Shown here: in pieces, positions 1-64,000 of the stretch
Layout: every line of letters begins with the position of its first letter
Position numbering within the stretch: the stretch's first letter is position 1
IMG/VR virus record: IMGVR_UViG_3300017527_000160
Coordinates: 35,916-99,915 of that record
Source: a virus
Direction: 5' to 3' (one strand)
Length of the DNA: 64,000 nucleotides
Translations under genes and position numbers: made by a program
Notes under the pieces: model-generated
The model's database searches: none
What the model was told of the DNA's origin: nothing
The model's input: the letters and a program-made list of their open reading frames with translations, nothing else

Positions 1-256
1 ACGATCTCAAAGAGCTTCCGATACAGTACCTGAAATACGGGCTGAATCTACTGGCATGAATCAACCTGCCGCTAACTATTATCCTAATATTCAACTGAAC
101 GCTCCTGGTCAAGGTAGAACCAGTGTTAAGGCAGCTGCTGCACCAAGATCAAGAAGTACTCCTAAAACACCACCAAACCTTCATCGTAGGAATTTTAGAA
201 AAGATGGTGGGGAAGCTAAAGACTTTCTGAAGGACTACGTTTTAAGAAACTTGTAA
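1..256 (+). CDS. 3' end of a low-complexity (putative virion) protein, truncated by the window edge
   Basis: The frame is open from position 2 (RSQRASDTVPEIRAESTG) into the 56..256 ORF and ends ...FRKDGGEAKDFLKDYVLRNL, with a GG motif like the following genes. Confidence 0.65.
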   Translation, partial: RSQRASDTVPEIRAESTGMNQPAANYYPNIQLNAPGQGRTSVKAAAAPRSRSTPKTPPNLHRRNFRKDGGEAKDFLKDYVLRNL

Positions 257-270
257 CCGGATAAACCTCG

Positions 271-278
271 TATATTTG
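271..278 (+). promoter_or_regulatory. Bacteroidota-type -7 promoter box (TAnnTTTG)
   Basis: TATATTTG in the intergenic gap upstream of the 320 ORF. Confidence 0.4.
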
Positions 279-319
279 ACGGTTATGTCGGAGAAATTTC
301 TTATATTTAATATAATAGC

Positions 320-2998
320 ATGCTTATGAAAAGGAAAGTGAGAATCAGTAAACCGTGTATGGATTGTGGAGGAAGTGTTCCTCATATGAATACAGGTGGT
401 GTAAATCCTATGGAAGCACAACAGCAAGCTCCAGTGAAAGAGAGCGCTGTAGGAATGTGTACTGGTACTAATTTCGGAGGACCTGGTTGTCCAAAAGGAT
501 CTCAACAATATGAGATAGCTTTAAAGTTCCGTAAAGAAGAAGCTCTTCAGAAAAAGAAAGAAATAGATTCTGTTGCAGAACAGGGCGCAAATATTGACAG
601 TGTTACTGGTAAACGGAACGCAGCTTTCAAAGATCATATAGCAAGAAACACTACTAACGTTATGGCTGAAGAGGAGATGATCCGTGCCATAACGCAACCG
701 CAACATCAGATGCCTGATGGTACAATGATGCCAGGTGCACAGCACATAAGTCAGTACGGTGGTGTTCCTGAATTTGTTGTAGGTGGAAACATGGGTCCTC
801 AAACTCAACAAGAATGGAACGATTCCAATAAGTTTGGTCAGGCTAAGTTTGATCAACAATTTGGCATCCCTATGGAAAAGATAACTCCTAAACCTGTTGT
901 TACAGATGTCGAAGCTATAATAGATGCTGGACAATTTGGAGATCAGTCTGGACAACAAGGGCTTGCGAATGACACCGACCTAGCGAAGACTACAGTCAAA
1001 AGAAAGAGCGGGTTACTGAATAACTTAAAGAATGCTTTTGGTCCTAATGGACTTGCTTTAGACGCTATAGCACAGTTTGGAGAAAATAGAACTGAACCTG
1101 ACTTTGCGGCAATGATGGATGCTACTACACATGCTGATCAAGCTTTCACATCAAGCAGAGATGTTGATAGAGGTGCAATCGGCTTTAATGATTTTGGATT
1201 AGCGAGAGGTGCTGATGATTTTGGTGTTGCTCAGTTTAAAGGAACAGCACCAAGAAACATAAGTAAGTATGGTGGAGTTCCTAAGTTTGAGTATGCTGGT
1301 CAACCCAACTTTGGTTATAAAGGCAACGAGCAAACTAACATGTTGATAAAAGCTCAACAAGAAAAAGAGCAAGGTAACCAAATCTGGGGACAGATGGCAG
1401 ATAACTTTGCTAATGCTGATTTGAGTGATCAATGGAAAACAAAAACCAAAGTAATCGATAACGATCCTAATGATGGTATCGATACTAAGGGTTGGTACAA
1501 AGACTATAATAAAGCTTATAAAAAAAATTACAATAACAGTATGGATAATAATATGTTTGCTAATATGTTCGCTAAAATGATGATGGGTGGACAGAACTTA
1601 CCACAAAGAGCACCAGGCGGACCTGGTCAAGATATTCCTTGGTATGCTGCAGGATGGGCTGCCGATAAAGAGATGCTTGGTAATCTATTTGGTTATGATA
1701 ACAGCATGGAACAAAGAAGGATTAATGCAGCCAATACTCCAGAAGCAACTAGAGTTTCAAATCCAGGCAGATATAATACTCCTGTAGTTCACGATGCAGC
1801 TTATGATGAAAACATGGCCGCTGCTGCTGAACGAAAAGAACATGAAGATCTTATAGCAAGAACTACTGCAGAAAGAGATGCGAATGTTTCTGCTACAGAA
1901 CGAAAAAGACAATTGTTTAACATTGCCCGACAACAAAAAGCTGCAAATGCTCCAGAAGGTGCTGATGCAATAGAAGAAGCTAGACAACAAAGAAATACTA
2001 ATAGCGATTCTAGAAGTACTACTACATCTGAAAAAGATGCTGCGGAAACAACTACTGCGAAAGAGGAGGCGGTAACTGAAGGTAACTACACTCCACCTGA
2101 AGAAACAACAGAAGGTGAAACAGTGACAGATCCTCATGGTAATGTAACGTTTGTTCAACCTAACAGAGGTCAAGCACCTATTGCTACTGACTACAACTAC
2201 TTGAGTAAGATCAACATGAGAGCTAATCCTTTCAGAAGAAAAGGTCATCAAAGAGTGAAGAGTTATGAGTTCACACATGGTATACGTGGTAACGGTCAAC
2301 CTGCTGCTCCTACTGATGGAGGTGGTGCTGGAGGATTTGATCCTAATAACATCACTCCTGAAGAGATGACCATGCTTACAAATATGATGAACGCTAAGAA
2401 GAGTGAAGCTAATGCTGTAGATGCTACCACGGATAACACAATGAATTATGAAGATGCCATGGCTCAACAATATGCGGGCATGCCTCAGATTGATAAGAAC
2501 GGTTTTCCTATTGCACAACCAGCTCCCGATGATATAAGTAACTTAAGTGGTCAATCTACTGGAGACTATGCTGATTATAAAAGATATGGCGGAGATAACA
2601 TGTATGCTGTAGGTGGTCCTGAAGGTGGTTACGGTACTCCAGGATATGGTGTTCCGGATGTTACTCCTCAAGCTGCTCCAGTTGCCCCATGGTTTGTTCA
2701 AGATCAAGCAACCATGGCTGATGCAATGAGGAATAGACCTATGAACGGTCCATCTAATGTAGAACGTGCTGAACTTATGACACCACGACCAACTATAGGT
2801 GCTGAACCTACGGATATAGCTAAACGTGAGTATATGGATAAACTGAACGAGTTTGAAAATAGACAGCGGGCTAATATGTTTGCTCCAACCAAACAATATG
2901 GTGGTGATGCAATGTTCCAAGAGGGTGGTGAGTACGATATGACTCCTGATCAAGTTGCAGCATTCTTACAAGCAGGTGGTCAAATAGAATATATTTAA
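320..2998 (+). CDS. Low-complexity putative virion/cargo protein with repeated YGGxxx[FY]xxGG motifs (start may be ATG 326)
   Basis: 892-aa ORF rich in Q/G/M/N/A, located in the structural module; four copies of the motif. Confidence 0.7.
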   Translation: MLMKRKVRISKPCMDCGGSVPHMNTGGVNPMEAQQQAPVKESAVGMCTGTNFGGPGCPKGSQQYEIALKFRKEEALQKKKEIDSVAEQGANIDSVTGKRNAAFKDHIARNTTNVMAEEEMIRAITQPQHQMPDGTMMPGAQHISQYGGVPEFVVGGNMGPQTQQEWNDSNKFGQAKFDQQFGIPMEKITPKPVVTDVEAIIDAGQFGDQSGQQGLANDTDLAKTTVKRKSGLLNNLKNAFGPNGLALDAIAQFGENRTEPDFAAMMDATTHADQAFTSSRDVDRGAIGFNDFGLARGADDFGVAQFKGTAPRNISKYGGVPKFEYAGQPNFGYKGNEQTNMLIKAQQEKEQGNQIWGQMADNFANADLSDQWKTKTKVIDNDPNDGIDTKGWYKDYNKAYKKNYNNSMDNNMFANMFAKMMMGGQNLPQRAPGGPGQDIPWYAAGWAADKEMLGNLFGYDNSMEQRRINAANTPEATRVSNPGRYNTPVVHDAAYDENMAAAAERKEHEDLIARTTAERDANVSATERKRQLFNIARQQKAANAPEGADAIEEARQQRNTNSDSRSTTTSEKDAAETTTAKEEAVTEGNYTPPEETTEGETVTDPHGNVTFVQPNRGQAPIATDYNYLSKINMRANPFRRKGHQRVKSYEFTHGIRGNGQPAAPTDGGGAGGFDPNNITPEEMTMLTNMMNAKKSEANAVDATTDNTMNYEDAMAQQYAGMPQIDKNGFPIAQPAPDDISNLSGQSTGDYADYKRYGGDNMYAVGGPEGGYGTPGYGVPDVTPQAAPVAPWFVQDQATMADAMRNRPMNGPSNVERAELMTPRPTIGAEPTDIAKREYMDKLNEFENRQRANMFAPTKQYGGDAMFQEGGEYDMTPDQVAAFLQAGGQIEYI

Positions 2999-3009
2999 AA
3001 GTAATAAGC

Positions 3010-5355
3010 ATGAAGGTTAAGATAACTAAAGTACCGAACAAGAGGCACGGAGGAACCAACGGAAGCGCTACGCAAATGCACAGCGGTCAACAAACTCCTC
3101 CTACTGATGCTATGGCTGACCCACGTACTGGGAAGTTCCATGGTGGGAATACTCCTGAGATCCAGATTAACAGAACTCTGAAACCTACTTCAAGAGAGAA
3201 CGCTACTTTGGAAGCTGAGAAAGGTGAGACTGTTATAACGAACTTGCAACAGGATGGTATACCTGAGTTCTATAAGATTGGCGGTAAGCCTCACTCAAGA
3301 GGTGGTACTCCATTGAATCTGCCGAAGAGTTCTTTTATCTTCTCTAAGGATAAGAAACTTAAGATCAAGGATCCTGATGTTCTAAACATGTTTGGTAAGA
3401 CTGGTAAGGCTGCGAAGAAAGCTTATACTCCAGCTGACCTATCGAAGAAATATGACATTAATTTCTACAGAGAAATCTTAGCCAATCCATTTTCAGATAA
3501 GCTTCAAAGAGAAACTGCTGAGATGATGATTGCTAACTACAATCTAAAACTAGGTGCATTAGCACTGACACAGGAATCTATGAAAGGATTTGATGCAGGT
3601 ATACCTGAAGTTGCTCAACCTTATATGGAAGCAGTGGGTATTTCTCCTGATGATCTTATCTTATCCGAGCCTCCTGCTCAAGAACAGTTACAACAGTTTC
3701 AAGGTGGTGGTGCTTATATGGGTGCTCCTTCTTCTAAGAGAGTTCGTATTAAGAGTTTACCTCGATTTGATAATGGTGGACCAGGTGATAAGAAAGCTCC
3801 TAAAGTATCTAGTAAACCTACAGCTAAACAGAACATACCTAAAGGTGCTGTTCAATGGGATCCTAAAGCAGACGGTTATGATCCAAGTAAAGTTAAAGAA
3901 GGTCACTATATCATGAAAGATGGTAGATGGCGTAAAGTAACTGGTTACAAGAAAGCTGAATACCAAGGTGACTTTAAAGATGAGAAGCTTGGTGATTGGA
4001 GTGATGATTACGGAATGCTTGTAGAGACATTTGAAAAAGATGATGCTCTTATGGATGCTATGTACACTAAGTACATGGCGACTCTGAATAAGACTCAACC
4101 AGGAAGGAACTTAACCCAAGCACAAATAGACGCTGCTAAACAGTTAAGTCCTGAAGAAGTATGGGAGAACTTCAAGTATAAGCAGAAGTCTAACTTCGCT
4201 GTACAAAATCAACTAGGTGATCTTAGTGAAGCTGATAAAAAAGATTTATGGGATAGTAATCCTAAACTAGCTGCAGAGGCTGCTGATAAAGCTGGCTTCC
4301 CTGCGTTAGATACAGAACACATTGCTGCTTTCCAAGCTGCTTACATTGGTATGAATGAACTTAGTAATGACCCTGAGTTTAAGGATAAACTGAAAAACTT
4401 CGGTATGATCCAAACTGGTAGAGGTGATGAGCAAGTATCTGGTACAGGTGAGGGAACAATCTCACAAGTAGATGGTTGGGATGGTAACACAACATCAGGA
4501 CAAGTTATGGTTCCTATAGCATCAGAGATGATGACTGAAGATGTTGCTGATATTAAAGCTGATCCTGAAGTAGTAACTCCGGAAGTTAAACATCTGGCTG
4601 AGACTAAAGCTCAAGAACGTACTCCGTTCTGGACTGAAGATAACATGAACGTGGCTAGAGATTTCGGTAACTTGATGTCCGTTAAGAAGTATAGACCGTG
4701 GCAAGCTACACCAGCGTTCGAGACAGCTGATCCAGCATTCGTAGATTTCAGAGGTGCTGCTAATAGATTAGCTGCTAACACAGCGGGTCTTGCAAAAGGA
4801 GCTTCTAACTTTGGCCCGGGAACATATGGTACTCTTGCTAGTAACGTACAAGGTCAAATGGCTAATAACATATTGAAGTTACAAGAACAGGAAATGGCTA
4901 AGAATGTTGACACGGCAAATAGATTCGAGTTAACTAACACTGCTGCTATCAATGCATACAATCAACAGAAAGCTGCTCAAGACACTAAGCTTTGGGATAA
5001 GAATGCAATCATGAATCAGCAGTTCGATAACTCTAAGATGGCTCTTAGAAATAACTTAGCGAACAGCATGAGAGACAGGTGGACTAATAGAGGGAAGACT
5101 CAGAATCTTAACCTTATGTCTGACCAATTTAGCATCGATCCTCTTACTGGATTCAAAACGTTTACTGGAGATAATAGAGATATTGACCCTGCTCAACAAG
5201 GTACAGCGCTTACAGATCTTGCTACTACAATTAAGAACGAGAATGCTGGTATGACGTACGATGAAGCATTGAAATGGGCTAAGGCAAACAAGGGCATACA
5301 AACACCACAGCTTCCTGTAGGAGTTAATTATCCGGGTGCTGCACCAACCACATAA
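3010..5355 (+). CDS. Putative virion (internal/cargo) protein
   Basis: 781-aa ORF, Cys-free by eye; EAEKGE...GKPHSRGG segment; N/Q/A-rich C-terminus typical of ejected proteins. Confidence 0.7.
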   Translation: MKVKITKVPNKRHGGTNGSATQMHSGQQTPPTDAMADPRTGKFHGGNTPEIQINRTLKPTSRENATLEAEKGETVITNLQQDGIPEFYKIGGKPHSRGGTPLNLPKSSFIFSKDKKLKIKDPDVLNMFGKTGKAAKKAYTPADLSKKYDINFYREILANPFSDKLQRETAEMMIANYNLKLGALALTQESMKGFDAGIPEVAQPYMEAVGISPDDLILSEPPAQEQLQQFQGGGAYMGAPSSKRVRIKSLPRFDNGGPGDKKAPKVSSKPTAKQNIPKGAVQWDPKADGYDPSKVKEGHYIMKDGRWRKVTGYKKAEYQGDFKDEKLGDWSDDYGMLVETFEKDDALMDAMYTKYMATLNKTQPGRNLTQAQIDAAKQLSPEEVWENFKYKQKSNFAVQNQLGDLSEADKKDLWDSNPKLAAEAADKAGFPALDTEHIAAFQAAYIGMNELSNDPEFKDKLKNFGMIQTGRGDEQVSGTGEGTISQVDGWDGNTTSGQVMVPIASEMMTEDVADIKADPEVVTPEVKHLAETKAQERTPFWTEDNMNVARDFGNLMSVKKYRPWQATPAFETADPAFVDFRGAANRLAANTAGLAKGASNFGPGTYGTLASNVQGQMANNILKLQEQEMAKNVDTANRFELTNTAAINAYNQQKAAQDTKLWDKNAIMNQQFDNSKMALRNNLANSMRDRWTNRGKTQNLNLMSDQFSIDPLTGFKTFTGDNRDIDPAQQGTALTDLATTIKNENAGMTYDEALKWAKANKGIQTPQLPVGVNYPGAAPTT

Positions 5356-5381
5356 ACATATGAGGTTTGGTAAACTTATAT

Positions 5382-5389
5382 TATTTTTG
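5382..5389 (+). promoter_or_regulatory. Bacteroidota-type -7 promoter box
   Basis: TATTTTTG 19 nt upstream of ATG 5409. Confidence 0.3.
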
Positions 5390-5408
5390 ACAAAGTAAAA
5401 GAAAAAAC

Positions 5409-8400
5409 ATGGCTACTTATTTACAAGGCGTAACAGACTATATTCCACAGGTACAACCGTTTGCACCTGATTTTAACTTCTACGCAAAGTCTTTGCAGTT
5501 CAGCCAAGGAAAGCATGATGCTGCTAGAAAACAACTAAGTAATATATATGGCTCGCTTTTGAACGCTCCTCTTACTAGAGAAGATAACACTGAGGCTAGA
5601 GATAAATTCTTCAAGACAATAGACCAAGACATCCAAAAGATGGCGGGCATGGATTTATCATTGAATCAAAACGTACATGCTGCCAAAGGGGTGTTCAACC
5701 AGATGCTTGATAACAAAGCTATTGTTAAAGATATGGTTTGGAGTAAGCAATGGCAGGGACAAATGAGGAAGTCTCAAAGCTTTAAGAACTGTGTGGATCC
5801 AGAGAAATGTGGTGGAGCATGGTGGGAAGGTGGAGACAAAGCTCTACAATATAATAGACAAGAGTTCATGAACGCTAGTGCGGAAGATGCTATGGGTATG
5901 GGTGTTCAAGAGTTTGTATCATACCAAGATGTTACCAAGAGAGCGCTTGCAATGGCGAAGGAAGCTGATTTGAATGTATCGATTGACCAAGTTACAGGTC
6001 AGTGGATCACTACTACTAAGAATGGACCTCAACTAATCGGGAAACAACTACAGAGTCTTTTCATGGGTTCTATAGGTAAAGATCCAAAGGTTAAGCAGTA
6101 CTATGAAACTAAAGCGTCCAATCAAAGAAAGGATTTTATGTACGGTAATAAAGACCAGTATGGTTCTTTAGAAGCTGCAGAACAAGCATACTTACAAGAA
6201 GTTACACCTACACTTGAAAAGTACTATGGTGAAAAGAAAGTTGAGTTAGAAGATGCTGTTGCTCAAAATGAGAAGAAAGTTAAGAAGATCAATGAGGCTA
6301 TAGAGAATGCTCCTGCTGATAAGAGATCTGAGATGGAAAAGTTACGTGATGAACTTCAGGGCAGAGGTAAGCTATACGATTCATCCCTAGAGGATGTAAC
6401 AGAGAATGAAGGTCAGGTTGCTGTAGCACAACGTAATCAAAGATATTCAGGACGACAAGCGGATGCCATGCTTGCAGGCATAGATTTACATAATGAGATA
6501 GGTAAAGCTGCTGAAGTGATGTCGTATAGAAACTACGAACAAAGTGTAGCGGTTAATCCTTACGGCATGGAAGCTGTTCAACAAAGGAATCGATTAAAGT
6601 TTGAGGCGCTGAAGCAACACAATAGAAAAGAATTAGAGCGGTATAAGCTTACAGCTAAAGGTGAATATGAGAATATGATTGCAACTGGTGGAGCTGAAGC
6701 AAACAATGCTCAAACTATAACGGATGTTGCAGGGTCTTCTGCTGTAGGTAACATGGATCCTGCATCAGCTGAATATAAGAGCAGGGTCATGAATCAGTTT
6801 TCAGAAGAACGTGATGAACACAGGATTGATGTAAGTGGTAATGAACTTAGTCTTATTGAACAAACTTTACAACATGTTACAGGAGCTGCTGAAGGTGGTG
6901 ATGCTCAAGCAAGAGAAGATTATGTTAACATATTTAATTCATTCAATGCCGCTGTACGTTCTAGTGAAGAAAATGTACGAGAGAATGGTGCAGAATGGGC
7001 AGATACATGGAATGAACTTGATGCAATGAAACTGCAACAAATTGCTTTAGCTGTAGAGAAAGCCAACACAATAGATGAAAAGTATGCCATAGCTAAACAG
7101 TACAAAGCTAATTGGAAAGATATGGTTTCAGGTGGTCAAATAGATATGTTCTATGAAAAAGGGGTTATGCCACTTTTAGATAGAAACAAAGGTAACGATG
7201 CATTGAGAGATTACTTATCTCCAGTATACGCACTTAATCAAAAGAGCATGCTTGCTATTGAAACTAAGAAGAAAGGTTTAGAGTTAATGGATTCATGGGT
7301 TGCAGATAATCATGAGTCAGTTATGACTGGTGTTAATGGAGATGGTAGATATACTAAAATGGATAGACATGCTCTTCAGTCTTATGTAGATGATAAAGGT
7401 CATGTTGTACCAGAAGATGTATTCATTGCTAACATGATGAAGAAAGGTTATACTGAACAACAAGCTGTTAACAAATTTAGAGGAGATGTTGAAAGTCCTT
7501 ATTCAGGTTGGCTGAGTAGAGAAACTCAGATAGGTTTGGATTACGTAATGGGTGGATTTGGTGAGAGTGGGCAGGAGAACGCAGAAAAATACTTAAGACA
7601 AGAACGTTTATCAAAAGGACGTGGTATCCATAGTTTATGGACTGAAGCTTTTTCACAACATGCTAATCCAGAAGGTGATCAAGCTTGGTTAGGTCTTACT
7701 GGAGCAGGTGATCTGACAGCTATGGGTCAACGTTACAGTACTGTAGATCCTGCGCAATATAAGAGTATCGGTACAATGGGTATTAACGGGGCATTGAATG
7801 ATGCTTTGAATAGTAAAAATGCTATCTTCAGATATGGTGGTTTTGAAAATACCATACAAGAAGATATTGCTGATGTAAGGAACTTAGCGGATCAGTTACG
7901 TATTGATATGGGAACAATGACCAATCCTAAAACTGTTGCTAGACCTATGTTAGATGTGACAAGCGTTCAGGTTGCTGGAGGAAACAGTGATTATATGGCA
8001 GTCAATGTTAAGATGAGTGAGATGTACAGAAAGAAATATAAAGGAAGTGAAAACTCTCCAGGGATAATGGGTCAACAACTTTTATCCAATGAAGGGTTCA
8101 CTATGTATATTCCAAAGAATGAAGCTACTAACTTATTCTATACAGGTTCACAGAAGACAGTATACGAACAAGCAATGAACTGGAAGAAAGAGATACCGTT
8201 TGATGCTTATCCTAACTACTTTAAAGATACTAAGCTAACTAGTACTCCTAGTGGAGCATATAAGTTTGCAGGATACGGTAAAGTAACTAACGAAGATGGT
8301 ACTACTAAATGGGAGTACTTTCAAAAAGAAGTACCGTACAGTAAAGATTTAAACGGTATTGTAGATACCTACACTAAGTGGCAGTCAGAACATGCTGCCT

Positions 8401-8456
8401 TAAACATGGCAGGTGAAGAACAGATTCGTTTAAATAATCAACATCAAAATCAATAA
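5409..8456 (+). CDS. Large virion/ejection protein
   Basis: 1015-aa helical ORF with a coiled-coil segment, first of the giant genes preceding the virion RNAP, as in crAss-like gene order. Confidence 0.7.
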   Translation: MATYLQGVTDYIPQVQPFAPDFNFYAKSLQFSQGKHDAARKQLSNIYGSLLNAPLTREDNTEARDKFFKTIDQDIQKMAGMDLSLNQNVHAAKGVFNQMLDNKAIVKDMVWSKQWQGQMRKSQSFKNCVDPEKCGGAWWEGGDKALQYNRQEFMNASAEDAMGMGVQEFVSYQDVTKRALAMAKEADLNVSIDQVTGQWITTTKNGPQLIGKQLQSLFMGSIGKDPKVKQYYETKASNQRKDFMYGNKDQYGSLEAAEQAYLQEVTPTLEKYYGEKKVELEDAVAQNEKKVKKINEAIENAPADKRSEMEKLRDELQGRGKLYDSSLEDVTENEGQVAVAQRNQRYSGRQADAMLAGIDLHNEIGKAAEVMSYRNYEQSVAVNPYGMEAVQQRNRLKFEALKQHNRKELERYKLTAKGEYENMIATGGAEANNAQTITDVAGSSAVGNMDPASAEYKSRVMNQFSEERDEHRIDVSGNELSLIEQTLQHVTGAAEGGDAQAREDYVNIFNSFNAAVRSSEENVRENGAEWADTWNELDAMKLQQIALAVEKANTIDEKYAIAKQYKANWKDMVSGGQIDMFYEKGVMPLLDRNKGNDALRDYLSPVYALNQKSMLAIETKKKGLELMDSWVADNHESVMTGVNGDGRYTKMDRHALQSYVDDKGHVVPEDVFIANMMKKGYTEQQAVNKFRGDVESPYSGWLSRETQIGLDYVMGGFGESGQENAEKYLRQERLSKGRGIHSLWTEAFSQHANPEGDQAWLGLTGAGDLTAMGQRYSTVDPAQYKSIGTMGINGALNDALNSKNAIFRYGGFENTIQEDIADVRNLADQLRIDMGTMTNPKTVARPMLDVTSVQVAGGNSDYMAVNVKMSEMYRKKYKGSENSPGIMGQQLLSNEGFTMYIPKNEATNLFYTGSQKTVYEQAMNWKKEIPFDAYPNYFKDTKLTSTPSGAYKFAGYGKVTNEDGTTKWEYFQKEVPYSKDLNGIVDTYTKWQSEHAALNMAGEEQIRLNNQHQNQ

Positions 8457-8459
8457 AAG

Positions 8460-11400
8460 ATGGCTGAAGAAAATAGCAGTACTCCTGTATCAGATCTGGA
8501 TAATGTAGATTCAAGTAGTTTTTTACCTAAAGGTTTGCCGCCACTGGAAATGGATCCCGAGTTATCTTCTTACTTAGTAGAACAAGGGGTAATAGAAGCA
8601 CCTACTGAACCTAGTGTTAAACCTGGTAGTGGTCAATCAATGCGTGATAGCTTGTTTGATTTTCAAACAGCTGACTTAGGTATTGCTACAGATCCATTCA
8701 AAATGGGTAAAGAGGTTCATGCTGATTTTCGTAACCCTCATAATCAGAATCAATTCTATGAAAGGTATGCTTCTCATAGTGAGTTTGAGAACTTAGGTTT
8801 CAATCCGTTCAGAGATAACGAAGCGCTGTATAATGAGAACTCTAATATGTTCGAGGAACTTGGTAGATCATTCGGTCAGTGGACTGGATTGGTAGGTCTT
8901 GGTTTCAAAGATGCTGCTGGCTTTGGGGATTTAACTGATAGAGATAATGCCGCAGAGATGGAACGTGCTATGGCTGTAGGTTCATCTTCTAAAGGTGGTT
9001 TTACTGGTTTCACTAATAACTTATTTTTAAACTCAGGATACACTGTTGGTATTATGGGTGAGCTTGCTTTGGAAGAAGTAGGAATGCTTGGTGTAGAAGC
9101 TGCTCTCGGTATAGGTACTGTAGCTACAGGTGGTGCTGCTGCTCCAGCATTAGCGGCAAACACTGGACTGATGGCTAGTAGAGCTGCCAGAGCTTTCGGT
9201 AAGATAAAGACCGCACTTGGTGCTAGTTACAGTTTGAGTAAACAGCTTGGTAATCTAAAAGACATTAACAAGGCTAGATCCATGTGGAGTAAAGGTCTTG
9301 GTAAAGCAGGAAAGATAATTAACCCTTTTGAAAATACTGTAGACCTTTATCGTAATAAAAGTAAACTGGATCATCTTAACAAATGGCAAAAGACATACAA
9401 AGGTTTTGCTGAGATGTATAAGGATGTTAGAAACTTCCGTTTGGCGTGGGGTGAAGGTGCTCTTGAAGGAGGTATGATTCAAAATCAAATGGAGCGTGAA
9501 CTCCTGGCTGATTTTAGAGCAGAGAATGGACGTGGTCCTAACGAAGAAGAAGGTCAGGAGATTATAGATACAGCAAGACGTGCGGGTGTTACAACATCTG
9601 TTATCAATATGCCAGTCATCATGCTGTCCAATAAACTTGTGTTTGATGGATTACTTGGTCGTGGTAGATTTAAAAATCTTTATGCTGATGTTATTGAGAC
9701 AGGTCATGCAGGAAAAATAATATTTAAGCCGGGTGTTAAAGGAGCGAAAGCTTATAACAAAATGGCTACAGGTCTACAAGGTAGATGGGACTATATAAAG
9801 AGCCCTCGAATGTGGGCTGCAGGTGCTGCGAAGTATGGTAAGGCAAACATTGCTGAAGGTCTTCAAGAGGTTTTTCAGGAAACGATAACTGGTGCTTCTG
9901 AGGATTACTATGGTGCCATGTATAGAGGTGATGCTAATCGTGGCGGATATATGTCTTCTATAGTAGGTAATCTTGTTAAACAAGTAGGCCCGCAAGGTCT
10001 TGAGACTTTCATGTCAGGGTTCTTGATGGGAGGTATGGTTGGTCCTGTCTCTACTGGAGTGGGTAACATAACTCAAGCTATCGGTGGTAACTCAGCAGGT
10101 TTTGCTGACAGTCGTGCGGGTAAAATTGGTACTGCTATAGGTAACCAATTTACTAAGATGAGTAAGGGTCAAGAAGCTTATCAGAAAAAAGTAGATGAGC
10201 AGACGGATCAAGCTACTAAAAGAAATACAAAGCTTGAGAAAGATATAGAAACACTGAATGAGTTCTATGAAGATCCTACAAAATACTTTTCACCTGAACT
10301 AGAAAACCTCGTATCGCAAAAGGCATACAAAGAAGCCATGGATGAGGCTGAAAAGAGAGGTGACAAAAGAATGTTCCATGATATGGCTGACAGTGCAGAG
10401 ACCAAGCATGTCATGACAGCCTTGAAGTATGGTAGACTAGATGGTCATATCACTAGAATGGAAGAGATGAAACAGTTCAGTGCAGAAGAATTTAAAACTC
10501 TGAACACAGAACTATCTCAAGAAGACTTTAATTTTAAAATAGATGCTTCAATAGATCGTGCTAAGAAGATTCAATCTACTTGGGACTATGCATCAAAGAA
10601 ATTTCCAAATCCTTTTACTCCGTATAAATATAGACCTGGTACAGATAAGTTCAAGGAAGAAGCTATGAAACAAGTTGTTTGGAATAATGCTATCGAAGAG
10701 ATGGTGTTCCAACAAGAAAGTTTTAATAGAGCCCTAGAAAGACAACAGTCTATTTATCAAAACATACATGAAACTGCAGGTTTAAAGAAGATGTCTACTA
10801 GCGATATCAATGTATTGTTTGATGAGCAAAGTGTTTTAAGTGAGATAGGGCTTTTAAAAATGGAGCTGGAAGGTAACGAAAATACTGTAGGATTAAAACA
10901 ATCAGAAGCTTTGACACCTGATATGAAGCAGATGATTGCTAAGAAAGATGCTAAACTTAAAGCACTCGAAGCATATGATAAAGCTTTAAAAGAATTTAAA
11001 AGTTCTAAAACTGAAGAGGTTGATGAACCTACAGTTAATGCTTTACATAAAGCATATAAAGAGTACATGTCTGTTATGGCAGAGCAAAGTGGTGAACACC
11101 TTAATGTAGATAAGCTTGATGCTTCTTTCGAGGCTTTGGCTGATTCACATTTGTTAACGGCTAGAGCAGGTGATTTGAACAGAGCTGTTAATATCCTATC
11201 AGACCCTAAGAACTTTCTCTCAATGGTTGATAGAAAGAATGCTCGAATAAAAGTTCTTTATGATAATAGAGAGGTTGAAATAAGAAAATCATTAGAGGAG
11301 TTCAGAAAATTAGCTGAGAAAAATGAAATGCTTAACAGGCTATACGACGAAGGTATGTTCTTCGATCCTAAAGATCTTGCTCTACTAGAGAGTGAAGGGA

Positions 11401-13589
11401 AGATGCCTGTAAACTTCTACTATGCTGATACAACAGATGGTCATAAGCAAGGTGAGGTTCTTAGAACATCTGCTGATTATGCTAAAGCTATTGGTATTGT
11501 AACCAAAGCTATGAAAGCTCAAGGTATTGATGTTGAGGATATCATCATAATGGAGCAGGATGCTAACGCATATACCTCACAGTCTCGTAGAAAATCAGCG
11601 GGTGATGCGAGAACGTATGTAGATCTAGCTCAAGAATTTGGTTTCGATCCAGAAAAGGATTCATCAGAAGTACCTCTAGTAGATGTACTGGAAGCAATTA
11701 TTGCAAATGAACATGGGTACAATACTGAACATGAGATAGCATTAGCTCAACAGTTACTTAAGAAAGCGGATTCAAAAGAGACTGTAACATTCTCTAGGAA
11801 GGAGAAGACTCCAGGTGCATACACTTCTGCTGGTGCTGTAGTTGATCCACGATACAGTTCAGATGAATATCATCAAGGAAGAACCGGTCATCCTATCGAA
11901 CATGTTATTCTCCATACTGAGATTAAACGTAGAGTCTTCGAGGCTACAAAAGGTGATGCTGATTTTAAGAAGAACATGACACGACTTTGGACTGAAGCTC
12001 GTACAGCATACGCTGAGTTATCACCAGAAGCACAAGCTGCTATGGACGGTGTTACACTTGACCTATTCCAAAACCTAGATTCATTCATGGCAGCAGCTAT
12101 GAGTAATCCTACGTTCCAAGAGTTCTTAGCTACAGTTCATACGAAAGTTGAGACTACAAAAAGCGTTTGGCAAAAATTCGTTGACGCTATAATGGCTCAC
12201 TTGAAAGGAGCTACATTAGGACACAACGGTACAGTATTGAATGCTGCTTTAGATTTAATAACAGCTAAGATCGAGGGTATTGGTGTTGCTCCAACTAAGA
12301 CAGCAACAGAGGCAGAGACAACCACTGCTCCAACTAAAACTACAGCAGAGACTAAAGGTATCGTAGCTAATACAATGCCTCCTAGTCAGATGAAGAAGGA
12401 TCATCCGGATCTATGGCAAACACTTGTTGATTTATACAAGGAACAGAATATCGATCTTATAAGTCAACCTGGTTCAATAGGTGACGAGGCTTTACTTCCT
12501 GGTTTTGAATCTATGTCTGATGAAGAGATTGGTAAGTCTCCACAGTTTGCTGCATACATTAAAGGACCGTGGCCAAAAGCATCTGCTGCTATTTATTCAT
12601 ATAATAAATCATTGGTTAAGCCTACAGTTGAAGTTCCGTTAGGAAGTACTGAGGATGTGAGTAATGAGGAGATAGATGAGTTTAAGAAATCTAAATTTGT
12701 ATCCCGTGCTCGAATAGTGAAGATGGCTGAGAAGCAGGAGAAAGGTACGCCTCACACTCTTCGTGAGAAGATGTTACTTAAAAATGATATCGTTCGTGCT
12801 GGGGTTGAACACTACCTGGACACTAAAGCTAAAAAACCACCAACAATTGTTACCGGTGAAATGAAAGAGCAGTTACGTGAGTTAGGGTTCTCTGAGAATC
12901 AAATCAAAACGTTACATGCTAGACCTGAAGAAGCTTGGAGATTAATCAATGAGGGTATCACTAACGATGAACTTAACGCAACAGCTCAATCAGCTGCAGC
13001 GACACCGTCTACTTTGAATAAATCAGGCGAATTGTTTCATGCAGAAATGGGAGCTATCCTTGAAGGCATATACGATTATCAAACTCTTGAGCAGGCTGAA
13101 CAAGAATTGGTTCACATCACAGAGACTCGTAGCGATGAGATGACTAATGCTGGTTTAACAGAAGAAGATTTTGAGGGTTGGATTGGAAAAGCCTTGCAAA
13201 GAATAGCATTTAATTTTACCTTTGAGGATATCCAAGTAGGAGAAGTTCTTATAATGGGTGGCGCATATAAAGTCCAATATAGAGTGGAACAAAAAAGCGG
13301 TAGTGAACTTTATGTAGAACCTGTTGCCGGTGGTAAAGGTACCTGGATAAAAAAGAACGAGATCCATGATAAAATTGAATACAGATATAACATAGCTATG
13401 AATGATCCGAGAGTAAAGTTTGATGAATCAGAACCTGTTACAGAAGAGGAGAAAGTATTCGCTGAAGAAACTATGGAAGCTACTGTAGAAATCAATAGTG
13501 CGGAAGCTATTAAAGAGGATTTAGAACAAGCAGGCACCATGACTGCAGCTGAAAGAATGGCAAAACTCAAGAACAATAAAAAGTGTTAA
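8460..13589 (+). CDS. Large virion ejection protein with Gly/Ala-rich hydrophobic segments and a degenerate zincin-like domain
   Basis: 1709 aa; hydrophobic GVEAALGIGTVATGGAAAPALAA and FMSGFLMGGMVGPV segments; ILHTEI...NLDSFMAAAMSNPTFQ resembles an inactivated zincin. Confidence 0.7.
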   Translation: MAEENSSTPVSDLDNVDSSSFLPKGLPPLEMDPELSSYLVEQGVIEAPTEPSVKPGSGQSMRDSLFDFQTADLGIATDPFKMGKEVHADFRNPHNQNQFYERYASHSEFENLGFNPFRDNEALYNENSNMFEELGRSFGQWTGLVGLGFKDAAGFGDLTDRDNAAEMERAMAVGSSSKGGFTGFTNNLFLNSGYTVGIMGELALEEVGMLGVEAALGIGTVATGGAAAPALAANTGLMASRAARAFGKIKTALGASYSLSKQLGNLKDINKARSMWSKGLGKAGKIINPFENTVDLYRNKSKLDHLNKWQKTYKGFAEMYKDVRNFRLAWGEGALEGGMIQNQMERELLADFRAENGRGPNEEEGQEIIDTARRAGVTTSVINMPVIMLSNKLVFDGLLGRGRFKNLYADVIETGHAGKIIFKPGVKGAKAYNKMATGLQGRWDYIKSPRMWAAGAAKYGKANIAEGLQEVFQETITGASEDYYGAMYRGDANRGGYMSSIVGNLVKQVGPQGLETFMSGFLMGGMVGPVSTGVGNITQAIGGNSAGFADSRAGKIGTAIGNQFTKMSKGQEAYQKKVDEQTDQATKRNTKLEKDIETLNEFYEDPTKYFSPELENLVSQKAYKEAMDEAEKRGDKRMFHDMADSAETKHVMTALKYGRLDGHITRMEEMKQFSAEEFKTLNTELSQEDFNFKIDASIDRAKKIQSTWDYASKKFPNPFTPYKYRPGTDKFKEEAMKQVVWNNAIEEMVFQQESFNRALERQQSIYQNIHETAGLKKMSTSDINVLFDEQSVLSEIGLLKMELEGNENTVGLKQSEALTPDMKQMIAKKDAKLKALEAYDKALKEFKSSKTEEVDEPTVNALHKAYKEYMSVMAEQSGEHLNVDKLDASFEALADSHLLTARAGDLNRAVNILSDPKNFLSMVDRKNARIKVLYDNREVEIRKSLEEFRKLAEKNEMLNRLYDEGMFFDPKDLALLESEGKMPVNFYYADTTDGHKQGEVLRTSADYAKAIGIVTKAMKAQGIDVEDIIIMEQDANAYTSQSRRKSAGDARTYVDLAQEFGFDPEKDSSEVPLVDVLEAIIANEHGYNTEHEIALAQQLLKKADSKETVTFSRKEKTPGAYTSAGAVVDPRYSSDEYHQGRTGHPIEHVILHTEIKRRVFEATKGDADFKKNMTRLWTEARTAYAELSPEAQAAMDGVTLDLFQNLDSFMAAAMSNPTFQEFLATVHTKVETTKSVWQKFVDAIMAHLKGATLGHNGTVLNAALDLITAKIEGIGVAPTKTATEAETTTAPTKTTAETKGIVANTMPPSQMKKDHPDLWQTLVDLYKEQNIDLISQPGSIGDEALLPGFESMSDEEIGKSPQFAAYIKGPWPKASAAIYSYNKSLVKPTVEVPLGSTEDVSNEEIDEFKKSKFVSRARIVKMAEKQEKGTPHTLREKMLLKNDIVRAGVEHYLDTKAKKPPTIVTGEMKEQLRELGFSENQIKTLHARPEEAWRLINEGITNDELNATAQSAAATPSTLNKSGELFHAEMGAILEGIYDYQTLEQAEQELVHITETRSDEMTNAGLTEEDFEGWIGKALQRIAFNFTFEDIQVGEVLIMGGAYKVQYRVEQKSGSELYVEPVAGGKGTWIKKNEIHDKIEYRYNIAMNDPRVKFDESEPVTEEEKVFAEETMEATVEINSAEAIKEDLEQAGTMTAAERMAKLKNNKKC

Positions 13590-13593
13590 TACT

Positions 13594-16500
13594 ATGAAGT
13601 GTACAATTGTAGGAGCTAACCAACGCGATGTGCGTGTGGTTGTCGCAGGTGATATTTTCGATTTGATGAAAGCAGGTAAGCCTGTAGATGTGAAAGCATT
13701 GTCATTGAATATGTACAACGCAATGTACGACGCAGAACAAAAGAACAACACGGAAGCCTTAGCATATGCAAGGCTTGTTCCTTTTATGGTGCAACAGTTA
13801 ATGGGTGTTGATGCAACTATCTTAAAGCATGTTGTGGAATCAAAGGTGGATCTTGGTGAACTTGCCAATACACAGATTGCTGCTCAAGATGCTGAGACAG
13901 GTTTAAAGTATGTTGAAGAATGGTTAGGTGTTCGTGAGAATGGATTGAAAGAATCATTAGCTGCTGCTCAACCAAAGAAAGCAAAAAAAAAACCTGGTAG
14001 ACAAGCAAAGCTTTTTGCTGATGAGGTTGTTAAGCTTGGTGATACTGTACAAATACTTAGTGGTAAAGGTAAAGGTGAGGTAGTTACTGTTACTGAAGAC
14101 CATGGTGATAAGGTAAGATTATCCAATGGTGTACTTAGAAAAAAGACTAGAGTTAAATTGAAGGCACAAACTTCTGTGCCTGTTGCTGCTCCTGTTAAAT
14201 TAACAATTCGACAAAAAGTTATAAGAAGTTTAGAGCTTGACTTGAAGCAATCAGATGAGAGCAAGTTCCCAATGTCTGCTGCTGCAAGACGTAAAGTACA
14301 AGCTCAGTTGGATCAGTTGAAAGCTGAAGAAGCTGGTAAAGCGCCTGTCAAAAAGAAAGACGGTTGGTCAAGAGAAGATATCATGGAGGATGCTCATAAT
14401 CAACATCAAGCTGGTGTTGATGATTGGTATGCTAATAAGAAAAAACAAATAGCTGAGGAAGAGGCTGTTCTATCAACTGGAAGCGAAAACTTAGAAACTG
14501 GCGCACCGGAAGGTGATCCTGGTGTAGGACCGACACCTATTTCTGTTGAAGAAGTTATGGCACTGCCTGTAGAGGAGTTCACTAGATGGTTCATCACTCA
14601 CGGATTAATAAGTGGGAACGAGACTGGTTTAAATCAACGCCCTTATATAGGTGGAAGATCGCCTGCTGATTTACGAGCTGTTGTTAATAGAATTAAATTG
14701 GGTAAGACTCATAAGAAGGATGGGACTATATTGAAAAGCGTAGCTGACTTCTATGCGGACATGGCTGAGATCCAAAAGAATAATGATGAGTTCCCGATGA
14801 TTAAAGGTACTGGTGGTAAGAATGATGGACGAACAGGTTCACCACCACTTAGTGCAATTATACAAAGTGGATTGGATATGGCCAAAGGTGGTCCAGTTGA
14901 TGAAGTAGATGAGGATTCAAAAGAAGAGGTAACACCTAAACCACGTAATAAGAATTATTTACAAGGAGCACTTAAGAGTGTTATCGATGGTGTTGTGAAA
15001 GCTTTCAACGCTCATGCCCCATCATGGATGACTACATCTGGAAATGAGACTGGTTATAATGTGGGTGAAGTTAGTGCAAGGATACCTACCGCAGCAAGTA
15101 AAGCAGCTTATGCTGCACAACGTACGATCTTAAGATTGATGGAAGATGGAAACATCCAAGACAGTAAAGATCTCAAAGTTAACGGTAGGACAGGTGTATT
15201 CTTGACTGCTAAGTTTGCTGACGGTCGTATCAGAATGACTCTTACAGATAAGAACGGTGATGCTATTTTATTTGACGGTAACGATCAGCCTGCACTGGAT
15301 GGTAATCCTAGAGAATATGGTATGCGTGCCGTAGACAAATTCTTCGATAAGGAAGGTAATGTGAAGACAACAGGGAAACGTTTCAATGAGATGGTTGATG
15401 CTTTGATTAACGCTAAGCCTCACCTTACTAGAACAAGAGCTGTGAATATTCTTAAAGCAGAGGTTGAACATATCCAAGCTGTTAGAGAATACATCAATAA
15501 GGATCAAGAGAATAACTCTCTTGAATTTTCAATAAGCGGTGGTTCTCTTGGTTATATCCAAGTAGGATTTTCACCTAAAGAACTTACATCAGTTAGTAAA
15601 CTGAGCGATAAGGTTACAATGAAGCTGTCCACTAAAGCCGACAACATCGGTGAGGAAGGGCATGTGTATGCCACTTCGGATGAGATGGAAGGTGACTGGA
15701 TTCCTATCGAACGACCAGGTCTTAGAGATACACCTTTTGCTGATGTTGTTGAATCATTATTGTTTGATGAGAACTTAACAGATAAGGATGGTAAGCTCTT
15801 GAATGCTGTAGATAGAGCAAAGCACATAGATAAATATGTCGGTACGAACAAGGAGAGTGAGATACTATTTGATTATGATATCGGTACTAAGAAAGTTAAA
15901 CGACTTGTTATAGGTAATACTGTGATCATCGATGTTGAGAAAGGTATCAGAGATTTAGAGGTGGGTAAGATTGCTTATAAGCAGTTGTTAGCAAAGAATA
16001 ACAAGGGTACTAGTTTCCCAACACTTAAGATGCATGTGAATGCAGATGCTTTAGCTAGAAGAGATTTCATGTCTGTAAGTATAGCGGACGGTGTTGTAAC
16101 TACAGAAGGGAAAAATACCAGAGTGCATATGGCTGAGCAAGGGTTCATGATCCAGACCCCTGATGTTGCATCTGACGGTATGATCAGAAAGGTTAATGCA
16201 TACTTCACTTTTAAGTTAAGTGAGAAAGGTGACCAAGCGTTAAATGGTAAAGCTGTTGCTGAAGAAGAAGCAAAGATTGCTGAACAGAATACTGAAGAGA
16301 TTGAAGAGAACGAGGATGATGCTTGGCAGAAAGCAATGGATGCTAAGATGAAAGCGCTTCAAGATAAAAACAAACCATTGGATGAAGATGAAGATGATCG
16401 TTTATTCAGAAGCTTGGATGTAAAGAATCAGAATCGAGCAGCTACTGCTGAACAGATAAAAGAAGCTAGAGACTGGTACGAGAAACACCCTCTTAGTAAA

Positions 16501-19500
16501 CACATTCCGTTCAAGACAATGTTTGAACAAATGAATAAGGATGGTGTTGCTCAATGGACTGTTGAAGGAATCACTTTATTTAAAGGTGCTGACTACAGTG
16601 ACTTATATCATGAGGCATGGCACGGGTTCACTCAGACTATGTTGACTAAACAACAAAAGACTGATTTGTATAAAGAACTTGGCAGGAAAGTAGGGTCGTT
16701 TAAAGACTACAACGGACGAATGGTTTCTTTTGCTGCAGCTAATGAGAAACAACTTGAAGAGCATTTAGCTGAAGAGTTTAGAAGCTTTATGCTTAAAGGT
16801 AAGAAGGCTACCACAGCTGGACCTAAACAATTGTCTTTCTTTAAGAAGATCTTAGCTATACTGAAAGCTCTTTTCAATAACTCGCACATCGATCAGGTTA
16901 TCATGGACGCTAAGTTCGATAGCAAGGTTAGTGAATTGTTTGAGAAGATGAGAGTTGGTAACCTTGCGGGGTATACATTTTCTCAAGCTAATGCTAACTT
17001 TGGTAAACTGAATCAAGGGATAACAGCTATACCTGGTAATGAAATAAAAGAAGGTGTGGAAAGCTTGAACTACCAAACATCAGCTGAACTTAATAACATG
17101 ATGGATGCATACTTAGCAGAGTATGTAACAGTCATGAATCAAGGGTTGGATTCTGCGGGACAGGCTCGTGTAAAGAAATTGAATACTGAGTTACAAGATA
17201 CTGAGAATTTAAATCAAGCTGAACAAAAAGCTAAGCGAGATGAACTTGATGCATTGCTTAACAACGATGCTGCTAGTTATAAGTATTCATCATTGATTGT
17301 AAGTGACCCAGACGTACTTACTACAGGTTACTTCTATGCACAAGGAAAGTTTCAAAGACTTAAAGCTTCTTTATCTGCGAAAGTGAAGAAAGAAACAGAC
17401 CCTGTTCAGAAAGCTAGTGATCTTAAAGATCTTAAGATGATTGAATTTGCTTTAGATCAGTTTGGTAACATAGATGATATCTATAGTAATCAGAGTGCTG
17501 ATGGTACTGTAGCATATGGTTTGATAGGATACCACATGCAAAGGTCTAAGTTATTTCAAGACAGCAGACCTACACAAGAGGAAATTGCTGATGAACAGAA
17601 AGGACCTGTTGCAAAGAGAGCATTCGATAGAGCGGGTAATGAATCTTCTTTAAAGGAGATGGCTTCCGCTGAAATCTTATACCTATTGAAAACACTTCCT
17701 CAAGTTGAGAAGAATGATGAAGGTGAATGGGTACCAGTTACAAATAGATTTGATGTTAATGAATTGGCACCGTTTCAAACTACATGGAACAGAATGGTCA
17801 GAGCTACTGAGAACATCCAGGACTTCGATCAGATGTATGATAAGTTGCAAGAAGAGGCAGTTAAGTTTCCCGTCCTAGAGGAATTATTGAAACGTATGGG
17901 AGATCCTCATTCGAGTAAAGTTAACACCGAGCATACCTTATGGACACAGTTGTTTAAAACATTCTCGAAGAGTAGAGTTCCTCTTATTCAGATGACTGTA
18001 GAACAACAGGGTAGAGGAGTTAATGTTAAATGGGAAGCTAGAGTAGGTGAGGCATTCAATGCTGACTACGCTATCGGAAGACAATGGCAATCGATGTTCA
18101 CTGGTGCAGAACCAAGTGAGTTTATCAAGAATACTATAGAAGGGAACTACATGGACCTTGCTGCCATCATTAAGAAGTTTCCTCATCATAGTGCAGCATC
18201 TGCTAATCCTTTTGAATTTTTCCATGCGATAGGGATGCCATTATCGGATAATCCTGAAATAAGAAATGAACTGAAAGCTAATCTTGGTACGTATGGTCCT
18301 GGGCATTTCCATGATGAGATCATGAAATTGAAAGGTGCAGGAACGCGTGTAGAAAGATTGGATCAAATAACAGAAGAAGTTAATGGTCGTTACAAAGATC
18401 TAATGAAACTAGAGGCTCGTTATTCAGATGTATTCTCTAGCTTCATGGTGACTAATGCTGAAGGTAATACTCAATTTGAGCATACCTTGAACAACAGTAT
18501 GACTATGATGGTGAATGCTGTTAATAATTCCATTGACTATAATGACATGGTTTCTAAACCGCACTTGGCTCATCTTGATATAAATAAGAATCCGTTTGCA
18601 AAGTCATCTCTTTGGTTAAAAGCGATGTTCAATCTTGATGGAAGCCCTGACATAAATAGTATAGGTAAAGACGGTAAGTCTAACCATAACCCTAATTACG
18701 GTGAGAGGAGAGTGACTAAGTCTGGAGATTTTGTGACTTTGCGTTTGACTAATCTTAGTGGTGTGCTTGCTAAGACTATGGGTGATGAAACTGGAACAGG
18801 TGTATCTTCTGCAGGAGCAGATGAGTACAGTAAGTTAATCATGGATCTTCAGTTATCATATAGCGGTATGCCTGAGCTTATGCGTCATGCTGATAAAGGA
18901 ACTTCTTTTACAATTACCATAGATGGTCCATTAGATATAGATTCTCAACCTACCGATAACTATGTTCCTATCGGGGACTTTGCTGCAGGTGGAAGATTCA
19001 GAGAGAAGACAGTTGATAGATTATCTCCACACATTGTTGCTGAGATGAGTCGTATGCGTATACTAAGAGGCATGACTAACATGGACGGTACTCCTAAAAT
19101 GGATGTACCTTTCGATGTTGACTATATCATGAATGGTCAACAGTTTGTTGCTTTTGAAGATGTCTTGAGTGATGGTACTAAAGCTGCTTTGAAAAAGATT
19201 GCTTTCAGTGAAGAGAACATAGAGGACGCTGTTGAAGCAATGCGTGAAACCATCAATGCTGATTTGACGAAATACTTTGACAAGCAGTATGAAGAAGTAA
19301 ACAAGAAATTCGATGATGCATTCTTCCTTGCTGATAACATCCAGGAGGATATGTCACGTAAAGGAATTACAGGTAACAAAAGAGAAGCGGCTATCCGTTC
19401 TTATGTTCACAACAGTTGGATCCATAACATTGAATCCATTGCTGTAATCTACGGAGATCTTGCTCAGTATAACCATGCTAAAGAAGGTTTCCACAAAAGG

Positions 19501-22500
19501 AATGCCGGTGGTGGTTCTACTGGTGACATCTATCGTTATGATAAAACGATGGCTAAGAACATCAATGATAATTATTACAAGTCTAGCTACGCTGCTAAGC
19601 ATGCTAATAGATTAGGTATCACTGAACGACGTTACTTTGGTGGAACTATGTCTACAGCTATTATCGAAGATCAGGAGATTCGTTCTGTATATATGGACGA
19701 GTATGAAGAGGCGTTCGGTGAAGATGCTTACAAGCTTGGTAACTATGCTAAACAGAATGAAGGTGATGCCCAAGGTTTGATTACTTTTGATTCATACCGT
19801 GAATTGAAAGTTGCAGAGGGTACCTGGAGTAATGAACAGGATGCTTTGTTTAAGAAGATTGTTAACGGAGAGAAAGTTTCTAGTAGAGATGTTGCACAGT
19901 TCTTCCCGGTAATCAAAGCTCAATATTGGGGACCACTTGCAAACGATACAGCACTCCCTGTTATGGCTTTCCATAAGTATTCTTTATTCCCGATGACTCC
20001 TAGTGTGATCAAAGGAAAGAAGATGGAAAAGCTTCACGATAAGATGGTGAAGGAAGGGATTGGATATGTAACATTTGAATCAGGTTCTAAGGTCGGTACT
20101 ATTAGTAAGACTGCTAAGGTAAAGAAGAATGAGAAGACAGGTGAAATAGAGAAGGTTTCAAGAGGATACGATAAAGTATATACTGAAGGTGAAGCACTTG
20201 ACCCTAACATCATGGATCCTAAGATGGAAGATGCTGATGGGAATTATGTTGAACACTTTACTAAGAATGATATTCACTTACACTATTTGAAGAATCAGTT
20301 AGAGATTCACGATGAAAGGAAAGGTAACGTTATCTTCTCTACTCAGTTAAGAAAACTTATTGAGGATGGCTTGATGGCTAATGGTGTACCAAGTGATTTC
20401 ATGATGAAGGAAAGTTTAGGTGGATCTAAAGTTGTAGCTGAACGTAAAGCAGAATGGGCTAAGATAGAAGCTAAGTGGGATACTATGTCTCCAGAAGCTC
20501 AACAGAAAACATCTAAGAAGTATGGTCTACTGAAGGACTACGAAAAGAATATTAACAGGCTGACTCAATACGCTAAGGAGAAGCTCCTGGAAGAAATCAA
20601 TTGGCAAGAAATTGTTGATCCGAAGACTGGTGAGAAAAGCCTGAAGGGTGATATGAAGAATCTGTTAGAGCTAGTTCGTTCAGAATTAGTTAGACAAGAT
20701 CTTGGACAACACTCTATTGATTTTATCCAGACGAATACTGACGGGACTATCAAACATGATTTATCATTATCACTGAATGTAGAACAGATTGAGAAGTTAC
20801 TTAACGCCATGATGGTGAAGAAACTTATCAAGCAGAAAGTTAATGGTGAAGGTTTGATCCAGGTAGCTGCTACATTGATGGAAGACATGGCTGCTGAACA
20901 GGGTCGTGACTTTAGGAATCCTACAGAAGAGGACTTAGCGAAGTGGGGGTCGAAAGATCTTCCGCACTATAGACCTAACCAAGGACCGAACGGAGAGACG
21001 ACGGCAGCGAAAGTTAAAGTTGCACTTGCCGGTGACTTTAGGCATCTACTTAAGATGACTTCTGTTCAAGAGCTTGCTAAAGAACAACGTATAATAGATA
21101 TTGCAAAAGCTAAGGGAGGAAGTTGGACAGCGGCACATGTTGCTCTAAATGAACTTATCAAAGATGAGGAGTGGCTGAATGAAGGACGTAACCGTGAGAT
21201 GGTTTCTATGATCGGTGTGAGAATACCAGTACAGGGACTTAACTCTATGGAGTTTATGGAAGTGTACGAATTCCTACCCGAAGAAGCGGGCTCGGTGATT
21301 GTGCCTCCTACCGAAATTGTAACCAAGTCTGGAGCCGATTTCGATGTTGATAAGATGACTGTGATGATGCCTAACATTCTTAGTTTGAATGGGAGTGTTG
21401 AATTAGCTACATCCGATTTGGCTACTAAACCTAAAGAGACTTTAAAGGAAGAACGAGATGCTCTAGTACAGAAGATTAGTGATATCAGAGAAGAGCATAA
21501 AGAAGCCCGTAAAGATAAAGAAACTAGATTCACTGCTGAAGAGCGTGAGATCTTAGATGATACCAAGTCAAGGATTCGTGATGAACAGAGAAAAATCAAG
21601 AGTCTGAAGAAACAATGGCTCGATACATCACGTCAATATAAATCACCAAGAGTAATCAAACGAATGAAAGCTCTTGAAGAAAGTATTGATGCTGCTCAGT
21701 TTAAGAAAATGTCTTTAGAAGAAACAGAAGACATGTACTATAACACTTTACCTGGTGATAGATTGAAACATATACTTTCTGAACCACAAGCAGAACTTGC
21801 TATAATACGTAGACAACTTGCTTCACTTACAGATAAGCCTATCCAAAATGACATCATGAATAGTATACGTGCTGTTCTTGAGTTACCGGATAACTTTAAA
21901 CCATTGGTTATGCCTAACAGTACTGAGTTACTTACAGGTCAAGATAACGATGGTTTAGCTCAAGAGATGGAACCACACGTTGTTGATACTAATAAGTTTG
22001 ATAATGTTCACTCTACGAAAAGATATCAAGGACCGAAAGGTGATAGGATCTCAGCAACCAGAGTTTTAGAAGTTGGTTACAACCTTGAGAAGCATATGAA
22101 GAATGCAATCGGTAAACAAACACTTGCTTTGGGAGCGGTTGATAACACGTATAACACTCTCTTCAATAGGATTGGTGCTTATATGAATCCTCGGGTTCAT
22201 TCTGAAGCTCAGTATGATGCGGCAAGAAGGCAAGAAAAGAAAGATAAAAAGAAGCTAACTCAAAAGCAGAAAGATGTCTTGAAGGAATATAGTGAGCAAA
22301 GAATCATGCTTAACCATAATACAATGGATATAGAAGGTAGTGATGCTATCTCATTATCACACATCAATGATGCTGCTGGTACACCTATATCAGATGTTGT
22401 CAATCAGTTGATTAACGGTTGGGTGGATATTGCTGCTGATGCTTTTGTATTTAACTTACAAGGTAATAAGGAGATCTCACCAGTACTGTTATTTATGGTG

Positions 22501-25449
22501 CAAGCGGGTGTTCCAATTGATGAAGCTGTATACTTTGTTTCTAATCCACTGGTTAGAGAATATGTTAAGGAGCAGAAGCTTGCTAACAGTACATTCGGTA
22601 TGGCTCTTGGTACAACACCTACAATCGACGTTGTTGATGCTGAAGGTAATAGTAGAGTAGTTCCTGCGCCACAGATGGCTCAGTTCAAATCTAAAGGTAG
22701 AGTTTTATCACGTCACTTCCAAGGTGTTACTGATGGTACTCAGAGAACCATAAATGAACTTGGTAGAGAAAGGCAAGCGAATGCTAATGATTATAAAGGT
22801 AGAACTAAATTTGATAAAGAAGAGTTAAAGAAAGCTGCTAAAAGTAAAATGGGTGCTCGTGAAATCACTGAATTCGATAAGGATGTGTTTGTTCACTTCC
22901 TTGAGATAGAGAACATGAGTAAAGCTGTTAAGGATATGAAGATGAGAACTAATGTGGATACATCGAAAGATGCTACATTGTTCGAGGCTCAGGATAGAAT
23001 TACTATGATTGAACAGATCAAGAGAGACGGTAAGTTCCCTGCAGAGATGGTTGATAAGATCCGAGTGGATTCACCTATCGCTAGTTTCTTTATACAAGAC
23101 TTCCAAATCGATTTACTTGGCGATGCGTTTCCACTAAGGAACCATGAGGTAATTAACAACTTCATCCAAGGTGTTGAGTTCGACGATTGGAAAAACACTT
23201 ATGGTCTAAAAGATAAAGCAATCATCAACTGGAAATCAGATATGATAAACTATATCTTCCAGAATGAACTTAAGTATTTTGATGTCGATAAGATAACTCA
23301 CTATAAAGGTAGAAGATTAACTTCAAGAACAGCTGCTCAAGCAACTAGTAAGGTTAACTTAGGTACTGAAACAGCTCCTAAAAGTGGTAATGTAATAATT
23401 GATGCAGTTAAAGGTAGAGAACCTCAACCTGGAGCAATAACAGCATTCAGAACTAAAGGTAAAACAGAGCAAAATATGATCGATGCTCTTAAGGATGATG
23501 CTGTTGGAAATCCTTTTGGTCCTTATGGGGCTATAAAAGAAGAGACTGCTGTATCAGTTACTAGATTCTTAGATTGGTTAGAAGGTAAAGCAGATACAAA
23601 TGTAATGCAAGATTATAGAAATGCAATTCTTGCTAAACAAAATGAATTAGCTAATAAAGACATTTATTACTATAAAGATTTAAGCAGACCTTCTCATGCT
23701 ACAGCTTTAGATTACTTTTTAAATAAATCAACACAACAAACCAGTGATGCCGGAATGGCTGTTGAAGATGTATTCTTAACTAGACATGGTGCGTATGCCA
23801 AAGACGGGAAGATGTATATTGATAAAGCTCAGTTAAAAACTGACTTTGCTAATAAAACTTATACGCAAAAGCCTATCACTCAAGAAGAATATGCTAAAGA
23901 AACACACGAAGCTGTATCTCAAGGTGAGACACCTACACACATGCGTCTTACTGCACCAGTATCAAACTTGGCGTTTAGTACAGAGAATGAGTATATCCAG
24001 TTTGTGATGGAAAGAGAATCTTTGAGAGAGGCGAGACCTTTATCTAAGTTACTAAGTTCGGAAAAAGATTGGAGTGAATCAAACTCAAAGTTTAAAGCAG
24101 TTGTTGATCGCTTCATGTATGAGAACAAGATCAAGGTGGGTCAAAGTAAAGACGCACATGCTGAATGGGTTGTGGCTATGGCTTATGAAGTTTATCTTAG
24201 AGATGTCGCATTGGCTAGAACTAATAACCACTGGCACATGTTCCGTGGTGAAGACACATATGCTCATGAGTTTGCTAGAATCAAACGTAACTATCCTGTT
24301 TTATCAACGCATTTTTCTTTGATGAATGCTCTTGATTTTAAAGGGAGTATGGGATGGAAAAACCTTGCACTGAATCAAAGTGAACTTGATGGTGATCAGA
24401 CTAATGTGTTACATGAGAACTTACAAGACTTAGCTGACAGCAGTAAACTACAAGAGCTTCTACCAGAGGCTTCTCAAATGGAGATCGATGAGATCAAAGA
24501 ACATTTTGAGAACTTCCATACAGTAGCATTCTTGCAATCAGGTATGAGTCAGGGTAGTCGATTCTCAATGACTCAGTTTGTATCGCAAGATCAGATGATA
24601 AGGTTGATGGAGAAACCTCTACAAAATCTTAACACGTTACTCGCAAGTAACAACCCGCTTAAGCAAGTGTTCTTAGAGGAGTATCATCATAGATGGGTGC
24701 AGCAGAATTCCGCTGCTAGTAGAAACACAAGAATTCGTGGTAAGAATATGAATAACAATGTTACATTATTAGATAGTAACACGATTGGTCAAGGTGTTCA
24801 GACTACTGAACCAGCTCAACAAAGAATAACAACTATCGGGGCTCAACCGGCTTTGATCAGTGAGCGAGGTTACTCTGGGTTTAATATCTCACAAACAAAT
24901 GCTGAGAAGTATTTAGAGAAGTATCCTAATTTTACTTTCGTATATGATTTTGCTATCGATAATCAAATGGGTGCTGCAGGGGCTAACAGTAACAGAAACT
25001 TTCACGGTAAAGGTCCTAACGCAATAGGTCTCCCTACATTGTTTAAGTATTCACCTGGTAATGATAAAACCGGAACACGACCTGATCTCATAAGAGATGT
25101 TGACGGGAAGGTGAGTGACAAAGTGAAGGAAGTTATTGATCATGCTATCGATCAGATGGTAGATAATATGAACAGCGGACAGACGTTGCAATTCGATAGA
25201 GAAGGATACGGTCAGTATATGATTGAATCAAAAGACGGTGCTCCTCGTTTAGCACCTCAAACTTTCTTATATTTGTCGAAGCAGTTGCTTGAAAGAGTTC
25301 AGTTCGTTAACCCTGGTTATTTGAAAACTCAATCAGGTAAGGTGGCGACACAAGCAGGTCAAGCGGTCACTGATGCTTCTATCTGGCAAGAGGTTCAGAA
25401 TGAAATGAGTGATGATGCAGTGAGAGATTTTATAAAACAATGTCTATAA
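13594..25449 (+). CDS. Virion-packaged DNA-dependent RNA polymerase (crAss-like two-barrel type) with N-terminal zincin domain; polyvalent protein
   Basis: 3951 aa; RIPVQG followed by SGADFDVDK (catalytic DxDxD at 21337-21351, matching the DFDID-type motif of crAss-like RNAPs); HEAWH...EEHLAEEF zincin at 16609 onward. Confidence 0.88.
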   Translation: MKCTIVGANQRDVRVVVAGDIFDLMKAGKPVDVKALSLNMYNAMYDAEQKNNTEALAYARLVPFMVQQLMGVDATILKHVVESKVDLGELANTQIAAQDAETGLKYVEEWLGVRENGLKESLAAAQPKKAKKKPGRQAKLFADEVVKLGDTVQILSGKGKGEVVTVTEDHGDKVRLSNGVLRKKTRVKLKAQTSVPVAAPVKLTIRQKVIRSLELDLKQSDESKFPMSAAARRKVQAQLDQLKAEEAGKAPVKKKDGWSREDIMEDAHNQHQAGVDDWYANKKKQIAEEEAVLSTGSENLETGAPEGDPGVGPTPISVEEVMALPVEEFTRWFITHGLISGNETGLNQRPYIGGRSPADLRAVVNRIKLGKTHKKDGTILKSVADFYADMAEIQKNNDEFPMIKGTGGKNDGRTGSPPLSAIIQSGLDMAKGGPVDEVDEDSKEEVTPKPRNKNYLQGALKSVIDGVVKAFNAHAPSWMTTSGNETGYNVGEVSARIPTAASKAAYAAQRTILRLMEDGNIQDSKDLKVNGRTGVFLTAKFADGRIRMTLTDKNGDAILFDGNDQPALDGNPREYGMRAVDKFFDKEGNVKTTGKRFNEMVDALINAKPHLTRTRAVNILKAEVEHIQAVREYINKDQENNSLEFSISGGSLGYIQVGFSPKELTSVSKLSDKVTMKLSTKADNIGEEGHVYATSDEMEGDWIPIERPGLRDTPFADVVESLLFDENLTDKDGKLLNAVDRAKHIDKYVGTNKESEILFDYDIGTKKVKRLVIGNTVIIDVEKGIRDLEVGKIAYKQLLAKNNKGTSFPTLKMHVNADALARRDFMSVSIADGVVTTEGKNTRVHMAEQGFMIQTPDVASDGMIRKVNAYFTFKLSEKGDQALNGKAVAEEEAKIAEQNTEEIEENEDDAWQKAMDAKMKALQDKNKPLDEDEDDRLFRSLDVKNQNRAATAEQIKEARDWYEKHPLSKHIPFKTMFEQMNKDGVAQWTVEGITLFKGADYSDLYHEAWHGFTQTMLTKQQKTDLYKELGRKVGSFKDYNGRMVSFAAANEKQLEEHLAEEFRSFMLKGKKATTAGPKQLSFFKKILAILKALFNNSHIDQVIMDAKFDSKVSELFEKMRVGNLAGYTFSQANANFGKLNQGITAIPGNEIKEGVESLNYQTSAELNNMMDAYLAEYVTVMNQGLDSAGQARVKKLNTELQDTENLNQAEQKAKRDELDALLNNDAASYKYSSLIVSDPDVLTTGYFYAQGKFQRLKASLSAKVKKETDPVQKASDLKDLKMIEFALDQFGNIDDIYSNQSADGTVAYGLIGYHMQRSKLFQDSRPTQEEIADEQKGPVAKRAFDRAGNESSLKEMASAEILYLLKTLPQVEKNDEGEWVPVTNRFDVNELAPFQTTWNRMVRATENIQDFDQMYDKLQEEAVKFPVLEELLKRMGDPHSSKVNTEHTLWTQLFKTFSKSRVPLIQMTVEQQGRGVNVKWEARVGEAFNADYAIGRQWQSMFTGAEPSEFIKNTIEGNYMDLAAIIKKFPHHSAASANPFEFFHAIGMPLSDNPEIRNELKANLGTYGPGHFHDEIMKLKGAGTRVERLDQITEEVNGRYKDLMKLEARYSDVFSSFMVTNAEGNTQFEHTLNNSMTMMVNAVNNSIDYNDMVSKPHLAHLDINKNPFAKSSLWLKAMFNLDGSPDINSIGKDGKSNHNPNYGERRVTKSGDFVTLRLTNLSGVLAKTMGDETGTGVSSAGADEYSKLIMDLQLSYSGMPELMRHADKGTSFTITIDGPLDIDSQPTDNYVPIGDFAAGGRFREKTVDRLSPHIVAEMSRMRILRGMTNMDGTPKMDVPFDVDYIMNGQQFVAFEDVLSDGTKAALKKIAFSEENIEDAVEAMRETINADLTKYFDKQYEEVNKKFDDAFFLADNIQEDMSRKGITGNKREAAIRSYVHNSWIHNIESIAVIYGDLAQYNHAKEGFHKRNAGGGSTGDIYRYDKTMAKNINDNYYKSSYAAKHANRLGITERRYFGGTMSTAIIEDQEIRSVYMDEYEEAFGEDAYKLGNYAKQNEGDAQGLITFDSYRELKVAEGTWSNEQDALFKKIVNGEKVSSRDVAQFFPVIKAQYWGPLANDTALPVMAFHKYSLFPMTPSVIKGKKMEKLHDKMVKEGIGYVTFESGSKVGTISKTAKVKKNEKTGEIEKVSRGYDKVYTEGEALDPNIMDPKMEDADGNYVEHFTKNDIHLHYLKNQLEIHDERKGNVIFSTQLRKLIEDGLMANGVPSDFMMKESLGGSKVVAERKAEWAKIEAKWDTMSPEAQQKTSKKYGLLKDYEKNINRLTQYAKEKLLEEINWQEIVDPKTGEKSLKGDMKNLLELVRSELVRQDLGQHSIDFIQTNTDGTIKHDLSLSLNVEQIEKLLNAMMVKKLIKQKVNGEGLIQVAATLMEDMAAEQGRDFRNPTEEDLAKWGSKDLPHYRPNQGPNGETTAAKVKVALAGDFRHLLKMTSVQELAKEQRIIDIAKAKGGSWTAAHVALNELIKDEEWLNEGRNREMVSMIGVRIPVQGLNSMEFMEVYEFLPEEAGSVIVPPTEIVTKSGADFDVDKMTVMMPNILSLNGSVELATSDLATKPKETLKEERDALVQKISDIREEHKEARKDKETRFTAEEREILDDTKSRIRDEQRKIKSLKKQWLDTSRQYKSPRVIKRMKALEESIDAAQFKKMSLEETEDMYYNTLPGDRLKHILSEPQAELAIIRRQLASLTDKPIQNDIMNSIRAVLELPDNFKPLVMPNSTELLTGQDNDGLAQEMEPHVVDTNKFDNVHSTKRYQGPKGDRISATRVLEVGYNLEKHMKNAIGKQTLALGAVDNTYNTLFNRIGAYMNPRVHSEAQYDAARRQEKKDKKKLTQKQKDVLKEYSEQRIMLNHNTMDIEGSDAISLSHINDAAGTPISDVVNQLINGWVDIAADAFVFNLQGNKEISPVLLFMVQAGVPIDEAVYFVSNPLVREYVKEQKLANSTFGMALGTTPTIDVVDAEGNSRVVPAPQMAQFKSKGRVLSRHFQGVTDGTQRTINELGRERQANANDYKGRTKFDKEELKKAAKSKMGAREITEFDKDVFVHFLEIENMSKAVKDMKMRTNVDTSKDATLFEAQDRITMIEQIKRDGKFPAEMVDKIRVDSPIASFFIQDFQIDLLGDAFPLRNHEVINNFIQGVEFDDWKNTYGLKDKAIINWKSDMINYIFQNELKYFDVDKITHYKGRRLTSRTAAQATSKVNLGTETAPKSGNVIIDAVKGREPQPGAITAFRTKGKTEQNMIDALKDDAVGNPFGPYGAIKEETAVSVTRFLDWLEGKADTNVMQDYRNAILAKQNELANKDIYYYKDLSRPSHATALDYFLNKSTQQTSDAGMAVEDVFLTRHGAYAKDGKMYIDKAQLKTDFANKTYTQKPITQEEYAKETHEAVSQGETPTHMRLTAPVSNLAFSTENEYIQFVMERESLREARPLSKLLSSEKDWSESNSKFKAVVDRFMYENKIKVGQSKDAHAEWVVAMAYEVYLRDVALARTNNHWHMFRGEDTYAHEFARIKRNYPVLSTHFSLMNALDFKGSMGWKNLALNQSELDGDQTNVLHENLQDLADSSKLQELLPEASQMEIDEIKEHFENFHTVAFLQSGMSQGSRFSMTQFVSQDQMIRLMEKPLQNLNTLLASNNPLKQVFLEEYHHRWVQQNSAASRNTRIRGKNMNNNVTLLDSNTIGQGVQTTEPAQQRITTIGAQPALISERGYSGFNISQTNAEKYLEKYPNFTFVYDFAIDNQMGAAGANSNRNFHGKGPNAIGLPTLFKYSPGNDKTGTRPDLIRDVDGKVSDKVKEVIDHAIDQMVDNMNSGQTLQFDREGYGQYMIESKDGAPRLAPQTFLYLSKQLLERVQFVNPGYLKTQSGKVATQAGQAVTDASIWQEVQNEMSDDAVRDFIKQCL

Positions 25450-25458
25450 TATAACAGT

Positions 25459-28400
25459 ATGTCTAGTTGTCCAAATAAAAGTTTTAAAACAGATAGTAAC
25501 CAAGAGAAGAGCGACTGGGCTCTTTTAGAAGAAGGTGTAGGTTACTTTGAAGCAATGCGTGATTACCTTGAAACAGGTGGTGAAATCAGAACACCTGAAC
25601 AGGTTAAAGATAAGCTTGCCATGAGGAAAGAAGTACCAGGATCTGCAATGAGCCCTGAATCAACAATTCCTTCAGGTGAATTCACTCTTGCTGATATAGC
25701 TAATGATCAACTTAAACAGACTGAGGACTTCGGTATAAACACTGATCAGTTAAAATCTACTAGAGCAATCGAGCTAGCAAACAAAATGTCTGCTGCTTTA
25801 GGTATCCAGTATGAGTTGGTTACTGCGCAACAGGCGGCACTGATCACACAGAATGCTAAGAACCCATGGAATGGAGAAGGAGCTTTCTTTGTTGGTGGTA
25901 AGGTTTACTTTATCCAAGAGAAGATGACCAGTGACATGGTGTTGCATGAGTTCGCACACCCGCTGGTTCGAGTAATCTCTAAAGAAAACCCTGCACTATT
26001 TGATAAGCTTTATAACGACATAGCTAATACAACAGAGGGACAGGAAGTAATACAAGCAGTGACCGATCACTATAAAGCGCTTGAACCTGGTTCAGCATAC
26101 TTTAAGGAAGAGGTAATTGTAAAAGTACTGGAGAAGCATGGGGCACAAAAACTATCGAAGGAAAAGGTTCAGGGACCGTTTGCAAAAGCTATTGCTGAAT
26201 TCCTATTTGCGATTAAACAACTTCTACGTAAGAGGTTCGGTAAGCATATCAAAATTTCTAAACTTTCTACAGACACTTCTTTAGATGAGTTAGCTGACAT
26301 ACTTACTGCTGGAGATAAGATCTCTATTGATACTGAGTTGATTTCTGAGGAGGACATCGTAGCGTATAACAAAGAGGCAGAAGCTGAGGTGAACAATGAT
26401 TTGAATACTGTTCGTAATCAGGACATCCAAGCTACGGTGAATGATTTCTACGATAAGATCACGGATCATATGCAGGAGTTGATGCATAATGAGAACTATG
26501 CTGAGTTAGCGGATGTTCTAGTAGACAGCAACCAGGTTAAGATGTACCAAGCAATGAAGGGTAATCTTAAACCTCATCATAAGGCAATGATGAGTAAAGC
26601 TAACGCAACTCTGGAATCTGCTGAGGAGAGTAGAAAAAGGGTGAATGCCTTGACAAATACTTTGTTCCGTTTAGAGGATGTGATGAAGAAGATGTATGAG
26701 CATACTAAAGATATTGCTACTTATCCAGATACACAGGATAACATGCAGAAGGCTTATTACTACAAGAAGTTTACAGATCACTGGCAAGAGTTCATGACTG
26801 ACTTGAAAAATACGTTGGAGAATGAAGCCAACGGTGTTGATTCAAGATCGGAGATAGTAGCCCTAGTGAATGCTATAGAATCAGATATTAGTAAGACCGG
26901 TAAGATAATCGATAAGATGTATGCCGACGGATCAAGAGATGCTTTATACGAACAACTAGTTCCTATGAATAGAGCCATCTCTGAAAGATATGAAGAGCGT
27001 ATAGCTAACTTGAGAGAGAAGGGTGCATCTCCAGAACGTATAGATAAAGTATTTACAGAGTATCATGGTGTCAACCAAGCTGACAAGAAGATCATGGATA
27101 CTTTAACTGCCAAGTATAAGGCAGGTACTATAACTACTACTGAACAGAATACACTTGATCAACTCGTAGTAAAAGGAAAGAAAGGATTATCTATCAGTAA
27201 GGATAAGATAGAACTACTACTGAAAGGTAGAATGGGTGATGCTAACTGGTTTAGTTCATACCTAGAAGGATACTTATATAACTCTGACCCTATTGTGGGT
27301 GGTTTGGCTTTGTTTGTTAAGAATGCTACGAACGATGTGATGATAGTAGCGCAACAAAAATACAATGACTTCGCCAATGATATCAGAGATGACCTTAAGG
27401 CTGCGGGATACAATCCAAACCGTGTAGGTAAACTTGGTAAGGACGTGGGTCGTAAAGATAAAATTGCACGTATCAATGAGGAAGGTATCCTTGAAGAAGC
27501 TGAGGTATGGTCTTTCAAACAAGAGTTTGGTAATGGTTTCCGTTATGACCAAGATGCTCTCAAGAAGACAATGCAGTTAGCTGAGGAAGCTCATGAGACT
27601 AACAATACACCTGAGACTAAAGCGGCTTTTATAAAGGCTGAGAAAGAGTATAAGAAATTTGAGCGTGACTATATGCATCAACAATTCACTGATGCATACT
27701 ATGCTCGTGAGGAGCTGTTTGAAGATGACCCGGTCGGGGAAGCTGCTGGTTTCGCTAGGAGAGAAATACTAGATGATATGCAAGAGCTTACCTCTCACGC
27801 TAAGACTCAGTCTGACCACCTAGAGATTGCCGATGAGCTTGATGCTATATGGCGTAAGTATCGTTTACTGCATAGTAACTATGACCACAACGGTAAGCTC
27901 AAGACTGGTGATGATTTGGAAATAGCTAAGAGACTTCGTACTTATAGACAAGAGTCACAAGAGCTGCACGAGTATACTGTAAGAAAGGGTGCGTTCGAGA
28001 ATGCATACTTTAACTTTCAACAGGAACTTAGAAATCAAAACATAGAAGAGAATACTACCGATCCTGAGTCTGAGTGGAACAAGAAGATGGACATCTGGAA
28101 GAAGCGTAACACAAGAACGGCTGTTAAACCTGAGTACTATACTGAACGTACTAGGATCCTTGAGGGGATAAAAGAAATCTTAAAGAAGATTGATGATACT
28201 GAACAAAAGGAACTTGACCAAGGTGTTATCTGGGAAGAGATCTTAGATATCGTTGCTCCATATAAGGACGATGATAAGCAACCTATCGGGACAGAGATGA
28301 AGGAGAGTAACATCGATGACATACGAGAGCTGCAGTTGAAATTAGAAGAAATTAAAGAGAAGAGCATTCAACGTTCTGGATTAACTAGGAAAGAAAGTTC

Positions 28401-31362
28401 TGAGCTTAACCAAATGTTTCAAGACAAGAAAGCAGGTAAACCTTACGATAAGGATTACATGAGTGAACTGAATAAAAAGAGGACTGAAAAAGGTTTAAAC
28501 AAATGGGACATAGCAAAACTTAATGGGTACTATGCTCAGCTTGGTGCAATGTCTACTAGAGGTGCTACTGAATATTATACCGACATGGTTAACGAGATGA
28601 TGTCTACTTTGGACATTTCTGATTTAAAAGAACTTGATGGTATGGATAACCAAAGTGTAGATCAGTTGTTAGATCCTGCTACTCTGGATAAACTTTTTTC
28701 TCAAGGTGAAGCAGGTAAAACATTTGAATTATGGTTTGAAAAGAATCACATTAGGAAAGAAGTTTACAATAAAGAAACTAAAAAGAATGAGCTTAAGTAT
28801 GAGCGTCTATATGCGTGGAACGTAGTAAGACCATCTGATACAAGCATGATGGAAACCTACGAAGTCAAAGACATTACAGGTAATGTGATTGATATAATAG
28901 ATGGTATTCCTTCACAATCTTATTATAACCGTACGGTAAAAGCTGAGTATCATACTAGAGCTATACCAGGTGTGACTAAGAATAACCAGGGTCGTTGGAT
29001 GCCTAAGAGTGTGAAAGCAGGAGCAGTCGATGATAAGTATGTGGATCAAGATTATGCTAAGATGAAAGCTGATGATACTCCTATGTATAGGTTACTTGAA
29101 AAGCTTAAGAAGCATCACTTGGCCAACCAAGAGGGTCTACCTTATAATAGTAGACTGGGTCTTGATATGCCTAGGTACAGACAAAGTGAGATGGAATTCC
29201 TACAGAATACTACACTCGGTGCTGAGACCAAGAAGAAAAAGAATGCGTTAACGATGTTGATGAAACGTGCGAAAGGTTTTATGACTGGTGATCCAGATGA
29301 TGCTGCCGATGGAACGATGAATCATGATACTAAGATGAACTTGGTTAGAGCAGATATGTTCGATAACGACATGACTGATATTCCAATCTCTGGTTTATAT
29401 AATATTGAAGTGGACGAAGTGTCGACTGATATCACTCTGAGTATGATGAGGTATATGATGTCAGCTGAACGTCAGAAGCAACTTGTGAAGATCTCTCCTG
29501 TTGTAAGAGCAATCCAAGAGACTGTGAAAAGCAATACGGTAAAGGATCCCACCAAAGTGAGAAAGAGAAATTTCAAGAACGGAGTATTGAGTTACTTAGG
29601 TAAAGATAAAAACGTTAGGGAAGCTGCTATAAACAATCTTATAGAAAGAGAGTTCGATGGTAAGACTAAGACAGGGCTCGGATCAGAGACTGCATTCTTA
29701 ACTAACTTCTCCAACTTACTTTTCAAACGTGCTTCCTTCACGTTCTTCGCACTGAATATTCCTTCAGCGCTTAAGAATAGTTTAGGTATGAAGTTCCAAT
29801 CGATGATTGAGGCTGCGGGTGGACAACATGTTGACCAATGGTCTCTGCAGAAAGGAAACGGCTGGGCTTATAAAGCTATGCAGGAACTTAGCTTTGGAGG
29901 TAACCTTAGAACTAAGGGCCCTAAGAGTCACAGGCTACAACTATGGGATGTGTTTGATTTTGCTCAAGGGCGATTTGAAGAGAAGTTTGCCACTGAGATG
30001 TCACGAAGTATAGGACAAGATGTAGTAGGTATGAGTTGGTTATACTCTCCTCGTAAATGGGTTGAACTTCAAGCGGTCGCTCAACTCGGAGCTGGGATGT
30101 TACATAAGAAAAAAGTAACACAGATTCAGGAGGATGGGACTACTAAGGAAATTCCGTACATAAATGCTTTTGAAACTATCGATGGTCAGATTCGATTGAA
30201 GAAAGGTATCGATGCTCGATATGATGTTGATGCAAAAATACACGCAGTAAAACCAGGAGATACCCTGGAAGCAATCGCTGCAAAATTCAACATACCTGTT
30301 ACAGAGATAGAAGCTGCCTTCAGAGGTGTTACTATAGAAGGTAAACTTAGGAAAGCAGAAGCTATAGAAGACAAGCGTATGCAAGAGCTTGATGTTGTAC
30401 AACAATCAATAGATCTACTGGATCCTGCATCACCAGCTTACGAGGATGGTCGTACAGTCCTAATGGACAAAACAGACGCTATCAATAAAAAGTATGACGC
30501 ACAACTGGAGAAAGATGCTTCTATCAAGATTGATAACTCTGAGTTCAAGTTCATGAAGAACAAGATGCATCAGGTACAGAATAATATGGGTGGTGCTTAC
30601 TCTAAGTTTGATCAGCCAGAGGCACAACGTTATCTTGCATTCCGTTTCATAACTTATATGAGAAGATACTTCACTACTATGGCTACTAACAGGTGGGCAA
30701 AGAAAAGACTTAACCCGGGAATGGGTGGTTCGAGTGAAGGTTTCTATATTACAACTGTGAAAAGTTTAATCGATATCGTTAAGACTGGAGGAGCGGGTAT
30801 CAAGTTTGCTAGTAAAGAAGAGAAGACAGCATGGTTGAAATTCGGTACTGAGGTTGGTATGTTGATGTTAACTACAGCATTAACTGGATGGATCTTTGGA
30901 TGGGATGACGATGATGATCAAAGATATGATAAGCTTAGAGAAAAGTCTGGGCCAATGAACTTGCTTGGTTTAACTGCTGATGATCCGAACAGACCGTTTG
31001 AATTGATGGGCTACCTAGAAGTACATGCGCTACATACACTAATGCAGGTACGTGCAGAGAATGAACAGTTCAATTTACTTACAGGTGGTATACATCAGTA
31101 CAACTCGTTACTTGATATTAAGTCAGTGGCGTTCGGTCCGACAACAGATTCATACGTGCAGATGTGGGATGACCTTAAGAAGATTGTGACTAACGATCCT
31201 AAAGCATACTACACTAGAAACGTTGGACCATACGAATGGCAACAGAAAGGTGGTTCTAAGTTTATGACTCACTTTGCTAAGACATTCGGTATGACTGGTT
31301 CGTCATTAGATCCTGCACTTGCAGTACAGAACTTCCAATCGTATCAAGCTAAAGTAAGATAA
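25459..31362 (+). CDS. Large virion ejection protein with N-terminal zincin (HEFAH) and a LysM-like insertion
   Basis: 1967 aa; VLHEFAH...KEEVIV at about 25945; HAVKPGDTLEAIAAKFNIPV at 30241; hydrophobic segment near the C-terminus. Confidence 0.75.
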   Translation: MSSCPNKSFKTDSNQEKSDWALLEEGVGYFEAMRDYLETGGEIRTPEQVKDKLAMRKEVPGSAMSPESTIPSGEFTLADIANDQLKQTEDFGINTDQLKSTRAIELANKMSAALGIQYELVTAQQAALITQNAKNPWNGEGAFFVGGKVYFIQEKMTSDMVLHEFAHPLVRVISKENPALFDKLYNDIANTTEGQEVIQAVTDHYKALEPGSAYFKEEVIVKVLEKHGAQKLSKEKVQGPFAKAIAEFLFAIKQLLRKRFGKHIKISKLSTDTSLDELADILTAGDKISIDTELISEEDIVAYNKEAEAEVNNDLNTVRNQDIQATVNDFYDKITDHMQELMHNENYAELADVLVDSNQVKMYQAMKGNLKPHHKAMMSKANATLESAEESRKRVNALTNTLFRLEDVMKKMYEHTKDIATYPDTQDNMQKAYYYKKFTDHWQEFMTDLKNTLENEANGVDSRSEIVALVNAIESDISKTGKIIDKMYADGSRDALYEQLVPMNRAISERYEERIANLREKGASPERIDKVFTEYHGVNQADKKIMDTLTAKYKAGTITTTEQNTLDQLVVKGKKGLSISKDKIELLLKGRMGDANWFSSYLEGYLYNSDPIVGGLALFVKNATNDVMIVAQQKYNDFANDIRDDLKAAGYNPNRVGKLGKDVGRKDKIARINEEGILEEAEVWSFKQEFGNGFRYDQDALKKTMQLAEEAHETNNTPETKAAFIKAEKEYKKFERDYMHQQFTDAYYAREELFEDDPVGEAAGFARREILDDMQELTSHAKTQSDHLEIADELDAIWRKYRLLHSNYDHNGKLKTGDDLEIAKRLRTYRQESQELHEYTVRKGAFENAYFNFQQELRNQNIEENTTDPESEWNKKMDIWKKRNTRTAVKPEYYTERTRILEGIKEILKKIDDTEQKELDQGVIWEEILDIVAPYKDDDKQPIGTEMKESNIDDIRELQLKLEEIKEKSIQRSGLTRKESSELNQMFQDKKAGKPYDKDYMSELNKKRTEKGLNKWDIAKLNGYYAQLGAMSTRGATEYYTDMVNEMMSTLDISDLKELDGMDNQSVDQLLDPATLDKLFSQGEAGKTFELWFEKNHIRKEVYNKETKKNELKYERLYAWNVVRPSDTSMMETYEVKDITGNVIDIIDGIPSQSYYNRTVKAEYHTRAIPGVTKNNQGRWMPKSVKAGAVDDKYVDQDYAKMKADDTPMYRLLEKLKKHHLANQEGLPYNSRLGLDMPRYRQSEMEFLQNTTLGAETKKKKNALTMLMKRAKGFMTGDPDDAADGTMNHDTKMNLVRADMFDNDMTDIPISGLYNIEVDEVSTDITLSMMRYMMSAERQKQLVKISPVVRAIQETVKSNTVKDPTKVRKRNFKNGVLSYLGKDKNVREAAINNLIEREFDGKTKTGLGSETAFLTNFSNLLFKRASFTFFALNIPSALKNSLGMKFQSMIEAAGGQHVDQWSLQKGNGWAYKAMQELSFGGNLRTKGPKSHRLQLWDVFDFAQGRFEEKFATEMSRSIGQDVVGMSWLYSPRKWVELQAVAQLGAGMLHKKKVTQIQEDGTTKEIPYINAFETIDGQIRLKKGIDARYDVDAKIHAVKPGDTLEAIAAKFNIPVTEIEAAFRGVTIEGKLRKAEAIEDKRMQELDVVQQSIDLLDPASPAYEDGRTVLMDKTDAINKKYDAQLEKDASIKIDNSEFKFMKNKMHQVQNNMGGAYSKFDQPEAQRYLAFRFITYMRRYFTTMATNRWAKKRLNPGMGGSSEGFYITTVKSLIDIVKTGGAGIKFASKEEKTAWLKFGTEVGMLMLTTALTGWIFGWDDDDDQRYDKLREKSGPMNLLGLTADDPNRPFELMGYLEVHALHTLMQVRAENEQFNLLTGGIHQYNSLLDIKSVAFGPTTDSYVQMWDDLKKIVTNDPKAYYTRNVGPYEWQQKGGSKFMTHFAKTFGMTGSSLDPALAVQNFQSYQAKVR

Positions 31363-31382
31363 CATTAGAGGCTAGCTAACAG

Positions 31383-31414
31383 AAAAAAAAAGGGAACCGA
31401 TTTGGTTCCCTTTC
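31383..31414. terminator. Rho-independent terminator at the convergence of the two gene blocks (probably bidirectional)
   Basis: A-tract, AAAGGGAACC-gattt-GGTTCCCTTT stem-loop, T-rich tail. Confidence 0.85.
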
Positions 31415-31486
31415 TATATATATTGTTTGTTAGATTTTTTCTAAAAACTCTTGTGTATCACAAGCACTTCTTTGCTGGCGTGGGCT

Positions 31487-31738
31487 TCATGCCTCCCTAA
31501 ACTGACCTTCAGTTGCCTCGTCCTCTCTAATACAAGCGTACTGATTCTGAGGCAGCTGAGTATCATCGTTATTACTTGGACTCTCAGTTTTTTCTACAGT
31601 TACTGCCACGGCAGCTGTAGCTTTGGACTCACGAGAATCTATCGTCCAGGTACTAAAAGTATCCTGCATATCACTAGCTACCATCTCCGTATGAGGAGCG
31701 AATACTGCTATAGTTGATATGATAACGATGAATAACAT
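31487..31738 (-). CDS. Hypothetical small secreted/membrane protein
   Basis: 83 aa with hydrophobic N-terminus; TACATTTG box 5 nt upstream of the ATG. Confidence 0.4.
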   Translation of the reverse strand: MLFIVIISTIAVFAPHTEMVASDMQDTFSTWTIDSRESKATAAVAVTVEKTESPSNNDDTQLPQNQYACIREDEATEGQFREA

Positions 31739-31743
31739 GTCAG

Positions 31744-31751
31744 CAAATGTA
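31744..31751 (-). promoter_or_regulatory. Bacteroidota-type -7 promoter box
   Basis: TACATTTG on the minus strand in an AT-rich gap. Confidence 0.5.
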
Positions 31752-31774
31752 AATAAAAAATATTTAAAGTTTAA

Positions 31775-31945
31775 CTATTTTTTATTTTTTTCTTTACCTT
31801 TCTCCTGGTATGGGCCATCTTCCGTAGGGATAATGACCTCTTTCTTCTTCAACTTTCGTTGCTTTACATAGTACTTCAGATTTTCCTGAGTGGGTTCTAA
31901 CCCCATCTCCTCCATCTCAACGATGGCGCGTCCTATCTTACTCAT
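31775..31945 (-). CDS. Hypothetical 56-aa protein (not in ORF track)
   Basis: MSKIGRAIVEMEEMGLEPTQENLKYYVKQRK...; its ATG overlaps the TGA of the upstream gene (TGATG). Confidence 0.6.
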   Translation of the reverse strand: MSKIGRAIVEMEEMGLEPTQENLKYYVKQRKLKKKEVIIPTEDGPYQEKGKEKNKK

Positions 31946-32277
31946 CAGGCATCACCTCCAGTTCCCATCATGAATCCGGGCATGTTCTTTATATCATCAG
32001 GAGTATCCTCCTTCATAACATGAAGCTCGAATCCTTCTGTGGTTATGTCGAATATGTCAGGAGCAGCCATCAACTTATTCATTGTGTCTGCTGCTATCTC
32101 CATGAATAGAGTATCCCTAGGATCTTCCGCTTGCTGCGGAACTTTCTCAGGATTTTGCATACTAATTTTTACTTTGAAAGCTGGCTTATCTTTACCTGTT
32201 TCATCTTCTGGTACAGGTACAATCTCTATGACAAAGCCTGCGTCGTCCTCATTGAGGAATGTTAACTTCTGTTTCAT
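31945..32277 (-). CDS. Hypothetical protein
   Basis: 110-aa ORF, translationally coupled on both sides. Confidence 0.7.
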   Translation of the reverse strand: MKQKLTFLNEDDAGFVIEIVPVPEDETGKDKPAFKVKISMQNPEKVPQQAEDPRDTLFMEIAADTMNKLMAAPDIFDITTEGFELHVMKEDTPDDIKNMPGFMMGTGGDA

Positions 32278-32495
32278 CTTTCGTTTTTAAGAATGTCCTC
32301 TTGAATCGCTTTGATTACATCGGGCACATCCATCACACTACTGTTAGCAATAGTGTTCAGAATGGTTAGAGTTCTGTCCGCCTCCATGGATACTACGTCA
32401 CACTTGTGACCGTCAGCCCATTTGGGAAACGACAGAGGTTTCTGACCGTTAGTACTGCTGTACTTTGTACGGCACTCTCTACAGATCCAAACCAT
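32274..32495 (-). CDS. Hypothetical small protein, possible Zn-binding (CxxC...HxC)
   Basis: 73 aa, WICRECRT...GHKC; coupled to the ligase stop. Confidence 0.6.
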   Translation of the reverse strand: MVWICRECRTKYSSTNGQKPLSFPKWADGHKCDVVSMEADRTLTILNTIANSSVMDVPDVIKAIQEDILKNER

Positions 32496-33577
32496 TACTT
32501 ATCTTCTCGGAATCCGTGACACACTGGGAATCTCGGGAGGCCATCATCCGTATACTCGAAGAAACGAATCTCAGCTATCCTACCGATATATAAATCCTTA
32601 TTGATTAGCATTTGTTTCCTCATTACATGTGAGAACTTCATCCCACATCCGAAGGTAACATTATCAGCTCCTCCACCGATCGTACAGTGCACTACTCCCT
32701 GCTCTGGATTCTTTTCAGAAGGGACAATGTCCACAACTTCATAAGCCTCATCAATGAAATCCTTATACTTCAACAATTGGAAATCCCTCTTGTTTACAGC
32801 GTAAGGTGCATCAGTGTGTCGTATGATTGTACCTTCGTAGCCCATACCTACATACATCTGGTGATGATGTTTCAACTCCTCTTCATCAAAGATTTGAATC
32901 GTAGGAACTATTTCTACCTGGTCATAGTTTCGTGCAATCGATTGCAGCAAAGCATAACGTAATGCGAACGGCTTATCTAAGATGAGGTCATACACATGGA
33001 ATTTAACTTCCTTTGTTTCTTCCCCACGATCTTTCTTGATCAAACGCATATTCTCCTGAAATGTTCTACCGTGAGCATACAGCTCCCCGTCAAGTACATG
33101 ATGTGTAGAATCCATGACATCTTCAATGATGTGACCCATGGTCTCAATAGCTTTACCTTTACGAGAAATCATCTTACTCTTTTGATAGAGTGCTCGCATA
33201 CCATCTAGCTTGGGTTGAATAAAACAAGGATACTCGATCTTCTCAAGTATGTTTGATGCATCCTTTGCTAGCATAGGAAGAATAACTTCTTCGCTGGCTG
33301 CTTCTTTTTGCGTTTCAAAATATCCTGTGGACATCTTAGTTTCCACCTTAGAGATGGCTTGACTCAACGCTTGTTGTTCTGGTGTAGTCTCATTGGACTT
33401 CCCTATGTTTTTAGCTTTCGCTGTGGATCTATGTTCCATTGGACTATCTGTCCCTACTACTCCAGACACCTGAACTAAATCAGCTCCGTCTGCGAATACA
33501 CGTAAGAACCTAATCTTACCTTTGCTATCCTTTTTATAGATAGTCTTATCAAATGTTGTTTGGATTGTTTCTTCCAT
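32495..33577 (-). CDS. lig: ATP-dependent DNA ligase with WGR-like N-terminal domain
   Basis: QPKLDGMR (motif I KxDG), LDGELY, FHVYD, YEGTIIR, LLKYK, and C-terminal PRFP OB-fold motif. Confidence 0.93.
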   Translation of the reverse strand: MEETIQTTFDKTIYKKDSKGKIRFLRVFADGADLVQVSGVVGTDSPMEHRSTAKAKNIGKSNETTPEQQALSQAISKVETKMSTGYFETQKEAASEEVILPMLAKDASNILEKIEYPCFIQPKLDGMRALYQKSKMISRKGKAIETMGHIIEDVMDSTHHVLDGELYAHGRTFQENMRLIKKDRGEETKEVKFHVYDLILDKPFALRYALLQSIARNYDQVEIVPTIQIFDEEELKHHHQMYVGMGYEGTIIRHTDAPYAVNKRDFQLLKYKDFIDEAYEVVDIVPSEKNPEQGVVHCTIGGGADNVTFGCGMKFSHVMRKQMLINKDLYIGRIAEIRFFEYTDDGLPRFPVCHGFREDK

Positions 33578-33578
33578 A

Positions 33579-33809
33579 TTACTTTTCTATTTTACCCTGT
33601 CTAACTGCAGAGAGACCGTGTTTATCATATACGGCATCTATATCCGTATGCATCTTCTTGAAGTCTGTGTTCTGTGTCAGAGCAAACTCTAACATATGTT
33701 TCGATTCAATCTTGAATGCTTCCAGATAAGCTGCCTCATAAGCTTTAATAAACTTTTCTTTATCAGTGACCATGTCTACAATTTTTAGGTGTACATCGAA
33801 ATAGTTCAA
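33579..33809 (-). CDS. Hypothetical protein
   Basis: 76-aa ORF in operon. Confidence 0.55.
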   Translation of the reverse strand: MNYFDVHLKIVDMVTDKEKFIKAYEAAYLEAFKIESKHMLEFALTQNTDFKKMHTDIDAVYDKHGLSAVRQGKIEK

Positions 33810-33954
33810 GGTACTCTTGGTCTGTTAATATAAGGGCTTGACCGAAACCTTGTTCGGCTTCATCGGCTGTATCTCTAGCCTCGTCTTCATCCTCCGCATC
33901 AAAAACTCTGATGGGAGTGTTATACTCTGGTCTATGTTTGACTATGACTTTCAA
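33763..33954 (-). CDS. Hypothetical protein
   Basis: 63-aa ORF with TTG start overlapping the upstream TGA. Confidence 0.5.
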   Translation of the reverse strand: MKVIVKHRPEYNTPIRVFDAEDEDEARDTADEAEQGFGQALILTDQEYLELFRCTPKNCRHGH

Positions 33955-34088
33955 TCGTCTTCGTCTTTATAACCTCTTGGGTTCTTGATGTTTTCTTCTT
34001 CGCAGTTATCACAATAGGCAGGATTCGGATTCTCCGTGTCTTTACCTAGATCTTGATAACAGTTTGGGCATTGTAAGTTACTCGCCAT
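33951..34088 (-). CDS. Small Zn-ribbon protein (45 aa, not in ORF track)
   Basis: MASNLQCPNCYQDLGKDTENPNPAYCDNCEEENIKNPRGYKDEDD; two CxxC pairs. Confidence 0.65.
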   Translation of the reverse strand: MASNLQCPNCYQDLGKDTENPNPAYCDNCEEENIKNPRGYKDEDD

Positions 34089-34230
34089 GTTCATCTCGTT
34101 TTAAGTAGCCGCTGTCTATGAGTTCATGCACAGCACGGACAGTGTACCACTTGTATAAAGCGGTAGCACTAATCCTTTGTCCTGTGTAAAACCATAGCAT
34201 ACTTCTGGTCACTATATACATAGCGTCCAT
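34078..34230 (-). CDS. Hypothetical 50-aa protein (not in ORF track)
   Basis: MDAMYIVTRSMLWFYTGQRISATALYKWY...; start overlaps the stop of the 34230..36161 gene. Confidence 0.5.
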   Translation of the reverse strand: MDAMYIVTRSMLWFYTGQRISATALYKWYTVRAVHELIDSGYLKRDEHGE

Positions 34231-36161
34231 TAGATTGCAGCGTCTATATAAGCACTAGACAGAGCGATCGTTTCGCCTGTCGATAATACTATGTTATACT
34301 GGTTGTCTTCTAACTTATATGTGAAATCCGGGACCTCACCATATATGTCTTCCAACTCTGATGCAATAGCCAATTTTACAGGGCTATTGTCTTCACCTAA
34401 CTCTTCAGTTAAAGTTGATTCAACTGGTGCTTCTTCCTCGAATTCCTCCATCACTTCTTCCTTAATAGCATCCACATCTACCTGCTCCAGGACTTCTGGT
34501 TCAGTAGGTGGTGCAATATCTGGAAGTGCATCGGTATTTACTTCCTCTGCTTTCGGTAGGATAGATGGCTCTTCAGGTAAATAACTGTTAGTGTCCGTTC
34601 CGAGCTCTACAATTCCCTCCTCAATCATCTCCTCAACTTTCTCCGCAACTATTTCAGTCATCACCTCTTCAGCACCCATGTCTAGGATCACAGTCTTCGC
34701 AGACACAAGAGGTTCACCTTGTTCGTTTCTCTCAATGACTACAGGTTCTGTATCCTCCATCATAACTTCACCTCCTTGTACTTCAATAGGTACTTCAGCA
34801 GTGATACCACCTAGTTCTAATGTAGCAGTAGGAGTTTCAGCTTCCTCTTCATCCATAACTTCGATCTCCTTACATCCCCAGTAATCGGTACCATCAAGGT
34901 GATCGACACCTATGATCTCATAGTAAGCGCCTTCAATTTCTAACAGGTCCCCTATTTGTTTACCTGGGAAATCTTCAGCTGTAAAGAATGTCAAATCAGG
35001 ATCCGCCTCTTCTTCTACAATATCGTTGCCGTTGGCATCGATCGTAGCTTCCGGGTGAACTGGCGCTTCTTCTTTGAATGGACTTGGCTCTTCAGTGAAG
35101 TTATCTTCAGGTGTAGCAATTGCTTCTCCCTGATCAGTGTTCACTAGATAATTGTTGTCATCAAGCTTTTCGATAACAGCTTCGTGCACTGCCTCTCCTG
35201 CTTCAGTTGCTGTAGCACTTTGCTCCTCAACTTTCGCCATGGTCTCAGCAATGACATCATCTATGTTTACCTGCGCAGGATCTACTACTTCTTCTTCAAC
35301 TTCCTCTTCAGCAACAACTGCAGCTGGAGCAAAACCTGGAAGGGGTTGAAGGGTTTCTACACCATCCAGGATCCCATCAATGACAGGTTCCGGATTAGTA
35401 CCAGTCGTTACGGGTTCTTCTACTTCCGTTGTCTCATCGTCGTCAAAGCTGTTTAACTCAAACCTCGTAGCAAAGAATAGGTGAACCGCGACTTGATTCT
35501 GCATCCATTTGGTTGGATGTGTAAGGCGTAACACGTTTGTTACTTGCAAATAACATGTCCATAAGTTGTACTTCGCATCGACATAATCGTACGACGGAGT
35601 CTTGTCTTCCTTATGGATAATGCTTAATTGCTCTGACCCTATGTACTCATTCATATAGAGTTCACCAAGTATACCTGCATATACGCTACGGTCGATATCG
35701 ATCTCACGCATTGCATCTTTATCTTGTTTTAACTGGTCAAAATAATCAGTAGCATGCGCGATATGATCAGTGATTAACTGCTCGGTTTCAACGTCTGCTG
35801 TACCTGTATGTACTCTCTTCCAATTGTCTGTTTCACTTACGATGTATGAATCATTCACTAAACTATATGCACCGATCGCTGCCTTAAACTTAAGGCTTTT
35901 ATCGTACGAGTTTGAGAATGTATACATGAGTCCTAAGTCAGGATCATCATCGTAGTTAATCATCAGTACACCATGCGCAACTTGTGCGCCTGCAGTACAT
36001 CTATATGATTCTTTTTTAACAGTAAATCCATTAGCAGTTAGCGCATTGATAATAGTATCGATGACAAACTGGTGGCTAATTACTGTGTATGTTTTTGTTG
36101 CAACCGGCAACGCTGCGCCAACAAGTACTGACTTGTCGACGATTCCTATTTTTGCTCCCAT
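34230..36161 (-). CDS. DUF932-like protein with a long highly acidic C-terminal extension
   Basis: N-terminal 240 aa (TKTYTVISH, FSNSYDKS, KRVHTG, NLWTCY) resembles DUF932/DUF945; the remaining ~400 aa are E/D-rich. Confidence 0.6.
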   Translation of the reverse strand: MGAKIGIVDKSVLVGAALPVATKTYTVISHQFVIDTIINALTANGFTVKKESYRCTAGAQVAHGVLMINYDDDPDLGLMYTFSNSYDKSLKFKAAIGAYSLVNDSYIVSETDNWKRVHTGTADVETEQLITDHIAHATDYFDQLKQDKDAMREIDIDRSVYAGILGELYMNEYIGSEQLSIIHKEDKTPSYDYVDAKYNLWTCYLQVTNVLRLTHPTKWMQNQVAVHLFFATRFELNSFDDDETTEVEEPVTTGTNPEPVIDGILDGVETLQPLPGFAPAAVVAEEEVEEEVVDPAQVNIDDVIAETMAKVEEQSATATEAGEAVHEAVIEKLDDNNYLVNTDQGEAIATPEDNFTEEPSPFKEEAPVHPEATIDANGNDIVEEEADPDLTFFTAEDFPGKQIGDLLEIEGAYYEIIGVDHLDGTDYWGCKEIEVMDEEEAETPTATLELGGITAEVPIEVQGGEVMMEDTEPVVIERNEQGEPLVSAKTVILDMGAEEVMTEIVAEKVEEMIEEGIVELGTDTNSYLPEEPSILPKAEEVNTDALPDIAPPTEPEVLEQVDVDAIKEEVMEEFEEEAPVESTLTEELGEDNSPVKLAIASELEDIYGEVPDFTYKLEDNQYNIVLSTGETIALSSAYIDAAI

Positions 36162-36164
36162 TTT

Positions 36165-38165
36165 TTATAAATCTAATTTAATTTGATTGGCAAAGATTTC
36201 AGGCTGCATCGCCTTGATTTCTTTGTTTATCTTGAATAGATAAAACTTCAGGTCTATGTTGTAATCCTCGAACGGCTTCTCCTCATAAAGGTTGAATATC
36301 GTTTGGACCCATTTGCCTGCTTCTACATTGATGTTTCTACCATCTTCCGTGTTATGTTTGATTATCTTGGTACCTGTGTTAGATACAAAGTAGCGTAATG
36401 TCTTTTGTAGATCTTCGACTTCCACGTCTCGATCGTCGTTGACATACGTATGTTTAAACTTCCACACGCCTCGTGCTTTCGTTTGCCCACAAAAATCAAA
36501 AATATTCTTATTAGTTTTCAAGTACGTCTCAGGATCGATACCGTGGACAAAGAAATAGTATAGTGCTTTGGACACTACGGTAAAGCTCTTGTTCTTGTGC
36601 AGTGCTCTGCCAGTGAACTCAAACCTACCTTTACATTTAGTCTTTGCCATTGTATAGATGCCGTCTTTTTTCTTGAATAAATTGTCAGGAAAGTCTTTCT
36701 GCAATGCATAGAACTTGTCCTTGGTAACCTCCTCATCCTTGAAAATACCTATATAGTTATTGACATCAGGAACCATTAGCTTCTGATACTCATCATGCTC
36801 TAAAGCAAGATTGGTTGTCTTCTCCCATTCGGCACAGATGTCCATATACCTATCGATATATTTGTCCGGTATAATAACTTCAATACCATCAGTGTTCGTC
36901 ATGATCGGTACAGCTCCTGGTATCTTCTCACACACATCAGTGAACAACATCATCAGACTCAATTGTCCGTTGATTGTTATCCTCATCGTGAACTGAGGGT
37001 CATACAGGTAACAGTGCTTATCATTGGACAAACCATAAGTGGAGTTCAGGATAATCTTGTATACATAGTTCCTAGGATCAGACTTAGGTATCTTCTTTCT
37101 TTCGTTGAAGAACCATTCGTACTGGTCGCAGAATTCATCGCTTGGTAAATGTGCTGGTGCCCACCCATTTCTAATAGCTAGATTGGGATAGTAACTCACA
37201 ACATCAGAGCTCATGATTGTCATACCTTCTTCCGGAACATAGATGCCTCGCTTGGCACCGTGCACTCCTCCTAATCCAAAGTCAACCTTCACTCCTCTGT
37301 AGTTAACAGAATATTTGAAGCCTCCCTTGGTGTTGTTCGGATCAATCACTAGTTCCCTGAACTTGACTAGCAGGTCCTGGAACTGAGGGACTCCCTCGAA
37401 ATCAGTATACGGCAGGATCAGATCATTCACTGGAATACTATTCCTGAATGTTCGTAACCGCTTCAACTCATAACCCGAGATACCTGTCTTCCTTTCAAGG
37501 AAATATAAGAACAGCTCCTTAGCTATCCTTGGTTCTGAGGCATTCCATAACGGAATACCATACTGCTTGGTCAAATTGCTCCGAAGAGTAATCTGCTTAG
37601 CAGCTAACTTAGCGATAGCTTTCGTGGAGGAAACATCATTCCTACAGTACGAAGCAATCTGCTTAAGTTCTTCCACCGTGTTTATCTCCGCAGTATGATC
37701 GATCGGCATGTCTTGTACATTATGCCAGTCCATCGAGCATTGTATCCACTTTAGGGATGAACGCTTAGCAGGGTTATCCCAGTGGTTTAACTTGAATACA
37801 TCTATCTGTTTTATGGAGAGTTTCTTTTCCGAATACTTCTGGAATTCTCTCGCGTTGGATCTACCGATAACTGCCTGTGCTTCTTTATATATGAAGCGAC
37901 CAATCGTGTCTCCGTCTTGGCGCAGTAGCCAGTTTCTATTTACTAAAATATGTTGCGTGATCTGAGCATCGAATGCTAATCCGTTGAAGGATATGTGCCA
38001 CTCGTCTAACTCCATGTTCTGATCAAAGAAATCTAATAGCACTGCTATATCATTCCTCAACGGACCCATGGTAAATACTTCTACATTAGTTTCATCTCTA
38101 TGATCCTCAAAGACAGCCAAGAAGCAATTGACATTTGTCTCATAATCCATATCCCAGTTTGGCAT
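36165..38165 (-). CDS. polB: Family B DNA polymerase with 3'-5' exonuclease domain
   Basis: Exonuclease motifs DYET, FNGLAFD and YCRND; polymerase motifs SSDVVSYYP, KIILNSTYG, NTDG. Confidence 0.92.
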   Translation of the reverse strand: MPNWDMDYETNVNCFLAVFEDHRDETNVEVFTMGPLRNDIAVLLDFFDQNMELDEWHISFNGLAFDAQITQHILVNRNWLLRQDGDTIGRFIYKEAQAVIGRSNAREFQKYSEKKLSIKQIDVFKLNHWDNPAKRSSLKWIQCSMDWHNVQDMPIDHTAEINTVEELKQIASYCRNDVSSTKAIAKLAAKQITLRSNLTKQYGIPLWNASEPRIAKELFLYFLERKTGISGYELKRLRTFRNSIPVNDLILPYTDFEGVPQFQDLLVKFRELVIDPNNTKGGFKYSVNYRGVKVDFGLGGVHGAKRGIYVPEEGMTIMSSDVVSYYPNLAIRNGWAPAHLPSDEFCDQYEWFFNERKKIPKSDPRNYVYKIILNSTYGLSNDKHCYLYDPQFTMRITINGQLSLMMLFTDVCEKIPGAVPIMTNTDGIEVIIPDKYIDRYMDICAEWEKTTNLALEHDEYQKLMVPDVNNYIGIFKDEEVTKDKFYALQKDFPDNLFKKKDGIYTMAKTKCKGRFEFTGRALHKNKSFTVVSKALYYFFVHGIDPETYLKTNKNIFDFCGQTKARGVWKFKHTYVNDDRDVEVEDLQKTLRYFVSNTGTKIIKHNTEDGRNINVEAGKWVQTIFNLYEEKPFEDYNIDLKFYLFKINKEIKAMQPEIFANQIKLDL

Positions 38166-38166
38166 A

Positions 38167-38328
38167 CTAGTCTTTTACTTCAGTTACTTCAAAATGTTCA
38201 CGAGATTGTAACACCATGTGACGTATAGTTTTACCTAGGTCTTGGTCGTTTTTATTCTCACCTACAGCTTCAATAACGGCTCTAACGAACGCGTATATGT
38301 CACGTATTTTTCTTATTCTTTTTCCCAT
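38167..38328 (-). CDS. Hypothetical 53-aa protein (not in ORF track)
   Basis: MGKRIRKIRDIYAFVRAVIEAVGENKNDQDLGKTIRHMV...; fills the gap and stops 1 nt before the polB start. Confidence 0.6.
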   Translation of the reverse strand: MGKRIRKIRDIYAFVRAVIEAVGENKNDQDLGKTIRHMVLQSREHFEVTEVKD

Positions 38329-38346
38329 ATATTTACTTTTTAAGCT

Positions 38347-38380
38347 AAAAAAAGGGAGACAGTATGGCGACTATCTCCCT
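38347..38380 (-). terminator. Rho-independent terminator
   Basis: AGGGAGA...TCTCCCT stem with a minus-strand U7 tail. Confidence 0.7.
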
Positions 38381-38408
38381 CATCATTCAAGATGGAACTT
38401 GTCTGATG

Positions 38409-38870
38409 TTATTTTATTGCTTTCCCTTTATCATCAAGGATGGTACCTGCTTTAGATATCGCATCACCTGTGTGAATGGTAGGTTCTTTATCCATATCTC
38501 TAAGGAATACTCCGTAATCAAACTCATCAGCGTTAACTGCAAATTGTTTTATGAATGCTTCCTGCTCATCTTTCTTAACGATGTAATGTTCAGTAAGGAT
38601 GTTCATTGTGATACGTTGTTCCTGGTAACCTTTACCATTAGTTTTAGGCTTCTTTGCTTTCTGGAGTTCTCCATCTTCGCTTAACCTTGGTACTGTTTGG
38701 AACTGATCTTTAGCATCTTTGCTGATAACTACAAGCATTGTTGTAGAACCATCATAGATAACCTCTGAGTAAGGGCAGTCCTTGTTGATTGGCATTAACT
38801 TGAATGTGTCCTTGTCACCCCAGTACGAAGTGATCAATAACATATTTTGACCGTAAGTTGTTTTTGACAT
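38409..38870 (-). CDS. Hypothetical protein
   Basis: 153-aa ORF in the replication module. Confidence 0.75.
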   Translation of the reverse strand: MSKTTYGQNMLLITSYWGDKDTFKLMPINKDCPYSEVIYDGSTTMLVVISKDAKDQFQTVPRLSEDGELQKAKKPKTNGKGYQEQRITMNILTEHYIVKKDEQEAFIKQFAVNADEFDYGVFLRDMDKEPTIHTGDAISKAGTILDDKGKAIK

Positions 38871-38885
38871 CTGAATTTTGTTGGT

Positions 38886-39452
38886 TTATAAATGATTAAC
38901 AGTTGCGAAGGTAACAACTTTTTTCTTGATTTCTAAATTCTCCTGCTTTAAATCTGGAAGAGAACATGTCTCAACAACCTCCCTCATCAGCTTAAGCGAT
39001 ACCTTCAGGTCATCCGCGTAAGCTTGATGGAATTTCTCAGGATACAGGTAACTCGATATAGAGTTATGATGTCGATGATGATTCCTAAAGAACGTAGAGA
39101 TCCTAGCTTTGTACTCTGGTTCTAACCTTGAATACTTGCCGTTCACTATACGCTTGTAGTTCTTCATCTCACTGGTGAAGTCAAATACATATGCACCATC
39201 TCCGTCTTCTAACTCGTAGAATGTATCAAAGAATCTATTCCCTAACAGATGTTTGTCTTCAAAAGTTTTGAAGTCTTGGTCATCTCTTAGGTGGTAGACA
39301 GCAATGAATCGATAGTCTTGCACTGTGTACACACCTTCCCATGTCATATGTGTACTCACTGGTGTAACACTGGATCCTCTCCTAACCCCTAATAAAGGGT
39401 AGAAGAAGATCCTGCTTTTCTGGATATAATCTTTTGGAACTTCTATTTTCAT
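38886..39452 (-). CDS. Hypothetical protein
   Basis: 188-aa ORF tightly packed with its neighbours. Confidence 0.75.
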   Translation of the reverse strand: MKIEVPKDYIQKSRIFFYPLLGVRRGSSVTPVSTHMTWEGVYTVQDYRFIAVYHLRDDQDFKTFEDKHLLGNRFFDTFYELEDGDGAYVFDFTSEMKNYKRIVNGKYSRLEPEYKARISTFFRNHHRHHNSISSYLYPEKFHQAYADDLKVSLKLMREVVETCSLPDLKQENLEIKKKVVTFATVNHL

Positions 39453-39454
39453 AC

Positions 39455-40498
39455 TTACAGCTTAACGTTTCCTAACGCAAAGTTGTAAGGTAGTTTAAAT
39501 TCCTTTTCATTATAGTGATAGGTCGCTTCTTTTATTGCAATTTGCAAGCGTGCTTCCCACTGTTCCATCGTCGCTGTAGTTACTTCAAAGGCATACAACT
39601 GATCATACTTATCAAATACAATGAATCTGAACTCGATGGTCCATTCATCTGTCAATACACTCTTCAGGTATTCTTTCACTAGTTGTTTGTATACAGCTGC
39701 CTGCATCCAATAGTTCCAGAAATCCACTGACTCATCAAACTTAGTCAAGGTCTTACTTGTAGTCTTGAAGTCATTGATACGCACTGTCTTCTTAGCTACA
39801 TCTACAACCATGTTATCTATGTATCCTTTGAAACCGAACAACTCACCTGCTTCTGCGGGAACTTCAACATAGAGCTCATTGTATACTCCGAACTTGATGC
39901 CGTCTGATACTATGTCCAATCCTAACAGCTTTCTCATCTGCGGGTCTTCTGTAACAACATCTCCTCTACGTGTGCACTTATCTAATAGGGCAGAATCAAT
40001 AATGGTTCTCCCCTGCTTGTTCTTCAAGAACTTATAGTACTCTTCAGTTCTGGGCTCCACGATCTTGTTCACTCTCTTCTCATCACCGGTACCGTCCTTC
40101 GTATCTTTCAACGACTGGTGTTTGTTGATGTCTTTCAGACACTCTAAGATCTGCGGCTCGAAGTCACACAGTTCTAACGTCTCATCTGGATCATCCATTG
40201 CTTTCCAAGCCGCGAAGCAGTGGTTAGCAACAATCATATTTGTTTCACTTGGTAAGTTATCGCTTGACACGATAAACTTATCATCGAAACCTTGATTCTC
40301 CAATACTAAGTAATGGATTATCGTTCCCTCTAACAGGTGTTTTGCATATTGTATTTCACGCTTCTTCAAGACATATTCTGCATAGAATATACTTGGAGAG
40401 GTGATCAACTTGTTTAAGCTAGAATAACTAAAGTTAAACGGCTTCTCGTAAAATTCTGCTTCCAGCAGATTGGGATCTAATTCTTTCGTATTAATCAT
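39455..40498 (-). CDS. PD-(D/E)XK exonuclease (RecB/exonuclease VIII-like)
   Basis: FSYSSL, GTIIH, KGYIDNM...INDFKTT, YWMQAAVY motifs. Confidence 0.85.
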   Translation of the reverse strand: MINTKELDPNLLEAEFYEKPFNFSYSSLNKLITSPSIFYAEYVLKKREIQYAKHLLEGTIIHYLVLENQGFDDKFIVSSDNLPSETNMIVANHCFAAWKAMDDPDETLELCDFEPQILECLKDINKHQSLKDTKDGTGDEKRVNKIVEPRTEEYYKFLKNKQGRTIIDSALLDKCTRRGDVVTEDPQMRKLLGLDIVSDGIKFGVYNELYVEVPAEAGELFGFKGYIDNMVVDVAKKTVRINDFKTTSKTLTKFDESVDFWNYWMQAAVYKQLVKEYLKSVLTDEWTIEFRFIVFDKYDQLYAFEVTTATMEQWEARLQIAIKEATYHYNEKEFKLPYNFALGNVKL

Positions 40499-41565
40499 TA
40501 GTTATCTAATAAGGTTAAACAATCATCTTTCAATACAGGACCTGACTGCCAACAGAAATTGTTGGTGTTGCTATAATCTATATTGTCTCCTGCGAACAAC
40601 ATAGATACTCTAAGAGCATTTGCTTTAGTGAACTTCTTGTGTTCTCTCAACACACGAGTCATGTCATTGATTGTTATCGAGCTCAGCTTGTTACGGCTGA
40701 TCTTCAAATAACTCAACAGACTTTTAAAGTTTACATGCTCTGCTTCTTTGTAACTGGTAATCTCTTTACCAAATTCCTTCAACAGAAACAGTAAGTACAC
40801 GACACTCTTCTCAAAGTCACAGTTACTCATCAGTTCCATCATCAGGATTATGTTTTCTTTCTCTTCAGTTGCACCGAATGAACGGAGCTCCTCATACTTA
40901 GTTGAACCTATAACGAAGTTACCTACGTTCAGGTGACTTAGTATGTCATCCTCAAAGAATATCTCAGCGGTGAGATTCGACAGCCCACTCTTCTTAGTGA
41001 ACCCTAACAGCTGGAATTGATTCTGGCTACACTCCTGCTTAAACTGATGCCTGCTTGGAGTACCCGGTACATCGCAAAACCTTTCAGCAGCTGATGAGAA
41101 ATTCTCATCATAAGTCCTATCAAACCATAATCTTTTTGATGCAAATATCTGCTCGATGTTGCCGTTATCTATCAGGGAGTCTAGTAAACCAGTTAAATGG
41201 CTTTGTTCCCAGTCCCATGCCCAGTTAATCATGTCTTGATTATCTACAGGCATCAGATCCTTATAATAATCGAACGTACTTGCTGAACCTTCCATCGTAT
41301 TCCTACTTAAGAAAGCTGCTGTAGCATATTCTGGTTTGATTGTGCAACTGAAGTGCTCTCTAACTTTGAACCTAGGAACGTTAGCTCCGGGGAAGAAGAA
41401 TAATCTATCTTTACCTCCACCTACAGGTTGCCAGTCTTTCTGTACGTCTAGCGCACTTTCTACATTGTCTCTGGTAAAACCATTGACTACTTTTATTTTC
41501 AACTCGTCTCCGTCGTCATTCGCGTTACGAATCGCATCAACGATTATATACTTCTTTAAGTTCAT
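40498..41565 (-). CDS. Hypothetical protein downstream of the MoxR/vWA pair
   Basis: 355-aa ORF. Confidence 0.75.
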   Translation of the reverse strand: MNLKKYIIVDAIRNANDDGDELKIKVVNGFTRDNVESALDVQKDWQPVGGGKDRLFFFPGANVPRFKVREHFSCTIKPEYATAAFLSRNTMEGSASTFDYYKDLMPVDNQDMINWAWDWEQSHLTGLLDSLIDNGNIEQIFASKRLWFDRTYDENFSSAAERFCDVPGTPSRHQFKQECSQNQFQLLGFTKKSGLSNLTAEIFFEDDILSHLNVGNFVIGSTKYEELRSFGATEEKENIILMMELMSNCDFEKSVVYLLFLLKEFGKEITSYKEAEHVNFKSLLSYLKISRNKLSSITINDMTRVLREHKKFTKANALRVSMLFAGDNIDYSNTNNFCWQSGPVLKDDCLTLLDN

Positions 41566-41573
41566 AGTGTTTG

Positions 41574-41606
41574 AAAATGAGAGGGACAGCCGAAGCCATC
41601 CCTCAT
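41574..41606 (-). terminator. Stem-loop with cUUCGg tetraloop (terminator or stabiliser)
   Basis: Minus strand GAGGGATGGC-TTCG-GCTGTCCCTC followed by tcattttc. Confidence 0.65.
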
Positions 41607-41610
41607 GTTA

Positions 41611-42954
41611 TTACTTGGTTGCAAATTCTTGAACGCTTTGATCGTACAATAACTTTGCAAATTTTTGTTTGTTCCCATTCAGAATCTTCTTAACGATATG
41701 ATACTTCAAATCATTAGAGAAGATGTCCGGATCTTTCACTAAGAAAATCAATCGGTCGATGATCTCTGGGCCCACAGGATTAGTGCTAGCATACAACAAT
41801 GTGAAGTTAATTAACCTCGTTGTTAGTATACTTGCAATGTCCGCTCTGTACTCAGTGACTCCTTTCCCGTCAGTAATTGCATCTAACAATGCAGTACCGA
41901 CCTTAGAGTCATCTTTGTCCAATAGGATTTGCTTAGGTGTGATTAACTTATCCAGTCTGTTATTGATGAACGTTGTGAATAGTGTTGCCACATCTCCTCC
42001 AACGGATCCTTCACCAATCATCTGCACCATAGGAAGCTCATCTTCAAAAGCATTGAAGGAACTAATACAGTTGAAGAATGTTGTGATAGATCTTGGATTA
42101 ACCCCTTTCTCTGCATCAATAACTTCTGGGTGCATCAACACAAAGTTAATACATCTACCATCCACACCTTGGTTCTCTGCCCATTCAGCCCATCTCTCAT
42201 GGTTGAACTTCATCACCACTGAAACGAATCTCGTTCTTTGTGCTGAATCAATTGACTGTACCATGTACTCTCCATCATCTGGATTTGCTGTTAAGATGAT
42301 ATGCCAATCCTTCGGTAACTTCCAAGAGATGTACTCCTGTCTGTCACAGATCTCCATCACAGCCTGAATAAATCTAAGGTCAGCTCTGTTCCAATCATCT
42401 AACATAAGGATACCTCCGCCAACTTTGTCAGCGATCCACTCCGGTGGACAGTAACTCATACGCTTATCACCCATGAATTCGTACCCTTGTTTTAGGTACT
42501 GGTCTACTGCATTTTCGTCCACCCATACGCAGTCAGTCTTCCCTAGGGGAGATGTAGCTGCCTCGGGTTCACGAGTAGGTTGAACCATAACCTTCTTCAT
42601 AACGAATTTACCTGGAGCAATCTCCACCTTTTGCATCACTGCTTTTGGTGCTGCTGTAGGTATCACTGCTACCTTATCAGGTGCACCGTCTGTTTTACAT
42701 AACTTGAATTGCCTTACTGGAAATCCTACTAGATCTCCTAGCTCTTCAATCTGAGCAAGGTTTATCTTCACAACATCTAAGTTGTTTTTTGCCGCTATGT
42801 CTAGCACTACTGTTGTCTTACCCAATCCTGAGTCTCCAATAACTTCTGTAGCTACTGGTTTCATTCCTTTGTTCTGAATGAATCTATTGTTTGAAATGAT
42901 GTGAGTTAGGAAGTCTCCCATCTCTTGTGAATCTAACTTTACTTGGTTGCTCAT
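41611..42954 (-). CDS. MoxR-like AAA+ ATPase
   Basis: Walker A GDSGLGKT, Walker B ILMLDDWNRA, sensor ILTANP, arginine finger AQRTRF, NPRS; adjacent to a vWA gene. Confidence 0.88.
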   Translation of the reverse strand: MSNQVKLDSQEMGDFLTHIISNNRFIQNKGMKPVATEVIGDSGLGKTTVVLDIAAKNNLDVVKINLAQIEELGDLVGFPVRQFKLCKTDGAPDKVAVIPTAAPKAVMQKVEIAPGKFVMKKVMVQPTREPEAATSPLGKTDCVWVDENAVDQYLKQGYEFMGDKRMSYCPPEWIADKVGGGILMLDDWNRADLRFIQAVMEICDRQEYISWKLPKDWHIILTANPDDGEYMVQSIDSAQRTRFVSVVMKFNHERWAEWAENQGVDGRCINFVLMHPEVIDAEKGVNPRSITTFFNCISSFNAFEDELPMVQMIGEGSVGGDVATLFTTFINNRLDKLITPKQILLDKDDSKVGTALLDAITDGKGVTEYRADIASILTTRLINFTLLYASTNPVGPEIIDRLIFLVKDPDIFSNDLKYHIVKKILNGNKQKFAKLLYDQSVQEFATK

Positions 42955-42956
42955 TT

Positions 42957-44162
42957 TTATTGTGGTAATTGAATGGTTTGTCCTGGAAACTTCGTGTCTC
43001 CAAAATTAGGTGTACCCTGTGAAGAGATAACCCATAATATGCTGCCTTTAGCTCCTGTTGGAGCCCAACACTCACCATCGGTGAAGTATATCAGGCACGA
43101 GTACTTTTTCTGATGCTCGTTGTAATAATCTATAACTGGCTGGAACTCTGTCCCGCCTCTCCCATGAATGGTGAAGTCCTTCTTAGGGTCGAACTTAGAT
43201 ATGTTTGAGATAGCTGTGTCACATTGAATAACAGTCACATCTGCGCCTGTCTTCTTTAAGTGATACATTTCGTTTAAACACTCCTTCAACTCATTAGTAC
43301 TTACAGATCCTGAAGTATCAATAGCAAATAGAATATGATTCTTTCGCTTGATCCTGAGACCTGGATACTCCGGAGTTCTCTTGTTGTACTTACGTCTTGT
43401 CTTCTTGGTGAATGTCTTAACAGACCTACCACTAAATCTTCTAACGTAACCTTTCCAATCGAACTTGGGTGGATCCACATGACGAAGTCTTGCTAACAGC
43501 TCTTCAAACTCACCTGGTACACTTCCTTTAGATTTCTCTACCTGATCTGCCACCTGAGTTATGATATGCTTGGTCTGTGTCTGGAGTAACTTCTTGGTCG
43601 ACTCATCCAAGTCTTCAAGAGAATCCCAATCATGACTAGGTAGTTCTATGGTTTGCCCATTAGGCAACTCGCATGTAGACTGACCTTCACCATATGCTTT
43701 CGCGATGGCATCCATGATTTGTTCCTGTTCTTCTTTACCCTCCATGAGCTTGTCATAGTAGTATCGGGTACCCATTTTTTCTTCCAAGTTAAGTTCAGGA
43801 AACTTATCCAGGAAGCACCCTTCTTCGGGTAACCAGTCTCTGTCGATGTACTGGTTGATTTCTAAATCCATTGCGATGTTCAGTGTCTCCTTATCTTTCA
43901 AATGACTATAATCAGTTAAGTGGAAGAATGCAATGTGTAATAATTCATGTTTCAATATGCCTTTCTTTTTGTCTAAAGGAAGATCCTCCCAGAATTCGGG
44001 ATTGATAACTAACTCGTAGTTAATTCCTTTTAAGCATACACCTGCAGTAGGTACTAGCTTAGTCGACCATTGTTTGTTCAAGGACATAAGAAGCAACCCA
44101 TAGAAGGGCTCCTTCAACATGAGGTCTTTTGATGCTTTCGCTAAACTCTCTATGTTATTCAT
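42957..44162 (-). CDS. vWA-domain protein with N-terminal HExxH metallopeptidase-like domain (DUF2201 type)
   Basis: LKHELLH, NIAMDLEINQ; MIDAS motifs AIDTSGS, GRGGT, YFTDG. Confidence 0.9.
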   Translation of the reverse strand: MNNIESLAKASKDLMLKEPFYGLLLMSLNKQWSTKLVPTAGVCLKGINYELVINPEFWEDLPLDKKKGILKHELLHIAFFHLTDYSHLKDKETLNIAMDLEINQYIDRDWLPEEGCFLDKFPELNLEEKMGTRYYYDKLMEGKEEQEQIMDAIAKAYGEGQSTCELPNGQTIELPSHDWDSLEDLDESTKKLLQTQTKHIITQVADQVEKSKGSVPGEFEELLARLRHVDPPKFDWKGYVRRFSGRSVKTFTKKTRRKYNKRTPEYPGLRIKRKNHILFAIDTSGSVSTNELKECLNEMYHLKKTGADVTVIQCDTAISNISKFDPKKDFTIHGRGGTEFQPVIDYYNEHQKKYSCLIYFTDGECWAPTGAKGSILWVISSQGTPNFGDTKFPGQTIQLPQ

Positions 44163-44547
44163 TGTCTTTTGGATTTACTGTTATCGATATCTCTTTGATG
44201 TCGGGGTGTGTTGATGATAGTACCATCAGATGTTTAGCAAACTCGTCTAAAGTAAACTGTATATACTGAAGGGGAGCTTTCATCTCTATTATCGCATTGT
44301 ATAAACTCTGCGTCGTTACACCCACCTTAGCGTGTAACTTGGTATTCTTCTTTAGCAATTCTAATGCTCTTGGGGCTTCTCTCTCCCACGCTTCTTCTTG
44401 TGAGAACCCGTGCTTATAGCAGATCATCATTGGTAAGATGTCTTCTATTGTCCATAAATTTATGATATGTAGTCCGACCACATGGTCTTCTACATCCACT
44501 GATTGTAGCATAGCTACTATATTCATAACTGTTTTAAAGTCCTGCAT
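44155..44547 (-). CDS. Hypothetical protein
   Basis: 130-aa ORF coupled to the vWA gene. Confidence 0.7.
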   Translation of the reverse strand: MQDFKTVMNIVAMLQSVDVEDHVVGLHIINLWTIEDILPMMICYKHGFSQEEAWEREAPRALELLKKNTKLHAKVGVTTQSLYNAIIEMKAPLQYIQFTLDEFAKHLMVLSSTHPDIKEISITVNPKDNE

Positions 44548-45079
44548 ACATTGCTGCTAATTGTTTAAAGGCTGCTGTCTGTGCAGACGCGTGTGCTATC
44601 GCTATAGCATCAGCCATATGTTCATTCTTGTTCTTAAGTGAACCGTCTTTATTCTTGTCCCATTGTACGGTAGGATAGAGACCATTAGCCCACTCAATCA
44701 TTTCCCTCTTGGAAGCTGTGAGCTTTCCTACCGAATGTTTCTTCACCTCGTTTGGTGTAACTTCAATAGGTGGTGGAGACAGAGCTGCTATTAACATACA
44801 CGTCGCACCATAACTCTTCATTCCTGAAGAACTCTGAGAACCTGATGGTGTTTCTGCAAACACGACAGCTGGCTTCTCATCTCTTATAATTGCTGCTACA
44901 AACGAATGTGTTTGCCTGCACCTTGCGATGGCATCTGATGATGCTCGCACTTGTTTATTGGTTGTCTTTTTTGTCTCGGTTAACATGATCTTCTCGACCA
45001 TAATCTTACCGGTAGGACCTACAGTCCCGACAGCTACACCTGTATTGGCTAAGCTGCTATCGATTGATACAAATTTCAT
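44534..45079 (-). CDS. ruvC: RuvC-like Holliday junction resolvase
   Basis: FVSIDSSLANTGVAV, VFAETP, VTPNEVK, ASKREM, EHMADAIAI. Confidence 0.8.
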   Translation of the reverse strand: MKFVSIDSSLANTGVAVGTVGPTGKIMVEKIMLTETKKTTNKQVRASSDAIARCRQTHSFVAAIIRDEKPAVVFAETPSGSQSSSGMKSYGATCMLIAALSPPPIEVTPNEVKKHSVGKLTASKREMIEWANGLYPTVQWDKNKDGSLKNKNEHMADAIAIAHASAQTAAFKQLAAMYAGL

Positions 45080-45119
45080 ATAATAAATTTAAGATATTAG
45101 TACGTACTCTTAGTACGTT

Positions 45120-46115
45120 CTACTTCTGCAATGTCCTCTTCAGTACAGGTTGTAGATGTTCTCTGGTAGTTTCAATACCATGAACTCTGATACACTCTGC
45201 GAGATCTTTCTCTAACTTGAGATGTGCTCCACGTATACCAAACTTCTTGTTGTATTTAATCATGGATTGAATACCGGCTTGGTCGTTATCAAAAAGTGTA
45301 ACTACTTTCTTATAACGTTTTGTTAAGGTGTCTACTACTCCTTCTGAGAGCATGACGTTTTCACTGTCGGGTGCAATACCCTCAGCATTTTTAAATCCCA
45401 TCTTGTAGAATGCCATCAGATCTTTAAGGGAACTACATATAACTAGATAAGGTACAGCATATGTTAGCTGGTCCATACCTTGTATGTAATCCTTCACCTT
45501 GAAGAACTTTCTGTCAGTCATCATGGGTTGATAGATCTTATATATGGAACCATCCGTACGGAAGTATCCATAGATCTTAGTGTTTCTGATTGTTATGATA
45601 TCGTTAGGTCCTCGTTCTAATGTAAAGCTATCTAACGGTTGTACGTTAAAATGACTTAACAGCTTAGACCCTATCTTATAATCCATCCAGTACTTGGCAT
45701 CCGACTCTGTCCAATTTCTTGGATTAGTTGTAGCAAGCGTATACTTGGATTGTATAACCATTTGTTTTGCATGGTGTACACCACCTGACGATAAGAATTC
45801 ATTGTAGTCATTGATAATTTTCAACGCTGCGTCAAATCTCTTCGGTAGAGAGTGTAACTCTTTGACGAGTTCTATCCCGTCTCCCTGTTTCCCTGTAGAA
45901 AAATCTTTAAACTTATACTTGTTTGCAGTACGTGAGTGGTAAATAAACATCGATGGATCTTTATCTTTAAGATTGAACACCGACTTTATATTAACATCTT
46001 GCCCAGATAATTTTTCAGGAAGGGTGATATAAGTTTCAAAGATCCATTCAGTAGGAACTTCATGAAACTCACTGATAACGTTTTTAGTTCTTAGCATAGA
46101 GAGGTTTTTAAACAA
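45120..46115 (-). CDS. DNA primase (TOPRIM domain); likely start ATG 46097
   Basis: FKDFSTGKQGD N-terminal domain, CSSLKD, TLFDNDQAG, KDLAE. Confidence 0.8.
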   Translation of the reverse strand: MFKNLSMLRTKNVISEFHEVPTEWIFETYITLPEKLSGQDVNIKSVFNLKDKDPSMFIYHSRTANKYKFKDFSTGKQGDGIELVKELHSLPKRFDAALKIINDYNEFLSSGGVHHAKQMVIQSKYTLATTNPRNWTESDAKYWMDYKIGSKLLSHFNVQPLDSFTLERGPNDIITIRNTKIYGYFRTDGSIYKIYQPMMTDRKFFKVKDYIQGMDQLTYAVPYLVICSSLKDLMAFYKMGFKNAEGIAPDSENVMLSEGVVDTLTKRYKKVVTLFDNDQAGIQSMIKYNKKFGIRGAHLKLEKDLAECIRVHGIETTREHLQPVLKRTLQK

Positions 46116-46140
46116 AGAAGGGGACCCATTGAGTCCCCTT
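46111..46140 (-). terminator. Rho-independent terminator
   Basis: Minus strand AAGGGGACTC-AAT-GGGTCCCCTT followed by ctttgttt. Confidence 0.75.
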
Positions 46141-46159
46141 TATTGTTATAGTTTATAGT

Positions 46160-46879
46160 TTACAACTCGAAATCTGGTGCACCTGTGATGTCACCAGCTG
46201 ACGGTAGGTCTGTACTGCCACCATCAGCATCAGTATCACCGAACTCGGCAACTTCTTTCTTCTGATACTTATCCCACATCTTCTCCTCATCGAAAGCGAT
46301 AAGTTTGCTGATCTTAGCGTCTACTGCCTCGAAAGCAACAGTACCTCTAGTCAACTTCGGTGTGAATAAATCATACCCGATGTATCCGTTCTTTCTCTCG
46401 AACTCTTTACCTGCAACAGTAAACTTCAACCACTTATCCTTGAAAGGAGCAGCTTCAGTGAAACCTTTAACGAAGTCTTCGATGGTGTCATACTTACCAT
46501 CAGCATCGTCAAACCATTGCATTGAATCAGTTGCTATACAAAGATTCTTAAGTTGCTTTAACAACTCCATATCTCTACTGATCTCGACACCACTCTTTGT
46601 AGTACCGTCTTTGTAATAGTATCGGTTAGTTTTAACCTCCCCTATTTGTCCGGCATAACGCCCTAAAGACTCATCGTCCTTATCTATGAAGAAACCTTCA
46701 AACCCGTCTACTGGTTTAGTTTCTACGTTCAGGATAAAATAATATCCGTTGTCAGCCTCCATAAATGGAAACCTTTTCAATTCCGCTGAGTTAATCTTCA
46801 ACGTGTGTTCTCCAGGTGCGATTGTTTTCGGCAATCCACCTCCGCCTGTCTTGACATCTTTTGTACTTAATCCGCTCAT
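46160..46879 (-). CDS. Putative single-stranded DNA-binding protein
   Basis: 239 aa, beta-rich, acidic tail ending APDFEL; follows a Sak4-like ATPase. Confidence 0.55.
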   Translation of the reverse strand: MSGLSTKDVKTGGGGLPKTIAPGEHTLKINSAELKRFPFMEADNGYYFILNVETKPVDGFEGFFIDKDDESLGRYAGQIGEVKTNRYYYKDGTTKSGVEISRDMELLKQLKNLCIATDSMQWFDDADGKYDTIEDFVKGFTEAAPFKDKWLKFTVAGKEFERKNGYIGYDLFTPKLTRGTVAFEAVDAKISKLIAFDEEKMWDKYQKKEVAEFGDTDADGGSTDLPSAGDITGAPDFEL

Positions 46880-46903
46880 AGCTTCTTCTTTCTTTTTTAT
46901 TTG

Positions 46904-47695
46904 TTAATCAATATAAATTTCATCCCAATGTGTTTCAAGGACACCTTCCTTTGTTAGTTCACTAACAACAATCTCTGCGTTACGCAAGTGGGCGGGTCTG
47001 GCACCACAAGCAACTGTATCAGAGGTTGCAAAACTAAGAATATTTTTGTTACCTTTTCTGTATAGGTAACCAATTGCATCTGATTGAGATGACAATATTC
47101 TCTTGATTTTTCCTGTCAGATCTAGGTCTGAAGAGGTAAACTCCCCGCCTGCTTTTTCTAACATGACATCTTTAATGTGTCCCACTAAGATCACTCTCGG
47201 TGCTAACGTTTTCACGTATTCTACAATCTTGGTCATCGCCTCTCTCAAGTACGAGTAACCCGCTCCATTCGGGAGATTCAATATGTTTCCATACTGTGCT
47301 TTACCACTAGTTCTATCCAGCTTCCCGTTAGAATCTTTCTTGAACCATGATTTTCCCATAGGTTTTCTGGAGTACAGTGTCTCTGCATACGGTACGCATA
47401 TATTCTCAAGAGCCGTTATGGTATCTATCACAATATATTTGTACGGTTTATCAGCAGCGATAATCTGCTTCCCTATCGCAAGTATATCTTCCACCGACTT
47501 GGCTTTCAATTTCATTGCGTCTACATAATCTGACCCATCCTCCAAGTCAATGATTAGCGCATCTTCTAATTCCGCTAGGAGTGAAGTTTTACCAACCTTC
47601 GGCTTACTGAAGATGATTAGATTGTTTGGGCTTTGTGAGGCAGCCTTGACCTTCTGCATTGGTAGCACTACGCCACCTGTGTTTTTTCCACTCAT
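46904..47695 (-). CDS. AAA_24 / Sak4-like ATPase (single-strand annealing recombinase family)
   Basis: SKPKVGKT, IIDLEDG, IVIDTIT, ILVGH, SDAIGY. Confidence 0.8.
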   Translation of the reverse strand: MSGKNTGGVVLPMQKVKAASQSPNNLIIFSKPKVGKTSLLAELEDALIIDLEDGSDYVDAMKLKAKSVEDILAIGKQIIAADKPYKYIVIDTITALENICVPYAETLYSRKPMGKSWFKKDSNGKLDRTSGKAQYGNILNLPNGAGYSYLREAMTKIVEYVKTLAPRVILVGHIKDVMLEKAGGEFTSSDLDLTGKIKRILSSQSDAIGYLYRKGNKNILSFATSDTVACGARPAHLRNAEIVVSELTKEGVLETHWDEIYID

Positions 47696-47699
47696 GTGT

Positions 47700-48335
47700 T
47701 TAAAAAGTTTTAGTGATAAGTTCGTTTAGCCACGCCTTCTTACTACAAGGTTTCTTCCAAGTAATAGCCGCATAATCTCGCATAGTCATAGAGGCATAAG
47801 GTAGATCAGAATCTGCTAAATCTAAAGGCTGGAATACGTCGTCGTCTGTTTGGACTTTACTTTTGACTTCTTCCTTTGTTTTGATTGGTGCTTCTGGTTC
47901 GACTTCTTTCTCTATAATTGGCTCAGACTTCTGTGGCTGAGGGCTGTGTAACTCTGTAACGTTTATCAATTCTTCAACATTCACGTAATAGAACCTGTTC
48001 CCATTTGCTGGGTGTGGCTCTGACAATTCATACTCTTCTGTATAGTGCGGATTGTATACCCATTTCCATAAGGTTCTCTTATGATCTGTAGGTATGAAAT
48101 TCGCAGTACAGAACTCTGTATAAATGTCGACTCCTCCATAAAGTTCTTGCGGTAAAAACTTTACCACTTTCTCTCCTTTATATTCCTCAACTACACGCGG
48201 GTTCCACTTTGGAATGTTAACGTTCTCCTTTATAAACAATGGTTTATGTTTCAATCCTAACGATTGTACCTTCTGACGCTTAGAGCCATCGGTAAACAGG
48301 ACATTCTTTGATAAGTCCTTTGTTCCTATTCCCAT
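47700..48335 (-). CDS. Hypothetical protein
   Basis: 211-aa ORF ending MTMRDYAAITWKKPCSKKAWLNELI. Confidence 0.75.
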   Translation of the reverse strand: MGIGTKDLSKNVLFTDGSKRQKVQSLGLKHKPLFIKENVNIPKWNPRVVEEYKGEKVVKFLPQELYGGVDIYTEFCTANFIPTDHKRTLWKWVYNPHYTEEYELSEPHPANGNRFYYVNVEELINVTELHSPQPQKSEPIIEKEVEPEAPIKTKEEVKSKVQTDDDVFQPLDLADSDLPYASMTMRDYAAITWKKPCSKKAWLNELITKTF

Positions 48336-48345
48336 GTTTTTAAGA

Positions 48346-49356
48346 TTAGTTTGTTGTTATTCGTTTTTGTTGTTGTCCAGGGGCGGGCATTTCCACTATC
48401 CGCATCTTCTCGAACTCTGCTTTAAAGAAGCTCATACGAGTGTCACCTGTCCTTGTCTTTAGAAAGTGAAAGACTAACACTGTGTCATCTGCTATAATCC
48501 ATCTATCAGGTCCATAGAAGTCAATGAATTTCATTGCGGGTCTATTGATTCCAATACATAAATCAGCATGTTGAAACAATGCATCTCCTCCAAGAATATC
48601 TGTTTCCAATATGTAGTTACCATACTTACCATTCTCGTTTCTCTCAGGTGTTTCTACACCTCTTCCTAACTGGGTAAGCACGATGAATGCTATTGGATAC
48701 TGACGTTTCTTTAAGGTCAACATTTCTCCAAGGTTGTACAGCATGTCTGTCTTGCTGTTCTCACCTTTTCCTTTCTTGATTAGGTATGAATGATCTAATG
48801 TGATCACGGTGTTAATGTACACCTTCTTACCATCTATAACTTGAGAGTGCCTTTCCATGTATGCATCAATGATCTTACCGAACACTTCTACACTTGGTGG
48901 CTTCTCTACTATGTCAACCGGATACTTGTCGATGTCACATGCTTTCTTTGAATGCGCATGTAACTTCTGAAAGTCTTCCTCGGTCAACTTCTCCTTATCG
49001 TAGGCAGAACATATGTACTTGTAGGACTTACCTAACACTGCACAATACTCTCTAACCTTCGAGGCTCTAGCGACCATCTCTAATTGAAATTCAAGCACTC
49101 GGATATCTTGTCCAATGTTGTGCTTGAATCCTTCTCTTATGATCTGATCTTTCACTAATGTTTTACCTGTTCCAGGTCTTCCACCTATAAGGGTCAGTGA
49201 GTTCCACTCGAAGCCGTTGACCCCTGCTTCATTCACTTTTGCCCACGGTGTTTTATAACTAGTAATCAGCCCTTGCTGTCTAGCATGTACATATTTTAAC
49301 GCTTGTTGATAGGCATCCTTTTGGCTGCTCCAATGATTACTAAAATCTATACTCAT
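48346..49356 (-). CDS. dnaB: DnaB-like replicative helicase (RecA-fold domain only)
   Basis: GGRPGTGKT, FQLEM, TLDH, LTQLGR, LFQHAD, KTRTG. Confidence 0.88.
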   Translation of the reverse strand: MSIDFSNHWSSQKDAYQQALKYVHARQQGLITSYKTPWAKVNEAGVNGFEWNSLTLIGGRPGTGKTLVKDQIIREGFKHNIGQDIRVLEFQLEMVARASKVREYCAVLGKSYKYICSAYDKEKLTEEDFQKLHAHSKKACDIDKYPVDIVEKPPSVEVFGKIIDAYMERHSQVIDGKKVYINTVITLDHSYLIKKGKGENSKTDMLYNLGEMLTLKKRQYPIAFIVLTQLGRGVETPERNENGKYGNYILETDILGGDALFQHADLCIGINRPAMKFIDFYGPDRWIIADDTVLVFHFLKTRTGDTRMSFFKAEFEKMRIVEMPAPGQQQKRITTN

Positions 49357-49565
49357 TCGGGATCTTTATCAGGGTCTTTTAGTCCTGTTCGTTCTTTGAT
49401 AAAGGTACTAAAAAGTTCTCCAATTCCGATACAAATTTCAATAATAATGAAGTGCCCTAGGCTTATTTCTACCACCAAGAAATTGATCAAGCTCCACACT
49501 ATGAAACTCAGCAGAACTGAGATTACAAACTTGTGGACACGCTTGGTATTCATCGATGTCTCCAT
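49353..49565 (-). CDS. Small membrane protein
   Basis: 70 aa with two hydrophobic segments. Confidence 0.6.
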   Translation of the reverse strand: METSMNTKRVHKFVISVLLSFIVWSLINFLVVEISLGHFIIIEICIGIGELFSTFIKERTGLKDPDKDPE

Positions 49566-49569
49566 ATAC

Positions 49570-50193
49570 TTATACTACTTTAGTTGCATGCCTTGTAGCC
49601 ATCACCTGATCTCCTCCCGTGTTTAAGTTCTCACAACGATCTGCTAAGTCGCTGAGTGAATTCTTACGAATAAAGTACTGTGAGGTACGCATGTATTTAT
49701 AATTGTTCTGCTGATACTCATTGACATACTGTGCAGTAGCTTTGAATATAGTTTTCCAATCATACTTATGATTTTCAAAAAACCACCTGAAGTTCTTCTC
49801 CAGGTTTCCATATGCGGCTCGTGCAGCCTTACCGGTTGGCAACTTGATGTTCGGAAACATCTCATTGTACTTGGTTATATTTGTCTTAGCATCTTCACCC
49901 ATGAGTTGACTCGAAGTCACACTCTTCTTTAGGACGAATAGCTTCTCTAAGGAATCAATAAGAGTCATTGCTTTTGGTGTAAGGGAATATGGAGCTCCTA
50001 TAGCGCTCTCTGCATTCTCCGTTATCCACTCTCGGGCTATTAACATTCTTAGTTCCTGATGTATGTTTACTTGTAATGGTGAGACAGAATCTCTCATACT
50101 ACATAATATATAGTATGAATTTGGTGATAAGTTAGCGGCAGTTACCGTATCAAATATCTCCATCTGTTTCAACATCTTCTTCTGTTTTGCCAT
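49570..50193 (-). CDS. Hypothetical protein, possible wHTH replication initiator or helicase loader
   Basis: 207 aa upstream of DnaB; wHTH-like N-terminus; function inferred from position only. Confidence 0.5.
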   Translation of the reverse strand: MAKQKKMLKQMEIFDTVTAANLSPNSYYILCSMRDSVSPLQVNIHQELRMLIAREWITENAESAIGAPYSLTPKAMTLIDSLEKLFVLKKSVTSSQLMGEDAKTNITKYNEMFPNIKLPTGKAARAAYGNLEKNFRWFFENHKYDWKTIFKATAQYVNEYQQNNYKYMRTSQYFIRKNSLSDLADRCENLNTGGDQVMATRHATKVV

Positions 50194-50530
50194 ATATCTT
50201 AAGTTCGTTATGATTTGGTTTATCTTCTAGTTGTCGTTCTCTTGGACCTAAAGTCTCCCATGTATATTCTGGTGAGCCTCCGTAATCCATCTCATCTACT
50301 GCAAACATTCTACTTTGGAGTAGCTTAGAGTAGTATCTGCTTTCATGACTTACCCTTGCTTTCTTGAAAAGGGTCTCTGTCTTAAGCTTCATGACTACAC
50401 TGTTAACAAGACTTATTTTAGCTGGGCATAAATCCCGGATATCTTCTTCAGAAAATCCGTATAAAAGCATCTCGTAGATAATTGAGCTCTTGCTCCTGAT
50501 GCCTCGCGCACGCATGGTATAAATGTTCAT
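50150..50530 (-). CDS. Hypothetical protein, possible HTH
   Basis: 126-aa ORF. Confidence 0.55.
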   Translation of the reverse strand: MNIYTMRARGIRSKSSIIYEMLLYGFSEEDIRDLCPAKISLVNSVVMKLKTETLFKKARVSHESRYYSKLLQSRMFAVDEMDYGGSPEYTWETLGPRERQLEDKPNHNELKIYGKTEEDVETDGDI

Positions 50531-50565
50531 AGGCTTCAGTTTTAAACGGTTAATAAAAAAAGTTC

Positions 50566-50573
50566 TATCTTTG
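50566..50573 (+). promoter_or_regulatory. Bacteroidota-type -7 promoter box for the inverted cassette
   Basis: TATCTTTG 26 nt upstream of ATG 50600. Confidence 0.5.
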
Positions 50574-50599
50574 GGGTCTAACCCGTAAAGTATAATATA

Positions 50600-50917
50600 A
50601 TGCCAAGAAAAGCAACACCCATCACAAAAAAACCCGCAGCTCCTAAGAAGAAGCCTGTGGTACCAGAGGACGTTAAGAAAAGTTTCTGGTCAATTTTTAG
50701 AGATTCTAACAGCTGGAATGAAAAGTCTATCGTAGGCTTCCTGGCATTCGCTGTTATGATATTGTTTGCGATCACTGACTTAATAACTGGTATCTTTGAT
50801 GTCCATTTAGCAATCAGTGATACAATTTACAACTCACTGATTATTGTTACACTTGGTGCCTTCGGTATCGATGGTATACAAGCATTTTCAGGAAAGCGTA
50901 AAGATGAGCAGTACTAA
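50600..50917 (+). CDS. Putative holin (two TM helices)
   Basis: Basic N-terminus, TM segments IVGFLAFAVMILFAI and LIIVTLGAFGI, charged tail. Confidence 0.55.
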   Translation: MPRKATPITKKPAAPKKKPVVPEDVKKSFWSIFRDSNSWNEKSIVGFLAFAVMILFAITDLITGIFDVHLAISDTIYNSLIIVTLGAFGIDGIQAFSGKRKDEQY

Positions 50918-51242
50918 GAATCTCATCATAATAGGTTTAGTCATACTCTGTACGGGTATGATCTGGATGAACATCAACAGAAGGGACATCATGTCTGGTA
51001 AAGACTATGATGCTCTTGTTGTTGAGTTAGAGGGTAAAATAGCTGAACAGGACGATATCATATTGCACCAAAGAATTTATAGTGACAGCGTCATTATGAT
51101 GAATAGGATCTTAGATATGCGATACGATAGTATAACCGTTGTTAAACAAAGAATCAAATACATACATGATGCAGAAATCACTACTCTTCCTACTTCCACT
51201 GATTTTCAGCTGGACAGTATCATCCGCTCAGCTTGGAAGTAA
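50904..51242 (+). CDS. Putative inner-membrane spanin-like protein
   Basis: N-terminal TM anchor (NLIIIGLVILCTGMIW) followed by a coiled coil; overlaps both neighbours. Confidence 0.45.
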   Translation: MSSTKNLIIIGLVILCTGMIWMNINRRDIMSGKDYDALVVELEGKIAEQDDIILHQRIYSDSVIMMNRILDMRYDSITVVKQRIKYIHDAEITTLPTSTDFQLDSIIRSAWK

Positions 51243-51594
51243 AGACTCATTGTCTCCAATCAGGTTTACCCGAGGTGAACTAGAGCAAATAGCAGCTACT
51301 GCTATATCACTAAAACACTGTGAGCATACCGTAAACACATTGGATCTACAACTACTAACGCGCAATGAGAAGATTTGCAACATGGAGTTACTACTTCTTT
51401 CACGAGATACTACAATAGCAGCTCAGGATTCCATTATCAGCACACACGAAGAGATCACATCCCTAAAGGACGAAGAGCTCGTAGTGGTAAAATCTGAGAA
51501 TGAAACACTGAATAAGAAGCTTAAGCGTACCAAGATGGCATGGGTAGGTTCTATTGCTGGTATTATTATATTGTGGGTGTTGACGGTGTTGTGA
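51166..51594 (+). CDS. Putative spanin-like envelope protein (signal peptide, coiled coil, C-terminal TM)
   Basis: MMQKSLLFLLPLIFSWTVSSAQ signal; C-terminal MAWVGSIAGIIILWVLTVL. Confidence 0.45.
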   Translation: MMQKSLLFLLPLIFSWTVSSAQLGSKDSLSPIRFTRGELEQIAATAISLKHCEHTVNTLDLQLLTRNEKICNMELLLLSRDTTIAAQDSIISTHEEITSLKDEELVVVKSENETLNKKLKRTKMAWVGSIAGIIILWVLTVL

Positions 51595-51595
51595 G

Positions 51596-51784
51596 CTATG
51601 ATGATAGTACGACAACCGAGACCTCTCTTTCATTGAGAATCATTCCGTCTACGTTGTTGTACACCCATGTAACCCCTACTCTTTTACCGTCACGTTTACA
51701 TATATAGTAACCTTGGTACCACGTTAGTGTACCATCAGTCGGTGGTGGGATTGCTTTCCCGTCTTGTGGATATTTTGGATTCAT
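51596..51784 (-). CDS. Hypothetical protein
   Basis: 62-aa ORF. Confidence 0.45.
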   Translation of the reverse strand: MNPKYPQDGKAIPPPTDGTLTWYQGYYICKRDGKRVGVTWVYNNVDGMILNEREVSVVVLSS

Positions 51785-51953
51785 GATTCTTTATAATTTT
51801 AGATACCTTCTTCTGTTTAATCCAACTCTTCCCGTCCTTATCTTTCGTTAGGAAATGAGTCTTACTGAGACCTAGCGTTAGCAGGTGAGACCACATGTAT
51901 GCAGTCCATCTCTCTAGCGGCATATCATCCGCCTCTTCTATCCTGTAATTCAT
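51735..51953 (-). CDS. Hypothetical protein
   Basis: 72-aa ORF with ATGA overlap to the upstream gene. Confidence 0.55.
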   Translation of the reverse strand: MNYRIEEADDMPLERWTAYMWSHLLTLGLSKTHFLTKDKDGKSWIKQKKVSKIIKNHESKISTRRESNPTTD

Positions 51954-52303
51954 AAGTCAAGTTCTTCATCTGGTATATCAAAGGCGATTGCTCCCGCTTT
52001 GAGAGCGCTACCTAAGTCTAGTATGTGTTCAAATTTTGCTGTGGCTGCCCACTCTGCAATGTTATGGAGTCTGTTCATTAGTATACGAAAGCTTTCTTCG
52101 TCACGCTTGTACATGTCAGTAAACTCTGCACCTAATAGTTTCTCCATTGTCTTCTCAATCTGCTTGTGTTGCTGCTTGAGTGTATGCTTATAAATCTTCG
52201 TATCCTGTAACTCATCCATGACCTCTAGCCATAGCTGTGTGGATACTAACCCCATGACCAACATTCGGTACTTGAGGTTATCAGTTGCTTTTGGTTCGCT
52301 CAT
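51950..52303 (-). CDS. Hypothetical protein
   Basis: 117-aa helical ORF, translationally coupled. Confidence 0.7.
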   Translation of the reverse strand: MSEPKATDNLKYRMLVMGLVSTQLWLEVMDELQDTKIYKHTLKQQHKQIEKTMEKLLGAEFTDMYKRDEESFRILMNRLHNIAEWAATAKFEHILDLGSALKAGAIAFDIPDEELDL

Positions 52304-52641
52304 ATGTCTACCAGTTCTACTTGTTCTTCAATTAGTTTCATCGGGTCGAAATCATTCAACTCCGTACACGCTTTGATCAACTCTATGAGAGCCTCCAAAT
52401 CTTCCTTGGTAAAACCGAATCGTTCAATCTTATAACCTTTATAAGCTATGTTCAAACTCTCGATGTTTACTTCCATCAGTGTCACGCCCATCATAGGTCT
52501 CGCTTGCTTATGCTCCATACCTTTTGGTGGAATCATATTGTACACATGCTTGATGGTGTATTTAGTACCTTCGTTGATCCAATGTGTCATTGGTACCTCA
52601 AAGGGTTTGTTCTTTGCATCAATGCAGATTGTTTTTACCAT
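52300..52641 (-). CDS. Hypothetical protein
   Basis: 113-aa ORF (VKTICIDAKNKP...WINEGTKYT). Confidence 0.7.
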   Translation of the reverse strand: MVKTICIDAKNKPFEVPMTHWINEGTKYTIKHVYNMIPPKGMEHKQARPMMGVTLMEVNIESLNIAYKGYKIERFGFTKEDLEALIELIKACTELNDFDPMKLIEEQVELVDI

Positions 52642-52662
52642 CTTATCTGTGTTTATTGTTTG

Positions 52663-52977
52663 TTAACCCTTTATTATTGCCTTTCCTAAATTTACAAAAT
52701 GGTTTTCCCACTTCTCAACTTCCTCTTTCAACCTTTCAATTTCCTTGTCTTTGTCTTTGTTTTGTTGGTCTGCGTATTTAACTAGACATTCGCCAACTGT
52801 TAAATTTGGGTTAGCTTCTAAAAATTCTATTACTTCCCATTTCTGTTTTTTGTTTTCTTCCTTTGTCATAGTCTTATTGTTTCTTTTTTTATAAGTTAAT
52901 CTTTTTCTTAAGATACTACATAAATTAATATACCCACTAATATGAAAGCCCCAATCGATATAATTAAGGCTTTCCAC
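52663..52977 (-). CDS. Hypothetical protein in an AT-rich patch (alternative start ATG 52869)
   Basis: ORF with a coiled-coil C-terminus; visibly lower GC than neighbours. Confidence 0.5.
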   Translation of the reverse strand: MESLNYIDWGFHISGYINLCSILRKRLTYKKRNNKTMTKEENKKQKWEVIEFLEANPNLTVGECLVKYADQQNKDKDKEIERLKEEVEKWENHFVNLGKAIIKG

Positions 52978-53001
52978 ATTAGTGCTTCGTTCTCATCAAA
53001 C

Positions 53002-53526
53002 TCATCTTGCGACATAAAACTCTCTATTAGATATTAGTATGTGAGGTGTCTTATGAGGGAAGTTCTTGTTGTGTTTAGTATCAACTAAGAAATCCATCCG
53101 CTTACTAAACCGTGCATTCATTGTGTCATGCACTATCCATACGCCTCTTATTCTTTTATCCGGGTGATGTATGTAGATAGAGTCTCCGTAGTTGTACGGT
53201 CCTCCCCATCTAGCAAGTAAATCACGAGACAATGCGATCCATCGGATCTCTTTCTTCTTTAACTTATCCAAGTCAATCAAACTATTATCTGCAGTTGTTA
53301 GTGGATCTGAATCGCACTGTGCTGCTACAGGATTGTATATTGTTCCTATAACTTCTGTGACCACCGGTCCCACTATCGTATCTCCTACGACAGTTATGTA
53401 TACAGGTAGTTCCTTATATACAGTCTTTACTTCAACTTCTGGTTCAGGCTCATGATGAGCCATAACTAAAGGTATACAGTTGATTAGTAAAACTATTACT
53501 ATTGCTAAAATAAATTCTCTTTTCAT
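53002..53526 (-). CDS. 3D-domain (MltA/lytic transglycosylase-like) cell-wall protein with N-terminal signal or anchor
   Basis: TIYNP...CDSDPLTTA, IALSRDLL, VHDTMN, RMDFL; hydrophobic N-terminus. Confidence 0.75.
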   Translation of the reverse strand: MKREFILAIVIVLLINCIPLVMAHHEPEPEVEVKTVYKELPVYITVVGDTIVGPVVTEVIGTIYNPVAAQCDSDPLTTADNSLIDLDKLKKKEIRWIALSRDLLARWGGPYNYGDSIYIHHPDKRIRGVWIVHDTMNARFSKRMDFLVDTKHNKNFPHKTPHILISNREFYVAR

Positions 53527-53531
53527 TTGCT

Positions 53532-55112
53532 TTATTTTAAGACGTACACCCTTTGACTTGCTCTAGTATAGGCGGTGTACTTAATCCTATTTCTCTCAAC
53601 AACCTTTCGGTTGGCATTCAGATCCTCTTCAATAAGAATAACATTCCTATAGGTAGAACCCTGAGACTTGTGTGCTGTGATGGCATAGTTATATACAACA
53701 TCATCAGACCACTTCAGCATGGCATAGTACATCTTCCAATATGCACCACTCTTTCTATTAGCAGCCAAGCTTTTCATTTCCTTCAGTGTTTCATTGAACT
53801 CTTTGAAAGAGTTGTCATGCAACACAAACAGGATCTCTCTTTGCTTCAGAGAATTTGTTACAACCAATCTATAATACTCCCCAGTGAATCTGATCGTTGG
53901 GCTACCATGTGTAGCCTCCTCGAATTTCCTAGTCACGACGCTTACTTCGTTGACTGTGAATTCATCTGATGTATTAGCCTTGATCTTATACATGAAATCA
54001 TTCTTCCAACCTTTCTCCCTGCTGAACAGGGCTTTGTTTGCAACCAGGTTATCACCTATGTTGAAACGTTTCTTCTGGTCTCCAAATATAACTTCTTTTA
54101 CCATGTTGTTGAGGTACGCTACAGTCTTATTCTTCCACGCAATGATCTTCACGAAGTCCGTGTCCTGATCATACTGTGGATCTCTGTATAGTTTCTCAAC
54201 AATCTTTCGTACCATGCCTCGGTTTGTCTTACCATCGATATGAATGATACCTGAGCCTTGTGCGTTCAACGTAGTAGTGATCTTGCCTATTGGTTCAGGC
54301 TTGATCAGGTTCTGTCTTAGTAACATGCTCGTATCAACGATAGCATTCGTACCTTTCTGACGCATGATTTCCGTGAGCTCAAGTCTCATAAGGTTGTACT
54401 CACACTTCTCCTGGAAGGGTGCACAATGCTCACTGTTAATTGGTGGTATTTGTGCAGGATCTCCCATGAATATAAGCTTGACCTTATCTTTGAATACCAT
54501 TAGCTTCTCGAACAAGTCATCGTTCAGCATAGAGACCTCATCTAAAATTAAGTACTTATACTTAGTAAGGTCTGTGTCTTTACCAGTGACAAAGGATTGT
54601 ACTCCAGTGTTACTTATAGACTCCTTCAACCCAAGCAACTTATGTATAGTACTATATACTATACGTTTCTTAGGTTCATTGTATTCCTCGAATACTGCTG
54701 ACTTATCTGCGAATGGTGTGTTCTTATTGAGTACATGTACTGCCTTGTTTGTAGGTGCGGTTATGGCAATCCTACGGCTTGGATAGGCGGTTGTAATGTA
54801 TTCGATTATTCTTTTGACTAAGAAAGTTTTGCCTGTGCCTGCGTAACCCTTTAAGATAACAGCATCAAAGCCGTCCGTCCTAAAGAAGTCAACACACTGT
54901 ATGAAAGCTTTCTTCTGTCCGTCATTGAGTCCATCAAGCAGTGCGTCACTGATCTTGAGTCTCATGATTTCCTTAGCAAGATATTCATTCTCCTCATCAG
55001 GAGACAGTAACATATCTTGTAAGGCTACTTTTTGGTTCTCACCAATCTGGTCTTTAAGTTCCAGTTCCCCGGCTCTTTTTACCCAGCCGTTTTTATAATA
55101 GTCTTCTACCAT
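53532..55112 (-). CDS. dda: SF1B (Dda/RecD-like) DNA helicase
   Basis: GYAGTGKT, TAPTNKA, STIHKLL, LDEVSM, GDPAQIPP, YAITAHKSQGSTY, YTAYTRA. Confidence 0.9.
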   Translation of the reverse strand: MVEDYYKNGWVKRAGELELKDQIGENQKVALQDMLLSPDEENEYLAKEIMRLKISDALLDGLNDGQKKAFIQCVDFFRTDGFDAVILKGYAGTGKTFLVKRIIEYITTAYPSRRIAITAPTNKAVHVLNKNTPFADKSAVFEEYNEPKKRIVYSTIHKLLGLKESISNTGVQSFVTGKDTDLTKYKYLILDEVSMLNDDLFEKLMVFKDKVKLIFMGDPAQIPPINSEHCAPFQEKCEYNLMRLELTEIMRQKGTNAIVDTSMLLRQNLIKPEPIGKITTTLNAQGSGIIHIDGKTNRGMVRKIVEKLYRDPQYDQDTDFVKIIAWKNKTVAYLNNMVKEVIFGDQKKRFNIGDNLVANKALFSREKGWKNDFMYKIKANTSDEFTVNEVSVVTRKFEEATHGSPTIRFTGEYYRLVVTNSLKQREILFVLHDNSFKEFNETLKEMKSLAANRKSGAYWKMYYAMLKWSDDVVYNYAITAHKSQGSTYRNVILIEEDLNANRKVVERNRIKYTAYTRASQRVYVLK

Positions 55113-55804
55113 ATTATTTGTTCTCCGTTATTTTTACTTAACACATTGTTGACACTGGCAAACATGTTGCCGCTGTTCCACGTCTGTCCCTTGTTATAGG
55201 CAGCAGATGCGGGATGTGATGTAAAGAATTTATAATTATCTGGACCGACACTCTTGTGCCACTCCCTTGCTTTTTTGCCCATGAATACGAACGCTATCCC
55301 TGTGTTGTATGTAGACAACATATCAAACAGCGCTACAATAAAGGGCATCCAAATATCTTGATGGGTTTGACCTGTACTCAGATCACATGTAAGTGATGGA
55401 TTCAATAATAATACTCCTTGATTGGCCCACCTAGTCAGGTCAGCATCCCAAGGCATACCGTCTGGATAGATAGTCTTCTCCAAGTCCTGGAACATAACTC
55501 TCAACGCAGGCTCAGGTTTCCCCGACTTACTACATGAGAATGCCATACCATCAGCTATCTCTGGCTGAGGATAAGGTGTTGAACCTATGAACACTACTTT
55601 CAAGTCACTGTAGTTACAGTTCTCGAATGCGGTGAACACATCCTTTAGGACAGGTGTGAATCGTTTGTCATCTCCTACTCGTTGTCTCAACTGAGTCAGG
55701 ATACTTCCGAAGTCATCACTTAATAAAAACATCTTAAGTTTATCTCCCCACCCTGAAGGTTTAAGCTTCTCGTAGAGTTTGAGTTGTATTTCTTTTAATG
55801 TCAT
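55106..55804 (-). CDS. ung: Uracil-DNA glycosylase family 1 homologue with an altered active site
   Basis: VFTAF, LKVVFIGSTPYP (canonical GQDPY), ADGMAFS, WANQGVLLLN, SHPA. Confidence 0.85.
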   Translation of the reverse strand: MTLKEIQLKLYEKLKPSGWGDKLKMFLLSDDFGSILTQLRQRVGDDKRFTPVLKDVFTAFENCNYSDLKVVFIGSTPYPQPEIADGMAFSCSKSGKPEPALRVMFQDLEKTIYPDGMPWDADLTRWANQGVLLLNPSLTCDLSTGQTHQDIWMPFIVALFDMLSTYNTGIAFVFMGKKAREWHKSVGPDNYKFFTSHPASAAYNKGQTWNSGNMFASVNNVLSKNNGEQIIW

Positions 55805-55812
55805 AAATTTAT

Positions 55813-55820
55813 TATATTTG
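55813..55820 (+). promoter_or_regulatory. Bacteroidota-type -7 promoter box, probably giving a leaderless mRNA
   Basis: TATATTTG 4 nt before ATG 55825. Confidence 0.5.
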
Positions 55821-55824
55821 CTGT

Positions 55825-56187
55825 ATGAGTGAAACTAAGAAAGAAAAGATAAACATCATCTCCATACCTGAAGACAAAGTCATCTCTATTGAAATAGGTG
55901 GTATGTTCTACCAAAGACTTAACAAGTTACTAATGGATCATGGTGATGGTGTTGAACAAAGTAAACTTGTTCAGTCCATCCTCATGATACAAAGAGATAA
56001 GGTTAAGCCTGACGATAGCTATACTATTAATCTTGAAACTCTTTTCATCCTACTAAGGACTGTTGAGAAAGCTTTTCAAGATGCAGGGTTTGCTATCGAT
56101 ACTGAGATTGAAGCCGATGTCCCTAAAGATTTTAAAGAGATGAATGACTTCGCTCAAAAGTTTGCTGAAGCTACCAAGAAAAGTTAA
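55825..56187 (+). CDS. Hypothetical protein (isolated plus-strand gene)
   Basis: 120-aa ORF filling the gap, with its own promoter box. Confidence 0.7.
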   Translation: MSETKKEKINIISIPEDKVISIEIGGMFYQRLNKLLMDHGDGVEQSKLVQSILMIQRDKVKPDDSYTINLETLFILLRTVEKAFQDAGFAIDTEIEADVPKDFKEMNDFAQKFAEATKKS

Positions 56188-56572
56188 TATTAACTAACTC
56201 TCCTGCTGTATTGATGGACTCTATGACAAGTCCTAACTCTTCTTTAGAGCAGTCAGCGAATGATTTCGCATAACCTTCTGATGTACTGAGATCTCCGTGA
56301 GTCAAACCTGACCTACGTTTTATCTCTAACTTCATCTCTTCAAAAGTATATCCTATTTCTGTTGCTAATTTTCTAATGCAGGCATGAATCTTGGCTAACT
56401 GTGCGTTAGTACCATTATCATTGAACGCCTCTATGAATACACTGACGTGTTGTCCTTCTTCTAAACTATCTACAAAGTTCTGTTGGAACTCCTGTGTTGC
56501 AGGAACTACATGAACTAGCTTCCCGTTTTTCTTGACCAATTTGGCACTGAATATATTATCCTTCTGACTCAT
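56171..56572 (-). CDS. NinB/Orf-like recombination protein
   Basis: TNAQLAKIHACIRKLATEIGYTFEEMK...KSFADCSKEEL; start MSQKDN at 56572. Confidence 0.55.
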   Translation of the reverse strand: MSQKDNIFSAKLVKKNGKLVHVVPATQEFQQNFVDSLEEGQHVSVFIEAFNDNGTNAQLAKIHACIRKLATEIGYTFEEMKLEIKRRSGLTHGDLSTSEGYAKSFADCSKEELGLVIESINTAGELVNINFSW

Positions 56573-56828
56573 ATCCTTTTTTCTTTTTGCTCGCGATAAG
56601 CTTGTTAAAGATATGTTCAGCTTCATCGAAAGGTGCGTTCTCACACTTGATGGTTTTGTTACCACCAATACTACCTCTCACTCCCCAGCCACGTACCTTA
56701 CCATAGTAACATACGACATGCCAGTTGTTAGGATTAGATTCAGATTGAATGAGATTAGCATTGTAGAACTTGTTACTAGAACCAGTCCTACAATACAGCT
56801 TCTCACTTCTTTCCTGATGACTATTCAC
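56556..56828 (-). CDS. Stand-alone WGR-domain protein
   Basis: SSNKFY...WHVVCYYGKV...FNKLIASKKKKGY. Confidence 0.8.
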   Translation of the reverse strand: MNSHQERSEKLYCRTGSSNKFYNANLIQSESNPNNWHVVCYYGKVRGWGVRGSIGGNKTIKCENAPFDEAEHIFNKLIASKKKKGYESEG

Positions 56829-57504
56829 CGTGTAGGTTCTTTTTCATCAGATCAGATCTTGTGATCGTACCTAAGTTAGATATGTGAAAGTTGGTTTCAT
56901 CACCATCCATATGGTATACTACCTTACCTTTTGGTGTTTTACCCCATCTCAATTCATATACTTGGCGAGCCGTTAAAGGCTTCTTCATCTTACCGTTTTT
57001 AAACTTACCTCCTGTCGGAGCCGCTGCCCATTGCTTCTTCAGCTTAGGTTTAGACTCGTTCTTCACTTCATCAACATTCTTGATGATCTCCTCAGTCTTA
57101 GGGTGAGGTTTCGGTTCTGTACTTGGCTTCTTAGGAACAGATGTTGTTTCTTCTTTACCGGTAGGTGCGAATTTATCGTGCTTCCCTATCGGTTCATCTG
57201 TTACATCTACCGTTACAGGTACACCTTTGTCAGTCTCTGTCTTCACAACCTTACGTTGTTCTGTTTTCAGAACGTCTTCTTGACTTCCATCGGTTTTGGT
57301 AACCTTATTCATAGTAGCAACCTTCACGGTCTCTACTACGGGGTTCTTTGGCATCACTGGTTTACCTAAGTCCGGTGGACATTCGGGATGTACAGTTTTG
57401 CTTGCTTTGCCTGCGTCTGTTGATTGCCCAACAGCAGGTCCTTGTGATGTGGTCCATCCTTTTCCTCGGATCCATGACCACACTGAAATAAAAAATCTTT
57501 TCAT
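56821..57504 (-). CDS. Protein with a disordered linker and C-terminal HNH-like domain
   Basis: RQVYELRWGKTPKGKVVYHMDGDETNFHISNL. Confidence 0.65.
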   Translation of the reverse strand: MKRFFISVWSWIRGKGWTTSQGPAVGQSTDAGKASKTVHPECPPDLGKPVMPKNPVVETVKVATMNKVTKTDGSQEDVLKTEQRKVVKTETDKGVPVTVDVTDEPIGKHDKFAPTGKEETTSVPKKPSTEPKPHPKTEEIIKNVDEVKNESKPKLKKQWAAAPTGGKFKNGKMKKPLTARQVYELRWGKTPKGKVVYHMDGDETNFHISNLGTITRSDLMKKNLHGE

Positions 57505-57515
57505 GTTCTTTGTGT

Positions 57516-57761
57516 TTATGTAATTGTTAGTGATTCCTTTAGTCCATCCAACAACCCATAGTTGTAGGAGTATCCTCGATCTTCTTTGTATTCGTCTGGA
57601 GTATATCCAAACTCAGCCTCGAAGTTATCGATCAGTTCTTGCTTAGCAGCAATAGCATTTTCTACAGTTTCATACTCACTGATTTCAATATGCCTTATCA
57701 TACCTGGAACAGCATACTTGCCTTCCATATAGTTTATATCATTCTGAAGTACCTTGCTCAT
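57516..57761 (-). CDS. Hypothetical protein
   Basis: ORF of about 81 aa. Confidence 0.6.
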   Translation of the reverse strand: MSKVLQNDINYMEGKYAVPGMIRHIEISEYETVENAIAAKQELIDNFEAEFGYTPDEYKEDRGYSYNYGLLDGLKESLTIT

Positions 57762-58068
57762 TTTCCAAGTTTTTAGCATACCCTTCAGGATTCCATTCAG
57801 GATCTGTAGAGTGTGATGTTATCAATTGACCAACCTTTGCGGCTTGCTGTCTGAGATCCTTATGAAAGGCTTCTTCCGTCTCATCGATAGCATATATCGT
57901 AGGAGATGTCAGTGGGTTCAGTTCATTATCGACAATCATAACTTTACCTATGAGTTGTTCGACTAGTTCTTCACCACCTTCATCCTTCTGGTCATATACT
58001 ATCTCTGTCTTAAACATCAGATTGCTTACGCCTTCTTCTGTTGATTTTCTAATTAGCGTCACTGCCAT
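57739..58068 (-). CDS. Hypothetical protein
   Basis: ORF of about 109 aa. Confidence 0.6.
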   Translation of the reverse strand: MAVTLIRKSTEEGVSNLMFKTEIVYDQKDEGGEELVEQLIGKVMIVDNELNPLTSPTIYAIDETEEAFHKDLRQQAAKVGQLITSHSTDPEWNPEGYAKNLENEQGTSE

Positions 58069-58652
58069 AGATCTTTGTTTTCTAACCACTCTATAAATTC
58101 CTCTTCACTTTTATCACTCTTTCCCATCTCATATGCTATGCGGGCTAATTGCATAACTTGAGGTAAATTAACTTGCGGTTCCTTAATAACCTTACTTGTC
58201 TTCGGAGACAGGTTGGAACCTAAATATGCCACAGAACCAGCAGTACAACAATCCTTACATAAGGGTTGCGAACGATTGGCTTTGAAACTGGCTGAACATT
58301 CAGTACATGTCTGCATGTTCTTACCCTCTTTAAACTTCAAAGGTTTAATTATGAAGTCATGTAGCTCTTTATCATAAAGCATACTTCTCTTGAGGATCTT
58401 TGTCCAATGCTTCATTGCGATAGGATAGACATACTCTCCGTTCAGGAAACAGATCTTCAACAAGGTGTCATAACGATCTATCAGACCGTTATAATCTCCC
58501 TCAGCGATCCAGTCACCTTCCCCGTTAGTATGAAGCAGAGTTATCCTATGGTAAATGTCATCTATTAAGACAACACACACAGAACCAGCTCTAAGATCTA
58601 AACGTCCATAAGGCTGGGCTATGATTGTACCCCTAGTAGTGTACTCCTGCAT
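58059..58652 (-). CDS. Hypothetical protein with Zn ribbon
   Basis: CTEC...LCKDC. Confidence 0.6.
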   Translation of the reverse strand: MQEYTTRGTIIAQPYGRLDLRAGSVCVVLIDDIYHRITLLHTNGEGDWIAEGDYNGLIDRYDTLLKICFLNGEYVYPIAMKHWTKILKRSMLYDKELHDFIIKPLKFKEGKNMQTCTECSASFKANRSQPLCKDCCTAGSVAYLGSNLSPKTSKVIKEPQVNLPQVMQLARIAYEMGKSDKSEEEFIEWLENKDLWQ

Positions 58653-59763
58653 GATATAAAGGTTTAATCCATTCAATCTTGTCCTGGTTGAATCCTTTCA
58701 GTGCTGCTTTAACCCATACTTTATCCACGCTATTCACATAGCATAGGACATGTATCGTAGCAGTATCATTAGGGTTTAACCTCAACAATCTTCCTATCTT
58801 TTGCGGAGCTTTCCTATTGTTAGCATATGAATGCATAATCACACCGACTTTCAGATCTGGTACACTTACACCTTCACTCAACTGTTCAACAGCAGAAATC
58901 TTTGTGATGTGTCCCTTCTTGAATGCGGTAAGGTTATACTCTGAGTCAGCGTTGCTTGAATGAAAACTAGCTCCACAAATACGATCAGCTTGCGCCTGCG
59001 TATTAGCAAAGACAATAGTCTTATCTGTCTGAGCCTCTGTTAACAGCTTAGCATATGATTCTTTAGTACTTGCTTTCTGCAATGACTTCATACGTTGTAT
59101 GCCAGCTATAGCTTTCTGCTGGTCGCTGTTAGCATCCTCAACTCTACTACACCAGTACTGATAATCCTTCATCTCTGAAGTCATATAGTCTCCGTATTGT
59201 CCCTTCATAGGGATGTTTGCTTTTTCACTTAACATGAGCTCATGTACTACAATCTTGTAGTCATTCAGGATTGAATCCTCTATGGCATCATCTGTCTTAT
59301 ATACATATACCTTTGGGCAATAGTAGTTACACATCTTTCCTTTCTCAGTGTTCTTGTACACTGGGTAAGTTCCTGTGAGTCCTACTACTCTACCACCTTT
59401 CTTTATATACTCCAATAACCAGGGGTTATGTGTACCTTTTAATGAATGACATTCATCTAAGTATACTACGTCGTAATCGTAATCCTCTTTAATAAGAGAA
59501 CGATAGGTGTTAAACTTAACATGATCCTTCAAGTATTCAAACTTAAAGTTATTCATGTCGTCTAACCATGATTTGTATATTGCTTTCTTCGGTGCTATGA
59601 CTAAGTATCGTGATGTTTCGGTATATATGCTTGCCATGTCCTTAAGACCTAACATGCATTTCCCAACACCCATACTTACCTCTACACCTGATCTATTTTT
59701 ACCCCTTATAGCAGCTAGGGCTTCGCTCTGAATAGAGTCCTTACTCTTTTTTTCTTCATTCAT
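58633..59763 (-). CDS. SF2 DExH helicase (UvsW/ResIII-like)
   Basis: SMGVGK, LDECH, GLTGT, SEGVSVP, QKIGRLLR. Confidence 0.88.
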   Translation of the reverse strand: MNEEKKSKDSIQSEALAAIRGKNRSGVEVSMGVGKCMLGLKDMASIYTETSRYLVIAPKKAIYKSWLDDMNNFKFEYLKDHVKFNTYRSLIKEDYDYDVVYLDECHSLKGTHNPWLLEYIKKGGRVVGLTGTYPVYKNTEKGKMCNYYCPKVYVYKTDDAIEDSILNDYKIVVHELMLSEKANIPMKGQYGDYMTSEMKDYQYWCSRVEDANSDQQKAIAGIQRMKSLQKASTKESYAKLLTEAQTDKTIVFANTQAQADRICGASFHSSNADSEYNLTAFKKGHITKISAVEQLSEGVSVPDLKVGVIMHSYANNRKAPQKIGRLLRLNPNDTATIHVLCYVNSVDKVWVKAALKGFNQDKIEWIKPLYHAGVHY

Positions 59764-59843
59764 AATTCTCTTACGATTGATGTTCCTGCTTGTTCATCTC
59801 CTGGATCAGAGCAGATGATTGTGCTTATTGTTGGTTGAAACAT
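59760..59843 (-). CDS. 27-aa microprotein (not in ORF track)
   Basis: MFQPTISTIICSDPGDEQAGTSIVREL; ATGA overlap with the helicase start; A-rich upstream region. Confidence 0.45.
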   Translation of the reverse strand: MFQPTISTIICSDPGDEQAGTSIVREL

Positions 59844-59945
59844 ATTTGGTTTAAACTTTAAATAGTTAATAATAAATTATATAAACTTAGCAACACTGCT
59901 AAGATTGCTAGCCCGAGAGCTAATGTGGAGCGGTTACTATACTTC

Positions 59946-60170
59946 TTAGGCATCGAACTCTGAATCATATGGGTTCTCCAAATCATCATTGTAATCACTG
60001 ATACCTTCACCTATGAAAGTTCCACCTTCTTCTTTCATCCTCTTAGTCATCCTTAAGTGGACAGCCTCGTTGAACTCCTTATAGTCAACATCCGGATCTG
60101 TAACCTCGTCTACTATGACGCGTATCTCTAATTCTACTGTTACTAATACTGCTTTTTTATTCCCTTGCAT
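59946..60170 (-). CDS. Hypothetical protein
   Basis: 74 aa from ATG 60170, acidic C-terminus. Confidence 0.6.
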   Translation of the reverse strand: MQGNKKAVLVTVELEIRVIVDEVTDPDVDYKEFNEAVHLRMTKRMKEEGGTFIGEGISDYNDDLENPYDSEFDA

Positions 60171-60270
60171 TTTAATCTGTTTTATCTCGTAAATATTGTA
60201 CTGCGAATATACTAAATCTGAGGGATTTATCCCCATGACGCATAGTCTAAACAGTCAGTCTAGGTTAACA

Positions 60271-60304
60271 AACAAAAAGAGAAACTCCTTATGAGGAATC
60301 TCTC
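60271..60304 (-). terminator. Rho-independent terminator
   Basis: Minus strand GAGAGATTCC-tcataa-GGAGTTTCTC followed by tttttgttt. Confidence 0.75.
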
Positions 60305-60568
60305 TTATACTTTTTCTAGTTGTTGAATGAGAACAAAGGCTATATACCAATCTTCTCGATTAACAGAGTTCAACATATCAATGATGTTATCCTGTTGTTC
60401 CAGTGAGATCTTACCTTCTTTCCTATACTTAGTGAGTAGAGGAAGAAGCCATTCAGTACGTAGCTTATGCCAACCAGCAAGCCTGTTCACCTCTAAATCG
60501 AACGTATGCATGGCAAACTCCAGCATATGTAGTGCAAGCTTATACATTCTTTCATAATTCTTACTCAT
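60305..60568 (-). CDS. Hypothetical protein
   Basis: 87-aa ORF, translationally coupled. Confidence 0.65.
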   Translation of the reverse strand: MSKNYERMYKLALHMLEFAMHTFDLEVNRLAGWHKLRTEWLLPLLTKYRKEGKISLEQQDNIIDMLNSVNREDWYIAFVLIQQLEKV

Positions 60569-60990
60569 AACTTAGATCTTGATATAGAGAAGCCAAGCTC
60601 TTTGGCCTCTATAGGGTGCATCTCTATCCAATCATGACAGGGTCTGCATACAGATAGGAAAAAGTTCGTATCTGTTAGCAGTTCTCCTATCCTACCTTTC
60701 ATGTGGTGAACGTCCGTGGAGTGGTGCTTACATGTGTTAGGCAGTTGTGCTTGGCAAGTTGGGGATGATAGTAAGAAATCCTTTCGGAGCTTAGAATACA
60801 CCCTCTCTTGTTTGGCTCGTTTTGGAGATCTGCGGGCAATAGGTTTCCGTTGGCTTGTTGGTTTATTTCGTTTACCCGTTACAGTTTGTTTCCGTAACCA
60901 GCAAACTTTACAGAACCTATCGCCCTGATGATTCTTCCAAATCATCCGCATCTCTCCGCACCCATCACAAGGCTTTAGTTTGACTTTCAT
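60565..60990 (-). CDS. HNH endonuclease-like protein with Zn fingers
   Basis: CDGC...CKVC; CQAQLPNTC...DVHHMKGR...NFFLSVCRPCHDWIE. Confidence 0.75.
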   Translation of the reverse strand: MKVKLKPCDGCGEMRMIWKNHQGDRFCKVCWLRKQTVTGKRNKPTSQRKPIARRSPKRAKQERVYSKLRKDFLLSSPTCQAQLPNTCKHHSTDVHHMKGRIGELLTDTNFFLSVCRPCHDWIEMHPIEAKELGFSISRSKL

Positions 60991-61493
60991 TTGATTGTGT
61001 TAAAGTTACGTGGCAGTATACCTTTCTCGCATAACCTACTGATGATATCTTCTTTAGGGATACCGAGGTCTTTGAGTGAAGTACGACTAGTAAACTTTGG
61101 GTCAGGCTTAGAGTATACATCTAGCATATCGCTAGCAATGTTGCTCTTGGTAAAGATACTGAATAACTTGTTAGTCATCTTGATCAGTCTCTCCTGCTTG
61201 AAGATGTTCAACTCACGCTGAGCTCTTCGGTTGACCTTTTCTATACGTGCTACTTTATCAGGGTGCATGGCTTTCACCTCATCCTGTGTAAAGATCTTGA
61301 TACCAAACATAGCACGTTTATACAATATGTTCTGGTGTTTGTTGTACGGATCCTGCTCATATCTCTTTGTCTGAGAGTAAGGCTTCTCCGTTCTCAATGA
61401 CTTACCTAACGATTCAAAATCCTGGAAGGTTCCTGAGTAGTTCGTTCTGTCTTGTCTTTGAGCTGTCGATTTGATTTGTTGTGATTTGTTCAT
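60987..61493 (-). CDS. Hypothetical basic protein
   Basis: 168-aa ORF. Confidence 0.75.
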   Translation of the reverse strand: MNKSQQIKSTAQRQDRTNYSGTFQDFESLGKSLRTEKPYSQTKRYEQDPYNKHQNILYKRAMFGIKIFTQDEVKAMHPDKVARIEKVNRRAQRELNIFKQERLIKMTNKLFSIFTKSNIASDMLDVYSKPDPKFTSRTSLKDLGIPKEDIISRLCEKGILPRNFNTIK

Positions 61494-61531
61494 GGGTTTT
61501 TGTTTAAAAGATTTACAAATAATTGTTCAAT

Positions 61532-61563
61532 AAAAAAGGGACACAACCGAAGCCATGTCCCCT
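61532..61563 (-). terminator. Rho-independent terminator with cUUCGg loop
   Basis: Minus strand GGGACATGGC-TTCG-GTTGTGTCCC followed by TTTTTT. Confidence 0.8.
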
Positions 61564-61596
61564 ATAATTATAACTATGTTATAATCAACCCTTATC

Positions 61597-62061
61597 TTAA
61601 AGAGCGAAATCTTCTGAAGATGATGTACCACTAGCCTTTGCTAACGCATAAGCTGCTGTGATGTCATCTCCATTAGTATGTTCAATACTAGTATCCTCGG
61701 AGTTACCCGCTAATACATAGATATGTTTTCTGTAGATAGGTTGATCCCCTACCGAACATACTATACCTGACTCCCCTGCTACTTTGTAATCTCTCTCAGG
61801 ACTTTTTCTGTTGAATGGTTGTAATGATTCCTTCACTACTACTCGTCCTTCTACTTCTTGACCTGCTTCCCATCCGAAAGCTGCTAGGTCGGATACCTTA
61901 CCTGGTATCAATGCTGATAGTGGTAACATTCGGGCGAACCCTGTGTTATCGACTACCATTCTTTTTTGTTCTACACGTATGTAACCATACTCTGGGTTCT
62001 TACCACTTTTGATAACAACGTTTCCGGCAGCATCTGCTGCAACTTTTACTTTTGAATCCAT
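61597..62061 (-). CDS. Hypothetical protein, possibly an OB-fold single-stranded nucleic-acid-binding protein
   Basis: 154 aa, beta-rich, acidic/aromatic tail SSSEDFAL; followed by a terminator. Confidence 0.55.
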   Translation of the reverse strand: MDSKVKVAADAAGNVVIKSGKNPEYGYIRVEQKRMVVDNTGFARMLPLSALIPGKVSDLAAFGWEAGQEVEGRVVVKESLQPFNRKSPERDYKVAGESGIVCSVGDQPIYRKHIYVLAGNSEDTSIEHTNGDDITAAYALAKASGTSSSEDFAL

Positions 62062-62084
62062 AATGTTGACTCTATTTTTGATTA

Positions 62085-62226
62085 GGTAATGAGAGTGTCT
62101 GACTTATGCACACGCACTCTCTTCATGTGCCAATAAACAACGTATTGTAGACCGCTTTGTCTACAGTATGCGTTGGTACCTCTTGATGAGGGGTAACAAC
62201 AGTTCTTTTGAACAACTTGTTGTTAA
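62085..62226 (+). ncRNA. Candidate small structured RNA (four consecutive hairpins)
   Basis: GAGAGTGT/GCACTCTC, CAACGTAT-TGTAGAC/GTCTACA-ATGCGTTG, TACCTC/GGGGTA, TAACAACA/TGTTGTTA; the wobble pairs read G-U on the plus strand. Confidence 0.4.
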
Positions 62227-62279
62227 TAGTTTTAATGATGGTTTTCACTTGAATTTATTTTTGGGTATATTTTTGATTG

Positions 62280-62287
62280 CAAATATA
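62280..62287 (-). promoter_or_regulatory. Bacteroidota-type -7 promoter box
   Basis: TATATTTG on the minus strand about 220 nt upstream of ATG 62061. Confidence 0.45.
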
Positions 62288-62805
62288 ACAGTTATATAAG
62301 ACTGAGAAGCGCACTAGCCATCTTATATCTTGAAAGCGATCGGGCCTTGGTTGATTCCACTGAAGAGACTATGGTACGGTGCGAGGAGCGAAGTGACGCA
62401 ATTGTCAGCGATAGTCCTGTCCACACTAGTATGCATGTCAACTTAGCTTTCTCACCTACGCTCTGCCTACACCTTAACTGTTAATGTATATGTTGAATGA
62501 TGTCCGGCTTTCTGCTTACCGGCTGAAGAATATGATATGGTACAGCACAAAAGGGTATTTCCGCCTGCGGTTACTTTCGCACAAGGGACTAGGAATATAC
62601 CTGTGCCACCCTTTGACTCAACCGTTAGTTCCATCTCTTGTCTGTATGCATTCATACAGCTTAGCCTTGGTGTCCCACATGGACGGTTTTATATCCATTG
62701 GCTTCAATCATTCAACAGTGTTTGGGATTACCTCAACTCGCAGTCATGCTCACCTAACGCAATTAGCGCAGTGGGTTTCCTAACAAGAAGGGGTTGGTAA
62801 TTACT
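62285..62805 (-). ncRNA. Candidate large structured ncRNA (three multibranch domains), family unknown
   Basis: Closing helices TAACAGTTA/TAACTGTTA, TGTTGAATGAT/ATCATTCAACA and ATTACC/GGTAAT, each enclosing nested stems with G-U pairs on the minus strand; no credible ORF. Confidence 0.55.
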
Positions 62806-62823
62806 CCTATGAACTGAAGGGTT

Positions 62824-63087
62824 CTAATCTTCAGGAAGGTTATTGAGATTGATTGGACCTTGTGTGTCCAACTCATCTGATTCGGGTGTGTAATCTAACC
62901 CCATATCTATATCTTCCTCAACTTCAATAATCTTTTGACCTTTAGCTTTCTTTCCGTAATACATTTTAGAAGAAGCCTCGCTACCATGCCCACAGTATGT
63001 GAGTTCGTGAAGCTCTCTGTCACTTAGCGACAGATATTCTTCTACGCTTAGATGAATAACTTTGCCGCTAGGTAACTGGAGTTGCAT
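62824..63087 (-). CDS. Hypothetical protein
   Basis: 87 aa (QLPSGKVIHLSVEEYLSLSD) with an acidic tail. Confidence 0.7.
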   Translation of the reverse strand: MQLQLPSGKVIHLSVEEYLSLSDRELHELTYCGHGSEASSKMYYGKKAKGQKIIEVEEDIDMGLDYTPESDELDTQGPINLNNLPED

Positions 63088-63113
63088 TGATTAGATTGTA
63101 TTGACATAAAGAA

Positions 63114-63121
63114 CAAATGTA
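63114..63121 (-). promoter_or_regulatory. Bacteroidota-type -7 promoter box
   Basis: TACATTTG 26 nt upstream of ATG 63087. Confidence 0.5.
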
Positions 63122-63157
63122 AGAAATTTATTTATAACATTTGTTAAGTTTATATTT

Positions 63158-63433
63158 CTACTCTATAACACCTTGTATATCTTTCTCTCGAATGATCACG
63201 TAGTCTTTACCCTCAAGCTGAGTACCCATCCCACTATTGGGTCCGTACTTAACTATGTCACCGACAACGAGTTCTTCTACATCTTTACCTTTCGCTACGA
63301 TTGTGCCTGCGATAGATGATATAACTTTCTCCTCTCCTCCAAGGATGATTCCACCAGCTGATTTGTTTTCTTGCACTAATGGTTCTACTAGGACTCTTTC
63401 GCCCAGTGGTCTAAACTTTACTTTCTTTGACAT
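63158..63433 (-). CDS. groES: Co-chaperonin GroES (Cpn10)
   Basis: FRPLGERVLV, KSAGGIIL mobile loop, GTIVAKG, VGDIVKY, YVIIREKDIQGVIE. Confidence 0.93.
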   Translation of the reverse strand: MSKKVKFRPLGERVLVEPLVQENKSAGGIILGGEEKVISSIAGTIVAKGKDVEELVVGDIVKYGPNSGMGTQLEGKDYVIIREKDIQGVIE

Positions 63434-63440
63434 ACTTTCT

Positions 63441-63692
63441 TTAGTATTTAATTAACATATATGTTACTACTGTAACGTATAGAATAGCAATCGCTATCCT
63501 ATTATTTCTTACAGATCTTCTTAGATCATCTTGATTCTTCTGGAGTATATCGATCCTACCACCTATCCTCATGATTTCTTTAGTATTGGGATTGATAATA
63601 GCAGCATGCTCACTGAATTTATTCTTGATCGCATCTCTTACTCTCTCGAACTTGTCGAGGTATACGAACTTAGGTTTCTTCTGTCCTGCCAT
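63441..63692 (-). CDS. Hypothetical coiled-coil protein with C-terminal TM
   Basis: 83 aa ending IAIAILYVTVVTYMLIKY. Confidence 0.65.
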   Translation of the reverse strand: MAGQKKPKFVYLDKFERVRDAIKNKFSEHAAIINPNTKEIMRIGGRIDILQKNQDDLRRSVRNNRIAIAILYVTVVTYMLIKY

Positions 63693-63694
63693 GA

Positions 63695-64000
63695 TTATAA
63701 ATTTAATGGTTCTTCAGGCAAAGATAACAGTTTTCCGTCATCTCCCGGGAATTCATCAGCATAACCTGTTACGTATGATGAACTAACAGAGTTAGTTGTA
63801 CTTCTATCTTCACCTGTATCCTTATGGATAAACCTATACATTACCGTATAAGGAGTGTGGTTAAACTTCTGGATACTCTCGATGGTTACTTCCACGCAAC
63901 CGTCCTTCAGCATCCCAGCTTCTTGCATCTTATCCTTATCGAACTGCCAGTCGGATAAAGCAAGCATCTTTACGATAACTCTATCTCCTACAACATAATC
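63695..64000 (-). CDS. Hypothetical protein, 5'-truncated by the window edge
   Basis: The frame stays open to 64000 (DYVVGDRVIVK-MLALSDW...). Confidence 0.6.
   Translation of the reverse strand, partial: DYVVGDRVIVKMLALSDWQFDKDKMQEAGMLKDGCVEVTIESIQKFNHTPYTVMYRFIHKDTGEDRSTTNSVSSSYVTGYADEFPGDDGKLLSLPEEPLNL

Follow-up and report, generated by a model that had tools for sequence, protein, structure and literature searches.

Cysteines at the facing ends of three giant proteins of a Crassvirales-like phage suggest that its cargo proteins are joined head to tail

The window, a 64,000-nt stretch of IMG/VR virus record IMGVR_UViG_3300017527_000160 (positions 35,916–99,915), contains three giant genes in a row on the + strand, designated here A (8460–13589, 1709 aa), B (13594–25449, 3951 aa) and D (25459–31362, 1967 aa), whose products would be the first, middle and last members of a proposed chain. 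The start codon of each is the first ATG past the upstream in-frame stop. Their computed translations contain together 4 Cys in 7,627 residues, one at each facing end. The sole Cys of A is its last residue, Cys1709 (codon TGT at 13584–13586, +; tail ...KLKNNKKC); those of B are Cys3 (TGT at 13600–13602, +; head MKCTIV...) and Cys3950 (TGT at 25441–25443, +; tail ...VRDFIKQCL, with a predicted short helix before it); and that of D is Cys4 (TGT at 25468–25470, +), within a conserved head M-x-x-C-P-N. The recount therefore agrees with the first-pass annotation, which had placed Cys only at the facing termini, with no other in about 7,600 residues, and had described the two outward-facing ends, the N-terminus of A and the C-terminus of D, as free of Cys. 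The products of the minus-strand (replication) genes of this phage have 1.10 % Cys, so that ca. 88 Cys would be expected in the three proteins (Poisson P(≤4) ~2e-32), and its external tail proteins have as much as 3.14 %. The chance that four Cys would be placed so that each of the four facing ends has one at a distance of at most 5 residues is ca. 1e-11.

Judged from its sequence, protein B belongs to the crAss-type, two-barrel virion RNA polymerases (phi14:2 gp66 family), with its activity and its presence in the virion being predictions. A phmmer search against PDB matched 6VR4 (E 7.5e-21), aligning the catalytic DFDxD motif of B, GADFDVDKM (21331–21357, +), with GSDFDIDKM, and tblastn matched g066 as well as RNA polymerase genes of gut crAss phages. 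Residues D2582, D2584 and D2586 of this motif are invariant in 47 homologues, and all three lines of evidence sustain the earlier call of B as an RNA polymerase. The N-terminal third of B also contains a zincin-like HExxH motif, HEAWH (16609–16623, +), with E1007 and H1010 invariant. A second one, HEFAH (25945–25959, +; H163, E164 and H167 invariant), lies in a putative zincin-like metallopeptidase domain of D that had no Pfam match. The AF2 model of this domain (residues 94–263), compared using VIA-align, could be aligned with anthrax lethal factor at Z 7.8 (145 residues, rmsd 3.6) and with Pro-Pro endopeptidases at Z 6.4–6.5, all matches of these two kinds being middling (Z 6.4–7.8, 139–159 aligned residues). 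D additionally carries a peptidoglycan-binding LysM motif (30244–30315, +; PF01476, 26.5 bits versus a cut-off of 20.9). Beyond this motif, Pfam searches with A, B and D returned nothing except a sub-threshold match of B to DUF7831, and PHROGs contained no match for the three proteins or for the three ORFs upstream.

The genome is Crassvirales-like and distantly related to known members, on the basis of synteny and of homology of its portal, terminase and MCP, all three of which match PHROGs families. The portal matches crAss portals over 82–97 % of its length with 21–25 % identity, which bears out the first-pass assignment to crAss-like phages, and, as in the Cellulophaga phage phi14:2, A, B and D stand in this order before the coding strand changes and a replication module on the opposite strand begins. 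Protein A is regarded as the orthologue of phi14:2 g067 and crAss001 gp47, judged from its position and Cys pattern, and D matches phi14:2 g065 and crAss001 gp49 in position and motifs; a zincin-like metallopeptidase domain has been reported for phi14:2 gp65. Searches of cultured phages by blastn with the A/B junction and by tblastn with D returned no match. The best match for the portal was Leptolyngbya phage Lbo-JY46, in which we found no B-like polymerase and which is therefore no model system for the question of the terminal Cys.

In ca. 300 homologues of the three proteins, the terminal Cys are nearly the sole Cys and occupy invariant alignment columns. Exactly one Cys, in the final 9 residues, occurs in 96 of the 98 homologues of A, none of which has an N-terminal Cys; there are 2 internal Cys in the 177,575 aa of this set. 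Nearly all of the 85 homologues of B have exactly 2 Cys, at positions 3–6 and -1 to -6, and C3 and C3950 are invariant in the alignment, as are the catalytic Asp residues. For D, the N-terminal Cys stands alone in 116/120 homologues and also in 125/136 further cluster representatives, with C4 of the M-x-x-C-P-N head being invariant and P5 and N6 conserved in at least 90 %. A profile search of IMG/VR with B identified 325 loci, and single-sequence scans with the first 600 aa of B or of D gave no matches. Among 77 non-redundant IMG/VR loci, every one of the 143 junctions had Cys on both sides, thus confirming in orthologous triplets the conservation that the first-pass annotation had proposed to examine; a C-terminal Cys occurred in none of 73 last members, and there were 31 internal Cys in 548,345 aa. 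The pattern persists at protein identities of 22–30 %, despite varying offsets and intergenic distances, and where one locus (L053) has an in-frame stop within its B gene that does not mark a genuine protein end, no Cys adjoins it. This conservation indicates that the terminal Cys are under selection. A few internal Cys are tolerated in gut members.

The same gene order and the same rule for the terminal Cys are found in two cultured phages, phi14:2 (g067-g066-g065, with g066 corresponding to PDB 6VR4) and crAss001 (gp47-gp50-gp49), whose RNA polymerases are homologous to B and contain the DFDxD motif. In phi14:2 the Cys are Cys1797 of g067 (last residue), Cys3 and Cys2179 of g066 (of 2180 residues) and Cys3 of g065; in crAss001 they are Cys2339 of gp47 (of 2341), Cys5 and Cys2404 of gp50 (of 2412), which has 1 additional internal Cys, and Cys5 of gp49. 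Both phages are only distant kin of the phage in the window, whose proteins are much larger (3951 aa in B, as opposed to 2180–2412 aa). Because crAss001 gp47 is encoded on the opposite strand from gp50 and gp49, the rule does not reflect a nucleotide-level or translational-coupling signal. All three cargo proteins have been detected in the virions of phi14:2 and crAss001, and RNA polymerase activity has been demonstrated for these phages (literature); the crAss001 atlas reports that the cargo is invisible in the particle and that the virions contain mapped disulfides. Phage N4 likewise ejects a giant virion RNA polymerase with helper proteins, and its ejected proteins vRNAP (gp50), gp51 and gp52 have zero Cys. 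An interior free of Cys can thus be taken as the baseline for such proteins, against which the terminal Cys stand out as selected. In contrast to B, the N4 polymerase is of the unrelated T7-like type, and the N4 proteins have no terminal Cys and are therefore not chained by disulfides.

Natural changes in the number of junctions were accompanied by corresponding changes in the number of Cys. Four loci encode four-member chains, and the extra proteins, of 754, 574, 739 and 602 aa, have Cys at both ends; they resemble none of the three proteins A, B and D and match nothing in Pfam. Conversely, the A+B fusion proteins of Suoliviridae from the gut (4,491–4,946 aa) have no N-terminal Cys, and their C-terminal Cys faces a D protein that starts with M-[SI]-I-C-P-N. 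The only Cys of one such fusion, from cr55_1, are at positions 4026 and 4548, so its fusion point is Cys-free. Similarly, in cr108_1, where A is fused to the N-terminal part of B, and in crAss002, where B is fused to D, the pair at the fused junction is absent and the other pairs are kept. The first-pass annotation had also suggested looking at cases where fusion points differ, and these show that a fused junction loses its pair, that the remaining pairs persist, and that an extra junction gains a pair. No B+D fusion was present among the best 150 of 2,983 representative matches to the head of D.

Taken as a whole, these patterns make it likely that the particle carries A, B and D as cargo or ejection proteins, and that a single contact at each junction, most likely a disulfide, connects the tail of one protein to the head of the next along the gene order. 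Cys1709(A) would pair with Cys3(B), and Cys3950(B) with Cys4(D), giving an unbranched pseudo-polyprotein of ca. 7,600 residues that corresponds to what other crassviruses make as genuine fusion proteins. During assembly, each protein would dock with its C-terminal tail or helix on the N-terminal head of its successor, and the paired thiols would be oxidised after the particle leaves the reducing cytoplasm. The absence of Cys from the interiors may serve to avoid wrong cross-links, loops and branches in proteins that would partly unfold to pass through the tail, and, since the Cys are at most 10 residues from the ends, a cross-link would leave only short stubs. After ejection, the links could be broken in the reducing cytoplasm of the host, which would release the polymerase. 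That particles of this kind should contain disulfides is plausible, given the 3.1 % Cys of the external tail proteins and those mapped in crAss001. Nevertheless, assembly occurs in a reducing cytoplasm and gut crassviruses are anaerobic, which implies either late oxidation or a contact that may be non-covalent.

The fused forms (A+B in Suoliviridae, B+D in crAss002) have the modules in the same order as in the window and in one chain, a peptide bond standing where the window has a Cys pair; a permanent backbone would there replace the reduction-reversible link proposed here. Fusion of cargo proteins in crassviruses has been noted previously (bioRxiv 10.1101/2020.03.07.982082). A linkage of the proposed kind has a structural precedent in the cyanopodophage A4 (Anabaena phage A-4L), where cryo-EM of the pre-ejectosome revealed a disulfide between Cys1715 of gp27 and Cys5 of gp26, with the C-terminal helix of gp27 inserted into a cleft of gp26 and the ejection proteins present in 5 or 10 copies (PNAS 2025, PMC12002296). 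From their sequences, these are the sole Cys of gp27 (1717 aa) and gp26 (1114 aa). The A4 pair thus resembles the proteins of the window in being large internal proteins from adjacent genes, each with a single facing Cys and otherwise Cys-free. It differs in that the bond was seen by cryo-EM in A4 only, in having just two partners where crassvirus chains have three or four, and in the absence of an RNA polymerase; moreover, A4 belongs to another family, being T7-like with 42 kb, and its description reports one bond, not a general rule. We found no homology to A4 gp26 or gp27 by BLASTP (E > 0.05) or by hhalign of the D profile against both (probability < 1 %), and the precedent is therefore an analogy; Foldseek searches of PDB with the models of the D head and the B tail gave no significant match. 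The earlier proposal that each C-terminal Cys bonds with the N-terminal Cys of the next product hence gains from the comparison of triplets, extra junctions and fusions and from the analogy with A4, whereas we infer the bond in crassviruses itself, together with the part it would play in packaging, in the order of ejection and in release.

The presence of two Cys at each junction is equally compatible with a clasp other than a disulfide, which might be a metal site shared by the two thiolates and other ligands or a set of conserved docking contacts. A His adjoins the Cys in many B tails (..KHC, ..NHC), and the reducing cytoplasm at assembly would suit such a contact. We regard this as unlikely, however: two thiolates alone are a poor metal site, and no second or third ligand is conserved, the Cys alone being invariant in the fragment alignments and position -1 of the B tail being mostly K, S or N; in A4, the sole solved example, the contact is a disulfide. 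It is also improbable that the terminal Cys bond elsewhere, either homotypically (A-A, D-D, or rings or polymers of B) or as anchors to the portal, the capsid or other cargo. Ejection proteins are oligomeric in other podophages, A4 included, and inter-subunit disulfides exist elsewhere in the crAss001 particle, but bonds of this type would leave unexplained why Cys is confined to the C-terminus in first members and to the N-terminus in last members yet occurs at both in inserted members, and why fusion removes exactly the two facing Cys while others are kept; besides, the A4 bond is heterotypic, connecting the C-end of one gene product with the N-end of its neighbour.

A function of the Cys in which no proteins are linked, whether chemical or regulatory, such as a redox switch for polymerase activation, a modification site or a processing nucleophile, would fit with the activation of the virion RNA polymerase being an open question in the literature and with the HExxH motifs of B and D, which could process termini. 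Such a role is very unlikely, since a function in a single protein predicts neither the strict pairing across junctions nor its loss on fusion, nor a Cys near each terminus of the unrelated proteins that are inserted in some chains. Finally, the four codons are all TGT and near stop or start codons, as might be expected if the pattern had arisen by chance, through faulty gene calling or from a nucleotide-level signal where genes meet; the placement probability given above, the persistence of the pattern in divergent homologues with changing offsets and spacing, and its presence in crAss001 with gp47 on the other strand leave almost no likelihood to this explanation. A single Zn(Cys)4 or Fe-S node made from all four Cys was rejected, because the count follows the number of junctions, each of which contributes two Cys: chains of four proteins have 6, and those with a fused pair have 2. 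An intein or native ligation was likewise rejected; there are no intein-sized segments beside the Cys, and the N-terminal Cys are at positions 2–6.

Returning to the disulfide-joined chain, we tentatively suggest a broader scheme, which is a good deal more speculative, as a general plug-in rule for crassviruses and, convergently, A4-like cyanophages. Any protein with Cys within ca. 10 residues of both ends would be disulfide-spliced into a linear ejection thread made of an anchor protein, inserted cargo modules, the RNA polymerase and the peptidase/LysM protein. This thread might be packed as one unit at fixed stoichiometry, pulled N-to-C through the tail as a single polypeptide would be, and separated into its working parts by host thiol reductases, acting as a redox-cleavable substitute for a polyprotein. 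Translocated A-B protein toxins have a single interchain disulfide outside the cell that is reduced in the cytosol after translocation, releasing the active part. They are unrelated proteins, their chains derive from one cleaved precursor and not from separate genes, and no virion is involved.

Crassviruses include the most abundant viruses of the human gut, and the rule bears on how they store and deliver a giant RNA polymerase and its two partners. One Cys pair per junction provides a concrete hypothesis on stoichiometry, ejection order and release that is cheaply testable on cultured phages, and would account for some lineages fusing these genes and others splitting them. It also suggests that a Cys at each end could identify inserted cargo modules with nothing but the sequence to go by, and would widen the single structural observation in A4 into a rule that spans an entire virus order. 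Full-text literature searches, with subscription journals mostly outside their scope, identified no paper on terminal Cys in crassvirus cargo. The words 'cysteine' and 'disulfide' are absent from the preprint text of the phi14:2 paper, and the text of the crAss001 atlas does not contain 'cysteine', its seven mentions of disulfides all concerning the tail assembly and gp57 and none the cargo. The first-pass remark that such a chain was undescribed thus holds for crassvirus cargo in the literature searched, and is only partly true in general because the gp27-gp26 disulfide of A4 was published in 2025.

The AF2 models of the ends had moderate confidence (pLDDT ca. 60–69). Among homologues, the A tail and the B head were anticorrelated in net charge (Spearman -0.67, a raw value that ignores kinship), and a kinship-aware test of charge complementarity left 4 independent pairs, 2–3 of them concordant (p ≥ 0.25); we consider the anticorrelation no more than suggestive and do not use it as proof. 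In the window, both of these ends are basic, with +5 for the A tail and +1 for the B head.

The region 8460–31362 is filled by three consecutive open reading frames on the plus strand, designated A (8460–13589, 1709 aa), B (13594–25449, 3951 aa) and D (25459–31362, 1967 aa), each starting at the first ATG past an upstream in-frame stop. A computed count on the translations gave four cysteines in 7,627 residues: Cys1709, the last residue of A; Cys3 and Cys3950 of B; and Cys4 of D, all encoded by TGT. The outward ends (the N-terminus of A and the C-terminus of D) are without cysteine. This recount bears out the first-pass annotation, which had placed cysteines only at the facing termini of the three proteins. 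At the cysteine content of the replication genes, A, B and D would between them contain around 88 cysteines, and the chance that four random cysteines all fall within 5 residues of the four facing ends is ca. 1e-11. The phage as a whole (a virus record of 99,915 bp, of which the window is positions 35916–99915) is not short of cysteine, which makes up 1.10 % of the minus-strand replication genes, 3.14 % of external tail proteins and 0.11 % of the cargo block. Upstream of the window (G000:C1:16971–33469; also in loci L002 and L003), tail-module proteins contain 3.1 % cysteine overall, some 4–9 %, against 0.11 % in the adjoining cargo block, so that compartments of one particle differ sharply in cysteine content.

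The phage had been taken as crAss-like and the 3951-aa protein as an RNA polymerase, and both assignments hold. Its terminase, portal and major capsid protein matched PHROGs families, the portal is 21–25 % identical to crassvirus portals across 82–97 % of its length, and, as with g067-g066-g065 of Cellulophaga phage phi14:2, A, B and D come in this order ahead of a strand switch. Judging from sequence comparison, B contains a crAss-type virion RNA polymerase: it matched phi14:2 g066 and gut crAss RNA polymerase genes by tblastn and PDB 6VR4 by phmmer (E 7.5e-21, with the catalytic loop GADFDVDKM aligned), and the three Asp residues of this loop are invariant across 47 homologues. D carries a LysM motif and also an HExxH motif that is invariant; the AF2 model of the domain around the latter shows likeness to zincin peptidases at middling scores only. 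No domain was recognised in A. Besides that of D, a second conserved HExxH (HEAWH, 16609–16623) is found in B, ca. 1,000 residues from its N-terminus. Published work places the A-, B- and D-type proteins in virions and describes their fusion into a single giant protein in some phages (bioRxiv 10.1101/2020.03.07.982082).

Almost all of 85 B homologues (22–70 % identity, 2,357–4,984 aa) contain exactly two cysteines, at positions 3–6 and −1 to −6, with nearly none internal, and the full B alignment shows no variation at C3 or C3950. Among 98 A homologues, 96 have one cysteine within the last 9 residues and none has one at the N-terminus, with 2 internal cysteines in 177,575 aa. The D homologues show one cysteine at positions 2–6, in a head M-x-x-C-P-N, in 116 of 120 cases, the other four looking like truncated gene calls; none has a C-terminal cysteine, and 14 are internal in 250,121 aa. 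An exhaustive profile search added 136 D representatives, 125 of them with the N-terminal cysteine (49 internal in 262,516 aa). When the D head and the B tail were aligned separately, only the cysteines and Met1 were invariant columns. A profile scan of IMG/VR with B yielded 79 loci, each including up to 10 kb per side, of which 77 were non-redundant. In these, cysteine was present on both sides at 143/143 junctions between chain members, 0–9 residues from the protein ends, and at the C-terminus of 0/73 complete last members; the terminal pairs are thus kept in orthologous triplets. The cultured phages follow the same rule. In phi14:2, g067 (A-type) has Cys1797 as its last residue, g066 (B-type) has Cys3 and Cys2179 of 2180, and g065 (D-type) has Cys3; in Bacteroides phage crAss001, gp47 (A-type) has Cys2339 of 2341, gp50 (B-type) has Cys5, Cys2404 of 2412 and one internal cysteine, and gp49 (D-type) has Cys5. 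Genes gp50 and gp49 share a strand and gp47 lies on the other, which excludes a DNA or mRNA signal at the gene boundaries as the cause of the pattern.

Homologues of B and A (P0002–P0080, P0143–P0169) carry variable extra domains (AlkB-like PF13532, NADAR/DUF1768 PF08719, helicase PF13604/PF13245, NUDIX PF00293, PD-(D/E)XK PF12705), and so resemble injected proteins of the "polyvalent" kind. In many homologues of D, the first 20–70 residues are followed at once by an insert of 500–1,400 aa, the cysteine head staying at the extreme N-terminus. One relative (L080:7386–26531) encodes a B of 6,381 aa in which the RNA polymerase core occurs twice (residues ~5080–5904 match B 1854–3001 again) and which has zero internal cysteines.

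Loci with a different number of junctions put the pairing to the test. Extra proteins with cysteine at both ends occur between B and D in L017, L032 and L060 (754, 574 and 739 aa, respectively) and between A and B in L057 (602 aa), showing no likeness to A, B or D and no Pfam family match. In the gut Suoliviridae cr55_1, cr4_1 and cr118_1, A and B form a single protein of 4,491–4,946 aa, without an N-terminal cysteine, that keeps the C-terminal one facing a D head M-[SI]-I-C-P-N; the fusion of cr55_1 has only Cys 4026 and 4548, and hence none at the fusion point, as placed roughly from BLAST segments for these gut phages. The fusion in cr108_1 joins A to the N-part of B, and the unfused B/D junction still reads ...NLCK / MANVCPN; its polymerase gene is broken by a 290-nt non-coding gap (L006:17824–18115), probably an intron. 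A fusion of B with D is seen in crAss002, where A retains a cysteine at −2; the true start of gp33 (L005:11657–24394) probably lies 32 codons downstream of the annotated one, because Met33 would give the family head MSC. Conversely, B of L053 is cut by a single in-frame TAA (L053:13111–13184), with the frame unchanged beyond and no cysteine beside the stop; sequencing error, decay to a pseudogene or read-through may account for the interruption. Extra members, fusions and this false junction together indicate that the number of terminal cysteines is twice that of real protein junctions, a fused junction lacking the pair and unfused ones keeping theirs.

This proportion favours pairwise links between neighbours, as far as sequences can tell. 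One metal node built from four cysteines, homotypic bonds between terminal cysteines, or their anchoring to another structure are all disfavoured, since cysteine number tracks junctions, two for each. The proposal that each C-terminal cysteine pairs with the N-terminal one of the next product is therefore partly supported, in its pairing, by the two cysteines per real junction and their loss on fusion; beyond this sequence rule we infer the mechanism, with its disulfides, threading and release. We consider it fairly probable that each junction is a docking contact that, after the particle has left the cell, becomes locked by a disulfide. Junctions so locked would join A, B and D in a single linear thread; the lack of internal cysteines would avoid wrong cross-links in proteins partly unfolding for tail passage, and cysteines 0–9 residues from the ends would leave short side stubs. 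The host cytoplasm would then reduce the links, freeing the polymerase. Constrictions of <50 Angstrom have been reported in crAss001 (crAss001 structure paper). An AF2 model covering the final 400 residues of B closes with a short helix right before the cysteine, and the first 20 residues of D were modelled as coil; both of these ends have pLDDT ~60–69, which might fit segments needing a partner. The net charges of A tail and B head are anticorrelated (Spearman −0.67, 63 loci), but on a tree of B cores this reduces to only four independent comparisons (2–3 concordant, 0 discordant, p ≥ 0.25), and in the window both are basic; we do not count it as support for pairing.

Disulfides are plausible in such particles, given those mapped in crAss001 virions, some in the tail and others at the portal vertex (crAss001 structure paper), and the cysteine-rich tail proteins of this phage. 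The first-pass annotation knew of no description of the proposed chain, which stands for crassvirus cargo: nothing on its terminal cysteines was found in the full-text literature covered, most subscription journals lying outside it. In the phi14:2 preprint the words "cysteine" and "disulfide" are both absent, and the crAss001 structure paper lacks "cysteine" and discusses disulfides for the tail and gp57 only. It does not stand in general, as one such bond, without a general rule, was reported from cryo-EM of cyanopodophage A4 (Cys1715 of gp27 with Cys5 of gp26; PMC12002296), where the C-terminal helix of gp27 sits in a cleft of gp26. As encoded in A-4L, gp27 has 1717 aa and gp26 has 1114 aa, and the single cysteine of each is the one in this disulfide. 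No homology to A, B or D was found by BLASTP (E > 0.05), by hhalign of the D profile against gp26 and gp27 (probability below 1 %) or by Foldseek of the D head and B tail models against PDB, the likeness being one of mechanism and possibly convergent. The vRNAP, gp51 and gp52 of phage N4 have zero cysteines; for proteins that have to exit the capsid, lack of cysteine thus looks like the default, with the terminal cysteines as an added feature.

The 1015-aa cargo protein directly upstream of A (5409–8456, plus strand) has exactly two, Cys128 and Cys134, in a motif F-[KR]-N-C-[VI]-D-x-x-K-C-G-G (5766–5828) whose position is conserved in 14 of the 26 complete ORFs upstream of A in related loci, and which may form a small disulfide loop or half a metal site. 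Similar close pairs occur in crAss001 gp45 (390, 398), phi14:2 g069 (369, 378) and cr111_1 gp030 (224, 232). The low-complexity virion protein of 892 aa (320–2998, plus strand) has four, at 13, 16, 47 and 57 (C-x-x-C ... C ... C), all near the N-terminus, and its residues 8–62 (341–505) look like a small zinc-ribbon-like head.

Follow-up and report, generated by a model that had tools for sequence, protein, structure and literature searches.

A compact, phage-restricted RNA family absent from Rfam and its expanded member in an IMG/VR virus

Introduction

Among described RNAs, the translational operators of phage T4 are close counterparts of the element reported here. Gene 32 has a pseudoknot operator and gene 43 a hairpin with a AAUAACUC loop, and the autoregulation of gene 32 by its own product, an SSB, is an example of a protein-bound leader. 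The twister, pistol and hatchet ribozymes are small, have a conserved core and are found in varied intercistronic phage contexts. Y RNAs of the YrlA type carry conserved internal elements that are thought to dock protein, as described by Chen et al. (2014; PMC4201824). An IMG/VR screen by Fremin, Bhatt and Kyrpides (2023; PMC10690425) produced 8,495 candidates that show covariation, many of which lie immediately 5′ of phage genes, and its authors point out that Rfam lacks a T4 operator model. The main text of that study, which draws on the same IMG/VR source as our work, makes no mention of RecA, UvsX or helicase.

Here, we describe a structured RNA found in a stretch of 64,000 nt (hereafter the window) from a 99.9-kb IMG/VR virus record. 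We consider it probable that the minus-strand segment 62490-62717 is a member of a compact phage-only RNA family, with an arm expanded in this lineage, and we propose more tentatively that it acts as a small RNA docking a partner. The motif consists of P1, a helix of about 8-12 bp formed between the 5′ and 3′ ends; the strand UGAAGCCA; a 5-bp helix, P2, with the 10-nt loop NAUAAAACCG; a GUG triplet; a variable arm; the strand AAAGCCGGAY; and the returning strand of the closing helix, P1′. Outside the window's lineage its size is 62-107 nt, the arm being absent in the 62-nt copies.

Like the bacterial and phage Y RNAs, the motif is small, has its ends paired in a long terminal stem, occurs in phages and lies near tRNA genes (PMC4201824), but it matches no Rfam Y RNA model, has no tRNA-like T/D-arm module and has unrelated junction sequences. 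It is also phage-borne and structured like GOLLD (RF02032) and other orphan phage RNAs beside tRNA arrays. GOLLD, however, is ornate and spans more than 400 nt in the loci where it accompanies the motif (its model has 416 positions), and the two have no similarity in sequence or structure, with no GOLLD match in the window. Three-way-junction riboswitch aptamers (purine and 2′-dG) offer another parallel, with a closing P1, invariant junctions, a variable arm and a position that is often before a start codon; the motif differs in that its arm is dispensable, it has no expression platform and no Rfam match, and it also stands free among tRNA genes. With the T4 operators it shares the character of a structured RNA in phage replication clusters, with an SSB gene adjacent in many loci. 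Unlike them, it lies mostly downstream of the gp32-like gene, is closed by a long helix and contains additional invariant strands. We take the loop of the T4 gene 43 hairpin to resemble the motif's AAUAAAACCG.

The intergenic region and its neighbours

The 762 nt at 62062-62823, between an 87-aa gene (p87) and a 154-aa gene (p154), contain no credible ORF under translation table 11, nor any credible gene when TAG (as Q), TGA (as W) or TAA (as Q) is reassigned. The GC content is 45% over 62286-62805, compared with 40% in the whole window. This gap had been singled out for its size as well, a ranking that is not strict since the window has genes on both strands. Comparisons were made with 12 IMG/VR relatives (L002-L013; 35-55% amino acid identity), with the closer relatives L014, L015 and L016 from a metagenome scan (about 82% amino acid identity in p154), and with L018 and L019 (59% amino acid identity). 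The features outside the motif are listed below; Domains A and C are names taken from the first-pass annotation.

61597-62061, minus strand: p154, the 154-aa gene downstream of the motif, possibly encoding an OB-fold/SSB-like protein.
62062-62129, minus strand: leader of p154, A-rich and with a conserved hairpin, aligning with L014-L016.
62130-62244, no strand assigned: hairpin block of about 115 nt found only in the window and missing from L014-L016.
62245-62287, minus strand: A-rich block with a TAnnTTTG-like box, 78-84% identical in L014-L016.
62286-62484, minus strand: Domain C, a facultative insert with 9-bp inverted repeats at its ends.
62718-62823, minus strand: 5′ flank of the motif, corresponding to Domain A, 74-78% identical to L014/L016.
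62784-62797, minus strand: conserved box CCAACCCCUUCUUG in the Domain A flank, kept also in L018/L019.
62824-63087, minus strand: p87, the 87-aa gene upstream of the motif; the gene order p87-p154-p168-p141 is kept in L002-L013.

The p154 protein has no Pfam or PHROG match. Its AF2 model has a pLDDT of 82.9, and the top Foldseek rows obtained with it are nearly all SSBs, at weak scores (E 0.04-0.3; VIA Z ≤4.4). The Atlas lead is Phage_SSB/DUF3127 at 0.86, and the C-terminus of the protein reads ...EDFAL. These signals are weak but consistent; p154 is possibly OB-fold/SSB-like, which we treat as a lead and not as an assignment.

Other coding candidates in the gap were set aside. Neither of the two plus-strand ORFs (99 and 87 aa) matches Pfam or PHROG, and the reading of both is disrupted by indels in relatives. 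A small ORF in the core (MDIKPSMWDTK...) owes its ATG to the fact that P2 is AUGGA in this lineage; family members have CACU, AUAG or similar at the ATG position and UAA triplets in the loop, so that neither the frame nor the start is conserved.

Folding of the gap

The first-pass annotation had read this region as a single 520-nt structured RNA on the minus strand, made up of three closed domains, A, B and C. The helices that it listed are present in the sequence, and the minimum-free-energy fold uses most of them. They include a perfect 11-bp inverted repeat (62491-62501/62707-62717), which closes Domain B, and a 9-bp inverted repeat (62286-62294/62475-62483) at the ends of Domain C. Against dinucleotide shuffles, the expectation of unusual folding stability failed for the region as a whole, so that a large structured RNA gains no support from energy by itself. 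The z-score was -2.5 for Domain B, whose boundaries were picked on its inverted repeat, against -1.5 for Domain A, 0.0 for Domain C, +0.29 for the whole region (554 nt) and +0.20 for A+B+C. The best values of the gap came from 62062-62285, with z of -3.6 on the minus strand and -3.3 on the plus strand. A 41-aa ORF with a GTG start (62123-62248, minus strand) lies in this leader stretch and is lacking in relatives.

Conservation in related phages

In L002-L013 the p87-p154 spacer is only 40-150 nt long and often looks like a T-run terminator hairpin ahead of an A-rich leader; the extra sequence in the window's gap is therefore specific to its lineage. Neither blastn nor tblastx of the gap against these 12 relatives gave a match. 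The spacer of L014-L016 is about 395 nt long and aligns with parts of the gap. Within it the motif core is nearly invariant, despite third-codon identities of 0.64-0.74 in the flanking genes, while the interior of Domain B is replaced. In L018 and L019, Domain B is represented by a 107-nt version whose P1 and P2 are mostly different yet paired, through compensatory changes. Between these two copies the only differences are G-U/G-C switches, which preserve pairing on the gene-sense strand only. The P1 helix covaries between the window and L014-L016, L018 and L019.

The proposed comparison of the syntenic region thus bore out one part of the earlier reading, the core of Domain B being kept with covarying helices, and not the other, Domains A and C being unconserved even among phages that are about 80% identical in their flanking proteins. 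Only about 228 nt of the supposed 520-nt RNA, namely Domain B, are conserved. The 3′ strand of the ATTACC/GGTAAT helix closing Domain A has been replaced without compensation in L014/L016. Domain C is missing from L014 and L016; in L015 about 100 nt of its interior are missing and the TGAGAA/TTCTCA helix is broken, the 5′ strand having changed without compensation. Judged from these alignments, the leader hairpins, like Domains A and C, are lineage-specific additions that lack conservation. A MITE-like insert would have terminal inverted repeats, several copies and a target-site duplication; Domain C has a 9-bp terminal inverted repeat, is single-copy in the record and shows by eye a possible, ambiguous TA duplication. 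The A-rich block at 62245-62287 is read as a putative promoter.

A box of the form CCAACCCC(U/C)UCUU, within the Domain A flank, is common to the window (62784-62797) and to L018/L019 (around 2606-2625 in L018). In L018/L019 it follows a 281-aa ORF and not p87, so the box travels with the RNA. The string CCAACCCCTTCTTG of this box is not repeated elsewhere in the window, and the box is therefore not a repeated promoter-like element. The 281-aa ORF (1747-2592 in L018; also in L019) has no family assignment and separates the p87 homologue from the RNA motif; its presence there marks the intergenic site as a hotspot for accessory insertions.

In more distant relatives of the window phage the motif is absent from the sequence examined, up to 102 kb, and it is thus a sporadic accessory. 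The invariant 22-mer of the window's lineage has no other match in IMG/VR. A first covariance model, R1, built from four close relatives only, was overfitted and missed L018/L019.

The motif copy in the window

The model used in its place, R2, was built from 55 seed sequences, 53 from unrelated phages and the remaining two, L018 and L019, from relatives of the window. R2 aligns with the window copy over its full length (model positions 1-83 of 83; 37.9 bits, E 3.8e-7), and no other match to it occurs in the window or elsewhere in the 99.9-kb record. When the whole record is searched the score is 30.1 bits (E 2.6e-5), compared with 57-91 bits for canonical copies; the window copy scores lower because its large insert costs score. 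Its parts are as follows.

62490-62717, minus strand: whole motif (228 nt), corresponding to Domain B, matched end to end by covariance model R2.
62707-62717, minus strand: 5′ strand of P1 (UGUUGAAUGAU), pairing perfectly over 11 bp with 62491-62501.
62699-62706, minus strand: junction strand J1/2, UGAAGCCA, present as in the family.
62679-62698, minus strand: P2 hairpin, AUGGA / loop UAUAAAACCG / UCCAU, with the family's sequence features.
62676-62678, minus strand: GUG junction triplet, nearly invariant in the family.
62512-62675, minus strand: expanded variable arm of 164 nt with several hairpins, an insert relative to R2.
62502-62511, minus strand: junction strand J3/1, AAAGCCGGAC, matching AAAGCCGGAY.
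62491-62501, minus strand: 3′ strand of P1 (AUCAUUCAACA), pairing with 62707-62717.

The variable arm sets this copy apart. At 164 nt it lies outside the range of 0-45 nt found in other phages, which makes the window copy an atypical, expanded member of the family. The arm is about 100 nt long in L014-L016 and about 45 nt long in L018/L019, and the inner arm of the window copy does not align with the closest relatives.

A family of structured RNAs in IMG/VR

The motif is not peculiar to this phage and occurs in at least 157 further IMG/VR viral contigs. The first IMG/VR pattern was TTGAAGCSAA, a spacer of 5-6 nt and ATAAAACCG, representing the nucleotides common to both lineages; it matched at least 119 contigs, all with the same architecture. 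A second, independent pattern, which left out UGAAGCCA, matched at least 39 further contigs. The UGAAGCCA strand is nevertheless kept in 31 of 33 new unique sequences, and there are some one-base variants such as UAAAGCCA. Similarly, GUG and AAAGCCGGA lie outside the first pattern, yet they are 91-100% conserved (AAAGCCGGA alone 95-100%). R2 confirms 100 of 100 loci in one set and 57 of 58 in another.

In the alignment of 55 sequences, 93.9% of cells pair, compared with 30-52% when partners are slid; the covariation score of 0.729 compares with 0.08-0.17 for controls. The 50 distinct sequences of the second set were aligned by fitting to the model, which biases the result in the model's favour, and gave 92.4% paired and a covariation score of 0.882; over both sets, controls ranged from 28 to 52% paired, with scores of 0.08-0.22. 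Double changes occur in 10-11 of the 11 P1 pairs and in 4 of the 5 P2 pairs. P2 is 99.6-100% paired, and its loop NAUAAAACCG is invariant. The junctions are invariant and show no covariation; we infer that together with the loop they form a tertiary core.

Across the family there are 40 G-U/U-G pairs and 8 A-C/C-A pairs, an excess that fixes the strand and favours RNA. The claim that wobble pairs point to the minus (gene-sense) strand is upheld by this count, and that of a structured RNA on that strand is confirmed for Domain B by the family covariation and the covariance-model match. Domain B is a genuine structured RNA, conserved and of the same sense as the genes, and its family is absent from Rfam.

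Searches of databases and literature

An Infernal scan of the whole window, which the first-pass annotation had proposed, found no Rfam 15 family at the gathering threshold, and the canonical copies of the motif have none either. With E values up to 10, the window gave four chance-level rows of at most 17 bits, and the canonical copies again had no match. The Rfam 15 comparison covers tRNA, tmRNA, RNase P, GOLLD, ROOL, riboswitches, self-cleaving ribozymes and group I/II introns. ARAGORN detected no tRNA or tmRNA gene in the window, in agreement with the view that the element is not tRNA, tmRNA or RNase P.

The strict pattern has no real copy in the genomes of 185,579 prokaryote species (one genome each). 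Pattern matches in bacterial genomes, 52 in all, are chance matches: they lie in unrelated sequence, without P2 complementarity and without GCCGG, and one gives a weak match to the model; they define the chance level. Against 50,697 GenBank phage records, blastn returned nothing for the window region or for canonical copies. In Microcystis phage Mel-JY01, the closest cultured relative by RecA, there is no intergenic space upstream of recA. The family is restricted to phages.

We found the motif strings and their contexts nowhere described in the searchable literature. Novelty is thus judged against Rfam and that literature, and the motif may already be listed in the uncurated IMG/VR catalogue of Fremin et al. 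(2023). While it has no Rfam 15 family, its covariation support is as strong as that of accepted families.

Genomic context of the family

The motif is single-copy in the window's record. Each of four large phage records, 120-289 kb in size, likewise has one copy; three of these records are 95-100% complete and one 66%. A second, divergent copy (45.6 bits) was seen at L217:6676-6754 and L225:6199-6277, about 5.6 kb from the first; these are the only two-copy cases among the matches listed.

In the most sampled phage group, a gp32-like SSB gene and a RecA/UvsX-like gene are separated by a short spacer that the motif occupies, ending 13-20 nt before AGGAG and ATG. Among the matches listed, a sample dominated by one abundant phage group, about two thirds are followed within 20 nt by the Shine-Dalgarno sequence and start codon of a RecA/UvsX, DnaB-like helicase or nuclease gene. 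Other copies are located between 5′-3′ exonuclease and DnaB-like helicase genes, or before a PD-(D/E)XK nuclease, endonuclease VII-like, methylase-like or helicase-like ATPase gene.

A different setting was found in 20 of 30 loci scanned for tRNAs. These have a tmRNA and/or a tRNA-Met(CAT) within a few hundred nucleotides on the same strand, with no ORF behind the motif, and in four of them P1 starts 3-7 nt after the tRNA. In L028, L033 and L059, GOLLD RNA lies within about 1 kb of the motif. The placement beside tRNA and tmRNA genes, in some cases with GOLLD, fits a processed RNA gene. Judging by promoter and Shine-Dalgarno signals, the carriers of the motif appear to infect different hosts.

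L028, L033, L059, L100 and about 20 further loci (e.g. L033:12201-13718) represent a conserved RNA-gene cluster of large environmental phages, composed of tmRNA, tRNA-Met(CAT), the motif and often GOLLD, followed by arrays of 15-25 tRNAs. TAnnTTTG-like boxes were seen by eye ahead of several units of this cluster.

Function and alternative explanations

We tentatively propose, with slightly more doubt than belief, that the RNA is cut from a longer transcript and then persists as a stable small RNA docking one conserved partner. The motif RNA would be excised by tRNA-type or mRNA processing, and its invariant junction and loop core would serve as the docking surface for that partner, either a protein or a small ligand. 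The variable arm would point away from the docking surface and hence be free to vary. In the window's lineage the arm has grown to 164 nt, and unconserved hairpin-rich sequence (A and C) has accumulated around the motif, at a site that appears to hold only a terminator and a promoter in more distant relatives. Several observations fit a processed small RNA: the ends are joined by a helix, about 30 unpaired nucleotides are invariant, the arm can be dispensed with, genomes have one copy, the motif is placed beside tRNA and tmRNA genes, and its carriers appear to differ in host.

It is conceivable, on the doubtful side, that the family constitutes a new functional class of phage-only RNA: a ligand-binding aptamer, a ribozyme or an RNP subunit, the last acting on host translation or nucleic-acid metabolism or countering defence. 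In that reading it is a single-copy gene in unrelated lineages, from crAss-like phages to phages of 180-290 kb. A single-copy phage-only RNA with about 30 invariant nucleotides offers a tractable entry to phage RNA biology, and its natural 62-nt minimal version is usable for biochemistry; L037:1268-1333 is one of the natural copies of 62-66 nt. The window copy shows that the arm tolerates an insertion of at least 160 nt and helps to map the surfaces that matter.

The copies that lie just ahead of start codons look cis-regulatory, and this speaks against the small-RNA reading. As a leader or riboswitch-like aptamer, the motif would sense a metabolite or bind a phage protein, an SSB for example, and control the replication and recombination genes downstream; its target in the window would be p154, the SSB-like gene. 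About 70 of the 119 listed loci lie 13-20 nt before AGGAG and the ATG of a RecA/UvsX, DnaB-like helicase, PD-(D/E)XK nuclease or endonuclease VII gene, the gene upstream often being a gp32-like SSB. With some 25-30 invariant nucleotides in its junctions and loop and an arm that varies, the motif resembles an aptamer, and p154 gives weak SSB-like signals. However, no expression platform is visible and the Shine-Dalgarno sequence is outside the fold; at least 20 loci are among tRNA or tmRNA genes with no ORF behind; about 430 nt separate the motif from p154 in the window; and an element serving a regulon would not usually occur just once in a genome. We regard cis-regulation as unlikely.

Self-cleavage or another catalytic activity, by which the RNA would process polycistronic phage transcripts between cistrons or beside tRNAs, agrees with the small size, the highly conserved core and the varied intercistronic phage contexts, but the motif matches no Rfam ribozyme family even at E up to 10 and no cleavage site can be inferred, so that a ribozyme seems quite improbable. 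We give very little credence to a replication element, whether a primer RNA associated with an origin or an initiation signal made of structured single-stranded DNA: the motif is single-copy per genome and lies inside replication and recombination modules, but its tRNA- and tmRNA-adjacent copies are away from replication genes, G-U pairs outnumber A-C five to one, as suits an RNA better than a cruciform in DNA, and no iterons or AT-rich unwinding element were seen. The original unit, one 520-nt RNA of three closed domains, is barely credible, for although all its helices exist here and its parts could be co-transcribed, Domain C is absent or truncated and the closing helix of Domain A lost in the close relatives, and the overall folding z is about 0. 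An array of RNA sponges, also suggested at first, finds no support in a single copy without repeats.

Returning to the genes around the small-RNA candidate, the 141-aa gene two genes downstream (60565-60990, minus strand) matches HNH endonuclease PHROGs and is conserved in all relatives, with or without the RNA motif.
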